IMG/VR virus record: IMGVR_UViG_3300033463_000012 | Length of the DNA stretch: 64,000 nucleotides | DNA from: a virus | Taxonomy: Duplodnaviria > Caudoviricetes | Direction: 5' to 3' (one strand) | Shown: positions 1 through 64,000 of the stretch, in pieces | Position numbering within the stretch: position 1 is the first letter of the stretch | Layout of the letters: each line of letters begins with the position of its first letter | Program-made: the position numbers and the translations under genes | The notes under the pieces: generated by a model | Told to the model about the DNA's origin: nothing | Databases searched by the model: none | Seen by the model: the letters and a program-made list of their open reading frames with translations, nothing else

Positions 1-688
1 ACTTCATGGTTTCCGTATCGAAGATATAGCCGCCGCGGGAGCCACCTTTGTCCGTTCGAGTCATTTGATACGGCGCACCCAAGTATCTGCATTCCTTGTT
101 TCTTTCAGTTCTCACGCCAGGTGTATGAATATGACCCGAGAATGTGCGAATGAAGTTGTCAAAGAAAAGCGACAGGTCAACCTGAAAGACATTCTGATTC
201 GAGGTTTCCGGAATGTCGAAGCCAAGTATTTCCAAATGTCCTAATGCATATTTCGCCGTGATCACTTCATTGCTCAGCAAGGAGTCAAGTGCCGCCTTGT
301 TGTATTCAGACAGCCACGGGATTATCAAGAAGTCCCCGACCTGTTCCATCTTGGTGTAGACATTGATGTTCGGAGAAAGGAAGGAGAGGTAGTTGATCGA
401 ATTCACTTCCGTGTCGGTGGTGTAATACATGTCATGATTGCCGACCAGGACGTGAGTGTGAAACTTGGAAAAGTCCTCCTTGAACAGCTTTGAAACCGAG
501 TCAAGGAGTTTAACGGATATCGACTTTCTGTCATTGAAGATGTCACCAAGAAGGAACAGTGTGTCTATTCCATCGTCTTCCAACTTCTTCAAGAAAACGT
601 CCTTGATGAATTTCAGCTGGGATTCAAAGAATACGTCATCCGACTTCTTTATGCCGAAGTGTAGGTCAGCCAACATTCCAACTTTCAT
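1..688 (-). CDS. gp47: Recombination/repair nuclease, gp47 (Mre11/SbcD-like), 3' end beyond window
   Basis: Manual translation MKVGMLADLHFGIKK...LLGDIFNDRK...LVGNHDMYY...GHLE...FSGHIH gives the metallophosphoesterase motifs; lies next to gp46. Not in the ORF track because it runs off the edge. Confidence 0.93.
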   Translation of the reverse strand, partial: MKVGMLADLHFGIKKSDDVFFESQLKFIKDVFLKKLEDDGIDTLFLLGDIFNDRKSISVKLLDSVSKLFKEDFSKFHTHVLVGNHDMYYTTDTEVNSINYLSFLSPNINVYTKMEQVGDFLIIPWLSEYNKAALDSLLSNEVITAKYALGHLEILGFDIPETSNQNVFQVDLSLFFDNFIRTFSGHIHTPGVRTERNKECRYLGAPYQMTRTDKGGSRGGYIFDTETMK

Positions 689-714
689 GTGGATCCTTTT
701 GGTATACCTAAAAT

Positions 715-1329
715 CTAATTAATGAAGGACTCGAATGGATTCGGTTTTTCCTTCTTTTCCGCTGGCTTCTTTTGCTGCACAACGTTCTTCTCTTCCTTGA
801 GTTCATGGGATTCAAGGAAGGAATTGGAGAGGAATTTGTAGCGGTGGGCGAATTCATCAGCTCGTAGATTGTATGATAAATTCTTTATGACCTGAATGAA
901 ATAGGCCAGCGGATTTTCCTTTCTGGAGTCAAAGCGATTAACCACAACCAGAAGGCGGGTCATCACGTCCTGTTTCAAGTCCATCTTGGATTCGTCTGCA
1001 TTCATCTGCTGAAAGCCAAATCCGGCCAGGACTGAGTCGATCAATTCATAGAAAATCTTGAAAAGTTCATCGGACACCTGTTCCAACTTCAGATGTCTTT
1101 CCTTCTTTTCTTCCGGTGTTTCGTTCTTGAGTCTGTCCTTCTTTCCAAGATACCAACCGGATTTGAATTCCACGAAGGCCTTGCGGTTTTCCTTGTAGGT
1201 GTCGAAGGCTTCATCCGACATTCCTTTCGGTCTGATCAACTTGGAATTGAGCCAGGATGCATCGATGTCATCGTTCAGAAACTGATAATCGGATATCAGT
1301 TCATGCAACTTCTTCTTGTCTATCCACAT
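715..1329 (-). CDS. gp55: Late transcription sigma factor, gp55-like
   Basis: NRFDSRKENPLAYFIQVIKN resembles the gp55 FDxxKxxNPFAYFTQI motif; start taken at MWIDKKK, overlapping the gp46 stop. Confidence 0.8.
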   Translation of the reverse strand: MWIDKKKLHELISDYQFLNDDIDASWLNSKLIRPKGMSDEAFDTYKENRKAFVEFKSGWYLGKKDRLKNETPEEKKERHLKLEQVSDELFKIFYELIDSVLAGFGFQQMNADESKMDLKQDVMTRLLVVVNRFDSRKENPLAYFIQVIKNLSYNLRADEFAHRYKFLSNSFLESHELKEEKNVVQQKKPAEKKEKPNPFESFIN

Positions 1330-3074
1330 TTTCTGAGGTCCTTTATGAACTTCACCTGCGAGAAGCGAGCAGGTTTTGTCACTTCCAACATCCCGTCGAA
1401 GTCCATGTTTTGAGGGTCGCGGTGGGTGATGACGAAGGAACACTGCTGATTGTTCCTCACCATTTCCTTGACCGAGTTCACGATTACAGCCAGGTTTTCC
1501 GTATCCACCGAGGAGTCGAACAATTCGTCGAAGAATATGATGTTCGAATCCCAACCTGACAATGTCTTGGTGATTTCCATGAAGGCCAAGAGGATCGCCA
1601 TATCCACTCTTTTCTTTTCGCCTTCGGAACAGCTCATGTAGTTCACCATGTCGTTCTTCAACTTCAGCGCAGCTTCGTCATTCGCATTGAAGACGAATTC
1701 GAAGTCAAGACCGAATTCTATCAAGCGATTGTTCACCATCTGATTGACCACGGTGACGTATTTGTCGATGTAGTATCCTCTGACCCCGTTGTCCGAGAGG
1801 ATGTCGACCAGCTGCTTCTGTATCTTCAAGTCCTTTGTTATGCGCTTGAATTTGTTTTCCTCACTCTGCCAGTTCTGCTTCGCTGTCTTTGCATCCTGTT
1901 CATATTTGTCCAGGTCGATTTCAACGGGAGCGTCCTGCTTTTTGAGCTGTTCATCTATCGTCTTTATCTTCTGCTTCTCTATCTTTTCCTTGTAGGTCAG
2001 ATCAGCGACCACCCTGTCCATCTCATTCAGCTCATTGTTTCTGTCCTGCTGAAGTTGAACCTCGGCTTCTATTTCCTTCACCTTGGACGAGTTGTTCTTT
2101 CCATCTGCTATGACCTTCTCCTTTTCTGCTCCCAATTCCTCCAACTTGTTGGTCTTGAATTTCTTGTCGATTTTCTGTCCACAAGTCGGGCAGCAGTTAT
2201 GAGAGGAGAAAAATTCAATGTTTTCGATCAGCTGTTTTGCCGTCATCCGAAGTTGAGCCAGCTTTTCCTTCAGCTTGTCCAACTTCTTCGTGTCAGGGTT
2301 TGGAACGTTCTTTTCCAGTTCTTCCCGTTTCTTCTTCGCTTCCATCAACTTCTTCGAGAAGCCGGCCATTGCAGTCTTTGCCTTTTCCTTGTCCGATTCC
2401 AGCTTCTGCTTTTCGTCGTCCCCGTGGTTCTTCAGATTTTCCACGGTTTCCTTCATGTTCTCGAAAGTCTGCAAGGCATTGAGTGAAGTGGTCTTGAGGT
2501 TTGTGGCCAGTGCCTCCGAGACCTTGTAGTCGACCTTGAGTTCCGATATGCGCTTCTTAACCTCGGTCGTCATCTTGGAGAATACGCCCAGGTTGAAAAC
2601 GTCCGACAGAAATTCTCGCTGTTCCTGTGCAGTCATCGTCATGAATGGTTTCGTCAATCCAATGGAAAGAATGACCACGCGGCGGAAAAGGTCTTGCTTC
2701 ATGCCGAGTATCTGGTCGATTTCGTTCTGCACCAGTGTCTTTGAGGAAAGAAGGTCAAGCGGTTGCCCGTTCAGGGAGATGTCCAGGATGTTTGGGGAAC
2801 GACCTCGCTGAATGACATATACATCGTCATTGCGCTTGAACTTCACCTCGACCAACATGTCCGAGTTGTTGGTTCGGTTGATGAGTTCATCCATCTTCAC
2901 GTCTCTGTAGGTTTTCCCATAGAGAGCGTAAAACAGGGCGTCGACTATTGTGGATTTACCGGCACCGTTCGACCCTCGTATGGCGTAAAAGCCCTTTGGA
3001 AAATCGATTTCGGTCCACTTGTTGCCGTATGATAGGAAGTTTTTCCAGCGTAAGGAAAGGAATTCTATGTGCAT
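1320..3074 (-). CDS. gp46: SMC-like recombination ATPase, gp46 (Rad50/SbcC)
   Basis: KNFLSYGN, Walker A GSNGAGKST, CPTCGQ zinc hook, signature SEGEKKR, Walker B FFDE, ITH. Confidence 0.95.
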   Translation of the reverse strand: MHIEFLSLRWKNFLSYGNKWTEIDFPKGFYAIRGSNGAGKSTIVDALFYALYGKTYRDVKMDELINRTNNSDMLVEVKFKRNDDVYVIQRGRSPNILDISLNGQPLDLLSSKTLVQNEIDQILGMKQDLFRRVVILSIGLTKPFMTMTAQEQREFLSDVFNLGVFSKMTTEVKKRISELKVDYKVSEALATNLKTTSLNALQTFENMKETVENLKNHGDDEKQKLESDKEKAKTAMAGFSKKLMEAKKKREELEKNVPNPDTKKLDKLKEKLAQLRMTAKQLIENIEFFSSHNCCPTCGQKIDKKFKTNKLEELGAEKEKVIADGKNNSSKVKEIEAEVQLQQDRNNELNEMDRVVADLTYKEKIEKQKIKTIDEQLKKQDAPVEIDLDKYEQDAKTAKQNWQSEENKFKRITKDLKIQKQLVDILSDNGVRGYYIDKYVTVVNQMVNNRLIEFGLDFEFVFNANDEAALKLKNDMVNYMSCSEGEKKRVDMAILLAFMEITKTLSGWDSNIIFFDELFDSSVDTENLAVIVNSVKEMVRNNQQCSFVITHRDPQNMDFDGMLEVTKPARFSQVKFIKDLRKCG

Positions 3075-3118
3075 AGTTAGTATCTAATATAGTCACTGTA
3101 GAGATGAAAGGTAAAAGA

Positions 3119-3150
3119 AAAAGCCCTCCATTTTCAGGAGGGCTTTATTT
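3119..3150. terminator. Rho-independent terminator
   Basis: AAAGCCCTCC-loop-GGAGGGCTTT with A/T tracts, downstream of the 3157-3909 ORF. Confidence 0.75.
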
Positions 3151-3156
3151 ATATGT

Positions 3157-3909
3157 TTATGATAATGCTTCCATCAATTCATCGAAGTGTTCTTCTATGT
3201 CTTTTCTACTTAATTGATAATTACCTCTGACTCTTCTTCCTACATCAGGAACATGTTTTTCTAGATAATCAACCAGTTTTCCTACTGTTCCATAACCATT
3301 AAGTTCTATGTAAACTGGATACTTGTCCTCTGAAATTTCAAAACTTCTATAACAAGAAGAAGGGCCTCTATGTAACCAATTTATACAAGAACCATGGTCT
3401 CCTCTATATCCATCTGCTATGATACGCACCATTTCTCTATCACTACTATCATCAAAAACATCATACAATGCTTCCAAGAATTTCAATACATACTTTGACT
3501 TTTCTTTCTGCTCAGTCCTGAATCCTTCCCGAAGCATCCGACCACGGAGACGACGGGATTCATTGAATTTTCCTTCTCTGGACATTTTTATATGATTTTC
3601 AGTCCTGATGCTGGAAATTTCATCATCAACAACATATCTTATTGCTTTGAACATTGGTCCGGCTGAAAACACAATATCGAAATTTTCAATATCATAAACA
3701 TCAATATCCAATGAAGCACCTAAATCAATAAGAGGCCTGACTATTTTCGTCAAAGCATCTGTCATATTTATTGGCAGATTAGGAAGATTGGTTTTTACTC
3801 CTTCATCATCATTTCTGCGATGGATTTGAACATATGAACCTTCGACTGGATTCAAATCTTTGTCAAAGGCATCAAATCCTTTTCTGTTTACTGTTAGTCG
3901 TCCAAGCAT
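3157..3909 (-). CDS. Hypothetical two-module protein with central FNESRRLRGRMLREG linker
   Basis: 250-aa ORF with AAGGAG RBS; AT-rich halves joined by a GC-richer linker. Confidence 0.75.
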   Translation of the reverse strand: MLGRLTVNRKGFDAFDKDLNPVEGSYVQIHRRNDDEGVKTNLPNLPINMTDALTKIVRPLIDLGASLDIDVYDIENFDIVFSAGPMFKAIRYVVDDEISSIRTENHIKMSREGKFNESRRLRGRMLREGFRTEQKEKSKYVLKFLEALYDVFDDSSDREMVRIIADGYRGDHGSCINWLHRGPSSCYRSFEISEDKYPVYIELNGYGTVGKLVDYLEKHVPDVGRRVRGNYQLSRKDIEEHFDELMEALS

Positions 3910-3921
3910 TTTTCATTCTCC

Positions 3922-4341
3922 TTATTTTGTCTTTGTCATTATGATTCCATCTTCTTCCGTTTCCTGGACAGCGACGAAACCAAAACTTTCATAGATTTCG
4001 ATCAATTTAGCCATCTCGGTTCCTTTGTCCGGATATGCTCGAAGGATGAACTGTTTGCAATGTTCCCTGTTTTCAATCTCCTTCAAGCCCATTCCGAACA
4101 AGGTCTTTCCGAGACCAATTCCCCGGTATTCCTTGTTTATGTAGAAATACTCGATGTTCGTAACTCTTTCGTCGGGGTCAAATCCTCTCATTATGTCAAA
4201 GTCAAATTCATCGGACAAAGTTTCTTCATATTCGTGCATGATTACTTCAAAATATCCACAGGTATATGACAAATATCCTATCTGTTCACCATCCAAAATG
4301 AACTTCACTTCGTTTTCTGAATAGTCAATTGATATGTTCAT
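3922..4341 (-). CDS. GNAT-family acetyltransferase
   Basis: Motif A YINKEYRGIGLGKTL and C-terminal IYESFGF. Confidence 0.85.
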   Translation of the reverse strand: MNISIDYSENEVKFILDGEQIGYLSYTCGYFEVIMHEYEETLSDEFDFDIMRGFDPDERVTNIEYFYINKEYRGIGLGKTLFGMGLKEIENREHCKQFILRAYPDKGTEMAKLIEIYESFGFVAVQETEEDGIIMTKTK

Positions 4342-4877
4342 TTATTGTCCATTATGATTTGATTGCAACAGAATGTCAATTTCCTGATGATTTTTCCTGG
4401 AGAATTATATGAAAAATCCAAGCCATCTGAACGAACGAAGAATGAGTCCGACATTATCCACGTCTTCAAAATGTCGAAGTCACCGGAATTCGTATATCCT
4501 TTCGGAGACAAAACCGAAATCCTGATGTCTCCTATACAAGCCGATGACCAATAACGATGAATGCCATATTGGTCAATGTTCCTTATTTCCAATTCATTCA
4601 CCAATTCCGAAACCTTCCAATCCTTGGTTTCCTCCATGGTGATCGTGAATTCGTAGCCATCGTTTTCCTTCATCACAGGACGGGAGAATGGACGACCTTG
4701 CACCTGGAATCCGACCTTCTGAAATTCCACAGGTTCCTGAATGGATATGTCCGTGACCATCCAGTTCTTTACATCCACTCCCAGGGTATCAGGAAAATTG
4801 ACGATAAACCAGTTGTTCGGTTGTATCGTCTTTTGATTGAACGCTTCCTGTTCCTTTTGAAGAGGTACCTTGGCCAT
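4338..4877 (-). CDS. Tail tube-like protein (divergent gp19 paralog)
   Basis: Same layout as the two neighbouring tube-like genes (FTITMEE...LDFSYNS...KLTF); same operon as the sheath. Confidence 0.55.
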   Translation of the reverse strand: MAKVPLQKEQEAFNQKTIQPNNWFIVNFPDTLGVDVKNWMVTDISIQEPVEFQKVGFQVQGRPFSRPVMKENDGYEFTITMEETKDWKVSELVNELEIRNIDQYGIHRYWSSACIGDIRISVLSPKGYTNSGDFDILKTWIMSDSFFVRSDGLDFSYNSPGKIIRKLTFCCNQIIMDNK

Positions 4878-4880
4878 CTA

Positions 4881-5495
4881 TCAGTCTCCCTTCAATGCTT
4901 CCTTGCAGTTGTCGGTGCCGTCCAGTGACCAATAGTCGAATGCGAAAGTCGCTGTGTATTTCACTGCATCTGATTTTCCATAGTCCAACTTCACGGACGA
5001 AATGCTTGTGATGAATGCATTTCTTATCTTCACTTCGGCTGGAAGCAACTCACCGTTCATGGCATATTGACGAATGACGATTGTGGTGACGAAAGATTCC
5101 TTGAAGTCATTGTATCGTCTGTAATATTGGTTGTCCAGCTGAGAATGGTCATAGATTTCGTGAATCCAGGAGTTGAGCATGGTGACCACTGTCTGGTCCT
5201 CACGTTCAATGAAGTCTATGTCCACCGTCTTTCCACCATCATCCGCGGGCAGAGGAAAGTTGTAGGTATGCCCGAGATATTTTGACGATGTATAGGCAAC
5301 CTTGCGGTCAGGAATGGAAACACCGATTGCGCGGAATTTGAGTTTGTCCTTCATTCCAATCGACTTGCCTGAGCAAGATGACCACAATCGGTGATCCTTG
5401 ATGCATTTCGGATTGTAGATTTCCACTTCCCACAGATTGGTCTTCTGTGGGTCCACCATGTTGGCGAATTTGTTGACAATGTGGAAATCCGGCAT
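4881..5495 (-). CDS. Tail tube-like protein (gp19 paralog)
   Basis: DPQKTNLWEV, SIPDR, IDFIERED, LDY...YTATFAFDYW; clearly paralogous to 5506-6105. Confidence 0.75.
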   Translation of the reverse strand: MPDFHIVNKFANMVDPQKTNLWEVEIYNPKCIKDHRLWSSCSGKSIGMKDKLKFRAIGVSIPDRKVAYTSSKYLGHTYNFPLPADDGGKTVDIDFIEREDQTVVTMLNSWIHEIYDHSQLDNQYYRRYNDFKESFVTTIVIRQYAMNGELLPAEVKIRNAFITSISSVKLDYGKSDAVKYTATFAFDYWSLDGTDNCKEALKGD

Positions 5496-5505
5496 CCGCT
5501 ATCCT

Positions 5506-6105
5506 TTATTCAACCCGGTCTGTAAGTTCCCACCAGTCATACTGGAAAGTGCAGCTGTTTTCAAGACCATTCGAGTTGTCATAAGTCAAGCTGATGTCAC
5601 CGACCGAGGTAGGCCAAGCGTCGTGGAAGATGACTCCTTTGGAAAGGGGTTCACCGTCCATGCCGATCAGCTTGAGTTTGATGTCGGCCGAATAGTTGAA
5701 TCCACGAAGTCCATTGGGGTATTTCTGTCCGGCCAAACCGTGACCACCGTTCCCCTTGGAGGACATGGAATCGAAGATGTTGTTCACCCAGGTATTCAGA
5801 GCACGAGTGATATACTGGTCTTCGTATTCATAAAACTGGATGTCCAAAGTCTTGCCGCTCATGTCTTCGGTTCCTGCATAGTTGGATACCATGCCCATAT
5901 ACCGAGTTTCAATGCTAGGAATCTTACGACCAGGAATTGAACAAGACTTGGCACGAATCATCAGTTCCTTGGTCTGAGGAATTTCATTGCCTTCGACAGA
6001 ATATACAAGACCCTGAGGAATCTGAATTCTCACCTGCCAGAGATTCGACTTCTGAATGTCCGGCAGGGAGTTCTTTACTGCTGCGATATGATAATTGCTT
6101 GCCAT
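5506..6105 (-). CDS. gp19: Tail tube protein gp19
   Basis: SIPGR, DAWPTSVGDISLTYD, TFQYDWW; directly after the sheath gene. Confidence 0.88.
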   Translation of the reverse strand: MASNYHIAAVKNSLPDIQKSNLWQVRIQIPQGLVYSVEGNEIPQTKELMIRAKSCSIPGRKIPSIETRYMGMVSNYAGTEDMSGKTLDIQFYEYEDQYITRALNTWVNNIFDSMSSKGNGGHGLAGQKYPNGLRGFNYSADIKLKLIGMDGEPLSKGVIFHDAWPTSVGDISLTYDNSNGLENSCTFQYDWWELTDRVE

Positions 6106-6124
6106 CTATTTTTCTCCTCTCAGA

Positions 6125-8269
6125 CTAGGATTCCGTGAAGGAAACCCCGGTTCTGGTCACTATGATGTTGAGGTTGATGAATTCCACCGTCTTGACCGGC
6201 TGAACGTATAGGTCGATGTTCAGTTCATTGTTGTCGATTGTGTAGGGGGTATTGTTGGTCGAGTCGCACACGGTATTGTATGCATAAAGACCACCACCTG
6301 CATAAATCGTCTGAAGGAACTGGTCAATGCCCGACTTCACACGAGAACGGAGAAGTTCGGTATTGGGCTCGAACAGATACGCCTGAAGGGAGGGTTCGAG
6401 GGTGTTTTCGATGTAGAGCAAGAGGCGTCGGACATTGATGCGGTCGAGAGCGGAGGCCTTGACCTGACCCGTCTTCTGTCCCCACATGTAGTCACCTGCA
6501 CCACGCACCCGCTTGGAGGTGTTGACGTTGTTGGCGTAGAGGTAGCCGATTTCCTGTTCGGTGTAGACCTTCATCTGGTCCAGGGTTCCCATCGCACCTC
6601 TATTCAGCCCGGCAGGAGCGTCCCAAACATGAGCCACATTGTCGTTGTTGGCTATGATACGACCAGCGAAGGCGACCTTAGGAAGGTAGATGTTCTTGTT
6701 GGTGTATTGGTCATAAACCAAGTCCGTGCCGGCGTAGATGCCTACATAGCTGTTTCTTGCGAAAGAATTGATATTGGGCAATTCAGTTTCAACTATGGTC
6801 TGTGCCTTCACTACATTCAACCCGGAAACGGGAATCACGGCGAAGCAGTCCCGACGAGAGGAAGCGACTTCGCAGACGGCCTGGACCAGTTCCTTGACAA
6901 TGGCGGTTTCGGTAACATAAGGAGCCATCAGGATGTTCGGGGTCACCTGTTCCTTGGAGCCGTATAGTGCTCTCCAACAATCAGCTATGCCGTCGGTCGA
7001 AGACTGATTGTATTCACCCTTAGGCAGAGCCGTGACGTTCTTGGCGGAATAGTTGAGTTCCGAGGAAATGTAGGTCACTGCCTTTTCCATTTCCACTTCA
7101 GTCCCTTCATCGGAACCACAGGAAAGTTCATATCCACTGAGAGTGACGTCAATGCTTCCGATTGTACCTTCAGACTTGATAAGGGTCTTGGTCAGGTATA
7201 TCGTAGTGCTCCGTCTGGATTCACTGTCAATTGCTTCCCAACCACCAGTGACGTCGAATTCGGTTCCATCTGCAACCAGCTTGCCTTCGGAAACCGTAAG
7301 GGAGTCAACTGCAGTTCCGCCGATTGTGGCTCCATCGATCTTGACCTTGAGAATCCCGTTTTCGAAGGTAGGATCAGCATAGGTCAGAGTCATTTCAGTG
7401 GAGCCGGAAGTCAGAGTTTCCGGAACAGTGAGCGTGGAGGAGAACAGGATCAGAGGAACAACAGGATAAAGAGTTCCTTCAATCGGTTTCTTGTTGGTGT
7501 TGACGTAGATGAAATCGGAGTATCCGTTGACCACGTCCTTGACGAACATGGAATTGCCGGAATAGTCCTTGGCCAGAGGGTCATTGGAAACCACCCAGGA
7601 TTCGGTAGGAACCAAGTCCTTCAGAGGATCAACACCGGTCCAACCTGCATCTTCAAATGACTTGTCGGTGGTCTTGGTATAGACGTTGATTCTGTAGTAT
7701 TTTACCGGTTCGCCATTGATGTTGGTTTCGGGATATTTCCCCGCCCAGGTATAGCCATAGGTATAGGCCATAGTCTGAGTTTCGGTGTTGTCTTCGGTCA
7801 CCACGATGATGCCAATGTTGTCGCTTTCGTTCGAAGCGCCAAGTGCAGTGATGACCAGAGGCGAATCAGTGATCTGTTCAGCAGGATAATACTTGTTCGG
7901 CTGGTTGCCGTCTTCGTATCCATCTTCAGAAAAGATGTCTTTGCCTTCGGATTCCTGTCCTTCCTTCCATGATTCACCATCGACCTTGATGTAGCCAACT
8001 GTGTCGTTCTCGGTGGCTGGACGAGTGAACCACATGAAATCGGATGCCTTGAGGAATTCGATTGCGGTGTAGATCGGGTATTCATCTCCATTAATGGGCG
8101 CGCCGAACTTGGACACGAAGTCCTTGTTGCTCGTGGTCAAAACCCGTCTGTTGGTCATGCCCTTGGGAGTCCGGCCCACCAAAGCACCGACGTTGGTGCC
8201 AGCGGGAACGGTCACTTCGGACAAGTCTATCTCTTTGACCTGTACGCCTGGTGCTCTGTATGATGCCAT
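6125..8269 (-). CDS. gp18: Tail sheath protein gp18
   Basis: APGVQVKEIDLS N-terminus, WDAPAGLNRG, WGQKT, SALDRINVRRLL, LFEPN. Confidence 0.96.
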   Translation of the reverse strand: MASYRAPGVQVKEIDLSEVTVPAGTNVGALVGRTPKGMTNRRVLTTSNKDFVSKFGAPINGDEYPIYTAIEFLKASDFMWFTRPATENDTVGYIKVDGESWKEGQESEGKDIFSEDGYEDGNQPNKYYPAEQITDSPLVITALGASNESDNIGIIVVTEDNTETQTMAYTYGYTWAGKYPETNINGEPVKYYRINVYTKTTDKSFEDAGWTGVDPLKDLVPTESWVVSNDPLAKDYSGNSMFVKDVVNGYSDFIYVNTNKKPIEGTLYPVVPLILFSSTLTVPETLTSGSTEMTLTYADPTFENGILKVKIDGATIGGTAVDSLTVSEGKLVADGTEFDVTGGWEAIDSESRRSTTIYLTKTLIKSEGTIGSIDVTLSGYELSCGSDEGTEVEMEKAVTYISSELNYSAKNVTALPKGEYNQSSTDGIADCWRALYGSKEQVTPNILMAPYVTETAIVKELVQAVCEVASSRRDCFAVIPVSGLNVVKAQTIVETELPNINSFARNSYVGIYAGTDLVYDQYTNKNIYLPKVAFAGRIIANNDNVAHVWDAPAGLNRGAMGTLDQMKVYTEQEIGYLYANNVNTSKRVRGAGDYMWGQKTGQVKASALDRINVRRLLLYIENTLEPSLQAYLFEPNTELLRSRVKSGIDQFLQTIYAGGGLYAYNTVCDSTNNTPYTIDNNELNIDLYVQPVKTVEFINLNIIVTRTGVSFTES

Positions 8270-8306
8270 ATTCGTTATCTCCTAATGATAAAACTTTCTG
8301 TTGAAT

Positions 8307-8801
8307 TTAGAACGTGTCGCTTTCGTCATATTCCCAATCGTATATGTTCCCCACATAATCGACTTTCTTCAGTTTTTCCATCAATGACTGGGCAATGGCT
8401 TCATCTTCACCGGTTACACAGGAGATAGCATCTTCCATGCCTATATTTTTATAAGTTGGACAACTTACAATTTTGAATACATCATGATATCCGCCACCAC
8501 ATGGACCATCCCAATCATATCCATCATCATATCCTTCTGATGTAAAAGATGCAAATTCTACTGGTGAATCATCACAGTATTCTTTTACATCAAAAAGCAT
8601 TTTTGTTTCTTCTTCATTGAGATTTGCTTGTTTTGCAAGTTCCTTTAGATTCAGGTGAATTGTCGGAGGTTCACCTATTGCATTTCCAGAAGAACATGTC
8701 CATAATTCTCCTTCATTTTCTATGTCAAATTCCATAACAACATCTTCTGTATCATCCCAGCTTGAACCACTCAGATAATTGCCTTCAAACAATCTTCTCA
8801 T
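8307..8801 (-). CDS. Hypothetical acidic protein
   Basis: ORF with GAGGGG RBS; begins MRRLFEG. Confidence 0.7.
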   Translation of the reverse strand: MRRLFEGNYLSGSSWDDTEDVVMEFDIENEGELWTCSSGNAIGEPPTIHLNLKELAKQANLNEEETKMLFDVKEYCDDSPVEFASFTSEGYDDGYDWDGPCGGGYHDVFKIVSCPTYKNIGMEDAISCVTGEDEAIAQSLMEKLKKVDYVGNIYDWEYDESDTF

Positions 8802-8809
8802 ATCACCCC

Positions 8810-9127
8810 TCACTTCTGGTTGATCACACCAACGGTTTCGCCTTTGTCACCAACCCAGGCGTCCTTCGACTTTTCGGGAGGAGGAATCTGTTCAACGTTC
8901 GGGTTGTATTCAATTCCAAGCAGCTTCAGGAAATGATTCTCGGCTTCCTTGGCGGCATTTTCAATAACCGCCAAAGCCAGCTGTTCATCTCCATCCAAGT
9001 GCCAAAGAAGGACTTGCCATTCCTTTGATCCTGGCTTGATCGCCAACTGCTTCAATGCCTGCTTGTAGTCCGTGGTTATCGCATCTACGCAGGTGTTTTC
9101 CTTCAAATAATCCTTGAAGTTTTTCAT
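8810..9127 (-). CDS. Hypothetical protein with capsid-targeting-like N-terminus
   Basis: Begins MKNFKDYLKE; AAGGAG RBS; CTAAAT motif upstream. Confidence 0.75.
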   Translation of the reverse strand: MKNFKDYLKENTCVDAITTDYKQALKQLAIKPGSKEWQVLLWHLDGDEQLALAVIENAAKEAENHFLKLLGIEYNPNVEQIPPPEKSKDAWVGDKGETVGVINQK

Positions 9128-9189
9128 TTTTGACTATCTCCTTGTCAAAATTCCTACAATCAATTTAGCCCTCAGTCCCTGGACAACTT

Positions 9190-9275
9190 CCTTGAGTGTC
9201 CAGGATGACTTTTCGGTCCAATTTAGAGATAACAGCTAGGTTATAGTTTCCTATGGAAAATGAACAGTAAGGTTA
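9190..9275 (-). repeat. Dispersed palindromic element, copy A (degenerate)
   Basis: Minus strand reads CTATAACCTAGCTG core and AAAAGTCATCCTGGACA arm, similar to copy F. Confidence 0.55.
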
Positions 9276-9282
9276 TACCGTC

Positions 9283-10470
9283 CTAGGCCTTCTTGGGCTT
9301 TCTTCCACAGGATTTCCTTTCAATGCAGTATCCAGTCTTTTCGCATTTAGGAACGAAAAGATTGTCCGAAATCCACTTCCATTCATCGTCCAGTGCTCCT
9401 AATGCCTTCTTCAGTTCATAGGCAAGTCTGTGGATTTCATGGTATGCTCGGCCACAAAGACGCTGGTTCATGAAGTTCTCGAGCATTCTCAGGTTGCATT
9501 TCCAGATGATTTTGGTGCTCATGCCCAAAGGAAGGACATTGGCCGCATCCTCCTTTGAAACGCCGAGTTCCATCAACTTCTTGTATCCTTCCTTGATTTG
9601 ATTCATGACCTGATCATAGATTTCCTCTTGGTCAGGTTTCATCGGAGGAGTGAAGTAGTCGAATTCCGCACAATTGACATATCTGGTCGATTCCTGAAGA
9701 CGAGTTGGGGATCCTCCAATGTGGGTATAGAGTTCCCGAATTGCACGAGCGGACCACCCGGAAAGGACCACTTCAATGTCAACGAATTCCATCGTCCTAC
9801 CATGGCCTGACAGGATGCAATCCTTACCACGGGTGATGTTCTTTTCCAGATTGTCTTCCGAGTTCCAGCAAATTCCGGCCATCTTCCCGATTTTCTGCAA
9901 GGGATTTCTGGTGGTCTCGTCCAATATTACAACTTTTTCCACTTCCTTCTTTTCCACCAGTTTCGACTTGAATTCCGAGTTCCACTTCTTATCGTCCACC
10001 CAATAGGCAGGGCACTGTTTCCATGTTACGTCGAAATGGCGGATGACGTTTTCGGCCGGGATGTTGAATTCGGCCATCAGTTCCTTGGTCAATTCAATGG
10101 CCATATCAATTGTTGCCTGGTTCGGAAGGATTTCGGTCTTGGTGCTTCCGGTTCCGCAGAGTTCAATGCCTATGGAGTTCGTGTTGGTGCATTTTCCGTT
10201 GTAGGTTCCGCCTTGAGTTCCAGACAGAAGTTTCCCGCCACAATGCCAAGCCGCGTGACTGAGGGGAACGGACTGAAGGATTTCCTTGCCGTCCACGAAA
10301 AAGTGTGCAGAGGACTTGGTGACATTGTTCTTGAAGTATTTGCAGTTCCCAGCGGCCGTGTCGTTTTTGTTGGCCGTATAATGTATGACAATATAACATA
10401 CTTTGCCTAGGTCCCTGCTGGTCTTGGCGAAATTGTCCTGATGTGCCTGAACTAGTTTGTATTGCTTCAT
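9283..10470 (-). CDS. thyX: Fusion: N-acetylmuramoyl-L-alanine amidase (Amidase_2) + flavin-dependent thymidylate synthase ThyX
   Basis: N half IVIHYT, SAHFFVD, AWHCGG, NSIGIELC, RHFDV..KQCP; C half SGHGRTMEF, RELYTH, QESTRY, VLPLG, NLR...RLC.RA..EI; no stop codon between them. Confidence 0.88.
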   Translation of the reverse strand: MKQYKLVQAHQDNFAKTSRDLGKVCYIVIHYTANKNDTAAGNCKYFKNNVTKSSAHFFVDGKEILQSVPLSHAAWHCGGKLLSGTQGGTYNGKCTNTNSIGIELCGTGSTKTEILPNQATIDMAIELTKELMAEFNIPAENVIRHFDVTWKQCPAYWVDDKKWNSEFKSKLVEKKEVEKVVILDETTRNPLQKIGKMAGICWNSEDNLEKNITRGKDCILSGHGRTMEFVDIEVVLSGWSARAIRELYTHIGGSPTRLQESTRYVNCAEFDYFTPPMKPDQEEIYDQVMNQIKEGYKKLMELGVSKEDAANVLPLGMSTKIIWKCNLRMLENFMNQRLCGRAYHEIHRLAYELKKALGALDDEWKWISDNLFVPKCEKTGYCIERKSCGRKPKKA

Positions 10471-10570
10471 TTGGTGTCCTTGTTTGAAGAAAATAAAAAA
10501 CAAGCTTGGCGTCAACGGTCGTCGGTGCCAAAACCTGATAAATGCGCGTGTGTTTTCCCTTTGCCGCCAC

Positions 10571-12757
10571 CTACGAACATGCGGAATTCGCTCCTTTCAA
10601 CCATAATTTACGTTTGGTCAACTTGATCCTTGAATTTTGTAAAAAGAAAGAAGGATTAAAGGAAGAAGGAGTGTATAGGGTAGTTTGTCCACTCTTTATC
10701 TTCTCTTTCTTCTCTTTCTTTGATTGATTGATCTTTCTTTCTTGATCTGTATTTAGTAGGAAAGAAAGATTGAAAGGTAACCTTATGGTTGAAGAAACTG
10801 AAGGTTTCTTCACAAGGATGTCAAGAGACTGAAATGCAATGGAGGGCTCTTGCATCCTTGAGTTAGATTGATTTTCCTGGAGTAGAGATAGGAAAACCCT
10901 CTTTACTGTATCATGTTTCCTGACGTATCCAAGACGGAATACTTGAATCCTTGCTTGGTCTATGACTCTGTCTCTTTCCGTTGTCTTGAGGAAGTTCCAT
11001 AGTCTGAGATTCCATCCTTCCTCTTCAATCCAGTTCTTGAGGTGATTTCTCCATAGAGAGGCAACGTGCTGTCTTGAAAGGATCGAGTTCCTTCTCTGTT
11101 CAGGGGTATATGTGGAAGTCCAGGCAGTGGTGTAGAAATAGGATGCTGAATAGGCAAGGTCATGATCAGTCTTGTCCGTTTTGACCTTCTTGTATTCCTG
11201 GATGTAGAGGTCTGTCCATTGTTCCTTGGTAAGGGAGGAGACAAGATGACGGAGCTGGTCTGCAATTACCGCTGATGTGCGTTTCCTTTTGCCGGAAGGA
11301 GTGTAATATGTTTTTGCAGGAGCTGCAGGAGTTTGAACGATTTCCTTAGGTTCAGGTTCTGTTTCGACTTCCGGTTCTTCTTGAATCTGCTGGACAGGAG
11401 CTGGTTCCTCCGTGAATTCATCGAATGTGCCCTTCGCTTTCTTTTCATATTGATGTTCCATGACTTCCCGAATAGGAAGAAGGACATTGTTGAAGATGTA
11501 GAAATAGTCATCCTGATCATTGATGTGTTTTGAGATTTCATCAATGGAATCGGAGGAATTGAAGGCAAAAGGATTCTTGATGATGTATTTGGCGAAACCA
11601 GGGTCAGCGTGGGAGGAGGAGAATTCATTCCATCTGCTGTTGAGCCAGTCCATGAATTTGACTGCTGATTCTCTGGAAACCCACTTTTCGAACACCCAGC
11701 CAATTTGAATGTTTACTGTATGTCCTTTTTCCGTGACCTTGTTGTGGACGATGACGTAGGTCGGTTCAAATCCTTCCAAGTTCATTTCCCAAAGGAAGGA
11801 TTCAAGGTCAGCTTTCCAGCGGTTCAAGTTCATTCCGTCAATGTCAATGACAGCGACATTGGTGAATGGCTTGATTTTTGTTCTGATCTTGCCTTTTTCG
11901 ATCGAGATGATTTCACAAGGACCAGTCGAGAATGATCTGGAGTTTCTGGCGCTCCACATCATACGAATATATTCGAGGCCGGTGATCGGTTTGGAATTGT
12001 CTGGAATGACATCCATTTTTCTGTCACCGGGATGGAACATTTTTGATTGTTCAGTTCCGTCTTGACCTATCCATTTCTTTTTGGTGTTTCTGGAATAGGT
12101 TTCGAATTCTGCACCTATGCGAGGATAGACCATGTCGGTGAAATAGTCACCAGTTTCGTAGAATTCATATTTTCTTTTTTGAGAAGGTTTCAGTCGTTGT
12201 GTTTTTGGTTTGAATGAAATAATCTGATTGACTTTCTTTGATTCTTCATTCAGTTCTTTTGAATTCAAATTCTTGGTCAGTAGATTTTCAGTAGATGTGC
12301 CTATACGGAACAAATAGTTGTTGTTTTCCGAAGAAATATGGGAATTCATATAAATGTTGTTGACTTTATATGTCACCCAATCTTCAAAATCATCAGACTT
12401 GGTTTGCTCTTTGAGTTGCTTTCGTTTTCTTTCAGCTCTATTTCTCAGAGCGGCATAAACCTTTTTGTCCAGATAGTTCACAGGACCATAGAATTTTGTA
12501 GGTTTACCTTCTGGATCCTCATGCAATGGAAGTTCAAGTAGGTTTCCTATTTCCTCAAGATCAACAGTTTCTGACAATTTATGACGTTGCGTAACTTCGA
12601 CATAATCTCTGGAAACTGTATCATAATATCCTTGAAGGTAATCCTTGCTGACAAAATGGGAATCAAACTCCTCTACAGAAGACAGGAAAGACAACTGCTC
12701 CGGAAGCCGTTCCTTTTTTTCTGTTTCATTTTGTTCAGTCAAAGTGTCACACCTCAA
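10571..12757 (-). CDS. Putative replication initiator/primase of ColE2-Rep (AEP) type
   Basis: VAVIDIDG...PTYVIVHN...GH...ADPGFAKYIIKNPF resembles the plasmid Replicase DxD and DxxY/FxxxxxKNP motifs. Confidence 0.55.
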   Translation of the reverse strand: MRCDTLTEQNETEKKERLPEQLSFLSSVEEFDSHFVSKDYLQGYYDTVSRDYVEVTQRHKLSETVDLEEIGNLLELPLHEDPEGKPTKFYGPVNYLDKKVYAALRNRAERKRKQLKEQTKSDDFEDWVTYKVNNIYMNSHISSENNNYLFRIGTSTENLLTKNLNSKELNEESKKVNQIISFKPKTQRLKPSQKRKYEFYETGDYFTDMVYPRIGAEFETYSRNTKKKWIGQDGTEQSKMFHPGDRKMDVIPDNSKPITGLEYIRMMWSARNSRSFSTGPCEIISIEKGKIRTKIKPFTNVAVIDIDGMNLNRWKADLESFLWEMNLEGFEPTYVIVHNKVTEKGHTVNIQIGWVFEKWVSRESAVKFMDWLNSRWNEFSSSHADPGFAKYIIKNPFAFNSSDSIDEISKHINDQDDYFYIFNNVLLPIREVMEHQYEKKAKGTFDEFTEEPAPVQQIQEEPEVETEPEPKEIVQTPAAPAKTYYTPSGKRKRTSAVIADQLRHLVSSLTKEQWTDLYIQEYKKVKTDKTDHDLAYSASYFYTTAWTSTYTPEQRRNSILSRQHVASLWRNHLKNWIEEEGWNLRLWNFLKTTERDRVIDQARIQVFRLGYVRKHDTVKRVFLSLLQENQSNSRMQEPSIAFQSLDILVKKPSVSSTIRLPFNLSFLLNTDQERKINQSKKEKKEKIKSGQTTLYTPSSFNPSFFLQNSRIKLTKRKLWLKGANSACS

Positions 12758-12854
12758 TTGAATTTACTTTTTAGCTGTATTGCGTCTTTTGAGCATTTCA
12801 TTCACCTTTTCACAAAGAAGAATTCAATAATGTCAAAAATGTTTCTCTTTCCAT

Positions 12855-13085
12855 TTAATTCAAACACCTCGACACAAATGAAAGTTCCTGACCAAGAATA
12901 TCCGTCAGGTGATCATGAAGGTCATTTTGAAAACCTAGAAATTCATTGCTGAAATAGCTCCAAGACAAATCTTCCAGAAACATATGAAAATCAAGTTCCG
13001 GAGTAATGTCCTTTTCGAACAAATTGAAAATTGTTTCAGTATCACCCAACCATCCAGCCAATTTGTAGATTTCTATATCTGACAT
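12855..13085 (-). CDS. Small hypothetical protein
   Basis: MSDIEIYK..., with a CTATATTA motif upstream on the minus strand. Confidence 0.5.
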   Translation of the reverse strand: MSDIEIYKLAGWLGDTETIFNLFEKDITPELDFHMFLEDLSWSYFSNEFLGFQNDLHDHLTDILGQELSFVSRCLN

Positions 13086-13191
13086 TCGCAACCCTTTGGA
13101 TAGGACATAATCCTACCCCCTCTATAATATAGCAAGGTAGAGGATAAAAAGTCAAAATCAAATTGGCCAAAATAAAACGAAATGGCCATAA

Positions 13192-13221
13192 TGTTAGTAG
13201 ATTGTTAGTAGATTGTTAGTA
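13192..13221. repeat. Tandem 11-bp repeat (TGTTAGTAGAT x2.7) in an AT-rich divergent intergenic region
   Basis: Directly visible; flanked by TTGGCCAA and ATGGCCAT palindromes. Confidence 0.8.
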
Positions 13222-13385
13222 ATTTCACCATTATTTTACATAGAGTTTACAATAAGGAGATTCATACCCTTAAAGAAACTAAAATCTGAGCCAAAAATTT
13301 TTACAGATGGCTAGCATATATAGTGTACATTTGAGCAGTATATTGATTATATTTACACTAACCCCAACAAACAGAAGGCATCATC

Positions 13386-14414
13386 TTGAAACACATCAAA
13401 CTTTCCGACCTAAAAGAGTTCAAGGACTTTGTTCCTGTGGCTCATGAACCAGAATTCATTTCCTCTGACGTCGCGACCATCAATCTCCTCTTTTCCGGAG
13501 ACGTGAATGGCGGTATCGAGAAGGGCGTCATCAACATGATTTCAGCCGACTCGTCCCTAGGCAAGTCCATGATCGCTTTGAAGTTCCTGAAGAATGCACA
13601 GCGAAAAGGAATGGACTGCTATGTGATTGACTCCGAAACAGCTTTCAATCCCAAAATGGCGGAAGAATTCGGTGTTGACATTTCCGAAGACGCCCTTACG
13701 GTTTTCCAAACTTCCGAAATTGTCAAGATCAAACAGATCATTGCGAAGCTGGCGGAAGGAAGAACAATCGAAGAACGCAGAAACACCTTCATCGTTCTTG
13801 ACTCCTGGGGCACACTTGTTTCTCCTGTGATTTTGACAAAGGCCGAAGAAGGATCAGAAACCAAGGACCTTTCGCTTTCTCAGTGGAAGAACGACTTGGC
13901 CAACTGCTTGAAGGCATTCGGTCAGACCTACATCGTGGTCAATCACGTCATGGCAAACGTTGGTGGATTCGGCGACCCGCTCGGGGTCCCAGGAGGAAAA
14001 CGCCTCTATTTTAATTCTCAGAACGTTGTCCTAGGCATGAGCAAGGCGAAGCAGAAGGACGAAGAAGGGGACGTCGAAGGTGCAATCATCACCGCCATGG
14101 CTCACAAGGGTCGCACAGTGAAGGAAAAGTCCAAACTTCGTTTCCGTATCATGCACTCCGGTGGCCTTGATCCTTTCTATGGTCTGCTCCCCGACGCTGA
14201 AGAAGGTGGATATGTAATCAAGCCTAAGGCCGGTCGTTATTCTCGTCCTTCCGTTCCTGATGACAAGCCATGGAAGGAAACCGAAATCTACTGCAAGGAA
14301 TTCTGGGTGCCGCTTTTCCAGAACACCGACTTCAAGGAATATCTGAAGAACAAGTATACCTATCAGGCGAAGGAAGGAGAAACTTCCGACCTTTCTTCTG
14401 AATACTCCTTCTGA
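13386..14414 (+). CDS. uvsX: RecA-like recombinase UvsX
   Basis: INLLFSG, Walker A ADSSLGKS, IDSE, IVLDSWG, NHV, PGGK, GLDPFYGLL. Confidence 0.93.
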   Translation: MKHIKLSDLKEFKDFVPVAHEPEFISSDVATINLLFSGDVNGGIEKGVINMISADSSLGKSMIALKFLKNAQRKGMDCYVIDSETAFNPKMAEEFGVDISEDALTVFQTSEIVKIKQIIAKLAEGRTIEERRNTFIVLDSWGTLVSPVILTKAEEGSETKDLSLSQWKNDLANCLKAFGQTYIVVNHVMANVGGFGDPLGVPGGKRLYFNSQNVVLGMSKAKQKDEEGDVEGAIITAMAHKGRTVKEKSKLRFRIMHSGGLDPFYGLLPDAEEGGYVIKPKAGRYSRPSVPDDKPWKETEIYCKEFWVPLFQNTDFKEYLKNKYTYQAKEGETSDLSSEYSF

Positions 14415-14466
14415 TCAAGTCTAGATTAAGCAGAACAAAACCTCAACAACCAAAGGAAACACAAGC

Positions 14467-15159
14467 ATGCAAGTCACCTACAACTCCGAACTGCTCAAGG
14501 CCATCAACGACCTGACCATCATCAACGATCGTCTGGCCATCAACAAGGAAGACGAAGAAGTGAACATCAAGGCGAGCGACGAAGCCCACCTCATCATGTA
14601 TCACCTCTCGGCTCCTCTTGAAAATCTGAATCTCTCGGACACCATTGCCTTCTTTGACTATTCCCGTTTCTACAACAAGTTCTCGATGTTCGAAAATCCT
14701 ACCTTGGAAATCGACGAGGGGAACATCACTTGCAAGAGCGGGAATCGGGTGGCGACTCACAACCTCGCCTCCACTTCGGTGATCGGGAATGCCTTCAACA
14801 AGATCAACATTCCTTCGATTGACATGAAGTTCAAGCTGACCGCGGAGATGATAAAGAATTTCAAGGACCTCACCTCCAGTGCCTACTTCGACTCCAACCG
14901 CATCACCCTTGACTTCAACAATGACGTCGCCAGCTACAAGTGCCATTCCACCAAGCACGCCAACACATTCACTGATGATCTGACGGCTGAACGGGTGACC
15001 GAAGAGAAGTTCGACGTCACAATCGACGCCAAGGTCCTTTCCCTCATTCCTTCGGCCAACTATGACGTCAGCGTTTCTTCCGCCGGCATCATGGAAATGG
15101 CAATGGAACGCACCGACAACATTTCCGTCAAGCTGTATGTTGCACGGGTAGCTGAATAA
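14467..15159 (+). CDS. gp45: DNA polymerase sliding clamp gp45
   Basis: 230 aa with gp45-like pattern (LKAINDLTIIN, IAFFDYSRF, LIPSANYDVSVS, KLYVA); replication context. Confidence 0.75.
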   Translation: MQVTYNSELLKAINDLTIINDRLAINKEDEEVNIKASDEAHLIMYHLSAPLENLNLSDTIAFFDYSRFYNKFSMFENPTLEIDEGNITCKSGNRVATHNLASTSVIGNAFNKINIPSIDMKFKLTAEMIKNFKDLTSSAYFDSNRITLDFNNDVASYKCHSTKHANTFTDDLTAERVTEEKFDVTIDAKVLSLIPSANYDVSVSSAGIMEMAMERTDNISVKLYVARVAE

Positions 15160-15650
15160 TGGCGAGAAGAAAGAAGGAAGAAAAGACAGAACAGGTCGAA
15201 GGGGAGGTCAAATCCTCCCCTGATACCGCTGTTCAGGACACCCCTGAAATCCCGAAGCCGACTGTCCCTCGGGAAAAGTTGATCGAAGAGATGAACAAAC
15301 TTTCACCACTTGATCGACTCAAGATGTTGGCAAAGGTCATGGGTGTGCAGATGAACGAACCGAATCCTGATTGTCCGGTATGTCACGGGAACGGATATAC
15401 TGAGGTGAAAGAGGACGGGGAAGTTCAACCCTGCATGTGCATCTTTCCTGGTTTCGGAAACGTCAGATTGAACAGGGAACAGAGAAGGAAGTTGGCGAGA
15501 CAGAGGAGGAAACAGAAATGCCGGAATACACATACCATTGCAAGAAACACGGAAACTTCACTGTCCAAAAGTCAATGGACAAAGCAAGCGAACCCGAATA
15601 CTGCATCAAATGCGGAGAACAAGCCGAGCGAGTCTGGAACGCCAACATAG
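15159..15650 (+). CDS. Hypothetical zinc-finger protein
   Basis: CPVCHGNGY...PCMC, NREQRR; the 3' end overlaps the next gene. Confidence 0.7.
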   Translation: MARRKKEEKTEQVEGEVKSSPDTAVQDTPEIPKPTVPREKLIEEMNKLSPLDRLKMLAKVMGVQMNEPNPDCPVCHGNGYTEVKEDGEVQPCMCIFPGFGNVRLNREQRRKLARQRRKQKCRNTHTIARNTETSLSKSQWTKQANPNTASNAENKPSESGTPT

Positions 15651-15742
15651 ATCAGACGATGTATCAGCGGGAGAATTGGAGGAAGAACATTTCACCCGGT
15701 GATTACGGAAAAGTCTTGAACGGAGAACGGGACCCTTATTGA
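15518..15742 (+). CDS. FmdB-family zinc-ribbon protein
   Basis: MPEYTYHCKKHG...CIKCG...ERV; GAGGAGG RBS. Confidence 0.8.
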   Translation: MPEYTYHCKKHGNFTVQKSMDKASEPEYCIKCGEQAERVWNANIDQTMYQRENWRKNISPGDYGKVLNGERDPY

Positions 15743-15774
15743 GGTCCCTTTCTTTTTTCATAAACTTTGATCAC

Positions 15775-15799
15775 TTTGGCCGAAAAGTTATTATATTAT
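15775..15799 (+). promoter_or_regulatory. Early-type phage promoter motif
   Basis: TTTGGCCGAAAAGTTATTATATTAT, repeated upstream of five transcription units. Confidence 0.8.
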
Positions 15800-15833
15800 A
15801 TTCAGAACCACAGATGATCACAAGGAGGATCAC

Positions 15834-16118
15834 ATGCCTCAATTCGAACGCGAACTCACCCGAAACATCGCCGAGGGTTTGGTCAAGGAATTCATGGCCA
15901 AGCACAATCTCGAAAACATTGCCCAGAGTCGCCGGACCTATATGTTCGACTTCAACGGCTACCGAGTCACCCTGAACTGCCAGATGTGGTGCTTCGCTGT
16001 AAAGAATCGCGAGGCCTATGGGATCAGGGACGAATCCGCTATTTCCATGATCAAAGCTGACCTCGCGAGGATCGAAGATGGAACCCTTCCTAAAGACAAG
16101 CCGAGCATCTTTGACTGA
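15834..16118 (+). CDS. Hypothetical early protein
   Basis: AAGGAGG RBS; follows the early promoter motif. Confidence 0.8.
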   Translation: MPQFERELTRNIAEGLVKEFMAKHNLENIAQSRRTYMFDFNGYRVTLNCQMWCFAVKNREAYGIRDESAISMIKADLARIEDGTLPKDKPSIFD

Positions 16119-16440
16119 TGCTCAGATTGACTTCTCGAACAAGCTGCTGAACAAAATCTTCGTAGTCAAGTTGCAAGAAGATGGCTGGGTGAAGTCTGGA
16201 ATCTTCCCTAGCTATGGGTCGACGCTTATTATATATAGGGCAGATGAGTCCTACCTTATCTACACCCTGAAGCTGAACAAGTCCGGTGTACCCATTATTA
16301 ACTGGGTCACAACTAAAAATCCTATAAATTTCTATCGTCCCTCCCTCGGTGGAATGGCAGTTCAGTCCGAGGCGAAGATGTACAGTGAGTCCATGGAAGA
16401 TTTTTTTGCAAGAATAATTGGAGAAATTCGGCTAAAATGA
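16078..16440 (+). CDS. Hypothetical protein (start uncertain)
   Basis: 120-aa ORF filling the gap to the next promoter. Confidence 0.55.
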   Translation: MEPFLKTSRASLTDAQIDFSNKLLNKIFVVKLQEDGWVKSGIFPSYGSTLIIYRADESYLIYTLKLNKSGVPIINWVTTKNPINFYRPSLGGMAVQSEAKMYSESMEDFFARIIGEIRLK

Positions 16441-16486
16441 CCAACTTTCGAAAAAAATGCATTTTTATGAAAAAAGTTGGTTCCGT

Positions 16487-16510
16487 TTTGGCCAAAAGTT
16501 ATTATATTAT
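16487..16510 (+). promoter_or_regulatory. Early-type phage promoter motif
   Basis: TTTGGCCAAAAGTTATTATATTAT. Confidence 0.8.
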
Positions 16511-16578
16511 TAGAGCCAGGCCAGAGAAGAGTTCGAAAGCCTAGCAAGAACCACCAAGAACCTAGCCAGGAGGCACCT

Positions 16579-17430
16579 ATGAACAACACCGAAATCAAGA
16601 TCAGCACCTCTGAAGTTCCCGCCATCATCGGCGTCGACACCCACAAGACCGCCGTCAACGTCTGGGAAGAAAAGACCGGGAAGGTCACTCCCACCGAAAC
16701 CACGGAAGCCATGGAAATCGGCTCCGCCCTCAAGGAAGTCGCCAAGCGGGTCTGGGAAGTCAAGACCGGCAAGATCGTCAAGCCCGGTGTCCAGGTTTCT
16801 TCCGGTCACTCCTGCGGGACGGTCGACGGCATGGTCGACGGCACCCCGGTCATGATTCAGACGACTCCCTTCGCCTGGGACGAAATCCCGGAAGCGGTGA
16901 AGGTCAAGGCCCAGCACTACATGGCCATGGGTGGCTGGTCCTCCATCAAGGTGATCTGCATGGTCTCCGGTTGCGGCAAGGCTATCGAAGAACACGAAAT
17001 CGAAGCCGACGCCTCCGGCAAGGCCATCCTGGAAGCGGTCGAACACTTCGTCGAGAACGTCGAGAAGGAAGTCGCTCCCGCTCCTCAGACCATCGAAGAC
17101 TGCCGCCGAATCTGGTCCAAGTCCGAAGGCGACACGGTCGAAGCCACGGAAGAAATCGCGGCGAAGATCGAGGCCCTCAAGGCCGCCACCGCCAAGGCCA
17201 AGGAAGCCGAGGCCGAAGCGGACGCCCTGAAGAAGTCCATCATGGAAGTCATGGGCTCCGCCGAAACCCTCACGGTGAATGGCAAGAAGGCGATCACCTG
17301 GAAGTCCAACAAGGACTCGGTCAAGACCGACTACAAGGCCCTGGTCGAAGCCCTCGCCCCCTCGGCCGAAGTCCTGGCCGAACACACCTCCACGGTTCCC
17401 GGTGCCCGGGTTTTCCGCATCGCCAAGTAA
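16579..17430 (+). CDS. YqaJ-like viral recombinase/lambda-exonuclease family protein, active site degenerate
   Basis: ISTSEVPAIIGV, VWEEKTG, AMEIGSAL, VDG, QHYM, ITWK, RVFRI; AGGAGG RBS. Confidence 0.8.
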   Translation: MNNTEIKISTSEVPAIIGVDTHKTAVNVWEEKTGKVTPTETTEAMEIGSALKEVAKRVWEVKTGKIVKPGVQVSSGHSCGTVDGMVDGTPVMIQTTPFAWDEIPEAVKVKAQHYMAMGGWSSIKVICMVSGCGKAIEEHEIEADASGKAILEAVEHFVENVEKEVAPAPQTIEDCRRIWSKSEGDTVEATEEIAAKIEALKAATAKAKEAEAEADALKKSIMEVMGSAETLTVNGKKAITWKSNKDSVKTDYKALVEALAPSAEVLAEHTSTVPGARVFRIAK

Positions 17431-17445
17431 GTCGGTTCGGGAAAA

Positions 17446-17476
17446 GGGAAAGGGGCTCGACGAGAGCCCCTTTCTC
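17446..17476 (+). terminator. Rho-independent terminator
   Basis: GAAAGGGGCTC-loop-GAGCCCCTTTC. Confidence 0.8.
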
Positions 17477-17492
17477 ATATTGTCTAAACATT

Positions 17493-17600
17493 CTCCCTGG
17501 CTGCATAGGATGAGTTTTGAGACATTTTCTGCAAGGGTAGCTATAACTTACTAGCTATCAAATAAATGTCTCAGAATGATTCCCTGGAGATGTGGGACAG
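17493..17600. repeat. Dispersed palindromic element, copy B
   Basis: Arms TTTTGAGACATTT / AAATGTCTCAGAA around core TAGCTATAACTTACTAG (17538-17554). Confidence 0.8.
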
Positions 17601-17651
17601 TTTGGAAGATTTCGAAGAAAATGCACTTTCTGCAAAAAAGTTGATACGCTC

Positions 17652-17674
17652 GGACCAAAAAGTTATTATATTAT
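17652..17674 (+). promoter_or_regulatory. Early-type phage promoter motif
   Basis: GGACCAAAAAGTTATTATATTAT upstream of the ligase. Confidence 0.75.
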
Positions 17675-17706
17675 AAGCAAAGCCCAAAAGAACCACGGAG
17701 GCGCAC

Positions 17707-18999
17707 ATGAACACAAAGGAACTTTTCGAAGCCATCAAGAACACCCCCGGTCACGTGGAAAAGTCCAAGCTCGTCCACGCGAACATGACTGACGGACTCA
17801 AGGGCATCCTCGCCTACACCTACACTCGGGACCGCTACCACGTTCGCTCCACCAACGTGACCATCCCCGCTCCCGGCACGGACGACCTCATCTCCGTTTT
17901 CAACACCTACCCCAAGGCCACTCTGGACGACCTGAAGGCGGGGAAGATTTCCGGCAACGCGGGCATCGCGGCGGTCGAAAAGGTCCTCTCCACACTGGAC
18001 GCCTACAGCCAGCAGGTCTATCTCGCGGTCCTCGATCATAACCTCAAACTCGGGGTTTCTTCCTCGGTCATCAAGGATCTCGGCCTCAACGACAAGTTCG
18101 AAGTCGCGCTCGCCGCCAAGCTGCAGGACCAGAAGGGTTTGGACGTGTTCGACGGCAACTGGTTCGTCTCCCGCAAGCTGGACGGTTGCAGGTGCGTGGC
18201 GGAAGTCAACTGCGAAACTCGGGAAGTGAAGTTCCTTTCTCGCCAGAACAAGGAATTCACCACCCTCTCCAACCTGGTCGAGCCCATCCTCGCCAAGTTC
18301 CCCGAAACCGAAGGTATCTTCTATCTCGACGGGGAAATCTGCCTGGTGGACGACGAAGGAAACGAGGACTTCAAGGGGGTGATCTCCGAAGTCAGGAAGA
18401 AGAATCACACCATGGAACATCCCGCCTACAACGTCTTCGACCTGCTCACCTACGACGAGTTCTGGGGCACGGTGAAGTCTCCCATCTTTTCCCTCCGCCA
18501 CAAGGCCATCATCGATCGCGAGTTCGATGGGGTCTTTGTCCGCCCCCTCAAGCAGGAACGGGTCACCTCGGAAGAACAGTTCCTCAGGTGGAAGGAAGAA
18601 GTCAAGAAGGGTGGCTGGGAAGGCCTGATGCTCCGCAAGGACGCTCCCTATCTCTCGGGTCGCACGAAGGAACTCCTCAAGGTCAAGGACATGCAGGACG
18701 CCGAATACGTGGTCGAAGACGTGGTCCGCGGAGACATCTCCTACGCTGAACCGGGTCGCGGCCAGGTCACCTTCACGGACGTCATCAAGGCGCTCGTCAT
18801 CTCCCACAAGGGGGACAAGGTTCAGGTTGGCTCCGGTCTTTCCAAGGAACAGCGGCTGGAATGGGCGAAGAATCCTGCGGCCATCATCGGCAAGACGATC
18901 ACGGTCCAATACTTCGAAGAAACTCAGGCGAAGGACGGGACCTACTCGCTCCGCTTCCCCATCCTCAAGATTGTCTACGAGAACGGGCGCAACTGCTAG
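17707..18999 (+). CDS. ATP-dependent DNA ligase
   Basis: KLDGCRC, LDGEI, VFDLL, EGLMLRK, LLKVK, VGSG, TVQYFE, SLRFP. Confidence 0.96.
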   Translation: MNTKELFEAIKNTPGHVEKSKLVHANMTDGLKGILAYTYTRDRYHVRSTNVTIPAPGTDDLISVFNTYPKATLDDLKAGKISGNAGIAAVEKVLSTLDAYSQQVYLAVLDHNLKLGVSSSVIKDLGLNDKFEVALAAKLQDQKGLDVFDGNWFVSRKLDGCRCVAEVNCETREVKFLSRQNKEFTTLSNLVEPILAKFPETEGIFYLDGEICLVDDEGNEDFKGVISEVRKKNHTMEHPAYNVFDLLTYDEFWGTVKSPIFSLRHKAIIDREFDGVFVRPLKQERVTSEEQFLRWKEEVKKGGWEGLMLRKDAPYLSGRTKELLKVKDMQDAEYVVEDVVRGDISYAEPGRGQVTFTDVIKALVISHKGDKVQVGSGLSKEQRLEWAKNPAAIIGKTITVQYFEETQAKDGTYSLRFPILKIVYENGRNC

Positions 19000-19006
19000 C
19001 AGAACA

Positions 19007-19087
19007 TAGAGCACCGGGTTGGCCTGAATATCATAACCCAAACAAGCGCATTCTCTTCCCCGATACTTGGGTCAGCTCGGTGCTCTA
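19007..19087 (+). other. 26-bp RNA hairpin rich in G-U pairs
   Basis: 19007-19032 pairs with 19062-19087; five of six deviations are G-U wobbles on the + strand. Confidence 0.65.
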
Positions 19088-19122
19088 AATTCAATACAAG
19101 ACGTTTCTCGCAGGGAGTTGAT

Positions 19123-19533
19123 ATGTTTAATAATTATTACATAAAATGTGAATGCACATGGACGGATGAAGAATTACAAGAAGATCCTATGGGGGGAGAT
19201 GAAGGTCCAAATCAATTCGAAGATGGTGAAACATATTCATTGAGCGATGTCGATGATATGATAAATTCTTTTGTTGAGGATTTTGAAGAACAATGTTGGT
19301 GGGGTGACCGAGATTTTGATGATAGATATATAAGAAAAGATCGAATTTCCATAGAAATTGATAATGATTTGGATAAATTCGCAATAAACTACATAGACGA
19401 AAATGAGGTAGAAAAGACATTAGCGACATTTAACATTAGTGTTCATTTGTATGACAATAATGATACAGACATACGTCCATCGGATTTGAAAGAATTATAT
19501 GGACACATCAAGGGTCAATTAAACAGTCTTTGA
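19123..19533 (+). CDS. Hypothetical acidic, AT-rich protein
   Basis: GGGAG RBS, CTAAAT motif at 19085, own terminator. Confidence 0.75.
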   Translation: MFNNYYIKCECTWTDEELQEDPMGGDEGPNQFEDGETYSLSDVDDMINSFVEDFEEQCWWGDRDFDDRYIRKDRISIEIDNDLDKFAINYIDENEVEKTLATFNISVHLYDNNDTDIRPSDLKELYGHIKGQLNSL

Positions 19534-19552
19534 TCAAGAGTCAATAGATTTC

Positions 19553-19590
19553 AAAAAGTCTAGCTCTCGATCAGGGGGCTAGATTTTTTT
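19553..19590 (+). terminator. Rho-independent terminator
   Basis: AAAAAGTCTAGCTCTC-loop-GGGGGCTAGATTTTTTT. Confidence 0.8.
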
Positions 19591-19613
19591 GCAGATTTCT
19601 TTTCCATTCCACC

Positions 19614-19632
19614 TTGACAATTATTATATTAT
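19614..19632 (+). promoter_or_regulatory. Promoter of the tRNA/ncRNA operon
   Basis: TTGACAA followed by TTATTATATTAT, the 3' half of the early motif. Confidence 0.6.
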
Positions 19633-19686
19633 ACACACGAACCACAGAGTTCTGAAGAAGTTTGAAAGTCAGGTCGGCAGGTTTAA

Positions 19687-19759
19687 TGCTCCATATCTCA
19701 GTAGGCAGAGAGTCCGACTGTTAATCGGAATGTCCCAGGTTCGAACCCTGGTGGAGCAG
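19687..19759 (+). tRNA. tRNA-Asn(GTT), no encoded CCA
   Basis: Cloverleaf; TCCGA-CT GTT AA-TCGGA; GGTTCGAACCC. Confidence 0.93.
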
Positions 19760-19765
19760 TGTTTT

Positions 19766-19856
19766 AGGAGTCGCTCCACCTCGCGGTCTTATAAGCCGTT
19801 GCGCATAATAAATCAGGTGGCGGTGCGCATGTTGGGTTCAATTCCCTCGACTCCTA
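19766..19856 (+). tRNA. Non-canonical tRNA-Ile(TAT)-like RNA, no D-arm, long variable arm
   Basis: Acceptor AGGAGTC/GACTCCT+A; GCGGT-CT TAT AA-GCCGT; TGCGCAT/GTGCGCA arm; GGTTCAATTCC. Confidence 0.7.
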
Positions 19857-19858
19857 TC

Positions 19859-19930
19859 GCACGTGTCGTATAGTGGCTATTACCCCGCCCCTCCAAGGCG
19901 GAGACACCGGTTCAATTCCGGTCACGTGCT
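19859..19930 (+). tRNA. tRNA-Gly(TCC), no encoded CCA
   Basis: GCACGTG/CACGTGC+T; CCGCC-CC TCC AA-GGCGG; ACCGG TTCAATT CCGGT. Confidence 0.93.
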
Positions 19931-19932
19931 TT

Positions 19933-20495
19933 GAAGCAGCTCCACTGAAACTCGGTAGCAAGTGGAGACCCGTTGGAATCGAGTTGTCGTGAACGGGTGG
20001 GTCGTTTTCCGTGACCCAGAATTAGTTGTTGTAAAGGACACCAAAGTCCTATGATTGACGTTCCAAAGCGGATATCTCATAGGGCAACGGAATAAAGTTT
20101 ATGGGCGACCACCGAAAACGTCGATACCATGCCGGAAACACCACATGTTCAGAGCGTGTTGCAACAGCATGGTCCCTTGGCACTTCGTCAAGTAGCACGA
20201 TAGGTGCGAGCCCTTTGATTTTCGTTTCCGTTGAATCTATCTTTTCGGAAACGACCACCGGAAGGCGTTGGGATAGAACAGCGCTTGACAGATCATATTC
20301 GTGGTCCTCCGGTGGAAACCTTTTCACTTCAGACCATCGCTTCGATTTGATTTGAAGTGAACCCATCGGGAGAGGTCCCAGAATCGAAGCAACTGCTCTA
20401 ATTGTTGAGCAAGAATGATAAACCCTCGTCATAGCTTGATAGTGACCTATTTGGCCAATAGCAACCTTTCAAGTGATTGATGAACCGATGGGAAC
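19933..20495 (+). ncRNA. Large highly structured ncRNA (~560 nt), ROOL-like candidate
   Basis: More than 12 stems and 3 loop-mediated pairings fill the gap between two tRNAs; no credible RBS-led ORF. Confidence 0.75.
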
Positions 20496-20501
20496 ACTTT
20501 T

Positions 20502-20592
20502 GGGAGATTGGCCGAGTTGGTCGATGGCGGCGGTCTCGAAAACCGCAGGTGGACCTCAAGTTCATCCGCAGGTTCGAATCCTGCATCTCCCG
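20502..20592 (+). tRNA. tRNA-Ser(CGA), no encoded CCA
   Basis: GGGAGAT/ATCTCCC+G; GCGGT-CT CGA AA-ACCGC; long variable arm. Confidence 0.93.
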
Positions 20593-20602
20593 TTTTGACT
20601 TT

Positions 20603-20706
20603 CTGGAGCGTGGCCGAGTGGATTATGGCGGCTAGTGGGGTGGCAACTCACGGCTTGACGCTCTCGCCGGGCGCCTCGTGGGTTCGAATCCCACCGTTCC
20701 AGACCA
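20603..20706 (+). tRNA. Atypical tRNA-like RNA (8-bp acceptor stem, extended anticodon arm, GGC at loop centre, long variable arm, encoded CCA)
   Basis: CTGGAGCG/CGTTCCAG+A+CCA; Ser-type D arm; GTGGG TTCGAAT CCCAC T arm. Confidence 0.7.
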
Positions 20707-20790
20707 GGGTGAACGCTAACGATGGCGAGTTAGGAGAGACTGTAAATCCCTTGCCTTTCGGCTCAGGAGGTTCGAATCCTTCTTCACCCA
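20707..20790 (+). tRNA. tRNA-Tyr(GTA), no encoded CCA
   Basis: GGGTGAA/TTCACCC+A; CT GTA AA loop; variable arm GCC TTTC GGC. Confidence 0.88.
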
Positions 20791-20902
20791 CTTCGAAGGG
20801 ACAGATTCCGAGGTTTAGCCATTGTCCCCGGAATTTGAAGGATGTTTCTTCCCCGTTTCCTTCCTTCTCACCTTCGAGCACTTTCACAAAAACGGAGAAC
20901 AC

Positions 20903-21262
20903 ATGGACACAGAAAAACTCAAAGCCGACCTGGAACAAAACTTCATTGACCTCTGCAATTCCCGCGGGGTCAAATGGGAAAGGACAGAAGACAAGATCAA
21001 AGTCAATGACGTCCTTTTCCGATTCGAAGTCACGCCGATTTGGAACCAATATCATCACGAATATGACCAGTTCCGATATGTCGCCTACGTACAGATTGGT
21101 GAACAGATTTATTCCTATCTCGGACAAATCATGGATATTGACTGGAAGGGAGATATGATCCCTGTTCCTCGTCAGCATGATTTCGTTCATCGTTTCGTGG
21201 CCGATATTGAATCCAAGTCAGTTTTCGGTGAACGGAACGAAACCCTCGTCAAACTTTCCTAA
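20903..21262 (+). CDS. Hypothetical protein
   Basis: GGAG RBS before MDTEKLK. Confidence 0.75.
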   Translation: MDTEKLKADLEQNFIDLCNSRGVKWERTEDKIKVNDVLFRFEVTPIWNQYHHEYDQFRYVAYVQIGEQIYSYLGQIMDIDWKGDMIPVPRQHDFVHRFVADIESKSVFGERNETLVKLS

Positions 21263-21273
21263 AGGAGAAAGAA

Positions 21274-21573
21274 ATGAAGAAAACCTTGAAGTCAGGGATA
21301 GTCAACTACGACAACGTCCCCATCTACAAGACCTCGGCCAACAAAAAGCATTGGAAGATTGTCCAGGCGTCCAAGTCCGAGTTCCACCTTCTTGAACGCT
21401 CCCGTGGTGGAAGCTATCATCTCATCAAGACATATTCCCGGTATCGTGACGCCCGCAAGTGGCTGAAGGACAACAACCCCGACCTGATCGTCTCCTATGT
21501 TCCTGGGGTGAATTTCTATTGTTCCTCTCAGCTCGAACCTGCCGAAACTCACATGACCTTTGGAGCCAAGTGA
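21274..21573 (+). CDS. Hypothetical protein
   Basis: AAGGAG RBS; phage-like codon use. Confidence 0.75.
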   Translation: MKKTLKSGIVNYDNVPIYKTSANKKHWKIVQASKSEFHLLERSRGGSYHLIKTYSRYRDARKWLKDNNPDLIVSYVPGVNFYCSSQLEPAETHMTFGAK

Positions 21574-21908
21574 TGAATCCCGATATCATCAAAGACATGC
21601 CGAACAATGTGGACTGGAATGTCTGGAAGCCATTGCTGGACGAAGCCCTGGAACAAATCAATTGGAATGACGCCGGAACAGCAGGTGATTCCCTTGGATA
21701 TTCCTACTATCAGATCAAGGGTGACGCTACCGATCTTCAGCTCTACACCCTCATAAAGGAATCCGTGGAAGAAATGATCAAAGATGTTTGTTCCACAGAT
21801 GAAACCAATGAGTGCGTGAATGACATCGGCTATTGGAAGTTGAAGGTCACAAAGTTGCCTCAGCCGAAGATTTCCGTGAAGTTCGTCATCACCGGAACAG
21901 AGGATTAG
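21573..21908 (+). CDS. Hypothetical protein
   Basis: TGATG coupling to the upstream gene; MNPDIIK. Confidence 0.7.
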   Translation: MNPDIIKDMPNNVDWNVWKPLLDEALEQINWNDAGTAGDSLGYSYYQIKGDATDLQLYTLIKESVEEMIKDVCSTDETNECVNDIGYWKLKVTKLPQPKISVKFVITGTED

Positions 21909-22012
21909 GACGGGGTACCTTATTCCTTTCCCACCCCGTCCAAGCCCATGCATAGAAGAAATACCAACGGCACTATGCATGGGCTTTACTATATTTTCAT
22001 AAGAGGTACAAG

Positions 22013-22525
22013 ATGAAAAAGAAAAACGAAAACTTCGATTGGCTCCCCAAGGAAAAGAACCAGACGCATAATCTGCTGATTTGCCCTAATGGAAAGTTCC
22101 TCATGTCGAAGATGGGGACGCTTGGAAGTGAACGAGATTTCTTTTTCGTCGGCCTGTTCAATTCCAAGGAAGAGGCAATCAAGTATTCCGGTGTCAAGGA
22201 TCCTCATTTCTTCAAGACCAAGCCCGAAAAACTTCCTTGGTCAAAATTGGATTTTGTGATCTATGATTTCGGGTGGACAAATTTCTGGGTTGTCATTGCA
22301 GAGGAAACCTTAAGCAAATTGACAAAGAAAAATGGAACCATAATCGATTCCGGGAGATTGCAGGGATTGCCAAAGTTCGTCGCGGCCAGGTGCAAGACAA
22401 TGGATTCTGCCTCGGCTTCCTTGGATGAATTCTGCAAATACACGGGATTCAAGAAGGGGAAGGTCGTGGTCTGGCATTTCAACCCTAGATTCGACGATAA
22501 TGGCAAGGAAATACCGCAGGGCTGA
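22013..22525 (+). CDS. Hypothetical protein
   Basis: GAGG RBS; CTATATT motif upstream. Confidence 0.75.
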   Translation: MKKKNENFDWLPKEKNQTHNLLICPNGKFLMSKMGTLGSERDFFFVGLFNSKEEAIKYSGVKDPHFFKTKPEKLPWSKLDFVIYDFGWTNFWVVIAEETLSKLTKKNGTIIDSGRLQGLPKFVAARCKTMDSASASLDEFCKYTGFKKGKVVVWHFNPRFDDNGKEIPQG

Positions 22526-22620
22526 CAGGGAGGGCCCTAGGAGCCACTTTCTGACTTTGTAAGTATAACTTACTAGCTTACCCTGAAAATGGCCCCTTGG
22601 CTCTCCTATGAGCTGAGGGG
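22525..22620. repeat. Dispersed palindromic element, copy C
   Basis: GAGCCACTTTC / GAAAATGGCCC around TATAACTTACTAG; right arm is the reverse complement of the copy F left arm. Confidence 0.75.
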
Positions 22621-22627
22621 CTAAATA
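22621..22627 (+). promoter_or_regulatory. Late promoter motif CTAAAT(A/T), representative copy
   Basis: Upstream of terminase; about 19 copies precede late genes (listed in findings). Confidence 0.75.
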
Positions 22628-22634
22628 CATTGAT

Positions 22635-24206
22635 ATGGCTTTTGTACCTAATTTCAGTGATACGTTACGATGGGAAGGGGAGCAGATTGAATACACCCCC
22701 GAAATGCTCATCGAATGGAAGAAGTGTCACGATGACATCATTTATTTCGCCGAAAAGTATGTCTATGTGAACAACCTGGACACTGGCTACAATCTCGTCA
22801 AACTCCGTGACTATCAGAAGGAATTGCTGCTTGCCTACATGGATGATTCAGACCCGGACAAGAGAAACACCGTGGTCCTTTCCTCACGACAGTCAGGCAA
22901 GACGGAAACTTCATCGATCTTCATGCTGCACTACATCTTGTTCAATGAATACAAGAAGGTTGCAGTCCTCGCGAACCAGGCGAACCTTGCATTCGAAATC
23001 GTGTCCAACATCAAGATGAAGTATGAGCACTTGCCGAAATTCCTTCAACAGGGAATCAAGCGAGTTGGTGGATGGGCCGCGGGAAGAATCAAGTTGGAGA
23101 ATGGGTGCGAAATGAGAGCGGGCGCCACGACACCACACTCGATTCGTGGCTTTTCGGTCAATGTCCTGTTCTTGGACGAATTCGGAATCATTGACTCGAA
23201 GATGGCGAAGGAATTCATCAAGGCAGTCTTCCCCACCGTATCTTCCGGCAAGACGTCAAAAATCATCATCTCCTCCACCCCGAAAGGAATGAATCACCTG
23301 TATGACATTTGGGAAAAGGCGACCCGTGGTGTAGGTACATTCAAGCCGATCAAGGTCGACTGGACAAGAGTGCCAGGAAGGGACGAGAACTTCAAGAAGA
23401 AGCAGATCGAGGACATAGGCATTTTGGCCTGGAGGCAGGAATATGAATGCGCCTTCCTCGGTTCGTCCAAGTTGCTACTTGAAGGCGACTCCCTGATGTC
23501 CTACGGGATTCCGAAAGAGCCGATCAGATATGAATACAATGAACGTTTGAGGATCTACGAGGACTACAAGCAAGGTTGTTCCTATGTGATCGGTGTTGAC
23601 CCTGCAGTAGGAAACGGTGGAGACGACTCTTGTATACAGATATTGAGGATAGACGGCAAGGACAAGTTGGAACAAGTCGCGGTGTTCAATGACAGTCAGA
23701 CTCAATACGAGACGTTCTGTCAAATAGTGGTGGAACTTGCAGCTCGATACAACAATCCACCGATGATGGTGGAAAACAATGGCGTAGGTTCCGCAGTGGC
23801 CAACAAATTGTTCTATGATCTCGAATACCCCGAAATGGTTCACCTGGCCAAAAAGGGAATTGGTTGTCCTTCCTCCAAGCAGACCAAGTTGGAAATGTGC
23901 CTGTTCTTCAAGCAGTATTTCGAACAAGGCAAAATCAAGTTGAATGACTCCCAGACAATAAGGCAGCTGACCACGTTCGAAGAAGTGCAGCCGAACATAT
24001 TCAAGGCGGCGGGAACGGCTCACGATGACTTGGTCATGGCTTTGCTCTGGGCACTCTATTATTTGAAGACACCGTTCTTTGAAGAGGAAGCGGTATTGCC
24101 ACCTGAAATGCAAATCCCTGAACAAGAACCGATCAATGCCTTCATCTCGTCTCAAGGCAATGGATCCTTCTTGGACGAGGAATACATAGGTGGCGGTTGG
24201 GTCTAA
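22635..24206 (+). CDS. gp17: Terminase large subunit gp17
   Basis: LRDYQ, SRQSGKT, LFLDEF, SSTPKGMNH, QEYEC.FLGS, IGVDPA, HDDLVMAL. Confidence 0.97.
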   Translation: MAFVPNFSDTLRWEGEQIEYTPEMLIEWKKCHDDIIYFAEKYVYVNNLDTGYNLVKLRDYQKELLLAYMDDSDPDKRNTVVLSSRQSGKTETSSIFMLHYILFNEYKKVAVLANQANLAFEIVSNIKMKYEHLPKFLQQGIKRVGGWAAGRIKLENGCEMRAGATTPHSIRGFSVNVLFLDEFGIIDSKMAKEFIKAVFPTVSSGKTSKIIISSTPKGMNHLYDIWEKATRGVGTFKPIKVDWTRVPGRDENFKKKQIEDIGILAWRQEYECAFLGSSKLLLEGDSLMSYGIPKEPIRYEYNERLRIYEDYKQGCSYVIGVDPAVGNGGDDSCIQILRIDGKDKLEQVAVFNDSQTQYETFCQIVVELAARYNNPPMMVENNGVGSAVANKLFYDLEYPEMVHLAKKGIGCPSSKQTKLEMCLFFKQYFEQGKIKLNDSQTIRQLTTFEEVQPNIFKAAGTAHDDLVMALLWALYYLKTPFFEEEAVLPPEMQIPEQEPINAFISSQGNGSFLDEEYIGGGWV

Positions 24207-24239
24207 ATTGAACAGCAGAAACTTTCAGAAGGTGAGAAC

Positions 24240-25295
24240 ATGAAAGATTGGAAAAAATACATCACCGAAGTCAAGAACGTTCACAGCAAGGAAGATTTGA
24301 TTACGAATCTTCGTGCATCCCGTGGTCTCAATTCCGACAATCCAAATCAGGATTCCTCTCAGACGGAAGAAGAGGACACACTTGACTACGAAAAGAAGGA
24401 ATTGGAATACGTCAACACCGAATTGGCCAAACAGACTCATAAGTCCAACAAGAAGGTGAAGTCGCTCAAGAAGAAGCTGAAGAAGTTGAAAGGCAAGGTT
24501 TCTGATCTTGAGGACGAAAAGGACGAATTGGAATCTCAACTTGATCAACAGGGAAGTGAAGATGAAACCGAAGAAACCTCAGAAGACAATTCCGGCGAGG
24601 AAGCCCCTGAAGGCGAAGAAGGCGAATCCTCCAATGAAGAACAGGGTGGCGAGGAAGGCGAAGTAGAGGACAAAGAAGGGGAAGAATCAGAGGAATCGGA
24701 AGAATCAGAAGAAGAGGAAAAAGGCCTCAACTACGACGATGACCTTGACTCCGTGGTCGACCTCGGTGGAAAGAAGAAACGCAATGAATCCTTGGAAAGA
24801 TTGATAAATGGCCCTATGAACATCCTGATGGAAGCGATCGAAAACGGGGCGAAGTTCGAGGACAACTACATCTGGTGGGACAAATATCCCTGCTATTTCG
24901 CCTATGTGGTTTCCCCCGAACAGAAGGGCGTCGTGGTTCTCAAGGGTTCCCATGACCTTCACGTGGTCGGTTCCGGTTTCACAAAGAAGGAGCTGGAAGA
25001 CTGCATGAAGTGCTTGGCTGACAATCTCCCCTCCAACGTTAAGGAGATTTCGTCCCATGGTGGTATTTCTCCGGGAGGCATAAATGTCCTTTTGAGATTG
25101 AAGGACTATGGCTGGACTTTGACCGGAACGGAAACCGGGGACGATCACTATTGGTGCGCTGAAATAGATGAGGAAAAATTCGTCAGTTGGATTTCCAAGG
25201 CCGAAAACGAGGACTATTGGGAAGAAACAGGCGAAACCACGGGTGACTTCCTGAAGGACACTCGACCCAAGGTTCCGGTAATGAAACGAGGATAG
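24240..25295 (+). CDS. Hypothetical late protein: CTS-like N-terminus, coiled coil, acidic linker, C-terminal domain
   Basis: MKDWKKYITE..., RNES linker; CTAAAT at 24203. Confidence 0.8.
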   Translation: MKDWKKYITEVKNVHSKEDLITNLRASRGLNSDNPNQDSSQTEEEDTLDYEKKELEYVNTELAKQTHKSNKKVKSLKKKLKKLKGKVSDLEDEKDELESQLDQQGSEDETEETSEDNSGEEAPEGEEGESSNEEQGGEEGEVEDKEGEESEESEESEEEEKGLNYDDDLDSVVDLGGKKKRNESLERLINGPMNILMEAIENGAKFEDNYIWWDKYPCYFAYVVSPEQKGVVVLKGSHDLHVVGSGFTKKELEDCMKCLADNLPSNVKEISSHGGISPGGINVLLRLKDYGWTLTGTETGDDHYWCAEIDEEKFVSWISKAENEDYWEETGETTGDFLKDTRPKVPVMKRG

Positions 25296-25301
25296 GACCT
25301 C

Positions 25302-25973
25302 ATGCCAATCTCGAACGAACTGCCAGATTGCGACAATTTCGACAGTCCTTACTTTGACTTTGCGTCAGAGTGCTACGAGACTGAATCGAAAATGATCGAT
25401 GATTTGACCACAGAGGAAATCAATTTGGCCGGCGTGATGGGATATTGGTATGTCGTGGACTATTCACTGAAAAATGAAAGAGTGTTCGGTGAGGACAACT
25501 CCAGGACGATATTGCGGAAATTCCCGTTCATGTTCCTGGTCGAAGGTCTGCCGATAGATGACAAGAAGTGGTCAAAATTCGGCATAGAAGGTATGGACAA
25601 CTTTCACATAGTGGTCGCCAAGGCGGGATTCACCCAGGCGTCAATGATGATGGCCGACGGGATGACTCCTGCATACGAGCCGAGAAACCCTCACTCCGGT
25701 GACATTTTTCAATCCACGCACAACAATGTATTCTATCGAGTATTGGACGTGAAGGACAAGGGAGACACAATGCTCCAGCGCGCCCATAGCTTTGACTGCA
25801 TTGTGACTCCTCTGGAAATGGCTCACCACAACATCGCTCCTATTCTGAAGGACGACATCATAGCGAAATTCAATGACGCGAAGGACTCCCTGGCGCAGAA
25901 CATGAAACTCGACAGGTCCAAGCGTCCACAAGGTCTAGATTCTTTTGGCAACGTTGTATTTGGAGGTAAGTGA
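25302..25973 (+). CDS. gp14: Neck protein gp14-like
   Basis: EEINLAG, VFGED, WSKFG, P.SGDI pattern. Confidence 0.75.
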   Translation: MPISNELPDCDNFDSPYFDFASECYETESKMIDDLTTEEINLAGVMGYWYVVDYSLKNERVFGEDNSRTILRKFPFMFLVEGLPIDDKKWSKFGIEGMDNFHIVVAKAGFTQASMMMADGMTPAYEPRNPHSGDIFQSTHNNVFYRVLDVKDKGDTMLQRAHSFDCIVTPLEMAHHNIAPILKDDIIAKFNDAKDSLAQNMKLDRSKRPQGLDSFGNVVFGGK

Positions 25974-26530
25974 TGGCCGAGCAAAAGCGATTCTACAAGG
26001 GAGATTATTCTGCAACCCTCTACATCGGGGACGACATTGACAACGAGATGGCCAAGGACTTCGTCTCGACCTTGGCTCAGATAAGCGCTCAGCTGTTGGA
26101 TACCCCTGGCGCCAAAATCCTCGTGGACATCAACTCCACCGGAGGGAATGTCTATGATGCATTCTCGATCATAAATGCGATCAAGACTTGCCCGATTCAG
26201 GTCGACACCTATGTTTCCGGCCTGGCCGCTTCTTCTGCCTTCGTCATCGCCCTGGCCGGCAAGGATCGTTATTGTTCAGACCTGGCCAACTACATGTTCC
26301 ATTCCGTCTCCGCCACCTCCTCGGGAACCATGGCCTATTTGCAGAATGACGTGGCGCAGACACTGAACTTGCAGAAGATGCTGGTGGATTTCGTCAGGAA
26401 AAATTCGAAGATTTCCAAGAAGAAATTGGAAACCATAGTCAATGCAAACCGGGATAGCTACTACATGCCTGTTGATTGCGTTCGTATGGGCGTGGTCGAC
26501 TACATCGTGGACGTTGAATCCCGAAGATGA
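25973..26530 (+). CDS. ClpP-family serine protease
   Basis: INSTGG.V, GLAASSA (Ser), YMFHS (His), NRD (Asp), GVVD. Confidence 0.9.
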   Translation: MAEQKRFYKGDYSATLYIGDDIDNEMAKDFVSTLAQISAQLLDTPGAKILVDINSTGGNVYDAFSIINAIKTCPIQVDTYVSGLAASSAFVIALAGKDRYCSDLANYMFHSVSATSSGTMAYLQNDVAQTLNLQKMLVDFVRKNSKISKKKLETIVNANRDSYYMPVDCVRMGVVDYIVDVESRR

Positions 26531-26554
26531 GCTAAATTCTCAAAAGGAGAGAAG

Positions 26555-27022
26555 ATGACACTTTTGGAATATGTCAAGAAAATCCCTGGACATAAAAACT
26601 CCAAAGGTGAATCTGCTCCTTGGACGATAGTTTCGCACAAGACCGGCAAGGTTCTTTCCTCTCATAAGACAAAGGAAGAGGCAGAGAAACACTTGCAGCA
26701 GATGCATTATTTCAAAGAGGACGTAAACATGAGCAGAGCGAAGAAAGTTTGCGAAGACGGTGAATACTGGTATGAAGTGGAAGTTGATCCCAACTCAGAT
26801 GAACACAATGATGGCACCTATATAGTCGATTGCAAATTCTGCGGCGACACTTACCTCTTCAAGGGATTGCCCGAAACACTAGTTTTCAACAGAAGCAAAA
26901 AAATCCAGGACATTCTCCCTAATCTCGAACCTGAATATCGGGAAATGTTCATCTCCGGCATGTGCCCCAAATGCTGGGACAAGATGATCGGGGATGACGA
27001 AGAAGAGGAAGATGAGGAATAA
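26555..27022 (+). CDS. Hypothetical two-module protein with C-terminal CxxC...CxxC
   Basis: AAGGAG RBS, CTAAAT at 26532; CKFC, CPKC. Confidence 0.8.
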   Translation: MTLLEYVKKIPGHKNSKGESAPWTIVSHKTGKVLSSHKTKEEAEKHLQQMHYFKEDVNMSRAKKVCEDGEYWYEVEVDPNSDEHNDGTYIVDCKFCGDTYLFKGLPETLVFNRSKKIQDILPNLEPEYREMFISGMCPKCWDKMIGDDEEEEDEE

Positions 27023-27023
27023 T

Positions 27024-27413
27024 ATGGAAGAAGTAAGCGAAACGGAATTGACAAAACTGATCGAATCTGGCTTCAATTGCAAGATTGACTACATGCGATT
27101 GGACGAAGGATATCTTGCGCTCATTGCGAAGATAGGAAAAGACATAAATTTTGAACTGAACTATGACAGTGAAAAATTCTTCCCGAACACCATAACAGGA
27201 ACAGTTGACCGTTGCAGATTTGACACCTACTTCAGTGAACCAAAGAATGTCGAGGAATTCCTTGGCAATGTTTTGTCATCTGTTGCCGATGAATATGGTT
27301 TCAGTAAGACCAAGACTTGGATAAACGGGGTGAACAGGTCCTACATATTCAAGGCACTTGACATGATTCAGAAAGTGGCGAACGGTGAAGCGTATTACGA
27401 CAAGGATGAATAA
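27024..27413 (+). CDS. Hypothetical protein
   Basis: GAGG RBS; operon packing. Confidence 0.75.
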   Translation: MEEVSETELTKLIESGFNCKIDYMRLDEGYLALIAKIGKDINFELNYDSEKFFPNTITGTVDRCRFDTYFSEPKNVEEFLGNVLSSVADEYGFSKTKTWINGVNRSYIFKALDMIQKVANGEAYYDKDE

Positions 27414-28276
27414 TGGCGAAGAAATTGTGCATATCCATTTGTGGTGGCGGGATCAAGGGCGTTTGGGTTTCTCAATTCCTTTCCCGTCTTGAATCCGACC
27501 TTGGCAAATCAATAGCCAAACAGGTGAAGGCTGTGGCCGGGACATCAACCGGTTCCATCATTGCTGCCGCTTTGGCTGAAGGGTTGTCCGCCACGGAAAT
27601 CACTGACCTCTACGTGAACAAGGGGTCCAAAATCTTCACCAAATACCCTGCATACAAGAGAGTCCTTCCCAAATATCCGACCTATGACAATTCCAACTTG
27701 AAGAAGATCCTCAAGGACATTCTCAAGGGAAAGATGAGCGAATTCAAAATCCCCGTCTACATCCCGACCACCTACATGAATGGAACAAGCGTGGAGAAGG
27801 TTTGGGACAAGGGGGACGACAATATTGACAAGTGGTTCGCAGTCCTGACCTCCTGCTCCGCTCCTACCTATTTCGACGTTGTGGTTCAGGGCAATGATTC
27901 CTACTGCGATGGTGGTATTTGGGGAAATGACCCCTGCATGGTTCTTCAGTCCGGTTTGAAAAAGGAATACCCGAAGTTCGGTGACATCAAGGTCCTTTGC
28001 TTCAATACCGGTGGGATTTCCAAGCACGAGGACACCGGAAACAAGACGATGCTCGGGTGGGCTGAATACTTCATCGACAATGTGGGGAACGCAGGGGACA
28101 GCAACTATTTCGAACTCTGCGCCAACATCGGGGAAGAAAATGTGTTCCGGGTCAATCCTAAGGTCGGTGGGAAGATGGATGATGCCTCCAAGGATCACAT
28201 CTCCAAGCTGATAGACATCGGGAATTCTGCCTATGATTCCTGCAAGGACGAGTTGAAGAAGTGGTTGAAGAAATAG
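27413..28276 (+). CDS. Patatin-like phospholipase
   Basis: GGGIKG, GTSTG, SAPTYF, DGG. Confidence 0.93.
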   Translation: MAKKLCISICGGGIKGVWVSQFLSRLESDLGKSIAKQVKAVAGTSTGSIIAAALAEGLSATEITDLYVNKGSKIFTKYPAYKRVLPKYPTYDNSNLKKILKDILKGKMSEFKIPVYIPTTYMNGTSVEKVWDKGDDNIDKWFAVLTSCSAPTYFDVVVQGNDSYCDGGIWGNDPCMVLQSGLKKEYPKFGDIKVLCFNTGGISKHEDTGNKTMLGWAEYFIDNVGNAGDSNYFELCANIGEENVFRVNPKVGGKMDDASKDHISKLIDIGNSAYDSCKDELKKWLKK

Positions 28277-28284
28277 GAGAAATT

Positions 28285-29616
28285 ATGAGAAATGACAGAT
28301 TGAATGAAAGTCACGATTGGGATGAGTTTTCAAAGGAATTTCCTAACTCTGATGAATATCTCCCCGCTAGTGGTGATGGTGACAACATGGGAACTCAGGC
28401 ATCTACTGCACTCTGCAAGTTGGTGTACAAATGGTTCAATGACGGTGACGTTTACGACAACAACTACGGAATGGAAGGATGGTGCAATGACATCTCCGGT
28501 TCCGCAAACTGGCTGTACAAACATATTCCTGAAACAAGGGAAATTCTCGATCGTATCGAAGAGGTCAACACAGATGAAGCATATACTGACCTTCTTTATG
28601 ACCTGTGCGAAGTCGTTGACCCAATGATCCCGGAATTGTTGAACGAACCCAAGGTCGGTGATGCCTACAATGAAGATGGTCCTTATCATTTCACGGAATT
28701 CATCGAGTGTCCCGAATGCAGAGAAAAATTCGATCCTAATGACCCGCTGCAATGGGTCAGCTTCATGGGATGTTGCAGAGATTGTGCAGAAGAAATGGAA
28801 CAGGAAGAGGAAGAAGAACTGGACGAATCTGTTCAGCGGTTGGATGAAACCAGTTGGTTTAAACAACGGGAACTTGCATGGGAACTCAGATATGAAGATT
28901 ACAATGGACTTGAAAGTGCTGAACGAGATCAAAATGACTATGGTCGTGCAAAATGGATAATGGGTGTAATCGAAAAAGATGTTCAGGATTTGCCAGAAGT
29001 CAAAAACACTGATTTGGATGCAGATGGGTATATTCACAAAGAAAAGAAATATGTAGACAGACCTGGATATGCATATTTCTCTGGCCATGCCTATTTGACC
29101 ATAACTGTTAATGACGAAAAAGTTGAATTGGATTTGAATGACAAATACAGATGCATAGACATTTTGTATGGTGACCACCTGGAAAAGACCCTGAAATACG
29201 TCGCCTCCTTCAAACATGACAATAATGGTCAGATGCTCGGGAAGATAAGGGCGAAGATGCGTCCTTGGTGGAAACGTCACCTGTCCGAAGAAAGCTACGC
29301 CAAGTTGTACCCCAATGCTGCAGCCGAAGAAGCTGCAGCAGAGGCAAAGAAAGCTGAACTTCAAAAGGCCAAGGAAGAAGAAAGGGAAAGAAAGGCAGCC
29401 GAAAGACTTGCAGCCCTTGACCCTGACATGGACGTCAACCCGATTCAGATGACTCGCCGTTTCTGGAAGATTCAGAAGGCGCTAAAGGCAGGGGAACAGA
29501 ACCCGGAACCTCAGGAAAAGGTGGATGAACTCAAGGCATTCATGAACACCAAGGGAGCCATGGACGCATTCGGCAAATACTACAATTTCGCCAGAAGTTT
29601 CATGAGCAAACTTTGA
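28285..29616 (+). CDS. Hypothetical multi-module protein
   Basis: MRNDRLNES...; CPEC/CRDC; internal LDESVQRLDE linker. Confidence 0.8.
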   Translation: MRNDRLNESHDWDEFSKEFPNSDEYLPASGDGDNMGTQASTALCKLVYKWFNDGDVYDNNYGMEGWCNDISGSANWLYKHIPETREILDRIEEVNTDEAYTDLLYDLCEVVDPMIPELLNEPKVGDAYNEDGPYHFTEFIECPECREKFDPNDPLQWVSFMGCCRDCAEEMEQEEEEELDESVQRLDETSWFKQRELAWELRYEDYNGLESAERDQNDYGRAKWIMGVIEKDVQDLPEVKNTDLDADGYIHKEKKYVDRPGYAYFSGHAYLTITVNDEKVELDLNDKYRCIDILYGDHLEKTLKYVASFKHDNNGQMLGKIRAKMRPWWKRHLSEESYAKLYPNAAAEEAAAEAKKAELQKAKEEERERKAAERLAALDPDMDVNPIQMTRRFWKIQKALKAGEQNPEPQEKVDELKAFMNTKGAMDAFGKYYNFARSFMSKL

Positions 29617-29624
29617 GGCAATAG

Positions 29625-31094
29625 ATGTTCTACAGGGAACTGTTTGAAGAATTCAAGAAATGGGTGACTTCCTCTCACATGGAGGAAGAGGTCCAGGATG
29701 CCTACGAAACGGGTGACATCAGTGTCTTCGACGAAATCCTCGAACAGTTCGAATTCTTTGTACAACATGAAGTCAAGGCGGATGACATCGTTTCCATGGT
29801 GGACGATTGGTGCGAACTTCAACCACTGACTGAAAGTGCAGAAAGCAGCATTGACTGGAACTCGTTTTCAGACCCGGACATTCAGAAGGGTGTTGATCTG
29901 ATGCGAAAGATAAATGACTGCGGTTACGAGGCATACATAGTCGGTGGCTGTGTTCGTGATATCGTCAATGGAGACAAGGACGTTCATGACATTGACATTG
30001 CCACCAATATGCCAATTTCGGAACTGAAGAGCAAGTTTCACACCGCAGACAATGGCGGGGAGAAACATGGAACAATTCTTGTCGAAAACGACGGAACCAT
30101 GTTCGAGGTGACTCAATTCAGAACCGAAACTGGTTATAGCGACGGACGACATCCTGACAAAGTGGATTGGACAAATTCATTCGAAGCCGACACCAAACGT
30201 CGTGACTTCACCATAAACGCCATGGGCATAGATGCAGATGGAAAGGTGATCGACTACAATGGTGGAATGGACGACCTACGCAACAAAGTGCTTCGTGCAG
30301 TAGGAAATCCCGTTGAACGTTTCACCGAGGACGCCTTGCGTATCATGCGCGCCATGCGTTTTGCCGCTCGATTCGACATGACCATAGCTGAAGAGACAAT
30401 GGAAGGAATAGTCGCTTGCAAGGATCAGCTGAGCAACATTGCAGTGGAACGCATCCAGGCCGAAATGATCAAGACTGCTGAATATGGCTCCAAACAGTTC
30501 GCGATCATTGTTTCCTTGATGAACGACACTGGATGCGGTGAGGTAATCGATCCTTATGGTTTCGTGGATTGGGGCAAGGCGACGGATTTGACCGAAGCAA
30601 GGGCACTGAATCCATTGTTCCCCGAATTGGACAAGGACGTCATAGTCTCCTTGGCCCTGCTGTTCTATGGAAGTGACACAAACAAGGCCATGTCATATTT
30701 CAGATGTTCAGGTGATCAGACCAGGAGCGTTGGATTCATCTATGACAACTTGGAGAATTACAGGCACCTTGAAGATTTGGACCCGATCAATGCCATTAAA
30801 ATTGTGAACAACAAGGACTTTGATCGGCTGCGTGAAGTGAACCATGCGATCGAAGGACATGACAGTGAAAGCGCCAAGGTCATTCCTGTGATCGAAATGC
30901 TGATCGACAAGGCATTGCCGAGATTCAAGGACATTTCCGCGATGATGAAGAAAGCTGGAATAAAATCTGGACAAAACTACGGAATCATCCAGAAGAAAAT
31001 TCAGAACAAAATCTGCAAGATGTATATGGACGGGATTGAACCGACCGATGATCAGATAATGGAAATGCTGATCAAATACAGTGAGCTAAATTAG
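29625..31094 (+). CDS. cca: tRNA nucleotidyltransferase (class II CCA-adding/poly(A) polymerase family) with ~70-aa N-terminal extension
   Basis: AYIVGGCVRD, DIDIAT, EVTQFRTE, RRDFTINAM, RFTEDALRIMRAMRF, ERI. Confidence 0.92.
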   Translation: MFYRELFEEFKKWVTSSHMEEEVQDAYETGDISVFDEILEQFEFFVQHEVKADDIVSMVDDWCELQPLTESAESSIDWNSFSDPDIQKGVDLMRKINDCGYEAYIVGGCVRDIVNGDKDVHDIDIATNMPISELKSKFHTADNGGEKHGTILVENDGTMFEVTQFRTETGYSDGRHPDKVDWTNSFEADTKRRDFTINAMGIDADGKVIDYNGGMDDLRNKVLRAVGNPVERFTEDALRIMRAMRFAARFDMTIAEETMEGIVACKDQLSNIAVERIQAEMIKTAEYGSKQFAIIVSLMNDTGCGEVIDPYGFVDWGKATDLTEARALNPLFPELDKDVIVSLALLFYGSDTNKAMSYFRCSGDQTRSVGFIYDNLENYRHLEDLDPINAIKIVNNKDFDRLREVNHAIEGHDSESAKVIPVIEMLIDKALPRFKDISAMMKKAGIKSGQNYGIIQKKIQNKICKMYMDGIEPTDDQIMEMLIKYSELN

Positions 31095-31138
31095 ACAGAA
31101 AATTTGCATAATAGTGTGCAATGAAAGGAGATTAGGAT

Positions 31139-31777
31139 ATGGCTTTTTATTCATATACCAACAAGGAAAAGGCAATAGATGCACTACAGCGTCTCTCTGA
31201 TGCATATGAAGACGTGGTGAACTACATAAGTGACGAGGACTTCAACAAGATTGCCTATGACATGCCTCTGGAAATCGATGACAATGATGATTATAGCAGC
31301 TTGATGGAAATTTATGACGGTTCTTTCGCTCCTCGTTCATTTGATGAATTGGAAATTACTACATTCTGCGAAGCCATGATCAATGGACTCAAACGTTTGG
31401 ACAATGTCAATGAATCCCGTCATCATGGTCATATGCTTAAGGAAAGTGAAGAAAAGCAGACCATGTACATGGATGACGTTCATTTGAAGAATTTGACAAT
31501 GGACGGAGAAATCTACGATAGATGGGGCTGGGATGATATTATAAACGCACTATGGCAACAGGTAGTTGATAAGGACAATATTGAAGATATTGTACGCACC
31601 GCCTTTGCTGAAAACAAGCACTGGAAAAACCCTACTAATAGAGGGTGGTTCCCTGTTCTTACCAAATTCTCTGGAAATGCAGGTAAGGCATATTTCGCTC
31701 TTAAAAACGAAAACGGTCGTCAGTCAAAGGATCAGGTTCTTGTTTCTTGGACCCCGGTTACTGAAGACGAACTGTAA
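31139..31777 (+). CDS. Hypothetical two-module protein with VNESRHHGHMLKES linker
   Basis: CTAAAT at 31086; RBS present. Confidence 0.8.
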   Translation: MAFYSYTNKEKAIDALQRLSDAYEDVVNYISDEDFNKIAYDMPLEIDDNDDYSSLMEIYDGSFAPRSFDELEITTFCEAMINGLKRLDNVNESRHHGHMLKESEEKQTMYMDDVHLKNLTMDGEIYDRWGWDDIINALWQQVVDKDNIEDIVRTAFAENKHWKNPTNRGWFPVLTKFSGNAGKAYFALKNENGRQSKDQVLVSWTPVTEDEL

Positions 31778-31792
31778 AAGAATTGTGTGACC

Positions 31793-31827
31793 AAAACCCG
31801 CTCCTCCATTGGAGCGGGTTTTCTTTT
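31793..31827 (+). terminator. Rho-independent terminator
   Basis: AAAACCCGCTCC-loop-GGAGCGGGTTTTCTTTT. Confidence 0.85.
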
Positions 31828-31853
31828 GCCTCTAAATTCACTGGAGGTCCTAT

Positions 31854-32159
31854 ATGAACATCAATCGGGACAGTTTCCTTGAATTCGACACAAACACGAA
31901 TGACTTGGACCTTTTGACCAATCAGCTTTTCCGTACCTATTTTCCTGAAACCGAATCCAAGTTTCTGGTCACCGCTCAGGATGTAGGCAGGCCGGACTTG
32001 ATGGCTCAAAGAATACTTGGAACCCAGGAACTATGGTGGGTCCTTCTCAAATACAATGACATTGATGATCCGTGGAATGAACTCTACCCCGGACAGATCC
32101 TCAAGATTCCTTCGGTCACATCCGTTCAATCCTACGCCATGGACTACGAGGTCAGATAA
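31854..32159 (+). CDS. gp53: Baseplate wedge protein gp53-like
   Basis: RPDLMA...LWWVLL.YN.I.DP..EL..GQILKIP. Confidence 0.8.
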   Translation: MNINRDSFLEFDTNTNDLDLLTNQLFRTYFPETESKFLVTAQDVGRPDLMAQRILGTQELWWVLLKYNDIDDPWNELYPGQILKIPSVTSVQSYAMDYEVR

Positions 32160-33293
32160 GTGGCTGTACAAAACAGACAGAACGCTGGCTATTCCATTCT
32201 CCTTGACATCAATGGAGAGGAAGTGCCATATCAGAACGTGGACGGGTTGGTCATTCGTGAATCCATATTTTCGATCCTTCCCCGTCTTTCCATGTCGTTC
32301 AGGGACGTGGGAGATTTCAGCTCGACCAGGCCAGTGAAGACGAAGGACAAGGTCAGGGTATCAATCGTTTCCAATGCAGGAAAATCAGGTGATGTTCATT
32401 GTCCTTTCAGGGTCATGAAGGTCGAAAACCAGAACACTGACCCGAACATGCCGAACACTGCGGCTGTAGGCATCACCGGCATATTGGATTTCCCGGGATT
32501 GTTCGATGGACTCGAATCCGTGGTTTTCAATGACAAGTTTTCCAACGTGGTCTCCGAAGTCGCCAAAATCGTGGGAATGAAACCAAAAATAAACATTGCT
32601 TCGAATGACAAGATGAAATGGACTTGCTTCGGGGAAAACTACATGAAATTCCTTTTGCACTCCCTGAACCATGTGCATATCTCGGAGAAGGAATGCCCTG
32701 TCCTCTATGGAAACAAATCCGGAGAACTGATATTCGATGGACTGAAACGAGCAAGTGAATCTACATCCCGCATATCCCTGGTGTTCGACCCGACAGCCAC
32801 AGTGACGCCCACGGACTACAATGGAAAGGACTTTATCAAGAAAGGACAGGCGGAATCCAGGGTGAATGTTCCTTATTCCAACTGGACATTGTTGGACATC
32901 AAGGAATACATGAACAAATTCGGTGGCGGCGACGGGATCAGATTGTCATACTTTGATGGAGAACCCGTGGAGAAGGATTGGAAACCTAAGGATTCCACAG
33001 GTGTGACGGAAAGAATGGTATATGGGGTCAAAACCCTCAATGTTCACAAAAACTACTATTCTGCCATGGTGAACAACAGACTGAACAAGAATTCATTTTT
33101 CGGAACCTGCATAACCCTGAATACTGGCCTGTTCGGTTTCAAGCCATTGGACAGGGTGCACGTGACGATACCAGCTGGGAACCTCGGGGACACCTCCAAA
33201 GAACTTTCCGGAGAATATATCATCTTTCAAGTCTTGACCGTATTCAACAGGGACGCGAAAGGAGAAATGGTTTCAATGGCCAAAATTTCATAG
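32160..33293 (+). CDS. Putative baseplate hub/tail protein
   Basis: Follows gp53; IRESIFS near the N-terminus, SGEYII near the C-terminus. Confidence 0.5.
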   Translation: MAVQNRQNAGYSILLDINGEEVPYQNVDGLVIRESIFSILPRLSMSFRDVGDFSSTRPVKTKDKVRVSIVSNAGKSGDVHCPFRVMKVENQNTDPNMPNTAAVGITGILDFPGLFDGLESVVFNDKFSNVVSEVAKIVGMKPKINIASNDKMKWTCFGENYMKFLLHSLNHVHISEKECPVLYGNKSGELIFDGLKRASESTSRISLVFDPTATVTPTDYNGKDFIKKGQAESRVNVPYSNWTLLDIKEYMNKFGGGDGIRLSYFDGEPVEKDWKPKDSTGVTERMVYGVKTLNVHKNYYSAMVNNRLNKNSFFGTCITLNTGLFGFKPLDRVHVTIPAGNLGDTSKELSGEYIIFQVLTVFNRDAKGEMVSMAKIS

Positions 33294-33369
33294 GAAATTT
33301 TCATAGTTTCCTTTAATTGGCTATATTTAATACAACAGGAACTCACCAACCACTCAAGGAGAACTGCAG

Positions 33370-34008
33370 ATGAACCTGTTTGAATCCGCTCTTGAAAAGA
33401 AGAATGAACTCAAGGACCTTCGCAAGCAGAGCCGCGGGATGATCAATTCCTACTGCCTGGCCGAATGCGACAACAAGAAGTCGGCCGAATTCAAGGAATT
33501 GAAGAAGGAAGTCAAGCGCTACATGAGTCTGAAGAACAAGATTTCCATTGCCGAAGGCCGTGGCGACGAAGACCCCATTTCGACCTTGTTCGCTCGGGTG
33601 AACGAAACAATCGCCCTTCTCCGCGACATGGGGAAGATTGACAAGCTGAATGAATACCTTGAACAGCTTTCCACTCTTACCGTGGAACTCAAGGATGAAC
33701 AGGCCAGGGTGAAGAATCCGATTTCTGACCTTGAGGATCGGATGAAGGACAATCAGGACGAACAGTTTGAAATCGGCTGCGACCTGAACAATCTTCGCGA
33801 CGAGGCCGAGGATCAGGGGATTTGCTCCAAGTCTCGTTTCAACAAGTTGGTCAAGATCATCCAGGACAGAAATGCAGGGAAGGAAGATTTTGAAGACAAA
33901 CTTCAGGAAGAATACCTGCTGTCCGGGTTGATCAACAAGGGAGCCGAAGCGATTTCTGATCTCATCAACCCAAAGGAAAAACCTGATGCCGACTCTGACG
34001 AAGGTTGA
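33370..34008 (+). CDS. Hypothetical helical protein
   Basis: AAGGAG RBS; CTATATTT motif upstream. Confidence 0.8.
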   Translation: MNLFESALEKKNELKDLRKQSRGMINSYCLAECDNKKSAEFKELKKEVKRYMSLKNKISIAEGRGDEDPISTLFARVNETIALLRDMGKIDKLNEYLEQLSTLTVELKDEQARVKNPISDLEDRMKDNQDEQFEIGCDLNNLRDEAEDQGICSKSRFNKLVKIIQDRNAGKEDFEDKLQEEYLLSGLINKGAEAISDLINPKEKPDADSDEG

Positions 34009-34522
34009 AACATATTCACTGGAAGGGGAAAAGCTGGCCGAGATGATGTATTACGGCCAGAAACCACTTGTCGGTGAAGAAGTTGTGCTATGGGAAAACG
34101 GGGAGGTTCGCGCGATCATCCCCTATGCCCATGGCCGAAAACATGGTGTGGAAAAAGTATTTGACGAAGAAGGCAACCTGGAAATGGAAATACGCTGGAT
34201 AAAGGACAAACAGGGCGGGACCGAGGTCATATACGATGACATTGGCCTCAAGATTCGTTCCTCTCAGTGGAGGGACGGGAAGAAACATGGAAACGAACTG
34301 TTCTACCGACAGAACCAGACCGTATGGAAGTCAGTGGAATGGAAGTGGGGCAAGAGACACGGGGAGGAAAAGGAATACTACTTCCAGGGTCCCGTGAAGT
34401 CAATCCGCCTGTGGCGACGAAACCGCCGTACAGGTTTCGCCCGTTTCTACACCCCTGACGGAAAGAAGGTCAGTTGGTGGCTTCATTTATGGCACGAGGT
34501 CCTCAAGATTTTCCACGTCTGA
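33986..34522 (+). CDS. MORN-variant repeat protein
   Basis: Repeated GxKHGxExxY units. Confidence 0.8.
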   Translation: MPTLTKVETYSLEGEKLAEMMYYGQKPLVGEEVVLWENGEVRAIIPYAHGRKHGVEKVFDEEGNLEMEIRWIKDKQGGTEVIYDDIGLKIRSSQWRDGKKHGNELFYRQNQTVWKSVEWKWGKRHGEEKEYYFQGPVKSIRLWRRNRRTGFARFYTPDGKKVSWWLHLWHEVLKIFHV

Positions 34523-34523
34523 A

Positions 34524-35624
34524 ATGAAACACGACAATGACATGTTGTGGCGATATTGCGTTCTTGCAGCTGAACGCATGAATGGGCATAGGTTGTCCGA
34601 GCACAAATTCAACTTCAAGTGCAATGTCTGCGGAGATGGCCACCACAAGAAACGGGGCTATCTCGTTTTTGACACATCCAGGGATTTGATTTACTACAAG
34701 TGTTTCAATGAAGGAGACTGCGCAGCTGCAGGAGACGGGAACACTTGGCACGCCTCAAGATGGCTGAAATTCACTGACAAAAACCTCTATTCCGCCTATC
34801 GTTCCGAACTGAAGGAAAGTCGGGTAAAAAGGATAGGTAAACTGAGGTTCAAGACAGAGAAAAGCGCCCAGAACTGTCCCACATCTCCAGGGAGCCACTC
34901 AGAGCCAGTTTCTGCAAAGGTAGCTATAACTACTAGGGTACCCCCGAAAGTGGCTCAAAACTCATCCTTGGAGCTGACGGACATAGAACGAGAATTCAGC
35001 TCTTTTCTGCCCATAAAGAAATGCCCGGACAATCTCAAAGAACCTGTAAAGAAATTCTGCCTAGGACGGATGCTCCCGAAAGAGAGGATCAAGGAATTTC
35101 GGGTAGCTGTGAACGGGAAGTATCGGAATCGCATAATCATCCCGACTTTTGACGAGAACCACAAGCTGATCTATTTTCAGGCGCGCGCATTGCTTGGACA
35201 AACCCCAAAATATCTCAACTCAGTGGCGCCAAGGGAAAACGTCATCTATGGTCTTGATCGAGTGGACAAGAGCAAGCCGGTCATTGTCCTGGAAGGTCCA
35301 ATCGATTCAATGTTCGTGGAAAACGGCGTGGCCACCATGGGTTGTTCCTATTCCAAGGAAGTGCAGAGCAAACTCGATCAAATGAATTGTCTCTATCTCA
35401 TGGACAATGACAGGGCTGGAAATTCAAAATCGCGTGAATTGCTGCAGACAGGGCATAAGGTGTTCCTGTGGACTAAATTTCTCAGAGGTAATTGCTTGGA
35501 CAAGAACCTGAAGGATTTGAACGAATACGTCGTCTCGCAGAAGGCACGGATTCCTCTTTCCTTTGATTTCCTGTCCAGCTATTTCTCGGATTCACAATTC
35601 AGCATGTCATATTTGACAAAGTGA
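34524..35624 (+). CDS. gp61: DNA primase gp61
   Basis: NFKCNVCGD, YKCFN..C, RIIIP, FQAR, KYLN, EGPIDSMF, DND, KDLNE. Confidence 0.95.
   Translation: MKHDNDMLWRYCVLAAERMNGHRLSEHKFNFKCNVCGDGHHKKRGYLVFDTSRDLIYYKCFNEGDCAAAGDGNTWHASRWLKFTDKNLYSAYRSELKESRVKRIGKLRFKTEKSAQNCPTSPGSHSEPVSAKVAITTRVPPKVAQNSSLELTDIEREFSSFLPIKKCPDNLKEPVKKFCLGRMLPKERIKEFRVAVNGKYRNRIIIPTFDENHKLIYFQARALLGQTPKYLNSVAPRENVIYGLDRVDKSKPVIVLEGPIDSMFVENGVATMGCSYSKEVQSKLDQMNCLYLMDNDRAGNSKSRELLQTGHKVFLWTKFLRGNCLDKNLKDLNEYVVSQKARIPLSFDFLSSYFSDSQFSMSYLTK
34874..34980. repeat. Dispersed palindromic element, copy D, inside the primase ORF
   Basis: 34874-34893 is the exact reverse complement of 17581-17600; core TAGCTATAACTACTAG at 34921. 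Confidence 0.85.
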
Positions 35625-35721
35625 GAAATTAAAGTGTCCGATTTCAAGCGAATCAAGAAAGTTCAGACTGATACCTACAACCGAAAGGGCCGCAACTCTT
35701 TCACAACAAAGGACTGGGAAG

Positions 35722-35928
35722 ATGAAGACATCTACGATGACGAAGACGCAACTGATTTCAGCTATCAAGAATCAGCTGACGATAGTTGGCAATACAATCA
35801 GTGAGGCGAATCTGGCCAAGGGTCAGAAAGGTTTCAAGGCAGCCAACAAGAAACAGTGGCAGATGGGATACCTTGCCGCGCTGAAGGACACTTTGGATTG
35901 GTTGGACAAGGAGTTCACTGAGGTCTGA
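35722..35928 (+). CDS. Small hypothetical protein
   Basis: 68-aa ORF; start uncertain. Confidence 0.55.
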   Translation: MKTSTMTKTQLISAIKNQLTIVGNTISEANLAKGQKGFKAANKKQWQMGYLAALKDTLDWLDKEFTEV

Positions 35929-36052
35929 CCTTGTGGGATTGGGCACATTCCCGCTTTTGGAAGGACAAGTTCCTTCTGCTTTTTGATCATCGACTTTTGA
36001 TGGTCAAATATCGAAAGTTCAGGAAGTGCATCATGTCAGAGACGGAGAACGT

Positions 36053-36382
36053 ATGAGCTGGCCTTTCCTAGCCGACTTCACTGACAAACAGGTCAAGTAT
36101 GTCTATGGACTGATCACAAGCATGCTGGACCATTACGGGTTGAATTTCCATTTCAATGACAATTGGAAGGACATCAAAATCGAATTCAAAGATTGTGTGA
36201 TGATGATCTATTTCCAGGACAAATGGATTGAATGGAAGGTATGGTCCGCGAATGGTCAACTTTCATATTACAAAGGAAGACCCGCCACATATTTTGAATA
36301 TGCAGACGCCTACAAAGGAATCCAGGAATTGGATTGGGTCATTTCGCATTTGAAGGATGGACCTAGATTCTTCAAGAGCTAA
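36053..36382 (+). CDS. Hypothetical protein
   Basis: GGAG RBS before MSWPF. Confidence 0.7.
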   Translation: MSWPFLADFTDKQVKYVYGLITSMLDHYGLNFHFNDNWKDIKIEFKDCVMMIYFQDKWIEWKVWSANGQLSYYKGRPATYFEYADAYKGIQELDWVISHLKDGPRFFKS

Positions 36383-36413
36383 ATTAGACAAAAGTTTCAA
36401 ACGAGGAACAGAT

Positions 36414-36857
36414 ATGAACGATACAGAAGATTTGATGTACACCAAGGCGAAGATGGACAAGAGAAACCGTATTGACTGGATGAAGGAAGAAACACCCCAG
36501 CAGATGGCCGGCACATCCTGGATGGTGACCTTGATCTACAACATCGGGAAGCAGTTGACCCTGACTCCGGACAAGATTCGCGTGGCTGAATTGAATGTTC
36601 CAGTCGAAGATTGGATCACCACCTATGAAGATTGGGTGGCCGATATGATGGAGAAATACGGAACATCTGCAGTTGATTCAGGTGATGCACTCCAGACCAT
36701 TTACGAAGACCTCATGCGCCACTACGTTTTCGACGCAGTGATGAAGGCCTTCCCCGACGGTTTCGATTACAAGATCACCGAGGACATGAGTGACCTGGCC
36801 CTGGAAAAGGTCAAGAAGGTTTTGGGAACCTGGAAGGATCCAGCTCCCATTTGGTAG
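36414..36857 (+). CDS. Hypothetical late protein
   Basis: CTAAAT at 36379, GAGG RBS. Confidence 0.75.
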   Translation: MNDTEDLMYTKAKMDKRNRIDWMKEETPQQMAGTSWMVTLIYNIGKQLTLTPDKIRVAELNVPVEDWITTYEDWVADMMEKYGTSAVDSGDALQTIYEDLMRHYVFDAVMKAFPDGFDYKITEDMSDLALEKVKKVLGTWKDPAPIW

Positions 36858-36883
36858 AAATTGAACAAACAAGGAGAACGAAA

Positions 36884-37267
36884 GTGGAAAATCCCGAAAA
36901 CAAGAAAAAGAAGACAAGAGTGAGCAAAGTCACCAAGACTACAGTGACCAAGACGACTGAAGTCAAGGTCAAGGCGGAACGCAAGCCACGGACAAAGAAG
37001 GAGCCCAAGGTGGAAACCAAGTTGGAAGCCCCGATCAAGCCCGTGGACGAACACATTGATGATTTCAGTGCAAAGCTGACCGTCGGCATTCTGCTGGTCA
37101 TGCTCGTCGTGCTGATCGTTTGGTCAGTGATGAAGAAGGAAACCCCCAAGCCCATGACCATTGAACCTCAGGCGAACATGATTCTCAAAGACACTGTCGC
37201 CAAGGACACCATGGTCACCGTCCTGGATACGGGCAAGGTCGACACGATAGTCACTGCCAACAAATAA
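36884..37267 (+). CDS. Single-pass membrane protein with basic N-terminus
   Basis: LTVGILLVMLVVLIVWSVM; AAGGAG RBS before GTG. Confidence 0.75.
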   Translation: MENPENKKKKTRVSKVTKTTVTKTTEVKVKAERKPRTKKEPKVETKLEAPIKPVDEHIDDFSAKLTVGILLVMLVVLIVWSVMKKETPKPMTIEPQANMILKDTVAKDTMVTVLDTGKVDTIVTANK

Positions 37268-37287
37268 GGCAGTATCCAAAATGGAAA

Positions 37288-37320
37288 CAACCTGGCCCCT
37301 TCAACGGGGTCAGGTTATTT
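37288..37320. terminator. Terminator between convergent genes
   Basis: AACCTGGCCCC-loop-GGGGTCAGGTT. Confidence 0.7.
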
Positions 37321-38007
37321 CTTTTCCTGCAAGATTGGATATTCGTTGCACGTGGTTTCGCACCAGTATGTATGCCCGAATCTCCTCTCGTCCGGGGTCA
37401 AAAGTCGTTCCAGTCCTTCCTTCGTGTCGGCGGTTCTGGACAGGTCTCGATAGCAAACTCCGGTCGTGTAAGGAACCACAATACAATACTTCCCGAGGTG
37501 CAATGCCTTCAAGGTCTGTTCCTCGGTCAAAGGTTCCCGCTTTTCCACCTTCTCCTTCTCTTCCTTTTCCTTCTGTCTTTCCTTGTCGATTTCCTCGTTC
37601 GGAATGGCGAGATATTTGTCAAGTTCCCCGGTTCGTTCCATTTCGAGAATCTTGTCCTTCCATTCCTTGATGCCAAACCTTGGATTGTCATCGTGGAGGT
37701 CGAGGTACAATTTCGCCAGTGCCTTGCAGGGCTCACAGCAGGCGTCGAGGAATCCGGTCAAGTCTCGATCATCATTCCAAGCGAGACCATATCCACCGCC
37801 ATAGGTGAACAGTTCATTGAACAGATGACCGAGGTGCCACATATCCGGGGCGTCGAAGTCCAAATCCCTGACCACCTTTCGACACTTGAACGCGGCGAAC
37901 AGTTTTGCACTTCGTCCCATACCGGATGAGGTGAGGCGGACGAATTCAGCGAATGCTTCCGGTTTCTTTTTCCGGAATTCCTCGGGATTAGTTATCGGAT
38001 TTCTCAT
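37315..38007 (-). CDS. Hypothetical protein
   Basis: MRNPITNPEE; coupled to the upstream gene. Confidence 0.75.
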   Translation of the reverse strand: MRNPITNPEEFRKKKPEAFAEFVRLTSSGMGRSAKLFAAFKCRKVVRDLDFDAPDMWHLGHLFNELFTYGGGYGLAWNDDRDLTGFLDACCEPCKALAKLYLDLHDDNPRFGIKEWKDKILEMERTGELDKYLAIPNEEIDKERQKEKEEKEKVEKREPLTEEQTLKALHLGKYCIVVPYTTGVCYRDLSRTADTKEGLERLLTPDERRFGHTYWCETTCNEYPILQEKK

Positions 38008-38192
38008 TTTTTCCTTGCCTTCTTTTCCAGCCAGTTTCCGAAAATATCGCACACGTCATCGAACCAATCCGCCATGTGGTCAGAGACGATGAAGGCGAAT
38101 CTTCCGGCGATGATTGCAAGAAAGATGAATACGGCGCACCCGACAAAAAGGATGCTGATCGTAAGTGCGAGACTGGTGATTTCACATTCCAT
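38004..38192 (-). CDS. Small membrane protein
   Basis: Long hydrophobic segment; AAGGAG RBS. Confidence 0.65.
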   Translation of the reverse strand: MECEITSLALTISILFVGCAVFIFLAIIAGRFAFIVSDHMADWFDDVCDIFGNWLEKKARKK

Positions 38193-38194
38193 TT

Positions 38195-38452
38195 TCAGTT
38201 CTCCTTAATCCAAGTCCATCCGCGTTTCATGCACTCTTTCTGCCACCACGTGTGAAGTCGGTCGAATTCCTTTTCGGACAAACCGACGACTTCAATATAC
38301 CCATATTGTTCACAAATACGAATTTCAATTTTGTCATCTTTGTACACAATGTCATAAGGATCGGGCCAAAGGGCGAAACAGTTGAACAGACCATATTGGC
38401 TATTGTCGAAATAGTGGTCCAGGGTTTGTTTTGCAATGCTATACTTGCTCAT
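38195..38452 (-). CDS. Hypothetical protein
   Basis: GAGGAGG RBS; operon packing. Confidence 0.7.
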   Translation of the reverse strand: MSKYSIAKQTLDHYFDNSQYGLFNCFALWPDPYDIVYKDDKIEIRICEQYGYIEVVGLSEKEFDRLHTWWQKECMKRGWTWIKEN

Positions 38453-38454
38453 TT

Positions 38455-38703
38455 TCAATCCTCCTCGTCTTCGGGATGCGGCTTGTCCAAAAGTTTCATC
38501 TTCGAAATGAGCTGGATGTTCACTTCCGCCAGGTGAAGAAAATACTCGGCATCTCTGACGAGTTCATCTTCGGAGCACGGATCGCCCATGAGAACATGCT
38601 CACCGGTGTGAATGCGAATCATGTCTCGCTCGGCCTTTTCCAACATTCCAATCGCCGTATCCACGGAATGAATCGCACGTTCAATTTTGTTCGTCTTTTC
38701 CAT
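38455..38703 (-). CDS. Hypothetical protein
   Basis: GAGGAG RBS before MEKTNK. Confidence 0.7.
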   Translation of the reverse strand: MEKTNKIERAIHSVDTAIGMLEKAERDMIRIHTGEHVLMGDPCSEDELVRDAEYFLHLAEVNIQLISKMKLLDKPHPEDEED

Positions 38704-38705
38704 TT

Positions 38706-39095
38706 TCAGTTCTCCTCGTCTTCGAATCCTTCCTTTCCGTTCTCCCACATTTCCATGGTGTCGAGAACGTCCTTTACCATGATGTCCCGAAGTCCACCAA
38801 GGTTGAGTTTATTCCAGGACTTGAATCCGACCTTCTTCAGGGTTTCAAGGCATTCTTCGAACGTCCCATCTTCCAAAGCGCTCTTGCCTTCGTTGACAAG
38901 ACTGAATTTGATCTTGTCCTTGATTTCCTTTGCTGTCCGAGAGGTCATGTCATTGAACGAAAGGGTGAGAGTCCACATGTTGTCCTTGGCCAGGTTGACT
39001 GCGCACCAAAGATATTCCCACATGTGGTTGTCGGCGTCATCCCAGCAACACTTCGCCACGATCTTGTTCGCGGTGATTTCCTTGAATGTCTTCAT
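38706..39095 (-). CDS. Hypothetical protein
   Basis: AAGGAG RBS. Confidence 0.75.
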   Translation of the reverse strand: MKTFKEITANKIVAKCCWDDADNHMWEYLWCAVNLAKDNMWTLTLSFNDMTSRTAKEIKDKIKFSLVNEGKSALEDGTFEECLETLKKVGFKSWNKLNLGGLRDIMVKDVLDTMEMWENGKEGFEDEEN

Positions 39096-39128
39096 GCTAG
39101 TTCTCCTTGTGGTTGTGAGAGTTAAGGC

Positions 39129-39497
39129 CTAGTAGTGATGGACATATCCGTCGTCCAGATTGCCTTCACAGGCATCTTCACCGGCAGATTTAGGGAACAT
39201 CATCTGTTCAATGATATTCCTATCATGCATGCTGTGGAATTTCGCACACTTGATCGAGTATTCGGAAGGGCATTTTCCTTCGCTTTCACCCAAAACGTAA
39301 ATAGCGTTTTCTCGAACTTCATATTCAGTGCAATAAGCAGTTCCGGCAGAGTGACGAATCTGACTTCCGGTTTCGATTTCTTCATTTTCTTCAGTGTTGT
39401 TCCCGCCATTGGGGCCGAGAGTGTTGGAAGACCCGTCGGAACAAGCGGACATGGAAATGAGAAGAAGGATCGAGATGAGAGAAAGAATCTTTTTCAT
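39129..39497 (-). CDS. Lipoprotein (early)
   Basis: MKKILSLISILLLISMSA|C signal and lipobox; GGAGG RBS. Confidence 0.8.
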   Translation of the reverse strand: MKKILSLISILLLISMSACSDGSSNTLGPNGGNNTEENEEIETGSQIRHSAGTAYCTEYEVRENAIYVLGESEGKCPSEYSIKCAKFHSMHDRNIIEQMMFPKSAGEDACEGNLDDGYVHHY

Positions 39498-39548
39498 AAA
39501 CACCTCCCGGTTTTGGTTCTTTTCCAGACCTCTATTGGCCTGTCTCTT

Positions 39549-39573
39549 ATAATATAATATCTTTTTGGCCAAA
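39549..39573 (-). promoter_or_regulatory. Early-type phage promoter motif
   Basis: Minus strand TTTGGCCAAAAAGATATTATATTAT. Confidence 0.8.
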
Positions 39574-39652
39574 GAGTATCGACTTTTTTGAAATTTTTTC
39601 TCGACCTGGCTAAAAGGGCTAAATTTGAAGAATATCAGCAGGAGACGATATA

Positions 39653-42202
39653 TTGCCTTTACCTACACCGGATTTATTGCCTAAGGTAGACCCGTCTGCC
39701 ACAAATGTCCTGGATAATCAGCCGGACGTGAACCTTCCTGATGCCACGGGATCGGTTTCGGGGTCCTTTGACTTTATCACTGCTTTCTACAATAAATTTG
39801 TGGATATTCTCGTCCCACCTATGGTTTCAGATTCTGACAAACAGGACCTTGAAAACATAATCAATGACCCGGACAGCAGTGAAGATGAAAAGAGTGCGGC
39901 GCAAGCGCAATTGGATGCTGCGAACATGGTCAACATGTTCTCGTCTCCTTTGGTGCGGTTGGTCATTCTTACCTACATAATCATAATCATTCTTAACATC
40001 TTGAGAAGAATCCCTGGGGTGTCCGGTGTTCCTTCGATGTCTTCAATAGCCAACAATTTGTTCAACACTGGTTCATATACATGGACTGATAGGATTCAAA
40101 TTGTAGATGGATTCATGACGATAAGCGATGTTCTGAGATATGACACCACTTATGTGAAAGACAATACATCAGCTATTTACGTGAATTATACTGGAGCAGA
40201 GATAGCTGAACAAGGTTCAAATACTTTCCCTCAGAATTATGTTTATTATAACAATGGAAAGCAATACAGAATACCATTGTTTCCAGAAACATTGATTGAA
40301 AAATCATGGATGCATAATTTCATAGTGAAGATAGATGCCAGAGCTGACTATTATTTGAAATTCACCAACGGCAGCATAAACATAGGAACGGAATCCCAGC
40401 CGAATTATTATGAATTGACTTCAGTGAAAAAAGCAACTGATTGTGAACCATTGCTTCTTGGACAGAACAGAAGTGTTGTGCAAAAGGCAAAAGGAAGACA
40501 AGTCAGGTGTACATCTTTTCAGAAAATAAGAAATACATCTGCAACTACAAAAATTTCAGTGACCGGAATTCCTCAGAATGAAGGGAATGACTACACTGAT
40601 CCTATTGGAAATTTGACATTCGTCAAGAATGCAAGAATGGTGGATGGAAACCTTGAACCGACTGATACATTGAAGGTGACTAACATAACATTCGATGAAG
40701 GACAACTTCATTATGGATGGGACATTGAAAATCTTCCTAAGGGAGGATTCAGCAATTACTTGGTCACCTTCGTGATGTCTTCATGGAATCATAGGTCAGG
40801 CGGTTTACCGGAATATGTTCCTAATTGGCCAAGTGGAAACACCATAAAATTTTTAGATCAAGATGGTAACGATAAAACAGGGTATAGAGTCATAAGAGTG
40901 TCAATGGGTGGTTTCAAAAGAATGGATGAAAAGAAACTTCCATTGTATGAGGAAGAGATTCCATATTCACCTAAATACATTGAAATTTGGATAGTGAACG
41001 ATGATCCTGATCAAAGTGGATACAATGATGACCCTGAATTAAACATAATAACCATTGAAGACAAAGATAATGTAGGCAGTCTGTTCCTCAATTCCAATGA
41101 CAAACCTTTTGAAGAATCTGGTCTGAACAATCTCGAGAGCATTTTCACAACTACAGCAGCAAATTCAATTCGATATGATTTGTCTTCAGCTTCAAACAGT
41201 TTTGCTTCTGCGGTTTCGCAATCTGACCCGAACAGCTTCTGGAATAATTTTTCGTCAGCCATGCTTTCTGTTGAATCAGCAAGCAGACGAATAAATGGCT
41301 ATAAAATATATTCAAGTCAGATAGAATATCTGTATGACACTGTGAATGCATTCTACGGTGAAATCAGTTCCTATTATTCATCAAATCGACATGATGTAAT
41401 TCCAAGCGATGTTTCCAAGGTCACTGAATTTTCTCAATTTGCAAACTATTTCCAGAGTGAATCAAACAGAACAGGACAGATATTAGGTAATCGCTACGAG
41501 AATATAGATGAAGGTGATGCTTCTCATATATCTTTGGAGGATTCTTCCTATTACAATGACAGAACGGAAGCTACAGTAATCACTCAACATAGATGGAAAC
41601 CTATGTCAAGTTCCGTTCAGGAGAAACAACAACGCTGGGATGAAATGTACAAAATCATAAGAAATTCAATAAGAGACATTTATCCTAGGTCTGGTGTTGA
41701 ATTCATGCGAGGAACATCATGGGCTTCCTACGAAGAGGAAATCTCGGCTCCAGCAAAGTTGGCTTTCAAGCTGACTACAGAAGGACATGAAAATGTTCAC
41801 TTTATAGGATCACACAATGGAATGTTTGGCTATTTGTACCCGATGACAGCCAATTGGGATGGTTCAGCTTATGTTCATCCGAATTATGGTCCTGACTACA
41901 AGAGACCTCACATAGCGTTCGTAAATGGTTCCGCCACAGTGGAATCTGACATCGGCATAGATGCAATCGGCGAGAAATATCCCCCGCAGGCGATAGTTCA
42001 GGATGTCCCGGAAATGACATTCGAGGCACAGGATCCTTGCACGCAACCTCAATCCTCCATGGAAAAGAAGATGGCCATGCTCCTTGAAAACGATGCAGAC
42101 CAATTCACCGTCATGGCCGCGTTCGGTTGCTGCTATACAGATGACCTGTGGGATAAATTCCAGGAGCTGAAGAAACTCCGCAGACACATGGTGAGGAATT
42201 GA
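39653..42202 (+). CDS. Large late protein, probably virion-associated
   Basis: 849 aa; CTAAAT at 39619; hydrophobic helix near residue 100-116. Confidence 0.75.
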   Translation: MPLPTPDLLPKVDPSATNVLDNQPDVNLPDATGSVSGSFDFITAFYNKFVDILVPPMVSDSDKQDLENIINDPDSSEDEKSAAQAQLDAANMVNMFSSPLVRLVILTYIIIIILNILRRIPGVSGVPSMSSIANNLFNTGSYTWTDRIQIVDGFMTISDVLRYDTTYVKDNTSAIYVNYTGAEIAEQGSNTFPQNYVYYNNGKQYRIPLFPETLIEKSWMHNFIVKIDARADYYLKFTNGSINIGTESQPNYYELTSVKKATDCEPLLLGQNRSVVQKAKGRQVRCTSFQKIRNTSATTKISVTGIPQNEGNDYTDPIGNLTFVKNARMVDGNLEPTDTLKVTNITFDEGQLHYGWDIENLPKGGFSNYLVTFVMSSWNHRSGGLPEYVPNWPSGNTIKFLDQDGNDKTGYRVIRVSMGGFKRMDEKKLPLYEEEIPYSPKYIEIWIVNDDPDQSGYNDDPELNIITIEDKDNVGSLFLNSNDKPFEESGLNNLESIFTTTAANSIRYDLSSASNSFASAVSQSDPNSFWNNFSSAMLSVESASRRINGYKIYSSQIEYLYDTVNAFYGEISSYYSSNRHDVIPSDVSKVTEFSQFANYFQSESNRTGQILGNRYENIDEGDASHISLEDSSYYNDRTEATVITQHRWKPMSSSVQEKQQRWDEMYKIIRNSIRDIYPRSGVEFMRGTSWASYEEEISAPAKLAFKLTTEGHENVHFIGSHNGMFGYLYPMTANWDGSAYVHPNYGPDYKRPHIAFVNGSATVESDIGIDAIGEKYPPQAIVQDVPEMTFEAQDPCTQPQSSMEKKMAMLLENDADQFTVMAAFGCCYTDDLWDKFQELKKLRRHMVRN

Positions 42203-43155
42203 TGAAACCGAATCCAGCAGAATACACCTTATGCGCCTGGGTTGAGTTCGCCTATCAAGCCCTCACCAAGATGATCGACTGGTGCCTTACCTTCATGGAA
42301 ACTCAGCTGAAGGCACTCATCGCTTCGATCAATGCAATCTATGCAGTCCTTGTGAAGCAGATGAGAACGGCTGTGGACACCATAACCGACATCATCACCA
42401 AGTGCATTGACTCCTATTCACCCCAATTCTCCGAAGATGACCTTGCATGGCTGAATGCAGTTCGGGCTTCTTTGTGCGAAATGTTGAAGAAATGCCGGTT
42501 CGTCTATGACATCATTGTGCAAGGCAACCGACAGGACAATGACACATGGCTTGACTTCACCAACCTGGAATCCATAGACACTCCTCCATATTTTGCGGAA
42601 ATGACCGATCCTTACCTTTGGTTCGAAAAGATCATCTGCAATTTCTCCCTCAAGGACTTGGTCAAACAAGCCGGGGAATTGACGAAGGAAACCCTGAAGG
42701 AGATGATGGACAAATACATCCTGGGAGATGGGACCTACGGGTTGAGCTGGGCGAGGACAAAGGCCGAGGAACTATGGGCGGAATGGAACACCTACATCCA
42801 CAAGCCACTTGACAAAATCATTCCATTCCACATGTTCAGCAAGTTTTGGACAAGGATTTTCGGTTGGATTCCCGAGGAAGGAATGGGAATGGAAACAAAT
42901 CCGAAGAAAATGAACATCTTTGACCTCATGGAATTGTTGGACAAGTTGACCCAGTGCGCCTTCTCGATCTGCAACTTCGTGACCTCGGTGATGACCTACA
43001 AGCAGGACAAGAAGACGAAGATGTACATCGACTGGGACAATGAACTTCCGATACCTCCAACGGCCTTGACGGCTATCTACAAAATGGACAATGAGATTTC
43101 GGACCTAGTGAACAGCTGGCGCACTTCCGCTACATCCAGGGCGTGCGTGAGCTAA
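42202..43155 (+). CDS. Hypothetical helical protein
   Basis: TGATG coupling; 317 aa. Confidence 0.8.
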   Translation: MKPNPAEYTLCAWVEFAYQALTKMIDWCLTFMETQLKALIASINAIYAVLVKQMRTAVDTITDIITKCIDSYSPQFSEDDLAWLNAVRASLCEMLKKCRFVYDIIVQGNRQDNDTWLDFTNLESIDTPPYFAEMTDPYLWFEKIICNFSLKDLVKQAGELTKETLKEMMDKYILGDGTYGLSWARTKAEELWAEWNTYIHKPLDKIIPFHMFSKFWTRIFGWIPEEGMGMETNPKKMNIFDLMELLDKLTQCAFSICNFVTSVMTYKQDKKTKMYIDWDNELPIPPTALTAIYKMDNEISDLVNSWRTSATSRACVS

Positions 43156-43197
43156 ATTATTTAAACCTATCACTTCATCTTGTATCGAAGGAGAACG

Positions 43198-44022
43198 ATG
43201 AAAAACTTATTCACATTCATGCTAAATGAAGACTACGTCAACACCTATGGCCTTGACCGGGTCAGGGAGGACTTTCGCGACCAGGTTCTGATGACCATGA
43301 AGCGACATCTCCTCCCCGGAAAGAAGCTGGAGGACTTCAAACCCTCCAAACTTCATGGGGGAACCAAGGTCGTCGGCGGGTCCTTCATGTACCTTTGTGC
43401 CGCCGCATTCAAGGTATTCGACGAAGGAATAGTTGAAGACCTCCTCAAGCTGTCCGGTGGAAAACGTCCTTCCGCAGGTCCAGGGGAAATCCTTTTGACC
43501 GCCCTGTTCTCCAATGTTCGCTCTGCGTCCAAGGGTGACGTGGTTATAGATGGTCAAAACTGCGAAATCAAGTCAATCAGAGGCGGTGGTGGTCCCTACG
43601 ACAGATCAGTCCTCAAGGACAAACTGAAGCTATGGTCCAATGAACATCGAGTGAATTTGGACGACATTGAATGGAATCCTTCGGGAATCGGTGCACTCCT
43701 TCCCAAACTCCACAAGATGAACGACGAGGCAATAGCCGACCTGGCTCCTCTTTTGGTGGGCAAGGAAATGGGAAAGGTTGCCTACACGGAATTGAAGAAG
43801 GCGGATGAACTTGGTCCTCGGCTTCTCCTCCAACATCTGGGTGCCTGTCAGCTGAAGAATTACTGTGACAAACAGAATGGCAGTGACCTTTTGGTCGTGT
43901 TCCCGGAGGAAAAGAAATACCTCTGGTGTCCGAATGACAAGGTCCTCCAGGTGGGCGATTACGTCAAATTCGGTGGTTGGTCGCAGGCAGGGTTCATGAT
44001 TTCCAAATTGAACGTGGGGTGA
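43198..44022 (+). CDS. Putative PD-(D/E)XK nuclease-fold protein
   Basis: GPGEILL...KGDVVIDGQNCEIKS; starts MKNLFTFMLNE; CTAAAT at 43152. Confidence 0.6.
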   Translation: MKNLFTFMLNEDYVNTYGLDRVREDFRDQVLMTMKRHLLPGKKLEDFKPSKLHGGTKVVGGSFMYLCAAAFKVFDEGIVEDLLKLSGGKRPSAGPGEILLTALFSNVRSASKGDVVIDGQNCEIKSIRGGGGPYDRSVLKDKLKLWSNEHRVNLDDIEWNPSGIGALLPKLHKMNDEAIADLAPLLVGKEMGKVAYTELKKADELGPRLLLQHLGACQLKNYCDKQNGSDLLVVFPEEKKYLWCPNDKVLQVGDYVKFGGWSQAGFMISKLNVG

Positions 44023-44024
44023 GA

Positions 44025-44840
44025 ATGAACAATGAAATCTTCAAAGACTTGCCAAAAGGAACACTATTGTATAGAGGTGGTCGCGACCCAGATTATTTGA
44101 GTTCAAAACAGAAGCAATTTGAAAATCCAATATATTTTTCACTGAATCCTGTCCTAGCTCGTGCATGGGGACGAGTTATGACATATCTGACAAAAAGAAA
44201 ACTTACTGTTCTGTCATTTTTGGTAGATGAACAATCTAGCTCACAGACCAAATCATACAAAAATACATTAAAAACATACAAAGTTGACAATGATGTGTTG
44301 GAAGAACTATTGTCCGAATATGCTAAAAATGTAGGGCTAAAACTGAAATTAAAGGATGTTTTGGAGGTTTTTCGACTAGGTGAGGTGGGAGCATATTACA
44401 GAACAAAATTTGAAAGAACATCTTTTTACAAGTGGATTGTTGAAAATTATGGCGTTGATGGTGTTCTTGTGACTGAAAACAAATCAATGGATGAAGTTGG
44501 CATTTCCGTTTGGTTGGCAAATCCTCCAAAGATGGTTGAAAAAATAGATGACATGAAAAAGTATAGAGATGAACATCCAACAATAACTCAAAAACATAGA
44601 ATGTTGGCTTATGTATATGCATATCCAGACAACACTATGGATGATTGTCTATTTCATCTTTATGGTAAAAAAAGCAATTTTTCCATTTACACGGATTTGT
44701 ACAAAAATGGTTTGTTGAATAGAAAAAAGCAAGGAAGACAGTTTTTGTATTCATTGTCGTATAAAGGTGAAGAGGAGCTGGAAAACATTTTGAGAAAAAC
44801 CAAAATGTCCTATAAGAAATTGATCAATTATAGTGAGTGA
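44025..44840 (+). CDS. Putative ADP-ribosyltransferase-fold protein with C-terminal winged-helix-like part
   Basis: LYRGG, YFS..P..A..W, GVDG...DE pattern; AT-rich gene. Confidence 0.5.
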   Translation: MNNEIFKDLPKGTLLYRGGRDPDYLSSKQKQFENPIYFSLNPVLARAWGRVMTYLTKRKLTVLSFLVDEQSSSQTKSYKNTLKTYKVDNDVLEELLSEYAKNVGLKLKLKDVLEVFRLGEVGAYYRTKFERTSFYKWIVENYGVDGVLVTENKSMDEVGISVWLANPPKMVEKIDDMKKYRDEHPTITQKHRMLAYVYAYPDNTMDDCLFHLYGKKSNFSIYTDLYKNGLLNRKKQGRQFLYSLSYKGEEELENILRKTKMSYKKLINYSE

Positions 44841-44846
44841 TGAATT

Positions 44847-45047
44847 ATGGAACAAATGACGGAAGAGTGCAAGAAGGCCTTCGTGGAATTCATGCAGGCA
44901 CAATTGCACGAAATTGACGTTCACAAATGGATAAAAAGCGAGGAAGCTGGACATGATTTGGGGGACGCGGCCGTCAGGGATTGGATAGACAACCATGCTG
45001 CAGATTTCAGAAAAGAGTGGGAAGAGGCACACAGAAGGCTAAATTAA
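44847..45047 (+). CDS. Small protein, DUF4032-like
   Basis: EI..HKW..SE.AG.DLG..A..DW motif. Confidence 0.65.
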   Translation: MEQMTEECKKAFVEFMQAQLHEIDVHKWIKSEEAGHDLGDAAVRDWIDNHAADFRKEWEEAHRRLN

Positions 45048-45069
45048 GAAACGTTCAGGAGGTTCATTG

Positions 45070-46701
45070 ATGTCAAGATTGGAATATCTTTTTGAATCAG
45101 CCAGGTATACAGCGCCTGATGATCCGTATGCGAAATTCATAAGCGACCTTTCACGTGAGCTGACTGCCAAACACTTTCCTTTGTGGAACTACAGCAAAAG
45201 GGACAAGAAGAACTTCAGAACACCGGCCACTGTTGCGTCGTTCAGAGTTGGTTTTGACAGCCAAAAATTGCCTCATTTCTATACGCTGGATTCCAACACA
45301 CTTGGAATGACTTGTCCAAGAACCGGCGGATGCACTCTTTTCATAGAATCCGAAGGACAGGGTGAAGAACACTTTGTGAACACCAATTCGTATTACAGCA
45401 AAGAGGGCTATAACACCACCGAAAACCTGTATTATCAAGGTCCTACATGGAAGTTGAGGGGAGTCGATGACAAGGAATACTTCAAGACTGGAATTCAGCG
45501 AAATCAACTGGCCGACACCATCATCGAGTTTTTCGAGAAGAATGAGCCTTCGTTCGACATCAAAGGAATCTGGGACAAAATCATCGAAAGATTGAAGGAA
45601 GTTACCAAGTCCAACGAAAAATACTACGAAGACAACACAATGAGGATGGCGAATCCCACGGGTGAATACTCAGATTACAAGGACCCCTCGTTGATAAATT
45701 TCATCCACAAGCAGTTCCGTTCCAATGAACTGGAAAACAAGAGAATAGCAGACGCCCTGGAGGAACCTGCCCTTCCCAAGGACTTGAATTCCTCGGATGC
45801 ACCTGAACGCAAAAAGAAGAGTTGGTTCGGTGGTGAAATTTGGACGACATATCACCCAATGAAAATAAGATGGGTGGTTCCTGCATGGAACAAGAGCGAA
45901 GCGCTGAGGATCATCAAGGACTATTACTGTCCGAAGTCACGCGGAAGGAACAAGGAACAGGAATACGATCCTAAGTCGATCAGACTTTTGTATGAATTCG
46001 ATTCTGAAGAAGAAGCAAAGAAATGGCAAAATTACATAAAGGAAAACAATATGAGACATTTTCATGAACACAGGCATTGCAACTGCCATCACAGATTGGA
46101 CGAAAAGCAGGTCATCTCCACCGTCAACACTACGAGGGTCGATGACGAAGGAATGAAGCGTTGCCCAATCTGCGGAAACGAGGAAATCGAAGAAAGGGAA
46201 CTATGCTTCGGTGACGGCATCTATGACCTTGGCCAGACCATGTATTGCCCCGAATGCGACAAGGAATGGACATCCTGGTGGAGACTCAAATACGACACCT
46301 CCAACGTGAAGAATCGCTACAAGCACGGGGACAGAAAGTGGAGCTACAGGACAATGGACGATGTCGGAATGGTTCCCGGGAATTGTCCTTATTGTGGATC
46401 ACTGGACACTTTCGTCGAAGGAACCAGCACTGACCATGTGAAGAACGTGGTCGTCACCAATCAGTGCGAAAGATGTCATGGACTATGGGACGACATCTGG
46501 GAAATCACTGAATATGTGGACACCAGAATCGATGACCCCGAAGCCGACCAGGCCAGATATGACCATGATCAGTATCACAGGATGGTCAACAAATTCTACG
46601 GGAAGAAGCGTCTCGACAAGGCCGACAAGGAAGAACTCGAAGAAATCGACCGGCTGTACAAGAAGTATGGTGGTGGTCTTGAAATCCCTGGTTATTGCTA
46701 G
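45070..46701 (+). CDS. Hypothetical multi-module protein with tandem zinc ribbons
   Basis: MSRLEYLFES; CPIC/CPEC, CPYC/CERC; CTAAAT at 45039. Confidence 0.8.
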   Translation: MSRLEYLFESARYTAPDDPYAKFISDLSRELTAKHFPLWNYSKRDKKNFRTPATVASFRVGFDSQKLPHFYTLDSNTLGMTCPRTGGCTLFIESEGQGEEHFVNTNSYYSKEGYNTTENLYYQGPTWKLRGVDDKEYFKTGIQRNQLADTIIEFFEKNEPSFDIKGIWDKIIERLKEVTKSNEKYYEDNTMRMANPTGEYSDYKDPSLINFIHKQFRSNELENKRIADALEEPALPKDLNSSDAPERKKKSWFGGEIWTTYHPMKIRWVVPAWNKSEALRIIKDYYCPKSRGRNKEQEYDPKSIRLLYEFDSEEEAKKWQNYIKENNMRHFHEHRHCNCHHRLDEKQVISTVNTTRVDDEGMKRCPICGNEEIEERELCFGDGIYDLGQTMYCPECDKEWTSWWRLKYDTSNVKNRYKHGDRKWSYRTMDDVGMVPGNCPYCGSLDTFVEGTSTDHVKNVVVTNQCERCHGLWDDIWEITEYVDTRIDDPEADQARYDHDQYHRMVNKFYGKKRLDKADKEELEEIDRLYKKYGGGLEIPGYC

Positions 46702-46712
46702 GAGAAAGACAA

Positions 46713-47606
46713 ATGAACATCGAAAAATTCAAGAACATAGATGGATTCAATCTATCAGAATTCCGAGACAGTTTTCTTTATTACGGTCCTCATTCAAATT
46801 TTATTGAATTCGCGTGCTATGTAAATGAACACCTGCCTGAAGGTTGTACAGCAAAGCTGGTAGCCGGAACTCAGGCAATTAAGGTATCATATAAAAATTA
46901 TACTCTTTCGTGCGCATACATGTCAGTCAATGACAAGGAAATTCATTTAGACAGCGGAAAAAACTTCAAGAAAATGAAGATAAATGGCGACCCAGATGGA
47001 TGTGCGAGAAGATTCCTCAAAACTGTCGTAGAACCTAGGATCCTAACGGCAAAGGAACAGGAACGAAAAGAAGAGGAAGTCAGAGTCGCCAACGCGAACA
47101 AGGTGAATAACTTTTTGTCCTATGTGATTCCAGACGAAAAGGACATCTACAGAGCTGAAACTGCCTGGGAACGAAGCCATGGGCTTCTATCCAAATATAT
47201 TAAGTTTCTTGATCAGCAGTTGAATAAAATCACTGATCCTAACAAGGCAAAGCGTCGTATCAAGGCCTTCTATGATCATCTATTGTCAATGACAAAGGAT
47301 AATGCAGAAGATTTATCTGTCAACAAAACATTAAGTCGCCTTAAAAACAGAATGCTTGATCATATGAATGAGTCATACGTGTTTAATGAATCCGAAGAAC
47401 CGGAATTTGCCTATTTCTTCCGATTCAGTGACCCGGACGAGGCAGCTGATGAAGAATACTATTTCCGGGAAAGTTGGGGCAATGAATACGATTCAGTTGC
47501 AGAACATGAATATGTCGTGGTCGTAGCTGACGAAAAAGGCGCCAAGATTGCAGAGGAATTCTTCAAGAAAAATCCAGTAATGATCAGAGAGATTTCGGAG
47601 GACTAG
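46713..47606 (+). CDS. Hypothetical protein
   Basis: AGGAG RBS; MNESYVFNES linker; shares a domain with 50766-51794. Confidence 0.8.
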   Translation: MNIEKFKNIDGFNLSEFRDSFLYYGPHSNFIEFACYVNEHLPEGCTAKLVAGTQAIKVSYKNYTLSCAYMSVNDKEIHLDSGKNFKKMKINGDPDGCARRFLKTVVEPRILTAKEQERKEEEVRVANANKVNNFLSYVIPDEKDIYRAETAWERSHGLLSKYIKFLDQQLNKITDPNKAKRRIKAFYDHLLSMTKDNAEDLSVNKTLSRLKNRMLDHMNESYVFNESEEPEFAYFFRFSDPDEAADEEYYFRESWGNEYDSVAEHEYVVVVADEKGAKIAEEFFKKNPVMIREISED

Positions 47607-47609
47607 AAC

Positions 47610-47852
47610 ATGTGGATTAAGAGATACATAGATGCCGACAATCTGCAGGACAACCTCTGGGGTCAAGGTCAGAGGAATTATGCAGAATACAAGGAAAGAG
47701 GAGCTACCGATGAGCAGCTCTATGACCTTGCATCTGAATATCTTGCAGATTGGAGCGAAAACAAGGTGATCGACGAAACCAGTCTCAATGACTTTTTCGC
47801 CTATGAATCCAATTTGATCGAAGGTGAATTGAGATTGGAAGGAGAGGAATAA
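47610..47852 (+). CDS. Small hypothetical protein
   Basis: GGAGG RBS. Confidence 0.75.
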   Translation: MWIKRYIDADNLQDNLWGQGQRNYAEYKERGATDEQLYDLASEYLADWSENKVIDETSLNDFFAYESNLIEGELRLEGEE

Positions 47853-47853
47853 C

Positions 47854-48771
47854 ATGGACAAAGAAAAATTGGAAAGAATTCGGGCTGCCAGTGAAGCAAG
47901 AAAAGCCAGAGAGGAAAAGGCAAGGCAGGAAAAGGAAGCTGCAGAAAAAATTGCTCGAGATGAAGAACTAAAACGGAGCAATGCTGCCTGGGAAGCCCGT
48001 GAAGTCAAGGAAAAGGAAGAGGAAGAAAACAGCAGAAAGGAATATGCTTCAGAAGTTTCTGCAGTGGAAAGCAAAGTTCGAGCATTGTTCAAAGAATTTT
48101 CGGAACTTCAAGCTGATTGTGTTGAATATAACAAGTTGTACAAAGAAACTAACAATTGGGATATTGATCCTGATCCAATTGATGTCATTTATGCTGATAA
48201 TAGCGACAAGTTGAAGTATGGACCAGAAGAAAGTGTGCCACTGGATGATCAGGATGTCATTGTAATCAGCACTCCTAATGGTGAAGATTTTTACATGTCT
48301 TGCAAGGATTATGACAGTGATTATTTCTTTACACTTACCGACCGCGTCCTTTATTGCGGGACGGCTCCAGAAGACATTTGGATGATCACTGACACAAGTC
48401 CAGAGTTTTGGCTCGAAGACACTCCAGGTAGATATGTGAAATTCATGAAGGAAAAGGGCGAAGATCCTATCAAGATGCTGGATGAAGTCGAAAGAAGATT
48501 CAATATCATCAAGGACAAAGTCGAATATTTCATAGACGAGAATATGAAGATAATCGAAAAGAAATATGAAGGAGAGGATCTCAATGAATCTGTCGGTTCC
48601 AAGGTCATGAACGCCAAGACAGCCAAGAAATACATGAACAAGATTGCTGACCTGTCCACCGAACTTTCCGAATATGTTTCAGAAAAGGAAGATTGGAATG
48701 ACAGAGTCACACAAAGAGCCGTCAAGTCCTTGAATGGTGCAATTGACCACCTAGAGGATATTGAAGACTAA
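47854..48771 (+). CDS. Hypothetical protein with N-terminal coiled coil
   Basis: GAGG RBS; LNES near the C-terminus. Confidence 0.8.
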   Translation: MDKEKLERIRAASEARKAREEKARQEKEAAEKIARDEELKRSNAAWEAREVKEKEEEENSRKEYASEVSAVESKVRALFKEFSELQADCVEYNKLYKETNNWDIDPDPIDVIYADNSDKLKYGPEESVPLDDQDVIVISTPNGEDFYMSCKDYDSDYFFTLTDRVLYCGTAPEDIWMITDTSPEFWLEDTPGRYVKFMKEKGEDPIKMLDEVERRFNIIKDKVEYFIDENMKIIEKKYEGEDLNESVGSKVMNAKTAKKYMNKIADLSTELSEYVSEKEDWNDRVTQRAVKSLNGAIDHLEDIED

Positions 48772-48817
48772 ATTCAACGTGGGAAATTTTCCACCCCATA
48801 ACAAAAGAGGTAAAACA

Positions 48818-49753
48818 ATGAAAAGAGAATTGATTGAACGTTGGGAACGCCGTCGCGAACTCAAGCGCAAGATTCGCGAATCTGTGCGTGCCGCTCGTCG
48901 GAAGAAGATGCTTGAATCCATCATGGAACGGAAGGAAATCAGCCATAGCCGTCGTCATGGCCTGGCCGAACGTCTTCACGAGTCCTCCAAGCTTCGTCGG
49001 GAACGTCTCCTGGAAGCCCTGAAGGAACGTCGAAAGAGCCGTCTCGCCGAAGCCGTTGAACGTCGGAAGGCTCATCGCCTCGCCGAAGCCCTCCGTGAAC
49101 GTCGTCGTGCTCGCCTGACCGAAAGCCGGTTTGGTGGTCGTCGCGTCATTGATGGTTCTTCCCGTGGTTTCCGTCGTGAGGACGAATCCCTTGACCTTGA
49201 CAGCAAGCTGAGCCGCAAGTCTCGCATTGCCGCCCTTCTCAACAAGCGTCGCGATTTCACTCGTGGCTATGATGAAGATTGGGAAGATGATGATCTGGAC
49301 GAATCCCGCAAGGAACGTCGCCAGCGCATCATGGAAAAGATCAAGGAACTTCGCAGCAAGAAGGCCCTGAAGGAAGACGAACTGGATGTCGAAATCCAGG
49401 ACGACACTCTCCCCATGGACCCTGAAGCCACGCCCGATGAACTCGGTGCCGATTCAGTTGACGGTGAAGAACTTGACGCTGACCTCCTTCTCGGTGAATC
49501 CAAGGAAGTCAAGGCCGACATCAAGCAGCTCAATGAATCCAAGCGTTTCCAGACTTTGATCAACAAGTATCTTTCCGAAGGCGTCCTTGAAGAATCCAAG
49601 AAGGAAGACAAGGAAGACAAGGAAGACAAGGAAGACGAAGAAAAGGAATGCAAGGACGGCAAGTGCAAGGACAAGAAGGACGACAAGGCCACCGCCAAGA
49701 AGTCCGTCAAGGAAAAGGTCCAGGCCTGCAAGGAATGCAAGTCCAAGAAGTAG
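48818..49753 (+). CDS. Highly charged R/E-rich protein, putative prohead core/scaffold or internal protein
   Basis: More than 10 (L/I)-x-E sites; strong codon bias; CTAAAT at 48768. Confidence 0.6.
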   Translation: MKRELIERWERRRELKRKIRESVRAARRKKMLESIMERKEISHSRRHGLAERLHESSKLRRERLLEALKERRKSRLAEAVERRKAHRLAEALRERRRARLTESRFGGRRVIDGSSRGFRREDESLDLDSKLSRKSRIAALLNKRRDFTRGYDEDWEDDDLDESRKERRQRIMEKIKELRSKKALKEDELDVEIQDDTLPMDPEATPDELGADSVDGEELDADLLLGESKEVKADIKQLNESKRFQTLINKYLSEGVLEESKKEDKEDKEDKEDEEKECKDGKCKDKKDDKATAKKSVKEKVQACKECKSKK

Positions 49754-49801
49754 TCCTATTGTATCACTGCCGAAAACAGAATAAGGCATGATCAAAGGAC
49801 G

Positions 49802-49830
49802 GGAGGGCTCGAAAGGGCCCTCCTTTTTTT
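49802..49830 (+). terminator. Rho-independent terminator
   Basis: GGAGGGCTC-GAAA-GGGCCCTCC-TTTTTTT. Confidence 0.85.
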
Positions 49831-49846
49831 GAAAAAAGTTGTACAA

Positions 49847-49871
49847 TTTGGCCGAAAAGTTATTATATTAT
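49847..49871 (+). promoter_or_regulatory. Early-type phage promoter motif
   Basis: TTTGGCCGAAAAGTTATTATATTAT, identical to 15775-15799. Confidence 0.8.
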
Positions 49872-49898
49872 ACCTAGAACCCAATCAGGAGGCATCCT

Positions 49899-50078
49899 AT
49901 GGAAATCATCTACCGAGCCCTCGACCTCTCGATCATCTTCGCCATCTGGCTTGTCAGCGGGTGCATCGCGGTGGCCATTTTCGACAAAATCGGGAAGAAA
50001 TTGGCCGAACGGAGGCACAGGAAGGAACTGGTCCGCCGAGCCGTTTGGATGACCTGTCGCAACAAAGGGAGGATTTAA
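49899..50078 (+). CDS. Small membrane protein (59 aa, below ORF-track cutoff)
   Basis: AGGAGG RBS; MEIIYRALDLSIIFAIWLVSGCIAVAIF. Confidence 0.7.
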   Translation: MEIIYRALDLSIIFAIWLVSGCIAVAIFDKIGKKLAERRHRKELVRRAVWMTCRNKGRI

Positions 50079-50079
50079 C

Positions 50080-50190
50080 ATGAGCGATCAACCGCAGAAA
50101 CCCCAGCCGGAAAGAAGGAATCCCTACCCCAAGTGGACCCCTCAGTGGGTGAACTGGAACATCATTCACAACCACGGGAAGATGAGATGA
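50080..50190 (+). CDS. Small hypothetical protein (36 aa)
   Basis: GGAGG RBS; MSDQPQK...; ATGA overlap with the next gene. Confidence 0.55.
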   Translation: MSDQPQKPQPERRNPYPKWTPQWVNWNIIHNHGKMR

Positions 50191-50429
50191 GCAACGCGGA
50201 CATCAGATTCATCGTCTTCGGAATTTCCTGTTTCATTCTCGGAGTTTCCCTAGCCAAGTATTTCATCACTTCCGCGTATCTGAAGAAGATGGAGGAAGAA
50301 GGAATGGAGGCCTTCACGGAAGGGCTGCTCAAAGCCGCAGAGAAGACCAATTCCATGACGCTCGAGGAATTCAAGGAAACGTTCGGAATCAGTCTCGAAG
50401 TAAAGGAAAAGGAGGATGATCATGAGTGA
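50187..50429 (+). CDS. Small membrane protein
   Basis: FIVFGISCFILGVSLA segment. Confidence 0.7.
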   Translation: MSNADIRFIVFGISCFILGVSLAKYFITSAYLKKMEEEGMEAFTEGLLKAAEKTNSMTLEEFKETFGISLEVKEKEDDHE

Positions 50430-50712
50430 AGAATTTCATTTCGACGTGAGTCAGTGGGCGGATGAGCCCCTCGCCATTGTTCCTCTGCCCAAGCCGAAGA
50501 AAGGGGAAAAGAAGAAGGAATGGTCGCCAGATGATCCCAATCGTCCGAAGAATCCTTGGGAACCGGGTGGGGACGAATACTCGAACTACCTCAACAAGAA
50601 AATCAGGGAAAAGCCCGATTGGATGCAAAAGAGCGATGAGAATCCTCCCAACATTATGGAAATCATCAAGAAGATTGAGGAACGGGTTGGAAAGGACTTC
50701 ATGAAAATCTGA
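50422..50712 (+). CDS. Hypothetical protein
   Basis: GGAGG RBS. Confidence 0.7.
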   Translation: MSEEFHFDVSQWADEPLAIVPLPKPKKGEKKKEWSPDDPNRPKNPWEPGGDEYSNYLNKKIREKPDWMQKSDENPPNIMEIIKKIEERVGKDFMKI

Positions 50713-50718
50713 AAGAAC

Positions 50719-50746
50719 AAGGGGGACCACGAAGGTCCCCCTTTTC
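50719..50746. terminator. Terminator between convergent genes
   Basis: AAGGGGGACC-loop-GGTCCCCCTTTT. Confidence 0.85.
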
Positions 50747-50765
50747 ATATCGCCTCTAATTCGAA

Positions 50766-51794
50766 CTAGGTGTTTTCTTCGAAGCAGTCCATGCAGACCT
50801 CTTCGGTTCCGTCGTCAGTTTCGATTTCCTTGCATTCTTCGTCAGAGAAAATCTTGGAGCCACAAAGGGCGCAGCAGCACTTGACCCGAGGACGGAATCC
50901 TTCAAGAACTGGCCGAGGACGAATTGATTCATTCAGGTTGTCGATGATGCTTTCAATTCTGTCCAAGGCGTATTTCCAACCACGATATTCATAGCTGGAT
51001 TTGTCAGAGGGTTGGTTTCTCAGCAATTCCTTGTAGAATGCGACAGGACGTCTGATTGCCTTTCCGGGGTCAGTGATTTTGTTTATCTGCTGGTTCAGAA
51101 GGTCGACATAATGATACCAGTCACGGGCTCTGCCGACTGCATCACTGGCTCTCATTTCGTCCTTAGGTTCGATATAGGTCTTGTTCACAATCTTCTGAAT
51201 GTGGTCGAACTTGCGTTCCTTTTCCTGTCTTTCGGCCCTTTCCTTGGCTTCGGCTTCCGCCTTCGCCTTGGCTTCCTGTTCACCCTTGACACGATTGTAA
51301 CGCTGGTCACGGGTTTCTTCAGGGTTCCAATTGCGGGTCATCTTTCTGCCCTTCAGATATTCATAAAGCCAATAGCAGTCAGCAACGGTCACTGCATAGT
51401 CCTTGGCGTTTCGGTCGAGATAGGGAACAACAGTAAGGTTCTGTCTGTTCCAATCTCCAAGGTCATCGTCGTTCATGTTGATCTTGACGACCTGCTTGAC
51501 CTTGTTGCCTAGCCATTCCTTGAACTTGTTTTCGTCGAATGTGTATTCGTAATTTTCATATTTCAACCATTCTTCCGGGATGTCATACCATTTCGACCCA
51601 TATCCCTTTTCACTAGATTTGATAGTGAACTCGATGCCCTGAGGAACTTTTTCATAATCGCAAAGGTTCCAATATTTTTCCATGCGAGGGCTGTTTTCCC
51701 AAATGCCGTCCGAGAGCTGACCGAACACCGAACTGATAATGTCATAATAGACGGGGTCCTTTAGCGGGAGGACGAACTTGTATTCTGTTGCCAT
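50766..51794 (-). CDS. Hypothetical multi-module late protein
   Basis: GGAG RBS; LNESIRPRPVLEG linker then a CxxC...CxxC module. Confidence 0.8.
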   Translation of the reverse strand: MATEYKFVLPLKDPVYYDIISSVFGQLSDGIWENSPRMEKYWNLCDYEKVPQGIEFTIKSSEKGYGSKWYDIPEEWLKYENYEYTFDENKFKEWLGNKVKQVVKINMNDDDLGDWNRQNLTVVPYLDRNAKDYAVTVADCYWLYEYLKGRKMTRNWNPEETRDQRYNRVKGEQEAKAKAEAEAKERAERQEKERKFDHIQKIVNKTYIEPKDEMRASDAVGRARDWYHYVDLLNQQINKITDPGKAIRRPVAFYKELLRNQPSDKSSYEYRGWKYALDRIESIIDNLNESIRPRPVLEGFRPRVKCCCALCGSKIFSDEECKEIETDDGTEEVCMDCFEENT

Positions 51795-51819
51795 ATCTTT
51801 TCTCCATTAATGGTTAAAA

Positions 51820-51928
51820 CTGTCCCACAGCTACAGGGATGACTTCTGGTTCATTTTCCTCAAGGGTAAGTAAAAGATACTAGCCAGAGGTAAAACTGTC
51901 TCAGAATGGCTCCTAGAAGCTGATAGAC
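51820..51928. repeat. Dispersed palindromic element, copy E
   Basis: CTGTCCCACA..., GGATGACTTCTG arm, CAAGGGTA..TACTAG core, TGTCTCAGAATG arm. Confidence 0.7.
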
Positions 51929-52074
51929 AAAATCCTTGGACATTGAATTTAGCCAATGATTTTACAATCAGTTGGCACATTAGCTATATTATATACGGGT
52001 GCAGATTGGCCCACCCATCATTAACCCGGGGTTGCCACACCGGGCCAGTCTGCACTCATTTAAAAGAGGACGAT

Positions 52075-52722
52075 ATGGTTGACACCAAAAGCGAATTCAC
52101 CGAAGAGGAATTGGAACAGGCGATCAAAAATCTCACATCGATCATCAAGGGAAAACCGGCGGACAACGCAAACAATTTCGCCGGATTCGTTGATCAGATA
52201 CTTTGGCCTGAGTTCAAACAAATCAAAGACAAGGTCGGGCTGTTCGGTTTCATCAACGGGGAATCCTGCACGGCTTGTACCCAGTATTTGAAGAATCTGA
52301 AAAATCTCGGAAGTCTCAAATCCAAGATGACATTGGTTCTGCTCATGAAAAATCACATGAGTGAAGTTCTGGGGACTGACGGGGTCACTGTTCCATTCAC
52401 GCGAATCTACAATGGCGGAAGTGAGCCGATTTGGGAAGTCCAAGGTGTTCTCTATTCAACTCAGATTGAAAGTCTCTACAAGGCATACAAGACCTTGTCC
52501 GATGGTTCCAATTACCACACGATGGACGAATTCAAGGTGTTTTCGGCCAAGTCGAAGGTAATGGACGTTCAGGCGTTTCAGGTCAAGGAATTCGTCAATA
52601 TGGACATCATGGGCAAGACCGTGGTCGCGCGCCCAGGTCAATATGTGGTTTTCTGGAGACACTCCGGAGCTGTCGACGTGATGGACGAAACCGAATTCGA
52701 CAGTAGGTTCGATAGGGTTTGA
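52075..52722 (+). CDS. Thioredoxin-fold-like protein
   Basis: CTAC motif and downstream VPF. Confidence 0.55.
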   Translation: MVDTKSEFTEEELEQAIKNLTSIIKGKPADNANNFAGFVDQILWPEFKQIKDKVGLFGFINGESCTACTQYLKNLKNLGSLKSKMTLVLLMKNHMSEVLGTDGVTVPFTRIYNGGSEPIWEVQGVLYSTQIESLYKAYKTLSDGSNYHTMDEFKVFSAKSKVMDVQAFQVKEFVNMDIMGKTVVARPGQYVVFWRHSGAVDVMDETEFDSRFDRV

Positions 52723-52774
52723 AAGCTAAATTGAATAGAAGTTTAAATGCACGATGAAGTGCAAAAGGATTATT

Positions 52775-53419
52775 ATGGAAAAGAAATATGAACTTACAGA
52801 TGAGACAATGGAATTTTATGATGCTGTTCCTCATATTCTTCATAGAATCAGAGCCCTCAAGGACTTCACCCTCAATGGCTACGCGGGTGATGTTAAGGCC
52901 GGGGATCTTGGTGGCTGGATTGAATCTGAGGATAATCTGAGTCAAGATGGCAAGTGTTGGGTAGGGGAAAATGCCAAAGTATATGGAGGAGCCAAGGTAT
53001 ACGAAGATGCCCTGGTTAGTAATATTGCAGTGGTTTCTGAAAATGCCAAGGTATACGGGAAGGCCAAGGTGTGCAGATGGTCCCAGTTGCACGGAAATGC
53101 GGATGTTTCGGGAAATGCTTTTGTGCATGGAAATGCTCATGTATATGAGAATGCCGAAGTATATGGACATGCCGATGTATACGATAACGCCCAAATATAT
53201 GGAAATGCTAGTGTATCTGAAAATGTCTATGTGTATGGAGATGCACAGGTGTTTGGAGATGCTAAGGTTTCCGGTGACATCTGGATTCATGAAGATGCAT
53301 ATGTACAAGGTAATACAAATTTGGATGATTCGTTTGGTAAGTTGGACATCCGCGGTAATGCAAACATTAAATCGGATAAAGATATTGACAAACCCGAAGA
53401 AAGAAGGACATTTCGTTAG
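52775..53419 (+). CDS. Left-handed beta-helix (hexapeptide repeat) protein
   Basis: KYELT...RIRALKDF...GDLGGWIE...NLSQ..CWV then (V/I)YGNAx repeats. Confidence 0.9.
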   Translation: MEKKYELTDETMEFYDAVPHILHRIRALKDFTLNGYAGDVKAGDLGGWIESEDNLSQDGKCWVGENAKVYGGAKVYEDALVSNIAVVSENAKVYGKAKVCRWSQLHGNADVSGNAFVHGNAHVYENAEVYGHADVYDNAQIYGNASVSENVYVYGDAQVFGDAKVSGDIWIHEDAYVQGNTNLDDSFGKLDIRGNANIKSDKDIDKPEERRTFR

Positions 53420-53437
53420 GCAAAAAGAGGTATCACA

Positions 53438-53872
53438 GTGAGACCAGCGTACAATGTGAAGAATGGAATAGCGGACCTCATTGTGGCCACTGTTCCTGAA
53501 TTTCCTGAAGTGATGTTCAACAATCGCAAGACGTTGGACAAGATAGAAGGCGCCAACCTTGCCCATGCTGTTGACCATCACAACACCGAGGACAACACAG
53601 GGAAACGCATTGACATCGAAAAATGTTCAGATGACATGTTTTCCTTCGCTGACCAGATTGTTGACGTGCTGAAGGAAGTGAAATCCGTGGACGAGATGAA
53701 GGAATTGCTGGGAATGATGAGCGTGAAGGACTACATTGACTACATAACCGTGTTGTTTCCAATGATACGTCAACGAGAAAGACCTGCCGTCACGTATCAT
53801 TATGACAGGGAATTCAGAAAATTCTTGAATCTTGAAAGTGTACAAAGGTCCTTGAACTTGATCGAGGACTAA
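53438..53872 (+). CDS. Hypothetical protein
   Basis: GAGG RBS, GTG start. Confidence 0.7.
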   Translation: MRPAYNVKNGIADLIVATVPEFPEVMFNNRKTLDKIEGANLAHAVDHHNTEDNTGKRIDIEKCSDDMFSFADQIVDVLKEVKSVDEMKELLGMMSVKDYIDYITVLFPMIRQRERPAVTYHYDREFRKFLNLESVQRSLNLIED

Positions 53873-53898
53873 ATTAAACAAACATTTAGGAGCATAAA

Positions 53899-54384
53899 AT
53901 GGACAAAGCAAAAGTAATGGACGTATTCGAAGACGACAAGAGATTCGACGGGGACAAGATTTGGCGCCGGGTGTTCAGAAACCTTGAACCTGACGAAGGA
54001 TATGATGTCCTCAAGGCTTCATTCGGGGACGAGGACGTGACCCGGTTCCCTGATTCCGAAAAGCCGAAGTTCCCTGGTTCCGCGTTCGACAAATTCACTG
54101 ATGCCCTGGCCGAAAAGATCGCCACTTTCAAGGACATTGACGAAGCGAGCGAAGACCTGGAATTCGACATTGAACTTGACGTTTTGGACAAGTTGGAACC
54201 CACCGTGATCGAAATCAATGACAAGAACATGGTCGATCATGCTGACGCCAGAATCGTAAATGAAGTAAATGAACTGAAGGAAGCGATCGAAAACAATGAC
54301 AATTGGAAGGGAATCCTCAATGGTGACTTCTCCTTGTTCATTGAAGAATTGAAGGAATTCGTCGACACTTGGGAAGTTGATTAA
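53899..54384 (+). CDS. Hypothetical acidic late protein
   Basis: CTAAAT at 53869; AGGAG RBS. Confidence 0.8.
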   Translation: MDKAKVMDVFEDDKRFDGDKIWRRVFRNLEPDEGYDVLKASFGDEDVTRFPDSEKPKFPGSAFDKFTDALAEKIATFKDIDEASEDLEFDIELDVLDKLEPTVIEINDKNMVDHADARIVNEVNELKEAIENNDNWKGILNGDFSLFIEELKEFVDTWEVD

Positions 54385-54393
54385 GGAGAACCA

Positions 54394-54699
54394 ATGATCC
54401 CTGGCTACATCACATTCATGGAATCAAAGTCCACTTCGGCCATGTTCTTGGATTCGGAGATTCGGCTCATAAAGAAATACTGCAATGACAATGACGGCAT
54501 TGTTCGCTTCAATTTCATCGGGGATTCACAGGTCGCCAATATGCAGTTCGGGCCCTCGCTTTATGACCGGGTGGAATTGATCAGACGTCCGGATTGCTAC
54601 AGATTGAGAATGAAATCCAATGACATAGACACAAAGCCGGTCAGCGAGGATTTCAAATCGTTCAAGGAAGCGCTGAAGTTCCTTGAGGAGGAAAGTTAG
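54394..54699 (+). CDS. Hypothetical protein
   Basis: AAGGAG RBS; begins MIPGYITFMES. Confidence 0.75.
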   Translation: MIPGYITFMESKSTSAMFLDSEIRLIKKYCNDNDGIVRFNFIGDSQVANMQFGPSLYDRVELIRRPDCYRLRMKSNDIDTKPVSEDFKSFKEALKFLEEES

Positions 54700-54700
54700 G

Positions 54701-56284
54701 ATGAAGGAAAATGTTGTAATTTTCGCGTCCCCGCTATTGGGCAAGCTCGTAAAAACCCACCTCAGGATTTATACTGAGCTATTGGAACGCGGGGTCAAGG
54801 TTTATTCAATTGACTGCCGAACCGCAAAGGTCCTTGAACCAGGGAAGATTCAGGGCAAGGTCGCCAAGATGGAAGGGGATCAGATCATCGAATTCGACCC
54901 CAATTGCACTGCCTGTGTGGTTTCCAATGGCATAGTCGGAAACAAACATGCTTCCGAGTTCGTTGATGACCTGGAGGACATGGGCGTCTATGTGGTCAAT
55001 TCCCTGGAAGGCATCAACATCGCCAGAAACAAGGAAAACTACGACCGCATTTGCAAGAAGTTCGACATTCCGGCACCCAAGACGGTTTTGGTCACAAACC
55101 CTGGACAACTTGAAACAGTCCTTCCTGAATTCAATTTCCCGATTGTTTGCAAGACCACCACTGGTTCCTTGGGTGTAGGTGTCTTCAAGGTCGACAAGGC
55201 GTCCCTGGTCAAGCCGATATTCCAGGCCATGTGGAAACTCAATCCCGACTTGAAGAACGACGGCATTCTCATTCAGGAATTCGTTCCCAATCATGGTGAC
55301 ATCAGAACGATTGTCGTCGGTGGAAACATCGTCGGTTCAATGAAGAGAATTGCAAAGGAAGGGGATTTCCGTAACAACTTCTCCCAGGGCGGTTCAGTGG
55401 AAAACTATGCACCGTCCTATGAAGAACAGCAGGTAATCCTGAAAGCCGCGAAACATTCCAAGTGCGAAATCTGCGGTGTTGACCATATCCTGGCGGAAGA
55501 TGGAAAGCCCTATGTTATCGAAGTGAACTCCTGCCCCGGGACCGATGGCTTCAAGCAGGTCCACCCGGAAGTCATTGAACGCATGGCCGACTTCGTCCTT
55601 TCCAAGTGCAAGGAATCGACCAAGACCCGGATTATCGGAGCCATGGAAAAGGTCGACCTGGAGGAAATCGGGGAACTTGAAGCCCTGATGGACATGAGTG
55701 AACGGCAGAATTCAGTTTTGGACGCACGGGACATTGACCTTGATGACCAGTTCGTGACCTTCACCTCCAACCAGAGACGGGTCAAACTTCCGGTCCATGA
55801 CGTGAACACCTACATCGTGAACGGGAACTACAGAAAGGTTCCTGTGGTCAAGCTGGACATGAAGATGGGCGGAACCACTTTCGAAAACATTTCCTTTGAA
55901 TTGGTGAACCGCGAAAACAAGAAGACCCCGGTCCTCCTGTCCAAGTCCTTCCTTACTGGTCATAAATACCTTATTGACCCGAACAAGACCAACTCGCTCC
56001 TGAAGGAATCCGTGGAAGAGGATTTGGACGCCGAAATGCTGGACGAACCGAGTGCCTCCTTCTCCCCGGATTTGTCGGACGAAGCCCTGGTCGCCCTGTT
56101 CTCGCTCACGCAGAAGGGTCCGGTCGAGGAAAAGCCATTGACTCAAGCAGCGATCGATGAACTGAAAATGCACGAATTCATCACCGAAGACAACGAACTC
56201 ACCGAAGGCGCCTGGGAATACCTGACTTCGGATGCATCAGTTGAACGTTTGGAAAATCTGCGCAATGGCATGGAAGAGGCATAA
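54701..56284 (+). CDS. RimK-family ATP-grasp ligase fused to a degenerate aspartic-protease-like domain and an acidic tail
   Basis: PKT, FPIVCK..GSLGVGV, IQEFV, DIR, FRNNFSQGG, GVD, IEVNSCPG; second domain ALMDMS...PVLLSKSFL. Confidence 0.88.
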   Translation: MKENVVIFASPLLGKLVKTHLRIYTELLERGVKVYSIDCRTAKVLEPGKIQGKVAKMEGDQIIEFDPNCTACVVSNGIVGNKHASEFVDDLEDMGVYVVNSLEGINIARNKENYDRICKKFDIPAPKTVLVTNPGQLETVLPEFNFPIVCKTTTGSLGVGVFKVDKASLVKPIFQAMWKLNPDLKNDGILIQEFVPNHGDIRTIVVGGNIVGSMKRIAKEGDFRNNFSQGGSVENYAPSYEEQQVILKAAKHSKCEICGVDHILAEDGKPYVIEVNSCPGTDGFKQVHPEVIERMADFVLSKCKESTKTRIIGAMEKVDLEEIGELEALMDMSERQNSVLDARDIDLDDQFVTFTSNQRRVKLPVHDVNTYIVNGNYRKVPVVKLDMKMGGTTFENISFELVNRENKKTPVLLSKSFLTGHKYLIDPNKTNSLLKESVEEDLDAEMLDEPSASFSPDLSDEALVALFSLTQKGPVEEKPLTQAAIDELKMHEFITEDNELTEGAWEYLTSDASVERLENLRNGMEEA

Positions 56285-56295
56285 GGAGCAACTGG

Positions 56296-56655
56296 ATGGC
56301 AGATCGTAAGGACCAAGTTTCAGATGTCGTGATGGCTGTTTTGATCCGCAAGTTGTTGAAGCCAGCGGGACAGACCAAGGCATTTCGCTTGGGCCTTATT
56401 GACAACCAAGGACATCAACTGCGGGAACCGAAGAATCAGACCGAAGCCAACGAAATAACCTCGTTCGACAAGCTGGTCTGGAAACTTCAACGAATGCTCG
56501 GTCCTCGTGTGAATCAGCTCGCCCAGTTTGCCTACATGAATTCGTTCCCAGAGGAAATCGAAAAATATCTCTATGCTCGTGGGTCGATTTGGAGCAGAAC
56601 GCAGGTACAGAGAGCAAAGAAGGACTTGGAGAAATTCGATCAAAAAGGAAGATAA
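56296..56655 (+). CDS. Conserved T4-like hypothetical protein
   Basis: AFRLGLID..G..L..P...FDKLVWKLQRML resembles a common T4-like family; function not assignable. Confidence 0.7.
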   Translation: MADRKDQVSDVVMAVLIRKLLKPAGQTKAFRLGLIDNQGHQLREPKNQTEANEITSFDKLVWKLQRMLGPRVNQLAQFAYMNSFPEEIEKYLYARGSIWSRTQVQRAKKDLEKFDQKGR

Positions 56656-56661
56656 AACAGG

Positions 56662-57036
56662 ATGCACATCTATCGTAATTTCAAACTAACCGAAAAGAAA
56701 AAGCCAGTCAGCAGGACAGTGGCTGTAAATGCATCCTGGAAGGCGATCCTTACTGAACGCGGAATGATCATTCAGCGTTTGCTCGGGGACGAAAGATTGA
56801 AATTGGCCGACATCAACTATCCTTCCATGGTGGAAAACGTGATGGAATTGATCGAGGACGGAGATGAATATTCACTTGAAAACATAGCTGATGACTATGT
56901 TGACCTTCTGGACATTCTTGAACAATCGAAAAACTATATGAAGGAAAGTGTATACAATAGGACAAGAACGGACGTAGAGGACATTCTTGCCCTGATCGAT
57001 GAAGGAAATGAATGGAAGGAGAGGAAGGAAACATAG
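56662..57036 (+). CDS. Hypothetical protein
   Basis: Operon packing; FKLTE near the N-terminus. Confidence 0.75.
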   Translation: MHIYRNFKLTEKKKPVSRTVAVNASWKAILTERGMIIQRLLGDERLKLADINYPSMVENVMELIEDGDEYSLENIADDYVDLLDILEQSKNYMKESVYNRTRTDVEDILALIDEGNEWKERKET

Positions 57037-57596
57037 ACCTTAGTGAATTTGATGAACCGATCAGGGGAGAGGATTCATCCAAATCCTCTCGCACTGACTA
57101 TTTCAAATTCCTCAAGGAATGCATCGATCCGGTGAATGACATGCGGGTTGGGCTGTTCTATGCCTTCACCTACAACTCTCAGGCCAAGGAAGAAACGGTC
57201 AACCAGTTTGCATTCACTGACTTCAATCCATTGATTTTCCTGTATGGACCCGTAGGCAAGGACAAACTCGAGGCATTGAATTTCCATTTTCTGCCAGTGG
57301 AAGTGAGATTGACTTGGTTGGACATAGTGGACAAGATGAGTCAAGGAGCCATATCCAATGACGGAAGAGTGACCATTCCCATGTACATGTTGAAGAAACT
57401 CGGCGTGAAATTGGAATTCGCCAGAAGAGTGTATGACGTGAAAGGGATAAAGGAATGGAGAAGGGTCTATTCGTCCACTATGTGGGACCTTTGCAAATTC
57501 ACACCGAACACCTATGGTGGAGCGAACTACGAAACAGTGGCCAGGGCCTTCAACATTTTCAATCCTTCTAAATTAACAAACGGCTCAAGAGGATAG
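57012..57596 (+). CDS. gp2: DNA end protector protein gp2-like
   Basis: G.FY.F.Y...K...D.NPLI...LNFHFLP...R. Confidence 0.75.
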   Translation: MEGEEGNIDLSEFDEPIRGEDSSKSSRTDYFKFLKECIDPVNDMRVGLFYAFTYNSQAKEETVNQFAFTDFNPLIFLYGPVGKDKLEALNFHFLPVEVRLTWLDIVDKMSQGAISNDGRVTIPMYMLKKLGVKLEFARRVYDVKGIKEWRRVYSSTMWDLCKFTPNTYGGANYETVARAFNIFNPSKLTNGSRG

Positions 57597-57602
57597 TGTC
57601 AA

Positions 57603-59288
57603 ATGAATCTGCAGAACCTCAACCCATTTTCTTCTCAGTTCCTCAAATTCGCTGGGGACGCTCCAAAGAAGATTGAGCAGATCGGGAAGAACTCGGTCGG
57701 CGAAGGCATCAATGACCAGCCAATAATCGGTGACATTCTCCTGACGAACATGACCTATGGTGGACAATACGACACCACGGGAGTCACCTTCGGTCAGTAT
57801 TTCGAGAACAAGGCCAGCCGAATCAGCCAATACAGGACCATGGCGAACTATCCCGAAATCGCTTCTGCAATCTATATGATCTGCGACGAGGCGATCAATG
57901 AAAACAACGTCGGTGACTTCATCTCCTTCGACATCAAGGACACCGATGGATTGAAACGCAAGACCATTCGTGACCTGAAGGAAGAATGGAACATCGTCAT
58001 CAATGAATTGTTCAACTTCAAGGAAACCGGCTGGGAATTGTTCAAGTGCTTCATGGTCGAGGCGGAACTCTATTTCGAAATCGTGTTGAGTGACCCGGAC
58101 GAGAAGGGAAATCAGGAAATCATCGCCTTCAAGCAGCTTCCGGCCTACACCATGACCCCGGTATACAAGAACGGGGCTATCATCAAATATCTTCAGGTGA
58201 CCGAAGATGGGACAAAGACATTCCAGGAAAACCAGATCCTCTATGTGAACTACGGTGAATACGGTGACAACAAGATGGACATTCGTGGCTATCTTGACCC
58301 CGTCATCGCGATCTACAATATGATCAGAAACCTTGAGGACTCGGCCGTCATTGCACAGATAGTCAGGGCACCGGAACGTCGCGTGTTCAACATTGAAGTC
58401 GGCAAGGTTTCCCCTGGGCGCGCCGAACAGATTCTGCAGAAGACGATGCATAACTACAGAAAGAACCTGAAGTTCGACCCGACCACAGGGCTTTTGAATG
58501 CAGGTGACAGATTCCAGGCCATGACCGAGGACTTCTTCTTCGCCAAGTCTGATGGTCAGGGATCCTCGGTCGAAACCCTTGCATCAGGACAGAATTTGGA
58601 ACAGCTCATAGAATTGCCCAACTATTTCCTCCGCAAGATGTACAAGGCACTTCACATTCCTTCGACAAGATGGGGTGGCGGGGTCCTTGCTGGTGCATCC
58701 GAGGGCGGTCAGGGTCAATACAACAACAAGATGGACATTGAACGTGAGGAACTGAACTTCACCAAATTCATTGAACGTCTCACCCGTCGGTTCTGCAAGC
58801 TGTTCTACAAGGCATTCATTTTCGACATCACGTTGAAGAAATTTGACCCAGCTACTCTTGTTCCCTTCAACTACAACATTCGTATGAACCCGAACAACCA
58901 GTATGCTCAGTATCGGGAACTTGAACTGATGAAGGAAAAGCTGGACATGTTGAGTCAGTATGGAGACCTGCGTTTGACGGCGGAAAACCCGAATGCAGTC
59001 TTCGCCAATGAATACTTCCTCAAGAACATCTGCGGATTCACTCAGTCTCAGCTCGAAACCAACGAGGACATGAAGGCGGAGGAAAAGAAGGAATTGCAGA
59101 TGCAGCAACCCGAAGGCGAAGAAGTGGAATTCGGTGGTGAATCCGACTTCGGCGGAGGTGGTGACGGCGGATTCGGAGGCAGCGACTTCGGCGGTGGTGA
59201 CGAAGGAGCAGGCGATTTTGGAGGTGGACCCAGTGAAGGACCAGGAGAAGGCGGTCCAAGCGAAGGTCCAGGGGAACCAGGGATGTAG
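57603..59288 (+). CDS. gp20: Portal protein gp20
   Basis: YRTMANYPEI, EDSAVI..IVRAPERRVFNIEVG, EDFFF, YKALHIP.TR, REELNF.KFI.RL. Confidence 0.97.
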   Translation: MNLQNLNPFSSQFLKFAGDAPKKIEQIGKNSVGEGINDQPIIGDILLTNMTYGGQYDTTGVTFGQYFENKASRISQYRTMANYPEIASAIYMICDEAINENNVGDFISFDIKDTDGLKRKTIRDLKEEWNIVINELFNFKETGWELFKCFMVEAELYFEIVLSDPDEKGNQEIIAFKQLPAYTMTPVYKNGAIIKYLQVTEDGTKTFQENQILYVNYGEYGDNKMDIRGYLDPVIAIYNMIRNLEDSAVIAQIVRAPERRVFNIEVGKVSPGRAEQILQKTMHNYRKNLKFDPTTGLLNAGDRFQAMTEDFFFAKSDGQGSSVETLASGQNLEQLIELPNYFLRKMYKALHIPSTRWGGGVLAGASEGGQGQYNNKMDIEREELNFTKFIERLTRRFCKLFYKAFIFDITLKKFDPATLVPFNYNIRMNPNNQYAQYRELELMKEKLDMLSQYGDLRLTAENPNAVFANEYFLKNICGFTQSQLETNEDMKAEEKKELQMQQPEGEEVEFGGESDFGGGGDGGFGGSDFGGGDEGAGDFGGGPSEGPGEGGPSEGPGEPGM

Positions 59289-59303
59289 CAAGGTAGGACA
59301 AAA

Positions 59304-59669
59304 ATGAACGAAATGTTTGCAACTTTCAACTCTGCGTGGGCGGCAATCGGTGGCGTGGTCCTGTTGGTGATATGGTTCTACAGAATCAGAATAGACACCA
59401 ACGTGAACACTTCAAGGATAAACAGCTTGACTAACGAGATGAGGGATCACAAGACGTATGTCGACAACAAGCTGACAAACACTGAAAACTCAATAAGGGC
59501 CGAAATCTCCAAACTTCGTGAGGAGGTCCAGCTTCAGTTGAGGACTCATCAGGCCGAACAAAAGGAAAAGATGGAAACCTTGTCTGAACAGATTTCCCGT
59601 CTGACCGAAGCCGTGACCGACCTGAGAATCGAGATCAAGTCATTCAATCACCTCACGGAGGACAAATGA
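59304..59669 (+). CDS. Membrane-anchored coiled-coil protein (holin-like candidate)
   Basis: N-terminal TM WAAIGGVVLLVIWFY followed by heptads. Confidence 0.6.
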   Translation: MNEMFATFNSAWAAIGGVVLLVIWFYRIRIDTNVNTSRINSLTNEMRDHKTYVDNKLTNTENSIRAEISKLREEVQLQLRTHQAEQKEKMETLSEQISRLTEAVTDLRIEIKSFNHLTEDK

Positions 59670-59821
59670 ACGATAGGAAATTCATCGAAATTGTGGATGA
59701 ATTGAAACGTTGTCTGATTGACGAGATTGAAGACCTGGTTCCAGATGAACTCGAAGGCAAAAAGATGATAATAGATATGGCACTGAAGCAGGTATCTAAA
59801 TTCTACGGCAACAAGCTATAG
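59666..59821 (+). CDS. Small hypothetical protein (51 aa)
   Basis: GGAGG RBS, ATGA overlap; MNDRKFIEIV. Confidence 0.6.
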   Translation: MNDRKFIEIVDELKRCLIDEIEDLVPDELEGKKMIIDMALKQVSKFYGNKL

Positions 59822-59824
59822 GAG

Positions 59825-59922
59825 GTCATAGGAGAGCCAAGGAGCCATTTTTCACTGAGGTAGCTATAACTTACTAACCTTAGGCAAAAGTGGCTCAGAA
59901 GTCATCCTAGACAGCCAGGGAG
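59825..59922. repeat. Dispersed palindromic element, copy F
   Basis: GAGCCATTTTT / AAAAGTGGCTC around TAGCTATAACTTACTA (59861-59876). Confidence 0.8.
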
Positions 59923-59927
59923 CATAT

Positions 59928-60524
59928 ATGGCAAGTTTCATGTTTGACGAGTATATCAAATCGGTCGGGCACAACACGACCAATATTCCTGTCCCGATCA
60001 CTGAAACGTCGGGTGTTGGCTTTTGTCTGATCGTCTCCGGTGAAACTGAACTCAAAAAGACGGACAGCTTTGGTGCGGTTCCAGATAGTGAAGGAAACAC
60101 TAATGACACCATTACCGAAAGAATTGCAATCGACGAAACCGATGGAGCCAAGGCGATCATCCCTTTGAACACTTCGGAAACTCATATTCATTTCAAGGAC
60201 ATCCCGACTGAATATGACGACGAAGTGGACATCACGACAAATGGATATACGATGATCAAAGCCCACTCGGCCAAATTCGGAAAGAATCCAAGCGTGACCA
60301 CCATAAAGGACGTGATAGGTGCAGTCATGTTTGCCTATTCCGGGTCTGATGTTCCGAGCACTTTGACTGGAAATGCAATTCCAGTTTGCTATGTGGATTT
60401 CAATGGAACGGTCAATTCTTCGGCTGGTCCATTCAAGGTGGTTTTCAAGAATGGAACACCTGACCAAGAGGACGACCCGGCTACTGTTCCGGATTCTTAT
60501 GGAACAATTTTCATCATGAAGTAG
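59928..60524 (+). CDS. Hypothetical beta-rich late protein, probably structural
   Basis: GGGAG RBS; CTAAAT at 59796. Confidence 0.7.
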   Translation: MASFMFDEYIKSVGHNTTNIPVPITETSGVGFCLIVSGETELKKTDSFGAVPDSEGNTNDTITERIAIDETDGAKAIIPLNTSETHIHFKDIPTEYDDEVDITTNGYTMIKAHSAKFGKNPSVTTIKDVIGAVMFAYSGSDVPSTLTGNAIPVCYVDFNGTVNSSAGPFKVVFKNGTPDQEDDPATVPDSYGTIFIMK

Positions 60525-60529
60525 GAGTA

Positions 60530-61219
60530 ATGAAAATGAGATTTATGAATGAAGACCTAGCAAGCATTAGAAAGCGCGTAGATGACCAGACGGAAGCACT
60601 CAGAAAGCGTTCCGAACGTTGGTCTCGACATCAGGAAGAAGCTGAAGCCGAGGAAGAGGCACAAACTGAACGAATCGCCAAAAGGGTGGAATTCCTAGCC
60701 AAGGGTTTGAACAAGAGATTGGCCGAAATTCTGGAAACCTGGAAGGGTGTTTGTGAAATAGTGGGGAAACCGGAAGGAGTCAAAATCATTGCAGATGAAA
60801 ACTCGTCCATAACTGCAGATGAATTCAATGATGAATTTTTGAGTGACCAAGTCGGAGATTACACCGAGATTTGCAGATTGCTCGAAACAGGTGAAATCAT
60901 CCTACGCCCTGCAGATTTCGGAACGATATTCACATATTCTACTGATGAAGGTTCCATTGGCGCATGGTTGGATGCGACCGTCGGGGCTCCCAGTGGCAGT
61001 AGTCCTTCACATAGGTGGTATTTCGTGAATCTCAGTGATGATGCCAGCAGCTATGTGGAAGAATACCTGGGATGGTTAGGAAGCGATGAAGATGACGAGA
61101 TAATCGAAAGCGTTTCCGATCTCAAGCCGCTGATAGACGAACTCGAAAATGCGGTCGAAACCTGGGCAGAAAATGAGCTGAATGACAATGAACAGAAAGT
61201 CATTCGCAAAAGAGGCTAA
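60530..61219 (+). CDS. Hypothetical protein
   Basis: Begins MKMRFMNE; coiled coil then acidic domain. Confidence 0.75.
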   Translation: MKMRFMNEDLASIRKRVDDQTEALRKRSERWSRHQEEAEAEEEAQTERIAKRVEFLAKGLNKRLAEILETWKGVCEIVGKPEGVKIIADENSSITADEFNDEFLSDQVGDYTEICRLLETGEIILRPADFGTIFTYSTDEGSIGAWLDATVGAPSGSSPSHRWYFVNLSDDASSYVEEYLGWLGSDEDDEIIESVSDLKPLIDELENAVETWAENELNDNEQKVIRKRG

Positions 61220-61238
61220 ATAACGAAGAGGTAACAAA

Positions 61239-61478
61239 ATGGAACCAGAAAAGAAGACACACGTAAAGCTGGACACGGAATCCATCAAGAATTTCCTTGA
61301 ACTCCCTGTGTGCATTGAAACGGCGAACAAGGTTGACGACTTGGTGATGGATTTGATCCTCAGCTATATCGACAGCTCAGCCGACAATGGATATGCCACG
61401 GACGAAGAGATCAAGGAATTCTTTGACAATCATAAGTTCGAACTTCTCCGTGCCGTGTATGGCAGGGGTGACATCTAG
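61239..61478 (+). CDS. Small hypothetical late protein
   Basis: CTAAATA at 61216; GAGG RBS. Confidence 0.75.
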   Translation: MEPEKKTHVKLDTESIKNFLELPVCIETANKVDDLVMDLILSYIDSSADNGYATDEEIKEFFDNHKFELLRAVYGRGDI

Positions 61479-61498
61479 AATTCCCAGGAGATTACGTC

Positions 61499-61690
61499 AT
61501 GGACACTTCGAAATTCCTCAAGACTTCTGACTTTGACCAATTCAACGGCACCCTCATCTCTCGTGTGATGATGGAGAAGGACTACATCGGCCTTGAACGT
61601 GACCTCGACGCCATAATCAAGGGCAAGATCGAGGAGCGCAAGAACCAGGCCCGGGAGGAATGGAAGGAAATGATGAGAGGGGAGGAATAG
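61499..61690 (+). CDS. Small hypothetical protein
   Basis: AGGAG RBS. Confidence 0.7.
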   Translation: MDTSKFLKTSDFDQFNGTLISRVMMEKDYIGLERDLDAIIKGKIEERKNQAREEWKEMMRGEE

Positions 61691-61692
61691 GG

Positions 61693-62625
61693 ATGATAGA
61701 CGAAAAGGAAATACCCGAAGAGCTGGTCAAGGCCGTGAATGATGCCCATAGACCTTGGCATTATACTGATAATATGAATTATACCAATGCTGATAAAAAA
61801 TGGGCAATTAAAGTCATCAAAGAAGCTATTCATACAATACACAGTTTGATGAACAAGGGGGTTGACCCTGCAGAAAAACAGACTGGACATAGCTCAAATC
61901 ACTATATAGAAATACTAGATTGGATGGGTCTTGATGCTGACTGGGAATCCTTTTTCGCTGAACTTTGTAATCAAACCTATTCTCAGAAGGAAATTTTTTA
62001 TCTGTATATTGATGGAAAAAAAGACCAGGTTTTTGCCAATTTCGATGATGCCAAAAATGAAGCAGATATCATATATTCGTATGGAAACTTTACAGATTCA
62101 GTTAAAGTGAAGGATGAAAAAGGCGAAGTGTTTTATGATCCTAGTGAGTATGATGAAGAAGATGAGTCATATGAACCTATTATGTATAATGTTTTCTTTG
62201 ATTCTGTTTCTGGAAAAGAATGGTATTATCTGCACACCTTCAGAACTCTGGAAGATGCAAAGGATTATGTATGTAAAGACACAGGCAATTACAAAATCAA
62301 AAATTCTTTTGGTGAACTTATTTTAGATACAGATGATATTGAAAAGTTACGTCAGGAACGTAGCAATATTTCCGAATCCACCAACATCTTTGAATCCTTC
62401 CTCGGAAACAGGCAGAAGGGTGGTTTCGACGCTGCAAAGGTGGTCAGAAACCTAAAGGACGGAAGATACGACAGCGAGAATGTCATAGCTGCCTGCGTGT
62501 CGGCCCTGGAAGAAAGACAGAAGTCGGCTCTTGCTCAGAAGTTGGTCAAGCAGTTGCAGTCCGACGGAATCCTGGCCAAGGTGTTCAAGCGCAGTGGGGA
62601 ATTCGGGACGAAGGAGCAACAATGA
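61693..62625 (+). CDS. Hypothetical multi-module protein
   Basis: GGAGG RBS; ISESTNIFES linker before a GC-richer C-terminal module. Confidence 0.75.
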   Translation: MIDEKEIPEELVKAVNDAHRPWHYTDNMNYTNADKKWAIKVIKEAIHTIHSLMNKGVDPAEKQTGHSSNHYIEILDWMGLDADWESFFAELCNQTYSQKEIFYLYIDGKKDQVFANFDDAKNEADIIYSYGNFTDSVKVKDEKGEVFYDPSEYDEEDESYEPIMYNVFFDSVSGKEWYYLHTFRTLEDAKDYVCKDTGNYKIKNSFGELILDTDDIEKLRQERSNISESTNIFESFLGNRQKGGFDAAKVVRNLKDGRYDSENVIAACVSALEERQKSALAQKLVKQLQSDGILAKVFKRSGEFGTKEQQ

Positions 62626-64000
62626 GAATCGATGAAGCATTTAGCAAGCCAAGACAGATCAAGCAGAAATACCGTCTTTCTGCGGAGAAGATGACACTTA
62701 AAGGTGGAACTATCCTTCATCGTATTGTCGCCATGAGAGATTTTGGTGATGTAAAAAAAGGCGATAAGGGTGGCTGGGTTGAATCCGATGATAATTTGAG
62801 CCACGATGACGATTGCTGGATTTATGACGATGCCAAAGTTTATCAAAATGCACAAGTTTATGATAATGCACAGGTGCGAGATAATGCTATCATATTAGGT
62901 GATTCCAAAATTTTCGATAATGCAAAAATATATGGAAATGCAAAGGTATATGGAACCAATGGTTTCAATAGATGTAAGGTATATGGAAATGCACAGGTAT
63001 ATGAAAATGCGCAAGTTTTATTCTTTGCAGAAGTGTATGGAAATGCACAGGTATATGGCAATGCCGAAGTGGGTGGAGAATCCAAAGTATATGGAAATGC
63101 TAAGGTATATGGAAATGCCAAATTAGAGCGGGAACCTATTATACACGGTGATGCCAAGGTATACGAAGATGCCACTGTGCGTGGTGAAGCGGAAGTATAT
63201 GAAAACGCTAAGGTATATGGACATGCACAAGTACACGGAGATGTAAAGATTTATGGCTATGCCCGTGTATATGGTAATGCCGAAATATATGAGGATGCCA
63301 AAGTGTTTGGGTCATCCTTTGTGTATGGTGATGCCAAGGTATATGGTGATGCCACAGTTGAAGAATCTGCGCATATATACGAAAACGCTGTAGTAGAACA
63401 TTATGCGCATGCATTCGGATACATTCACGGAAATGCACATGTCTATGGTGGTTATGTAGGTGGCAACATATATGAAAACGCCAGAGTATATAGTGGGGTC
63501 ATCGGTGATTCGGAAGTTTATGGTGAAGCAATGATTGGCGGCGAAAACGTGAAAATATTAGAAGGATCAAAAGTGTTCGGCAAAGCAGAAGTTACTGGAG
63601 GAAAGATTCTGCATTCATTTGTATATGAAAATGCCGATGTATCCAATTGTAATAAAATTTCATGGTCATATATTCATGGAAATGCTCACATAAGAGAAAG
63701 TGCCAATATACACAGCTATGCTGATATATATGGACATGCTGAGATTTCTGGATATGCCTGGATAGAAAATGGTTCGAAAGTGTTTGGAAATGCAAAGATT
63801 TCTGGAAAAGCAAGATTAGAAAGATATTCAACTGTTCTTGAAAATGCTGTAGTATGTGATAATGCTTTCATTAAAGAATCAACAGTGGGTGGACATGCAA
63901 AGGTATGCGATAAAGCGCAGTTGTATCATTCTGAAGTTGGTGGAAGAGTCACTATTGATGAAGATATTGAATTAGATAAGGCAAAAATCTATTCAGGCCT
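62622..64000 (+). CDS. Long left-handed beta-helix (hexapeptide repeat) protein, runs off window end
   Basis: MRIDEA...LHRIVAMRDFGDVKKGDKGGWVESDDNLS..CWIY then many VYGNA repeats; paralog of 52775-53419. Confidence 0.9.
   Translation, partial: MRIDEAFSKPRQIKQKYRLSAEKMTLKGGTILHRIVAMRDFGDVKKGDKGGWVESDDNLSHDDDCWIYDDAKVYQNAQVYDNAQVRDNAIILGDSKIFDNAKIYGNAKVYGTNGFNRCKVYGNAQVYENAQVLFFAEVYGNAQVYGNAEVGGESKVYGNAKVYGNAKLEREPIIHGDAKVYEDATVRGEAEVYENAKVYGHAQVHGDVKIYGYARVYGNAEIYEDAKVFGSSFVYGDAKVYGDATVEESAHIYENAVVEHYAHAFGYIHGNAHVYGGYVGGNIYENARVYSGVIGDSEVYGEAMIGGENVKILEGSKVFGKAEVTGGKILHSFVYENADVSNCNKISWSYIHGNAHIRESANIHSYADIYGHAEISGYAWIENGSKVFGNAKISGKARLERYSTVLENAVVCDNAFIKESTVGGHAKVCDKAQLYHSEVGGRVTIDEDIELDKAKIYSG

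Follow-up and report, generated by a model that had tools for sequence, protein, structure and literature searches.

Does the late part of this phage genome encode proteins that are packed into the capsid, cut apart there and delivered to the host? The initial annotation of the 64,000-nucleotide stretch analysed here (the window) proposed exactly this, on the basis of targeting-like N-termini and recurrent protease-site linkers. The window is part of a deeply divergent T4-type phage that is uncultured and known solely from metagenomes. Our analysis indicates that late proteins with a leader and site-joined modules probably end up inside the capsid and are separated there by cleavage, and by analogy with T4 we consider it likely that a set of late genes encodes head-internal proteins processed by the phage's own gp21-type prohead protease. 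What we observe directly are motifs with a modest enrichment, a protease gene, a capsid protein that keeps its maturation site, leaders preserved among orthologues, and sites that in relatives coincide with module boundaries; cleavage, packaging and injection of the candidate cargo we infer only by analogy with T4. Comparative evidence gives stronger support than bulk motif counts, and by this evidence about nine genes of the window are well supported as cargo candidates; about ten more are plausible. The 15-20 packaged proteins claimed initially are an upper bound. Genes are referred to by their lower coordinate, and arrows mark predicted cuts.

The prohead protease and its motif

Cleavage of this kind calls for a gp21-family protease, and one is present just past the window (extended window coordinates 64055-64693), with a Peptidase_S77 match (PF03420) of 130 bits, above the curated cut-off, and a match to phrog_207 (E 4e-71). 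A gp22-like scaffold gene comes after it, and a portal protein of gp20 type (57603-59288, +; phrog_213, E 2.6e-84) marks the head module. T4 gp21 cleaves after I/L-x-E (PMC12991175), and in a capsid-protein fragment F-L-T-E↓A aligns with the same maturation site of T4 gp23. The predicted sites of the candidate proteins have the same motif as this conserved capsid-protein maturation site. A second protease, of ClpP type, is encoded at 25973-26530, beside gene 24240 and a neck gene.

Sites and leaders in CTAAAT-led units

All eight N-termini and all nine internal peptides cited in the initial annotation lie in open frames where it had placed them. The late units are led by CTAAAT, with 36 of 58 copies lying in sense orientation at most 100 nt upstream of a gene start (about 4 expected), among them copies preceding the sheath, portal, protease, scaffold and terminase genes; a T follows in 23 of 27 aligned copies. 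The observation that most of the cited genes belong to such units holds for 15 of 16, but under the permissive unit definition used for counting so do 116 of all 193 genes.

We counted [LIMFV]-x-E-S against residue shuffles of each protein. CTAAAT-led units contain 59 sites where 38.1 are expected (z 3.5), while other genes are at chance level (16 against 16.6), so that the proposed enrichment of late over other genes does exist, with a modest excess. Without gene 48818 and two beta-solenoid genes the late units contain 48 sites against 36.9 expected (z 1.9). Gene 48818 contributes 8 sites and beta-solenoid repeats contribute 3, and with so small a bulk excess an isolated site carries little weight. 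Thus, the pattern is real yet statistically modest inside the genome, and the earlier reading of single sites was over-stretched, since most of these (about 37 in late units) are expected by chance. Of the 116 late-unit genes 37 have a leader, scored as [LIMFV]-x-E ending at residue 5-12, as do 9 of the 77 remaining genes (Fisher p 0.0017); more internal windows of these late proteins contain such a motif in 16-25% of cases. Leader-like starts also arise by chance, for example in a DNA ligase at 17707 and an Mre11-like nuclease. In addition, sites 3-12 residues apart form 7 pairs in the right part, counted without the dense gene and the solenoids (2.9 expected), and 8 pairs in the left part (2.8 expected).

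Leaders resembling the T4 targeting sequence

In the T4 targeting sequence, positions 4 and 7 govern targeting and positions 8 and 10 govern processing (PMC9026906). Two window proteins have leaders of the common pattern M-K-[ND]-[FW]-K-x-Y-[LI]-x-E that agree with T4 at all four positions: the 105-aa protein of gene 8810 (8810-9127, -; decapeptide codons 9098-9127; F4, Y7, L8, E10) and that of gene 24240 (W4, Y7, I8, E10). Conservation among orthologues supports the former, as M1, K2, F4, Y7, L8, K9 and E10 are invariant in nine orthologues of 61-90% identity while residues 11-18 vary, and a CTAAAT copy lies 41 nt upstream of the gene. The leaders of 28285, 45070, 33370, 8307 and 54394 also end in the processing motif and differ in length. 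The motif suggests as candidates the next gene in the 8810 late unit (8307-8801, -; 164 aa), with a 6-residue leader ending L-F-E↓G of a type also seen in P0034 and P0036; a 212-aa protein (33370-34008, +) whose leader, of the type found in the 45070 family, has 5 residues and ends L-F-E↓S; and a 101-aa protein (54394-54699, +) with a 10-residue leader ending F-M-E↓S. The starts of 8307 and 54394 agree with public gene calls. Gene 43198, considered as cargo earlier, is probably not: its product, of about 280 aa, is widespread among phages, and the N-terminus falls within the aligned fold.

Leaders and spacers at module boundaries

Predicted leaders and two-site spacers coincide exactly with the boundaries of modules, where relatives add, drop or fuse modules. 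Homology boundaries in relatives and paralogues are in keeping with the earlier suggestion that sites fall between modules. In four families (8810, 24240, 28285 and 45070) a leader or site is kept exactly at module starts in relatives; some relatives lack the leader, and others hold the same module internally behind a two-site spacer. Gene 24240 (24240-25295, +; 351 aa) encodes its targeting-like decapeptide, a coiled coil, a variable acidic stretch, an L-x-E↓A site (24822-24836) and a C-terminal domain. Its leader and pre-domain site are kept down to 51% identity, and its relative P0003 has an extra module behind a two-site spacer. In a low-confidence predicted model (mean pLDDT 47), confidence rises at about residue 203, just past the site.

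Gene 28285 (28285-29616, +; 443 aa) has an 8-residue leader ending L-N-E↓S, an N-module, a paired site (28819-28848) and C-terminal modules. The N-module alone is common to 15 homologues of varied architecture, in most of which it lies directly behind a site of the same kind, often after basic two-site spacers. The predicted model has residues 1-8 and 216-268 disordered and places the paired site in a low-confidence helix followed by a disordered stretch, between homology-defined modules. P0016 fuses a beta-solenoid via L-T-E↓G to a 28285-type C-part, and P0008 fuses the first module of a 155-aa protein (26555-27022, +; residues 1-55, ending F-K-E), there ending F-K-E↓G, to other modules and a 28285-type module.

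Gene 45070 (45070-46701, +; 543 aa) has a 9-residue leader ending L-F-E↓S, an N-module (10-321), a junction I-K-E↓N-N-M (46033-46053) and a zinc-ribbon C-module that stands alone in P0031. In this family leaderless relatives start at the module core, four different leaders each end in a site right before the core, and other relatives have internal copies of the module behind a two-site spacer. The module shared by genes 46713 (46713-47606, +; 297 aa) and 50766 (50766-51794, -; 342 aa) ends in M-N-E↓S in the former, which has a second site (47364-47393) and a different C-module; in the latter there is a two-site spacer (50898-50936) and a zinc-ribbon tail of about 43 aa. The paralogous stretch ends exactly at the site in both proteins.

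Two-site spacers also join the modules of a 250-aa two-module protein (3157-3909, -), whose arginine-rich spacer of 14-15 aa (3523-3567) recurs in 4 proteins of the genome, and of a 212-aa two-module protein (31139-31777, +) with a His/Arg variant (31406-31447) and an upstream CTAAAT copy with an extended leader motif. Comparison of the spacer DNA at w3157 and w-15606 revealed that 9 of 11 informative codons are identical, for which codon usage gives a chance of about 1e-5. Among 45 homologues from other genomes there are 103 single sites against 60 expected and 28 paired sites 3-13 residues apart against 2.6 expected, counts that are not independent events, since the queries used to find these homologues themselves bore sites and some of the homologues are closely related. 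Searches that included PHROG and Pfam found no recognisable function for the cargo modules.

A site-dense gene, two enzymes and the head cluster

Gene 48818 (48818-49753, +; 311 aa), with a CTAAAT copy 50 nt upstream, has 12 sites that would yield six basic 11-22-mers followed by acidic and lysine-rich pieces. Eight of its sites are [LIMFV]-x-E-S, with 0.63 expected, and no DNA tandem repeat was found in its site-dense part. The 305-aa product of 47854-48771 (+) is a weak candidate with one L-N-E↓S site.

Two candidates are enzymes. A CCA-adding tRNA nucleotidyltransferase encoded in a late unit (29625-31094, +) carries at its N-terminus an acidic extension, about 70 aa long, that ends in L-T-E↓S-A-E↓S (29826-29846); its enzyme domain begins at residue 101-103, and the site lies between extension and enzyme. 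A RimK-type ATP-grasp enzyme with a second domain (54701-56284, +), in a late unit beside head genes, has L-K-E↓S (55997-56011) and then an acidic tail of about 90 aa, with the Pfam domains ending at residue 431 and the site at 434-437.

Between portal and protease, gene 60530 (60530-61219, +) encodes a protein of 227-229 aa whose start resembles a leader and in which I-I-E↓S (61097-61111) comes after an acidic run; this arrangement of acidic run and site also occurs in 28285 and 48818. Its start may be at 60530 or 60536, and the product in the public collection differs from the 60530 form. The 79-aa product of the head-cluster gene 61239-61478 (+) is homologous to the C-terminal module of P0034, where it is preceded by a 45070-type module and an I-N-E↓A site, and a 310-aa head-cluster protein (61693-62625, +) with a paired site (62368-62397) is a candidate by motif and context. 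The beta-solenoid gene 62622 (62622-64000, +), which ends at 64034 just before the protease gene, has Pfam B_solenoid_ydck and bactofilin-like matches and a 5-residue start ending I-D-E↓A; these five residues also open a spacer-bearing protein at w-15851. We rejected its three internal sites as cut sites because they are artefacts of the beta-solenoid hexapeptide repeats.

Comparison with known systems

The system is a variant of the T4 targeting-sequence/internal-protein system with new features. T4 IPI, IPII, IPIII and Alt carry a capsid targeting sequence, as Mullaney and Black are said to have described in 1996. Shared with T4 are the leader, about 10 residues long, in which positions 4 and 7 are hydrophobic or aromatic, position 8 is aliphatic and position 10 is Glu; the presence of a gp21-family protease gene; a set of unrelated, rapidly changing proteins with only the leader in common; and, as Alt exemplifies, enzymes that can be cargo. 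We found no homology of the cargo candidates to IPI, IPII, IPIII or Alt and no PHROG or Pfam family for them, which does not decide the functional class because the T4 internal proteins are unrelated to one another. Unlike in T4, there are several leader types of 5-14 residues, many proteins are multi-module with two-site spacers as joints, and the candidate genes are spread over >50 kb instead of one small locus.

Gene 48818 resembles the T4 core and scaffold proteins gp22, gp67 and gp68, which gp21 cuts to small peptides, in its high density of I/L-x-E: T4 gp22 has 16 such sites versus 5.8 expected, and 48818 and the gp22-like scaffold are similarly dense. However, a distance of 15 kb separates 48818 from the protease gene, and it is not homologous to these proteins. 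T4 internal peptides are acidic, whereas those predicted from 48818 are basic and arginine-rich.

In the giant phages phiKZ, 201phi2-1 and SPN3US, 8-19 head proteins are cut after Glu by a diverged gp21 homologue, with several sites per propeptide, and enzymes are packaged and ejected (PMC5694885, PMC9026906). Several sites per protein and enzymes among the candidate cargo are shared features. In the giant-phage motif, however, P3 is a small residue (S/A/G-x-E or A-x-E), and propeptides are usually >100 residues (PMC5694885), whereas here P3 is L/I/V/M/F as in T4, leaders are of 5-14 residues, and modules form chains and are shuffled at short, conserved spacers. RNA-virus polyproteins likewise have several mature products per reading frame separated by sites for their own protease, but processing here would occur in a DNA-phage prohead and would load cargo rather than express replication proteins.

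Alternative explanations

One alternative, which we regard as unlikely, is that the proteins are cut without being delivered, either as scaffold or core components that are degraded and expelled like T4 gp22, gp67 and gp68, or by processing outside the capsid, for example by the ClpP homologue (25973-26530). The most site-dense T4 substrates are indeed core proteins that get destroyed, 48818 and the scaffold are the densest here, and the ClpP-family gene adjoins 24240 and the neck gene. However, many modules resemble compact folded domains or enzymes rather than scaffold, and ClpP proteases break down their substrates processively instead of cutting at fixed positions. A precedent for delivery comes from T4, where proteins that bear a targeting sequence are retained in the head and injected (PMC9026906).

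About equally unlikely is that the spacers serve as connectors that are never cut, or as recombination joints, with conserved DNA that allows modules to be swapped and encodes a flexible charged linker with no proteolytic role. Modules really are shuffled at the spacers, and two unrelated genes have nearly codon-identical spacer DNA in which a minor Arg codon occurs three times, implying spread by descent or recombination. This explanation does not account for why spacer ends, leaders and the capsid-protein maturation site follow one rule (hydrophobic-x-E, then S, A or G), or why this rule and the 11-residue spacing recur in spacers of unrelated sequence, and a role in recombination is compatible with cleavage. 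Least probable, by a small margin, is chance, with strings picked from about 37 chance sites in proteins rich in E, S, L and K that have biased late N-termini, which fits the small excess outside 48818 and the solenoids, the ligase and nuclease starts, the three repeat artefacts in 62622 and the 43198 N-terminus within a conserved fold, but not non-late genes exactly at expectation beside enriched late units, leaders and paired sites, the eight sites of 48818, the paired sites in relatives, the coincidence of sites with homology boundaries and starts of stand-alone modules, or the invariant 8810 decapeptide followed by eight variable residues.

Proposed mechanism and implications

Under the favoured reading, that of processed head-internal proteins, a short N-terminal leader (5-14 residues, ending hydrophobic-x-Glu) would dock each protein on the scaffolding core during prohead building. 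The protease inside the prohead would then cut after Glu in [L/I/V/M/F]-x-E where S, A or G follows, removing leaders and severing multi-module proteins at two-site spacers, where the two cuts would typically fall about 11 residues apart and release a short, usually basic piece. Cleavage of the 48818 product would give about a dozen pieces, among them the six basic, arginine-rich 11-22-mers, which might remain associated with the DNA. The modules, once freed, would be kept in the head and would probably pass into the host along with the DNA.

A broader reading, which we put forward as possible but doubtful, is that of a plug-in cargo system in which any module behind a leader or two-site spacer enters the head and is freed by the protease. 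Modules, including the CCA-adding tRNA nucleotidyltransferase and the RimK-type ligase, would be swapped at the spacer DNA, and the excised arginine-rich spacers together with the 48818 peptides would act as counter-ions for packed DNA. If this is true, the capsid would carry between one and two dozen ready-made effectors, many more than T4 has.

Genomic context of the candidate cargo genes

In a 132-kb IMG/VR virus record with an estimated completeness of 66%, the window covers bases 2538-66537 on the minus strand, and its source is a deeply divergent T4-type phage. The depth of this divergence follows from the low identity of the portal protein, which is no more than 30% to any deposited phage, so that a close cultured relative is absent, and 33-38% to most IMG/VR relatives. 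A portal search of IMG/VR recovered only distant marine T4-like loci (plus one short contig at 51% portal identity), and these loci contain compact portal-protease-scaffold-capsid modules with no cargo genes in between. Megablast of 12 kb and tblastn of the N-terminal module of candidate gene 28285 gave no matches among deposited phages, and alignment A1 gave none when used as a query against IMG/VR. Homologues of the cargo candidates were found solely among ENA, Logan and NCBI metagenome proteins, and clusters of database proteins yielded singletons only.

Annotation of the window with PHROGs and Pfam left most cargo candidates without a family. It did identify a tail sheath gene (6125-8269, minus strand), two tail tube genes, an endolysin (9283-10470), UvsX, sliding clamp and DNA ligase genes between 13 and 19 kb, the large terminase (22635-24206), a neck gene near a ClpP-family gene, a CCA-adding enzyme (29625-31094, plus strand), a primase, a RimK-type ligase (54701-56284, plus strand), a gp2-like protein, the portal (57603-59288), and eight small genes followed by a beta-solenoid protein (62622-64034). 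The capsid protein begins just beyond the end of the window, where a gp21-type protease, a 129-aa protein and a gp22-like scaffold precede it. Four tRNAs (Asn, Gly, Ser, Tyr) are encoded at 19687-20791, with those for Gly and Ser separated by ~560 nt.

Protease and cleavage rule

The gp21 homologue that was sought elsewhere in the genome was found just beyond the window as a Peptidase_S77 gene (64055-64693 when window coordinates are extended). T4 gp21, which is active when co-expressed, follows an I/L-x-E rule with cutting after Glu (PMC12991175), and the targeting sequence of T4 relies on residues 4 and 7 for targeting and on residues 8 and 10 for processing (PMC9026906). T4 gp24 begins with a 10-residue leader that ends in L-R-E|S, and F-L-T-E|A in the capsid-protein fragment of this phage aligns with the T4 gp23 site that closes its 65-residue propeptide. 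We use "site" for hydrophobic-x-E with a predicted cut after Glu, and "leader" for a short N-terminal peptide ending in a site. A ClpP-family protease gene (25973-26530, plus strand; PF00574, 86 bits), which also matches "head maturation protease" PHROGs, is flanked by the neck gene on one side and late cargo genes on the other, and occurs in addition to the phage's gp21-type protease.

Distribution of sites and a putative late promoter

All 17 peptides that the initial annotation cited as targeting-like starts or protease-site linkers are present where it placed them. In the enrichment test that it proposed, [LIMFV]-x-E-S occurs 59 times in CTAAAT-led units versus 38.1 expected and at chance in other genes (16 versus 16.6). 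The bulk excess is modest, however, since one gene contributes eight sites and three more are hexapeptide-repeat artefacts of a beta-solenoid, and without these the count is 48 versus 36.9 expected. Leader-like starts, with [LIMFV]-x-E ending at residues 5-12, occur in 37 of 116 late-unit genes versus 9 of 77 others (p = 0.0017) and exceed internal control windows by roughly a dozen genes, while paired sites 3-12 residues apart are enriched two- to three-fold. The motif pattern in this genome is thus genuine, and a lone site carries almost no evidential weight. L-F-E within the first 12 residues is found in six genes versus 0.66 expected, but the DNA ligase is among the six and this start was therefore rejected as a membership rule. 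In 28285, 48818 and 60536, modules end in an acidic run plus L/I-x-E|S.

The hexamer CTAAAT behaves like a late promoter: 36 of 58 copies are sense-oriented with a gene start no more than 100 nt downstream (~4 expected), the genes for sheath, portal, protease, scaffold and terminase are preceded by copies, and in 23 of 27 aligned copies the next base is T. Several of these promoters carry a longer motif consisting of CTAAATT, three variable bases, ACAGAA and a T-rich run, located upstream of the sheath gene (6125-8269, minus strand), 24240, 31139, 36414, 52775 and a pair of genes beyond the left edge of the window. This extended motif, which had no matches in IMG/VR, may be a common 5' leader for a subset of late transcripts that includes three of the four spacer-bearing genes.

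Sites at module boundaries in homologous proteins

In 8810 (105 aa), M1, K2, F4, Y7, L8, K9 and E10 are invariant in nine of nine orthologues (61-90% identity) and residues 11-18 are variable. A decapeptide of the same type is conserved in the 24240 family (351 aa) down to 51% identity, with a variable acidic middle. All four full-length homologues of 24240 have L-x-E|A directly ahead of the C-terminal domain, L-K-E|A occupies this boundary in a relative whose N-terminal part differs, and the orthologue P0003 has an additional ~220-aa module after a two-site spacer, a short linker with a site at each end. In distant marine T4-like phages, a small acidic protein encoded a few genes past the capsid protein is conserved (L003:16464-16952, L011:8317-8709, L005:8758-9150, L007:8656-9003); its first 9-10 residues, of M-S-F-K-[DN]-Y-[IL]-K-E type, are similar to both the 8810 leader and the targeting sequence of T4, and the remainder has no homology to 8810.

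The N-terminal module of 28285 (443 aa) is the sole part common to 15 homologues of 261-755 aa, in which it stands first, internally, twice or last. It usually directly follows a site, which in the window protein ends an 8-residue leader and elsewhere is supplied by a single basic spacer or by two of them (E|S, 7-9 residues, hydrophobic-x-E|S/A/G). One relative has the first module of a 26555-type gene fused in front, and another has a beta-solenoid joined to the C-terminal part via L-T-E|G.

For 45070 (543 aa), several relatives lack a leader and begin at the conserved core, while 45070 and four relatives have differing leaders of 5-14 residues that all end in a site at one shared column. In two other relatives the module is internal, after M-K-E|S-R-L-Y-E|A or L-T-E|T. 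The zinc-ribbon C-terminal module is a standalone protein in P0031, and P0034 has in its place a module that follows I-N-E|A and is homologous to standalone gene 61239, which is located between portal and protease. The 45070 junction at 46033-46053 reads I-K-E|N-N-M (I-T-E|N-N-M in P0034) and coincides with the start Met of P0031; consequently, it may represent either a site whose P1' residue is Asn or a gene fusion of recent origin.

Pooled over 45 homologues, single sites number 103 versus 60 expected and paired sites 28 versus 2.6, counts that overstate independence because the queries used to retrieve these proteins bore sites and close kin are among them.

Basic spacers and a predicted peptide array

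Genes 46713 and 50766 share a paralogous module that ends at [M/L]-N-E|S in both, after which the sequences diverge. Four proteins share an arginine- or histidine-rich spacer of 14-15 residues, namely 3157, 31139 and two that are encoded beyond the window. Two copies are identical at 9 of 11 informative codons (chance ~1e-5 from codon usage), so the spacer DNA spreads by descent or recombination. These spacers look like single units of an array in 48818. This protein has 12 sites and predicted pieces of 21, 12, 22, 11, 12, 12 and 12 residues with net charges of +1 to +5, after which come acidic and lysine-rich ones; no DNA tandem repeat was found beneath the repeated basic units. An identical five-residue start is shared by 62622 and the spacer-bearing protein at w-15851, left of the window. 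There are two beta-solenoid (YdcK or bactofilin-like) paralogues, at 52775-53419 and 62622-64034 (both plus strand), the longer being directly upstream of the protease gene, and in a relative a solenoid of this kind is fused to a cargo-type module.

Candidate members and predicted structures

We consider 8810, 24240, 28285, 45070, 3157, 31139, 46713, 50766 and 48818 to be well supported. Leader type, context or fusion partners make 8307, 33370, 26555, 60530, 61239, 61693, 62622, 54394, the CCA enzyme and the RimK-type enzyme plausible, and 47854 is a weak candidate. Gene 43198, whose start the initial annotation had listed as targeting-like, is probably not a member: an ESM Atlas search places it in a phage family of ~280 aa that is widespread and has structural alignments starting at residues 1-9, and the sole functional lead from this search was a weak restriction-endonuclease-like one. 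In the CCA enzyme a site separates the enzyme domain from an acidic extension of 70 aa, and in the RimK-type enzyme one lies three residues past the last domain. The placement of this tRNA nucleotidyltransferase and this ATP-grasp enzyme in late units beside head genes is unusual, and residues 374-431 of the latter weakly match a RimK-associated protease domain. A patatin-like phospholipase (27413-28276, plus strand; PF01734, 78 bits), also near the ClpP-family gene, shares a late unit with 26555, 28285 and the CCA enzyme and has no leader-like start.

In the predicted structure of 28285 (mean pLDDT 73) the leader (residues 1-8) is disordered, the N-terminal module is confidently helical, a paired site at 179-188 falls in a helix of declining confidence between two homology-defined modules, and residues 216-268 are disordered. 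The model of 24240 is poor (pLDDT 47), with confidence increasing at approximately residue 203, five residues past a site. Foldseek of the 28285 model against the PDB returned no matches at E <= 0.001, a wide VIA-align search gave only generic helical-bundle matches (Z <= 6.5), and ESM Atlas gave no leads for the N-terminal module. None of the fold matches suggests a function.

Discussion

The best reading of these observations is T4-like cargo loading combined with prohead-protease processing, from which we infer cleavage, packaging and injection. Leaders would mediate loading of the proteins onto the scaffold core, the prohead protease would then cut at leaders and spacers, and the freed modules would stay in the head and probably be injected. 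The proteins could instead be processed yet not delivered. The spacers could also be uncut recombination joints, a role that is compatible with cleavage but that alone leaves the shared site rule unexplained. Pure chance is unlikely because the sites coincide with module boundaries.

The individual parts have precedents, namely the targeting sequence of T4, processing by gp21, and giant phages with many processed head proteins. What is new is the stringing of unrelated modules behind short leaders, together with conserved two-site basic spacers as points of module exchange among relatives and a predicted array of arginine-rich peptides; a literature search found no paper on a leader-spacer modular cargo system.

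Proteins packed in the T4 head act ahead of all phage gene expression, with IPI blocking a restriction enzyme and Alt modifying RNA polymerase. If our reading is correct, this lineage would carry a large store of first-strike anti-defence or takeover proteins and would provide a view of cargo evolution through module exchange. It would also supply a sequence rule to predict virion cargo of metagenomic phages and a naturally occurring design by which one gene could load several proteins into a phage capsid, and the arginine-rich peptides would constitute a new type of DNA counter-ion for a tailed phage.

What the first reader, a model, noticed from the sequence alone, without database searches (positions are those of the whole stretch)
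19766..19856. D-arm-less tRNA-Ile(UAU) whose missing D arm may be replaced by a pseudoknot
Seen: normal acceptor stem, anticodon arm with TAT and a T loop, but only about 10 nt (GCTCCACCTC) where the D arm should be. CCACCT in that segment is perfectly complementary to AGGTGG (19815-19820) in the loop of the long variable arm. Known: UAU anticodons are rare in bacteria, which read AUA with lysidine-modified CAU. Inference: a TilS-independent AUA decoder with an unusual fold, useful for the ATA-containing AT-rich genes or resistant to host tRNA-targeting defences. Standard tRNA finders may miss it.
Basis: partly seen in the sequence, partly recalled or inferred. Interest (0 to 1): 0.7.

Follow-up and report, generated by a model that had tools for sequence, protein, structure and literature searches.

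The report
Phage AUA tRNA with pseudoknotted D-arm
This 91-base gene in a cattle-gut phage's tRNA operon is a conserved transfer RNA, probably for the isoleucine codon AUA, whose D-arm hairpin is replaced by a helix between the 5' connector and the variable-arm loop, a non-cloverleaf layout that standard tRNA finders miss and that I found in no paper.

Summary
Window 19766-19856 (+) has:
- an 8-bp acceptor stem
- only 9 nt where the D-arm should be
- a normal anticodon arm (loop CUUAUAA)
- a 6-bp variable-arm hairpin with an 18-nt loop
- a 4-position T stem and a UUCAAUU T loop
- A73

CCACCU (19776-19781) is complementary to AGGUGG (19815-19820).

ARAGORN misses the gene in every mode, and so does the Rfam tRNA model. 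I collected 28 distinct homologues from phage and metagenome contigs. All lie in co-oriented tRNA clusters.

In them the pseudoknot helix is 98.8% paired, and 5 of its 6 pairs show compensatory double changes. The variable stem covaries too. A model built without this gene finds it at 60.6 bits (E about 1e-15).

The same fold occurs with anticodon GUA. In near-complete phage tRNA arrays, that gene is the only Tyr-anticodon gene ARAGORN or my scan found. This argues that the fold works in translation.

Aminoacylation, processing and decoding are untested.

The closest published kind is the (8/4) allo-tRNA(UAU). It differs in having a D hairpin and G73/U73.

This scan has found the same rewired fold before on other phage genomes, with UAU and UCU anticodons.

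The parts
19766..19773 (+). Acceptor stem, 5' strand (8 nt)
   Evidence: It pairs with 19848-19855. In the family, 6 of the 8 pairs show compensatory changes and 99.6% of cells are paired. The 8th pair is G-C in 27 of 28 members.
19774..19775 (+). 2-nt connector (CU) between the acceptor stem and the pseudoknot strand
   Evidence: Alignments A3 and A5, columns 9-10.
19776..19781 (+). Strand X of the pseudoknot helix (CCACCU). It takes the place of the D-stem strand next to the anticodon stem.
   Evidence: It pairs with 19815-19820. There are 15 X:Y haplotypes in the family. A strand's own partner gives 5.87 of 6 pairs, against 3.85 for other members' partners. Five of 6 pairs are compensatory.
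19782..19782 (+). 1-nt spacer before the anticodon stem
   Evidence: Alignment column 17.
19783..19799 (+). Anticodon arm: 5-bp stem and 7-nt loop CUUAUAA, with anticodon UAU at 19790-19792
   Evidence: The loop is invariant in all 28 members. The 17-nt arm is identical to that of 24 phage tRNA-Ile(UAU) genes that ARAGORN calls.
19800..19805 (+). Variable-arm stem, 5' strand (UGCGCA)
   Evidence: It pairs with 19824-19829. Three of the 4 scored pairs are compensatory in the family. Between this gene and L197, a C-G pair becomes G-C.
19806..19814 (+). A-rich linker in the variable loop (UAAUAAAUC)
   Evidence: The linker is conserved as UAAAC-type in the family, with two invariant A.
19815..19820 (+). 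Strand Y of the pseudoknot helix (AGGUGG)
   Evidence: It is complementary to 19776-19781. For covariation, see strand X.
19821..19823 (+). CGG, part of the invariant YGGU element that follows strand Y. It is a candidate counterpart of D-loop G18-G19.
   Evidence: GG(U) is invariant in all 28 members. The tertiary role is inferred.
19824..19829 (+). Variable-arm stem, 3' strand (UGCGCA)
   Evidence: See the 5' strand.
19833..19847 (+). T arm: 4-position stem (a U-U plus GGG/CCC in this gene) and loop UUCAAUU
   Evidence: In the family the stem is 4 bp and 98.2% paired. T loops are UUCAAYU in all 28 members.
19848..19855 (+). Acceptor stem, 3' strand (8 nt)
   Evidence: It pairs with 19766-19773.
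19856..19856 (+). Discriminator A73. No CCA is encoded.
   Evidence: A73 is present in 28 of 28 members, and CCA is encoded in 22 of 28. Contigs of relatives lose similarity exactly after 19856. The phage has a CCA-adding-type nucleotidyltransferase gene at 29625-31094.

Best explanation
The gene encodes a working elongator tRNA that reads AUA, most likely as isoleucine, with a non-cloverleaf core.

**Shown**
- An 8-bp acceptor stem plus a 4-position T stem keep the usual 12-layer acceptor branch.
- The anticodon arm is canonical.
- The D hairpin is absent.
- Six bases just 5' of the anticodon stem (X) pair with six bases in the loop of the variable-arm hairpin (Y). This forms a pseudoknot around the anticodon arm.

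**Inferred**
- The 6-bp X:Y helix takes the place of the D stem and stacks on the anticodon stem.
- The invariant YGGU after Y plays the part of the D-loop G18-G19 that touches the T loop.
- The layout therefore resembles a 6-bp, tetraloop D-arm of the tRNA-Sec or allo-tRNA type, with its 5' strand and loop moved to the 3' side of the anticodon arm.
- The transcript is cut out of the Asn-X-Gly polycistron by RNase P and 3' trimming.
- It receives CCA from the host or phage nucleotidyltransferase.
- It is charged by host IleRS through A35, U36, A37, A38 and A73.
- It supplies AUA decoding for a phage in which ATA is 22% of Ile codons.
For: **Structure**
- The pseudoknot helix is 98.7-98.8% paired, with 5 of 6 pairs compensatory.
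- There are 15 X:Y haplotypes.
- Between this gene and L197 there are six compensatory pairs and none broken.
- The L197-type variant is also seen in sheep and other gut metagenome contigs.
- Leave-out model R3 finds the gene at 60.6 bits, E = 1.2e-15. It is the only hit in the 64-kb window.
- A descriptor scan of 1.96 Mb gives 30 true hits against 1 in reversed DNA.

**tRNA function**
- The anticodon loop CUUAUAA and A73 are invariant in 28 of 28 members, and CCA is encoded in 22 of 28.
- The anticodon arm is identical to that of 24 cloverleaf phage tRNA-Ile(UAU) genes.
- All 42 family loci have the gene co-oriented in tRNA clusters with Arg(UCU), Leu(UAA) and Lys(UUU). None has a cloverleaf Ile(UAU) beside it.
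- In this window the gene lies 6 nt after tRNA-Asn and 2 nt before tRNA-Gly.
- No other tRNA-Ile is called in the 132-kb record.
- ATA occurs at 13.3 per 1000 codons.
- The same fold with anticodon GUA (100% paired X:Y) is the only Tyr-anticodon gene that ARAGORN or my scan found in phage arrays carrying tRNAs for 18-19 other amino acids: L083, L088/L089/L113 and L164. Two of those records are covered whole.
- (8/4) tRNAs work with E. coli EF-Tu and ribosomes (PMC5389517).
Against: - There is no RNA, processing, modification or charging evidence. No RNA run holds the stretch.
- E. coli-type IleRS charges a UAU anticodon poorly, and unmodified UAU misreads AUG on E. coli ribosomes (PMC3575796). 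The host and its IleRS are unknown.
- Six acidobacterial allo-tRNA(UAU) species converted to amber suppressors were inactive in E. coli (PMC5389517).
- In this gene the outer T-stem position is U-U, which leaves 3 Watson-Crick pairs.
- Whether the pseudoknotted core gives an L shape of the right size is inferred, not modelled.
- The phage records are fragments, so 'no other Ile or Tyr tRNA' holds only for the DNA held.
Confidence: 0.6

Rival explanations
1. It is a conserved tRNA-shaped RNA that is not used for decoding. It might be a decoy or sponge for a host anticodon nuclease or tRNA-binding defence protein, or a regulator of a tRNA-handling enzyme. In this reading the anticodon loop and acceptor end are kept only as bait.
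For: - Mukai et al. suggested that most allo-tRNA(UAU) species are not used in translation (PMC5389517).
- This operon also holds other odd RNAs: 20604-20702, with only 33.4 bits to the tRNA model, and a 570-nt non-coding gap.
- There is no expression or charging evidence.
Against: - A decoy does not explain the complementary distribution with cloverleaf tRNA-Ile(UAU).
- It does not explain the encoded CCA in 22 of 28 members.
- It does not explain why the GUA version of the fold fills the one missing amino-acid slot in near-complete phage tRNA arrays.
Confidence: 0.2
2. It is an adaptor charged with an amino acid other than isoleucine, for example by an enzyme that reads the long variable arm and A73 (LeuRS or TyrRS) or by SerRS. 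In that case the phage would recode or deliberately mistranslate AUA.
For: - It has a long variable arm and a non-standard core, like allo-tRNAs. Allo-tRNAs insert Ser or Ala at non-cognate codons in E. coli (PMC5389517).
- The fold is shared with GUA (Tyr-type) genes.
- A73 is also the Leu and Tyr discriminator (established identity rules, PMC9976931).
Against: - A73 is not the Ser discriminator that Mukai et al. used (G73/U73).
- TyrRS needs G34 and U35, which are absent here (established knowledge).
- The variable loop is tied up in the pseudoknot rather than displayed.
- The anticodon arm equals that of ordinary phage tRNA-Ile(UAU) genes.
- ATA is used at an ordinary 13.3 per 1000 codons throughout the phage genes, so recoding would alter most of its proteins.
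Confidence: 0.1
3. It is a decayed tRNA pseudogene, and the CCACCU/AGGUGG match is chance.
For: - ARAGORN and the Rfam tRNA model do not call it.
- The fold energy is unremarkable, z = -1.66.
- There is a U-U in the T stem.
Against: - There are 28 distinct homologues with compensatory changes in every helix, and 0 of 500 shuffles reach the observed values.
- All six stem differences from L197 are compensated.
- The leave-out model gives E = 1.2e-15.
Confidence: 0.02

Closest known systems
(8/4) allo-tRNAs, especially allo-tRNA(UAU) (Mukai et al. 2017, PMC5389517; review PMC7609411)
   Same: - It has an 8-bp acceptor and a 4-bp T stem.
- It has a long variable arm.
- UAU is the commonest allo-tRNA anticodon.
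- It gives a weak match to the tRNA-Sec model that was used to find allo-tRNAs.
- The 6-bp helix plus a 4-nt GG element is like the allo-tRNA and tRNA-Sec D-arm in size.
   Different: - Allo-tRNAs are described with a D hairpin (a long stem and a tetraloop) and G73 or U73. They come mostly from Acidobacteria and soil, beside toxin-antitoxin genes.
- Here there is no D hairpin. The helix is made across the anticodon arm as a pseudoknot. The discriminator is always A, and the genes lie in phage tRNA clusters.
- The paper's supplementary structures ('five-stem junctions') are not held, so an overlap of sequences cannot be excluded.
Cloverleaf tRNA-Ile(UAU): phage genes such as L044-L074, and Mycoplasma mobile tRNA-Ile2 (PMC3575796)
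   Same: - The anticodon is the same, the 17-nt anticodon arm is identical, and both have A73.
- The place in phage rare-codon tRNA sets is the same.
   Different: The cloverleaf genes have a 7/5 branch, a normal D hairpin and a 5-nt variable loop, and ARAGORN and Rfam detect them. This gene has none of these features.
Bacterial tRNA-Sec (Rfam RF01852)
   Same: It has an 8-bp acceptor, a 6-bp D-type helix with a 4-nt loop element, and a long variable arm.
   Different: - tRNA-Sec has an 8/5 branch, a UCA anticodon, a D hairpin and G73.
- This gene scores 23.7 bits against a gathering score of 47.
Metazoan mitochondrial D-armless tRNA-Ser(AGY) (PMC4013460, PMC9427863)
   Same: There is no D hairpin, only a short connector between the acceptor and anticodon stems.
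   Different: - The mitochondrial tRNAs are truncated, with no long variable region and no replacement helix, and they need adapted partners.
- This RNA is longer than a normal tRNA (91 nt) and rebuilds the helix.
- ARAGORN's mitochondrial mode does not call it.
Pseudoknotted tRNA mimics (the tRNA-like domain of tmRNA; plant-virus tRNA-like structures)
   Same: They are tRNA-shaped RNAs whose core is not a cloverleaf.
   Different: - Those mimics lack a decoding anticodon arm or sit at mRNA or genome ends, and their pseudoknots are elsewhere.
- This comparison rests on general knowledge and was not tested here.

Membership tests
Canonical tRNA (Rfam RF00005 / cloverleaf) | Match to the covariance model at or above 29 bits | tested here: not met
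   There is no RF00005 match at 19766-19856 even at E<=10. Five other family members also give no Rfam match at E<=0.01, while their neighbouring tRNAs score 53-75 bits.
Canonical tRNA (Rfam RF00005 / cloverleaf) | D-arm hairpin between the acceptor and anticodon stems | tested here: not met
   Only 9 nt lie between the 8-bp acceptor and the anticodon stem. ARAGORN gives no call in any mode.
Canonical tRNA (Rfam RF00005 / cloverleaf) | Anticodon arm (5 bp, 7-nt loop with U33 and purine 37), T loop UUCRANY, and a 12-layer acceptor/T branch | tested here: met
   The anticodon loop is CUUAUAA, the T loop is UUCAAUU, and the branch is 8+4 layers.
tRNA-Ile identity | A73 and the anticodon-loop elements A35, U36, A37, A38 | tested here: met
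   These are present here and invariant in 28 of 28 members. The rules themselves are established knowledge (PMC9976931).
tRNA-Ile identity | Aminoacylation with isoleucine by IleRS | not testable with these tools
   This needs biochemistry. E. coli-type IleRS charges UAU poorly (PMC3575796).
(8/4) allo-tRNA (Mukai 2017) | 8-bp acceptor stem plus 4-bp T stem | tested here: met
   Helices 1 and 5. A 7/5 reading would put a U-C mismatch at 49-65 in most members. In this gene the outer T position is U-U.
(8/4) allo-tRNA (Mukai 2017) | D stem-loop with a long stem and a tetraloop, as a hairpin | tested here: not met
   There is no hairpin. The 6-bp helix is formed with the variable loop across the anticodon arm.
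(8/4) allo-tRNA (Mukai 2017) | Discriminator G73 or U73 (serine identity) | tested here: not met
   The discriminator is A in 28 of 28 members.
tRNA-Sec (RF01852) | Model score of at least 47 bits, and a UCA anticodon | tested here: not met
   The score is 23.7 bits, E = 0.059, and the anticodon is UAU.
Rewired-D-arm phage tRNA family (defined here and in earlier notes of this scan; unpublished) | Full-length match to a covariance model built from other members, with X:Y paired in register | tested here: met
   R3, built without this gene or L197, gives 60.6 bits, E = 1.2e-15, model positions 1-86.

The most novel reading that the evidence does not exclude
Phages use a general, non-cloverleaf tRNA architecture. 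It has an 8/4 branch, and the D-arm is re-formed as a pseudoknot around the anticodon arm. It is used for several isoacceptors: UAU and GUA here, and UCU in earlier notes of this scan. In this reading the fold works on the ribosome and is selected because it escapes host enzymes that recognise the standard tRNA core, such as anticodon nucleases or wobble-modifying enzymes that would spoil AUA-specific reading.
Probability: 0.2. Interest if true: 0.9.

Novelty: new variant of a known kind. Interest (0 to 1): 0.8.

Why it matters
Outside mitochondria the cloverleaf is treated as universal, and tRNA finders are built on it.

- **What translation tolerates.** A widespread, covarying phage tRNA class with a different strand topology would show that RNase P, the CCA enzyme, a synthetase, EF-Tu and the ribosome can accept a rebuilt core.
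- **Annotation.** Phage tRNA repertoires are undercounted. AUA, Tyr and possibly AGA decoders go unannotated, which biases studies of codon adaptation.
- **Engineering.** The fold would offer a natural scaffold for orthogonal tRNA design.
- **Phage-host conflict.** It would give a concrete, testable case for asking whether phage tRNAs are reshaped to evade host tRNA-directed defences.

Tried and rejected
- **ARAGORN.** Default, intron, low-threshold and mitochondrial modes give no call.
- **Intron or insertion in a normal tRNA.** Aligning the gene to cloverleaf tRNA-Ile(UAU) genes gives no way to excise a segment and recover a D-arm.
- **Close phage relatives through neighbouring proteins.** Ligase relatives are at most 41% identical and lack the gene. 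The terminase gave one distant locus. INPHARED blastn found only ordinary tRNA matches.
- **Model R1.** It was built on alignment A2, which had a misplaced gap in strand Y and lost one pair. It was replaced by R2 and R3.
- **Alternative Y / variable-stem 3' hairpin** (GGG-loop-CCC in some members). Rejected, because the variable-stem 3' strand covaries with the 5' strand instead.
- **7/5 reading of the acceptor branch.** Rejected because of a constant 49-65 mismatch.
- **Promoter and terminator scan.** Nothing above the shuffled expectation.
- **RNA evidence.** No RNA holder is listed for the stretch. Only DNA contigs could be laid.
- **Prokaryote genomes.** The family pattern found no member. 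The one hit was a GAU-hairpin-type tRNA(UAU) on a Rhodobacteraceae MAG contig.
- **Short-connector 7/5 genes** (L062, L066/L069/L073, L100, L177, L209, L055:4075, L064). They show only a 3-4-bp candidate helix and were not analysed formally.
- **First descriptor scan.** It timed out and was rerun vectorised.
- **Supplement of PMC5389517.** It is not held.

Full report
**Setting**

The window is part of a 132-kb IMG/VR virus record, estimated 66% complete. DNA runs place it in bovine gut samples. The finding lies in a tRNA operon on the + strand:

- tRNA-Asn(GUU), 19687-19759
- the candidate, 19766-19856
- tRNA-Gly(UCC), 19859-19930
- a 570-nt gap
- tRNA-Ser(CGA), 20501-20593
- a second odd tRNA-like gene, 20604-20702
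- tRNA-Tyr(GUA), 20707-20791

An ATP-dependent DNA ligase gene lies upstream and a T4-type large terminase gene lies downstream. The only ORF over the candidate is a 94-aa TTG frame that also runs through tRNA-Asn, so it is not a gene.

**Observation**

- The acceptor stem is 8 bp.
- Nine nucleotides follow it where a D-arm of about 17 nt is expected.
- The anticodon arm is regular, with loop CUUAUAA.
- The variable region is a 6-bp hairpin with an 18-nt loop.
- The T arm has loop UUCAAUU but only GGG/CCC plus a U-U.
- The discriminator is A.
- CCACCU at 19776-19781 is the exact complement of AGGUGG at 19815-19820.

ARAGORN does not call the gene in default, intron, relaxed or mitochondrial mode. 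Rfam gives no tRNA match at E<=10, only tRNA-Sec at 23.7 bits, far below its cut-off. The nested minimum-energy fold is unremarkable, z = -1.66. The single sequence therefore proves little.

**Homologues**

Protein-anchored searches found only distant phages. Several of these carry ordinary tRNA-Ile(UAU) genes.

Exact searches with the anticodon arm were productive. The 17-nt arm occurs in 32 viral contigs. ARAGORN calls tRNA-Ile(UAU) in 24 of the 31 L044-L074 loci that carry it. Some of these 24 also carry a long variable arm. The rest have no D hairpin.

Broader patterns gave more than 119 viral loci with long variable regions. A pattern specific to the candidate's type then gave 5 viral and 38 metagenome contigs.

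Parsing these gave 28 distinct sequences with the candidate's layout:

- an 8-bp acceptor
- a 2-nt connector
- 6 nt (X)
- a 1-nt spacer
- the anticodon arm
- a short variable stem
- an A-rich linker
- 6 nt (Y) complementary to X
- an invariant YGGU
- the variable stem's 3' strand
- a 4-bp T stem
- A73

L197 is the closest relative, and it too has tRNA-Asn immediately upstream. Contigs from sheep and other gut metagenomes carry the L197-type version. Their similarity to the window stops exactly at the gene's 3' end, 19856.

**Covariation**

*Plain MAFFT alignment of the 13 most diverse members (A3)*
- The five-helix structure including the pseudoknot is 98.6% paired. Column shuffles give 80.3% (0 of 500 reach the observed value). 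Sliding the partners by 1-3 columns gives 45-53%.
- The pseudoknot helix has 5 of 6 pairs with changes on both sides.
- The variable stem has 3 of 4 such pairs.

*All 28 members, realigned to a covariance model (A5)*
- This alignment leans towards the model's nested helices.
- The pseudoknot helix is 98.8% paired. One of its pairs shows G-C, U-A, C-G, A-U and U-G.

*Haplotypes*
- Fifteen X:Y haplotypes exist.
- A strand's own partner gives 5.87 of 6 pairs. Partners from other members give 3.85.

*The candidate against L197*
- They differ at 17 positions.
- Twelve form six compensatory pairs: four in the pseudoknot helix, one in the variable stem and one in the acceptor.
- None breaks a pair.

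*Independent detection*
- A model built from 11 members, without the candidate or L197, finds the candidate full-length at 60.6 bits, E = 1.2e-15. It is the only hit in the window.
- A hand-written descriptor of the fold finds 30 true instances in 1.96 Mb of held DNA, against 1 in the reversed control.

The pseudoknot is therefore real and under selection.

**What it is**

Several lines point to a tRNA used in translation.

- The anticodon loop and A73 are invariant, and CCA is encoded in 22 of 28 members.
- This phage's other tRNA genes also lack an encoded CCA. It carries a nucleotidyltransferase of the CCA-adding / poly(A) polymerase family at 29625-31094.
- All 42 family loci have the gene co-oriented within tRNA clusters. 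These are typically the rare-codon set Arg(UCU), Leu(UAA), Lys(UUU), Thr(UGU), Glu(UUC) and Gly(UCC). None has a cloverleaf tRNA-Ile(UAU) beside it.
- The candidate is the only Ile-type tRNA gene found in the 132-kb record.
- ATA makes up 22% of Ile codons, 13.3 per 1000.

The strongest argument comes from a by-catch. The same fold occurs with anticodon GUA in other phage contigs. There the X:Y helix is again 100% paired and covarying. In phage tRNA arrays that carry tRNAs for 18-19 other amino acids, that gene is the only Tyr-anticodon gene ARAGORN or my scan found: L083, L088/L089/L113 and L164. Two of those records are held whole. A fold that fills the one empty slot of a near-complete tRNA set is most simply a working tRNA.

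**How it probably works (inferred)**

- The 8/4 branch keeps the 12 stacked layers that RNase P, the CCA enzyme and EF-Tu read. (8/4) tRNAs are known to function in E. coli (PMC5389517).
- X is continuous with the 5' strand of the anticodon stem, as the 3' strand of a D stem is.
- Y followed by YGGU looks like the 5' strand and GG loop of a D-arm.
- The 6 bp plus 4 nt match the tRNA-Sec and allo-tRNA D-arm in size.
- The core can therefore be read as a D-arm whose 5' half has been moved to the 3' side of the anticodon arm and tethered by the variable stem.

Charging is the weak point. E. coli IleRS handles UAU poorly, and unmodified UAU misreads AUG on E. coli ribosomes (PMC3575796). The host here is unknown.

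**Comparison with the literature**

The closest described kind is the (8/4) allo-tRNA, in which UAU is the commonest anticodon (PMC5389517, PMC7609411). Those are described with a D hairpin and G73/U73, are mostly acidobacterial, and lie next to toxin-antitoxin genes. The tested UAU species were inactive as suppressors. The paper's supplementary structures are not held, so I cannot exclude that some of its 'five-stem-junction' sequences belong to this family.

Six full-text searches found no description of a D-arm rebuilt as a pseudoknot in a phage or bacterial tRNA.

**Earlier notes of this scan**

I looked these up after my own analysis. The same rewired fold was found before on at least six other phage genomes with UAU, and with UCU. 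None of those agents found a paper either.

Earlier notes also cover the neighbours in this window. They record many times the separate class of phage tRNA(UAU) whose variable arm shows a GAU loop. I saw that class independently in 22 of 25 distinct variable regions.

**Verdict**

- The structural reading is supported by strong covariation.
- The function as an AUA-reading tRNA is likely but untested.
- It is a new variant of a known kind, the tRNA, with a non-cloverleaf topology.

Noticed in passing
L110:3813-3898, L083:14220-14304, L088:7689-7773 (=L089, L113), L161:5603-5687, L136:169-252, L164:6289-6374, L055:3812-3900: The same pseudoknotted 8/4 fold occurs with anticodon GUA (loop CUGUAAA or CUGUAAC). 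In phage arrays of 24-39 tRNA genes, it is the only Tyr-anticodon gene that ARAGORN or my scan found.
   Followed up: partly
L040, L045, L038, L058, L068, L075, L085, L114, L118, L120, L128, L163 and others; also L216 (a Rhodobacteraceae MAG contig): Many phage tRNA(UAU) genes keep a D-arm and carry a variable-arm hairpin whose loop centres on GAU, the ordinary Ile anticodon, above covarying stems. This holds for 22 of 25 distinct variable regions. The pseudoknotted family has no such GAU loop. Earlier notes of this scan describe this class many times.
   Followed up: partly
L062:1428-1507, L066:3248-3330, L073:8271-8353, L209:1429-1504, L100:2359-2435, L177:8052-8128, L055:4075-4158, L064: A second D-hairpin-less tRNA(UAU) type has a 7/5 branch and a 7-8-nt connector starting UAU. 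A 3-4-bp complement in the variable region is followed by UAG...GG (CUC:GAG, CCC:GGG, CGGC:GCCG, GCUC:GAGC). ARAGORN misses all of them.
   Followed up: partly
window 20604-20702: A second odd tRNA-like gene lies between tRNA-Ser and tRNA-Tyr. It has canonical acceptor, D and T arms (Rfam tRNA 33.4 bits) but 29 nt where the 17-nt anticodon arm should be. ARAGORN calls it only as an intron-containing Pro or a low-score Ala. An earlier agent of this scan studied it.
   Followed up: no
window 19931-20500: There is a 570-nt gap inside the tRNA operon with no Pfam-supported ORF. The 127-aa minus-strand frame at 20049-20432 has no family. An earlier agent read the gap as a chain of small structured RNAs.
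   Followed up: no
window 29625-31094: A 489-aa protein carries the PolyA_pol head domain (1e-32) and its RNA-binding domain, so it is a CCA-adding enzyme / poly(A) polymerase family nucleotidyltransferase. This is relevant because the phage's tRNA genes lack an encoded CCA.
   Followed up: partly
L136:3969-4387; L012:5037-5391; L019:447-799: tmRNA genes lie in phage contigs next to the tRNA clusters. L136 matches the permuted tmRNA model at 110 bits. L012 and L019 have ARAGORN tmRNAs with tags ending in ALAA.
   Followed up: no

Follow-up and report, generated by a model that had tools for sequence, protein, structure and literature searches.

What occupies the space between tRNA-Gly and tRNA-Ser in the tRNA array of this phage? 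An earlier note, made from the letters of the DNA, had read it as one ornate non-coding RNA of about 560 nt with three loop-mediated pairings, either a relative of ROOL or a new class, released from the operon by tRNA processing. We consider it probable, at roughly 0.6, that the gap is instead mosaic in nature, with about four non-coding RNA modules (A, X1, X2 and X3) on the tRNA strand that evolve and fold independently of one another. The features of the locus are collected in Table 1.

The window, that is the whole 64,000-nt stretch of DNA analysed, represents the minus strand of an IMG/VR virus record of 132 kb, whose completeness is put at 66%. The gene set of the phage includes tail sheath, portal, large terminase, DNA ligase and tRNA nucleotidyltransferase, and is thus that of a large myovirus; its GenBank relatives are distant ones only. 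The tRNA nucleotidyltransferase could mature the phage tRNAs. Both tRNAs that flank the gap are complete as called by ARAGORN, and no terminator-like site was found within 18900-21400. We note that two odd tRNA-like genes sit in the array. The one before tRNA-Gly is about 79% conserved in a related contig (L042, 2822-2940, minus strand). The other is about 90% identical to positions 4762-4860 of a second relative (L038), where it stands after tRNA-Tyr rather than before it as in the window. Upstream of the array, open frames of 456 and 322 codons (17671-19041 and 16510-17478, both minus strand) run antisense to the ligase and its upstream gene. They have codon scores of 0.16 and 0.13, where the sense frames reach 0.56 and 0.55; in a near-identical ENA contig a gene caller picked these antisense frames over the real genes.

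Table 1. Position of the gap, its candidate modules and neighbouring features in the window.
Feature	Coordinates	Strand	Description
tRNA-Asn	19687-19759		start of listed array
Odd tRNA-like gene	19765-19856		Rfam tRNA-Sec model 23.7 bits, below cut-off
tRNA-Gly(UCC)	19859-19930	+	5' flank of gap; ARAGORN; Rfam tRNA 57.4 bits
Gap between tRNA-Gly and tRNA-Ser	19931-20500		570 nt
Module A	19937-20103	+	homologs L038 4522-4672, L042 2421-2277(-), L046, L050 ~545-385(-)
A helix H1	19940-19946/19961-19967	+	
A helix H2	19968-19974/19992-19998	+	
A loop-loop pairing	19949-19956 with 19978-19985	+	
A helix H3	19999-20003/20013-20017	+	alternative to long-range helix of A
A long-range helix	20007-20012/20087-20092	+	alternative to H3
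A variable hairpin H4	20046-20054/20077-20085	+	
127-codon open frame	20049-20432	-	antisense to RNA; judged a chance ORF
84-codon open frame	20101-20355	+	
Module X1	20104-20216	+	branched fold; closing stem GGGC 20104-20107/GCCC 20210-20213; hairpin 20126-20132/20167-20173
Module X2	20222-20315	+	9-bp hairpin 20222-20230/20246-20254 and adjacent Y-shaped domain closed by 20255-20262/20308-20315
Module X3	20323-20492	+	11-bp hairpin 20323-20333/20351-20361; domain closed by 20362-20369/20485-20492
tRNA-Ser(CGA)	20501-20593	+	3' flank of gap; ARAGORN; Rfam tRNA 57.5 bits
Second odd tRNA-like gene	20604-20702		Rfam tRNA 33.4 bits; no ARAGORN call
tRNA-Tyr	20707-20791		end of listed array
tRNA nucleotidyltransferase	29625-31094	+	PHROG 2244, E 8e-60

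The pairings themselves are real features of the gap. All eight stems and all three loop pairings proposed earlier were found, each where it had been placed; 8 of the 11 are fully Watson-Crick and 3 contain one G-U. The whole gap (19931-20500) folds with an MFE of -185.2 kcal/mol against a shuffle mean of -161.1, giving z-scores of -3.17 on the plus strand and -3.40 on the minus strand. On the plus strand the signal is uneven and is carried mainly by two segments, 20216-20320 and 20321-20500. The former, containing X2, has a z-score against shuffles of -4.2 to -4.9 and the latter, containing X3, one of -3.2 to -3.5. The values for A (19937-20103) and X1 are -1.2 and -0.5 to -0.8. Taken entire, the X1-X3 stretch (X) scores -3.6 on the plus strand versus -2.4 on the minus strand. 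Random pieces of the same window served as controls: 80 pieces of 105 nt averaged a z of -0.26, with a minimum of -2.58, and 50 pieces of 180 nt averaged -0.53 and reached -3.41 at the lowest, 1/50 being at or below -3. X2 thus lies beyond all 80 of its controls and X3 in the extreme tail, while the energies of A and X1 are unremarkable when taken alone.

Each of the three loop pairings is confined to one module (A, X2 or X3), thus none of them joins modules together. In X2 the segment UCUAUC (20236-20241) of the 15-nt hairpin loop is complementary to GAUAGA (20272-20277), which lies in the inner loop of the Y-shaped domain. For X3 the hairpin loop offers GCUUCGAUU (20339-20347), a possible partner of AAUCGAAGC (20382-20390) within the closed domain of that module. 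In loop-shuffle trials the observed pairing was reached 72 times in 5000 for A and 45 times in 5000 for X3; for X2 the count was 82/5000 against the inner loop and 777/5000 against the whole domain. Each of these pairings, which were picked post hoc, is moderately unlikely by chance. The motif GAATC occurs in all three pairing strands and was considered as a possible signal, but was rejected since it is found 2.2 times per kb in the window and three copies are not unusual.

The proposed kinship with ROOL did not survive the search of known families. With Rfam the window gave tRNAs only at the gathering score, and nothing inside 19931-20500 at E<=10 (19500-21000 searched); this covers ROOL, GOLLD, tmRNA, RNase P and intron models. 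The related contigs L038, L050 and L042 likewise gave tRNAs only at lenient cut-offs (E<=1 or 0.1).

Relatives of the gap are few. No match was found by blastn among 50,697 GenBank phage records. When the gap, A, X and the other modules were compared by nhmmer and blastn with 35 ligase-relative loci and with the whole 132-kb sequence of the phage itself, they found only themselves and the relatives named here. Pattern scans of viral contigs with motifs from A, B, X1, X2 and X3 (B is described below) returned L042 alone or nothing, and a metagenome scan with the A loop returned L046 and L047 only, both of the L042 type. A search anchored on the terminase gave one distant locus, and anchors on the ligase and the downstream gene gave L038 and L039. 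A covariance model of the A core added no homologs. Matches of X in five whole viral records were dismissed as chance, as were two pattern matches in Acidimicrobiia MAGs from the genome-contig scan, which lie inside a GC-rich coding region. In all, A is represented by 4 distinct sequences, X1 and X2 by 2 each and X3 by 1; with so few homologs covariation is weak.

The order of elements in these relatives does not agree with one conserved unit of about 560 nt, as had been supposed. In L038, whose ligase is 90% identical to that of the window in protein and 84% in DNA, the order is Asn, Met, Gly, B, A, Tyr, tRNA-like, Z, Ser, and the match to the gap extends over window 19928-20108 only. L042 (and L046) has the order ...Asn, B, Trp, C, A, Tyr. 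Of the gap modules, L038 and L042 have only the first 150-165 nt or so, module A, which ends exactly at the start of tRNA-Tyr. L050 reads Met, A, X1, an insert of about 80 nt with tRNA-Phe, then X2, where the contig ends. A-X1 is here split from X2, and the last 180 nt or so of the gap are without homolog. The arrays compared show that the candidate modules have been gained, lost and re-ordered separately in related phages. We also observed in L042 a 239-codon ORF (3447-4166, minus strand) on the tRNA strand, within the array between tRNA-Thr and tRNA-Ser; its position recalls that of segB in the T4 array.

Two further modules, absent from the window, are seen in these arrays. Module B (L038 4384-4510; L042 2619-2735, minus strand) is about 115 nt long, has z-scores of -3.4 to -3.5 and is 94% identical between the two contigs; its closing stem carries two compensatory changes. 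The entire space from tRNA-Asn to tRNA-Trp in L042 is taken up by this module, hence such modules can stand alone. Module C (L042 2422-2543, minus strand) is a structured spacer between tRNA-Trp and A with a z-score of -4.1, and no homolog of it was seen.

Module A is present in all four related contigs (L038, L042, L046 and L050). Its core, the 85 nt from 19939 to 20023, is 98-100% identical in L038 and L042 and 92% identical in L050, where the changes are limited to loop 1, one base of loop 2 and one additional U in the H3 loop. Elsewhere divergence is far greater: the ligase DNA of L038 agrees at 84%, and the tRNAs that L042 has in common with the window are 79-82% identical. The loop-loop duplex is possible in 4/4 sequences, at -9.1 to -11.8 kcal/mol, and L050 has no compensatory change in it. 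No covariation was found in the A core, as expected of a core that is nearly invariant. H4 in contrast has strongly diverged, with indels and with U-A to C-G exchanges at two pairs. An invariant core beside a diverged H4 within 150 nt points to constraint rather than recent transfer alone, although exchange between phages could account for part of the identity. The near-invariance of the core suggests a sequence-specific partner, protein or RNA, and not a mere spacer role.

X1 and X2 recur in L050 only, set apart there by the tRNA cassette. The single homolog of X1 (L050 ~384-270, minus strand) has 90% column identity. All 33 consensus pairs are kept (33/33), 2 of them via G-U changes, in this two-sequence consensus. 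Between the window and L050 the stem of the UCGU/ACGA hairpin is kept while 5/8 of its loop positions differ. The homolog of X2 (L050 110-1, minus strand) lies past the tRNA-Phe cassette; 31/31 consensus pairs are kept, 4 via G-U changes, and the loops are invariant. The substitutions in X1 and X2 preserve pairs, and the six that exchange G-U and Watson-Crick pairs are workable on the plus strand only, which indicates an RNA on the tRNA strand. This preservation is modest support, because two-sequence consensus folds are biased toward kept pairs. The cassette itself (L050 115-272, minus strand) consists of the structured insert and a tRNA called Phe, with anticodon AAA, with copies of an 11-nt direct repeat, TTTAATCTTCC, on both sides. 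A single diverged copy of the repeat is present in the window, at the X1/X2 joint. It looks as if the cassette was gained at this joint in L050, or lost from the window lineage. L050 and the window part ways immediately past the closing stem of X2. No homolog of X3 was found in GenBank phages, ligase-relative loci, whole viral records, proteins or the viral-contig pattern searches.

Most likely, the modules would be co-transcribed structured spacer RNAs freed by tRNA processing, by analogy with rnaC and rnaD of phage T4. Release in this manner is plausible given structure on the tRNA strand and a tRNA array free of terminators. The whole array would be transcribed as one precursor. RNase P would cut at the tRNA 5' ends and the usual 3' processing at the 3' ends, freeing the spacer; its own 5' end would be set by 3' processing of tRNA-Gly and its 3' end by RNase P at the 5' end of tRNA-Ser. 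For the window phage this predicts one RNA of about 570 nt, barring additional cuts between modules. In the relatives the pieces would be B alone, B-A, C-A or A-X1-insert. The freed RNAs may then persist as stable structured RNAs, as rnaC and rnaD do.

That the gap encodes a small protein is very unlikely, and this reading has already been refuted for the most part. The candidates are the 127-codon minus frame and the 84-codon plus frame. It is true that 127 open codons is long for 570 nt and that one gene caller took the last 105 codons of the minus frame (P0123); a second gene caller called nothing in the gap. The stop-to-stop frames of the gap matched no family in Pfam or PHROG. Under a codon model trained on 22 long window genes the minus and plus frames score -0.12 and -0.13 bits/codon, lower than every real gene tested (+0.12 to +0.56). 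An exhaustive phmmer search with the 127-codon frame returned the frame itself (P0123), P0124 and P0125, and a search of 90% clusters P0123 only. P0125, a serine-rich repeat protein, was discarded as a match of composition. P0124, the sole remaining homolog, was rejected as a coding one: it is a pseudo-ORF of L050 with an in-frame TGA, running antisense through two tRNA genes. Over 162 aligned bases the minus frame and L050 show 27 differences, distributed 12/6/9 over the codon positions without third-position bias, with 5 synonymous and 15 non-synonymous codons. The minus frame, moreover, overlaps conserved module A. The earlier view of the gap as non-coding thus holds in every frame, the 20049-20432 ORF included.

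A non-coding gap might also be functionless, made of recombination debris between tRNA genes (decayed tRNAs or cassettes) whose hairpins are incidental or only prevent misfolding of the neighbouring tRNAs. The scrambled order of the arrays, with joints at T-arm-like sequence, would fit this, as would the orphan X3, the ordinary stability of A and X1 and the lack of covariation in the A core. We regard it as distinctly improbable nonetheless, for the A core has stayed nearly invariant while its own H4 and the adjacent tRNAs diverged, X2 exceeds all of its controls in stability, and the changes in X2 fall in stems only and preserve pairs. In addition, no tRNA model matches 19931-20500 even at E<=10. 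The other alternative takes the 570 nt or so as a single multi-domain RNA acting as a unit, with A as conserved core and lineage-specific accessory domains, in a new ROOL/GOLLD-like class whose loop complementarities might act between molecules. Several observations speak for it. No cutter between modules is known in the window phage, so that the ~570-nt product is the default; A adjoins other structured sequence in all four relatives and is never solitary; and the order A-X1-X2 is common to the window and L050. GOLLD likewise combines a conserved 3' region with a variable 5' region, and in ROOL and GOLLD, both RNA-only cages, some pairings predicted as tertiary proved to be intermolecular (bioRxiv 10.1101/2024.12.08.627333). 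Perhaps the cassette of L050 entered a once-single A-X1-X2 RNA only recently, in which case separability is no proof of independence in the window. The full-length MFE structure also includes a long-range helix (19969-19976/20485-20492), but two perfect local helices are in competition with it, and L038 and L042 lack its partner. No conserved pairing between modules was found. The appendages of A (B, C, X1...) are wholly different from one relative to another and occur on both sides of it, X2 would be severed by a tRNA gene in L050, and there is no match to a ROOL or GOLLD model. A single RNA therefore appears rather unlikely to us.

What became of the earlier proposal follows from these points: its pairings and the structure on the tRNA strand remain, but the single ROOL-like RNA gives way to modules with local pairings. 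As modelled here, the gap is a real, unannotated set of structured RNA candidates and not one ornate ROOL-like RNA. More tentatively, one may picture a myovirus clade in which cassette-like structured RNAs (A, B, C, X1, X2 and X3) shuffle between tRNA genes. At least A, with its nearly invariant 85-nt core of two kissing hairpins, might then represent a new class of functional RNA, one binding a particular factor of host or phage such as an enzyme that processes or targets tRNAs; or the loop complementarities might let the 570-nt chain associate with itself, like ROOL and GOLLD. We see this extension as possible, though on balance doubtful.

Phage RNAs near tRNA islands can be remarkable, as ROOL and GOLLD are. 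The present locus contributes unannotated candidate RNA families without an Rfam match, and a comparative picture of structured modules that come, go and change places among tRNA genes, with one core kept almost letter for letter. If expressed, the modules, at 90-170 nt, would offer compact new material for studying the role of operon-embedded RNAs. The immediate reach of the family is limited by its rarity (four distinct sequences) and by its origin in uncultured phages.

[quoted passage not shown] The gap is like it in total length, in its phage location beside tRNA genes and in having several candidate pseudoknots or kissing loops. It differs in that no covariance model matches, the full-length architecture is not kept in relatives and each pairing stays within a module of 100-180 nt. 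GOLLD is often >800 nt (bioRxiv 10.1101/2024.12.08.627333). It is also phage-borne, near tRNA islands and built of one conserved part and variable parts, but the gap is shorter, matches no GOLLD model, and in one relative has a tRNA gene between variable parts and core. The resemblance to ROOL and GOLLD is one of place and size only. Phage tmRNA offers another comparison. Two distant ligase relatives, L012 (5037-5391) and L019 (447-799), carry a tmRNA gene beside tRNA-Ile(UAU), with tags GTNQLALAA and GVNQLALAA. Like these, the gap would hold non-tRNA RNA of 350-560 nt embedded among phage tRNA genes, but it has no T arm, acceptor pairing or tag reading frame, and neither ARAGORN nor Rfam found a tmRNA in the window. 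A group I/II intron was rejected, as there is no Rfam match and the flanking tRNAs are both complete.

Stable non-tRNA RNAs of the T4 tRNA operon have been known for decades, without known function. T4 rnaC (species 1, 139 nt) and rnaD (species 2, 119 nt) adjoin tRNA-Arg in that operon. The modules resemble them as non-coding RNA candidates of 100-170 nt on the tRNA strand of a myovirus tRNA operon, separated from a neighbouring tRNA gene by a few bases, and such an arrangement suggests that they are presumably freed by tRNA processing. The same placement is seen here where A adjoins tRNA-Tyr (L038 and L042) and where B fills the Asn-Trp gap (L042). There are differences: T4 rnaC folds with a tRNA-like T arm, which the gap modules lack, and here up to four modules are chained and are shuffled between relatives. 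The A-core model found no match in T4 68000-76000. As analogues and not homologs, rnaC and rnaD of T4 are the closest comparison for the genomic logic of the gap.
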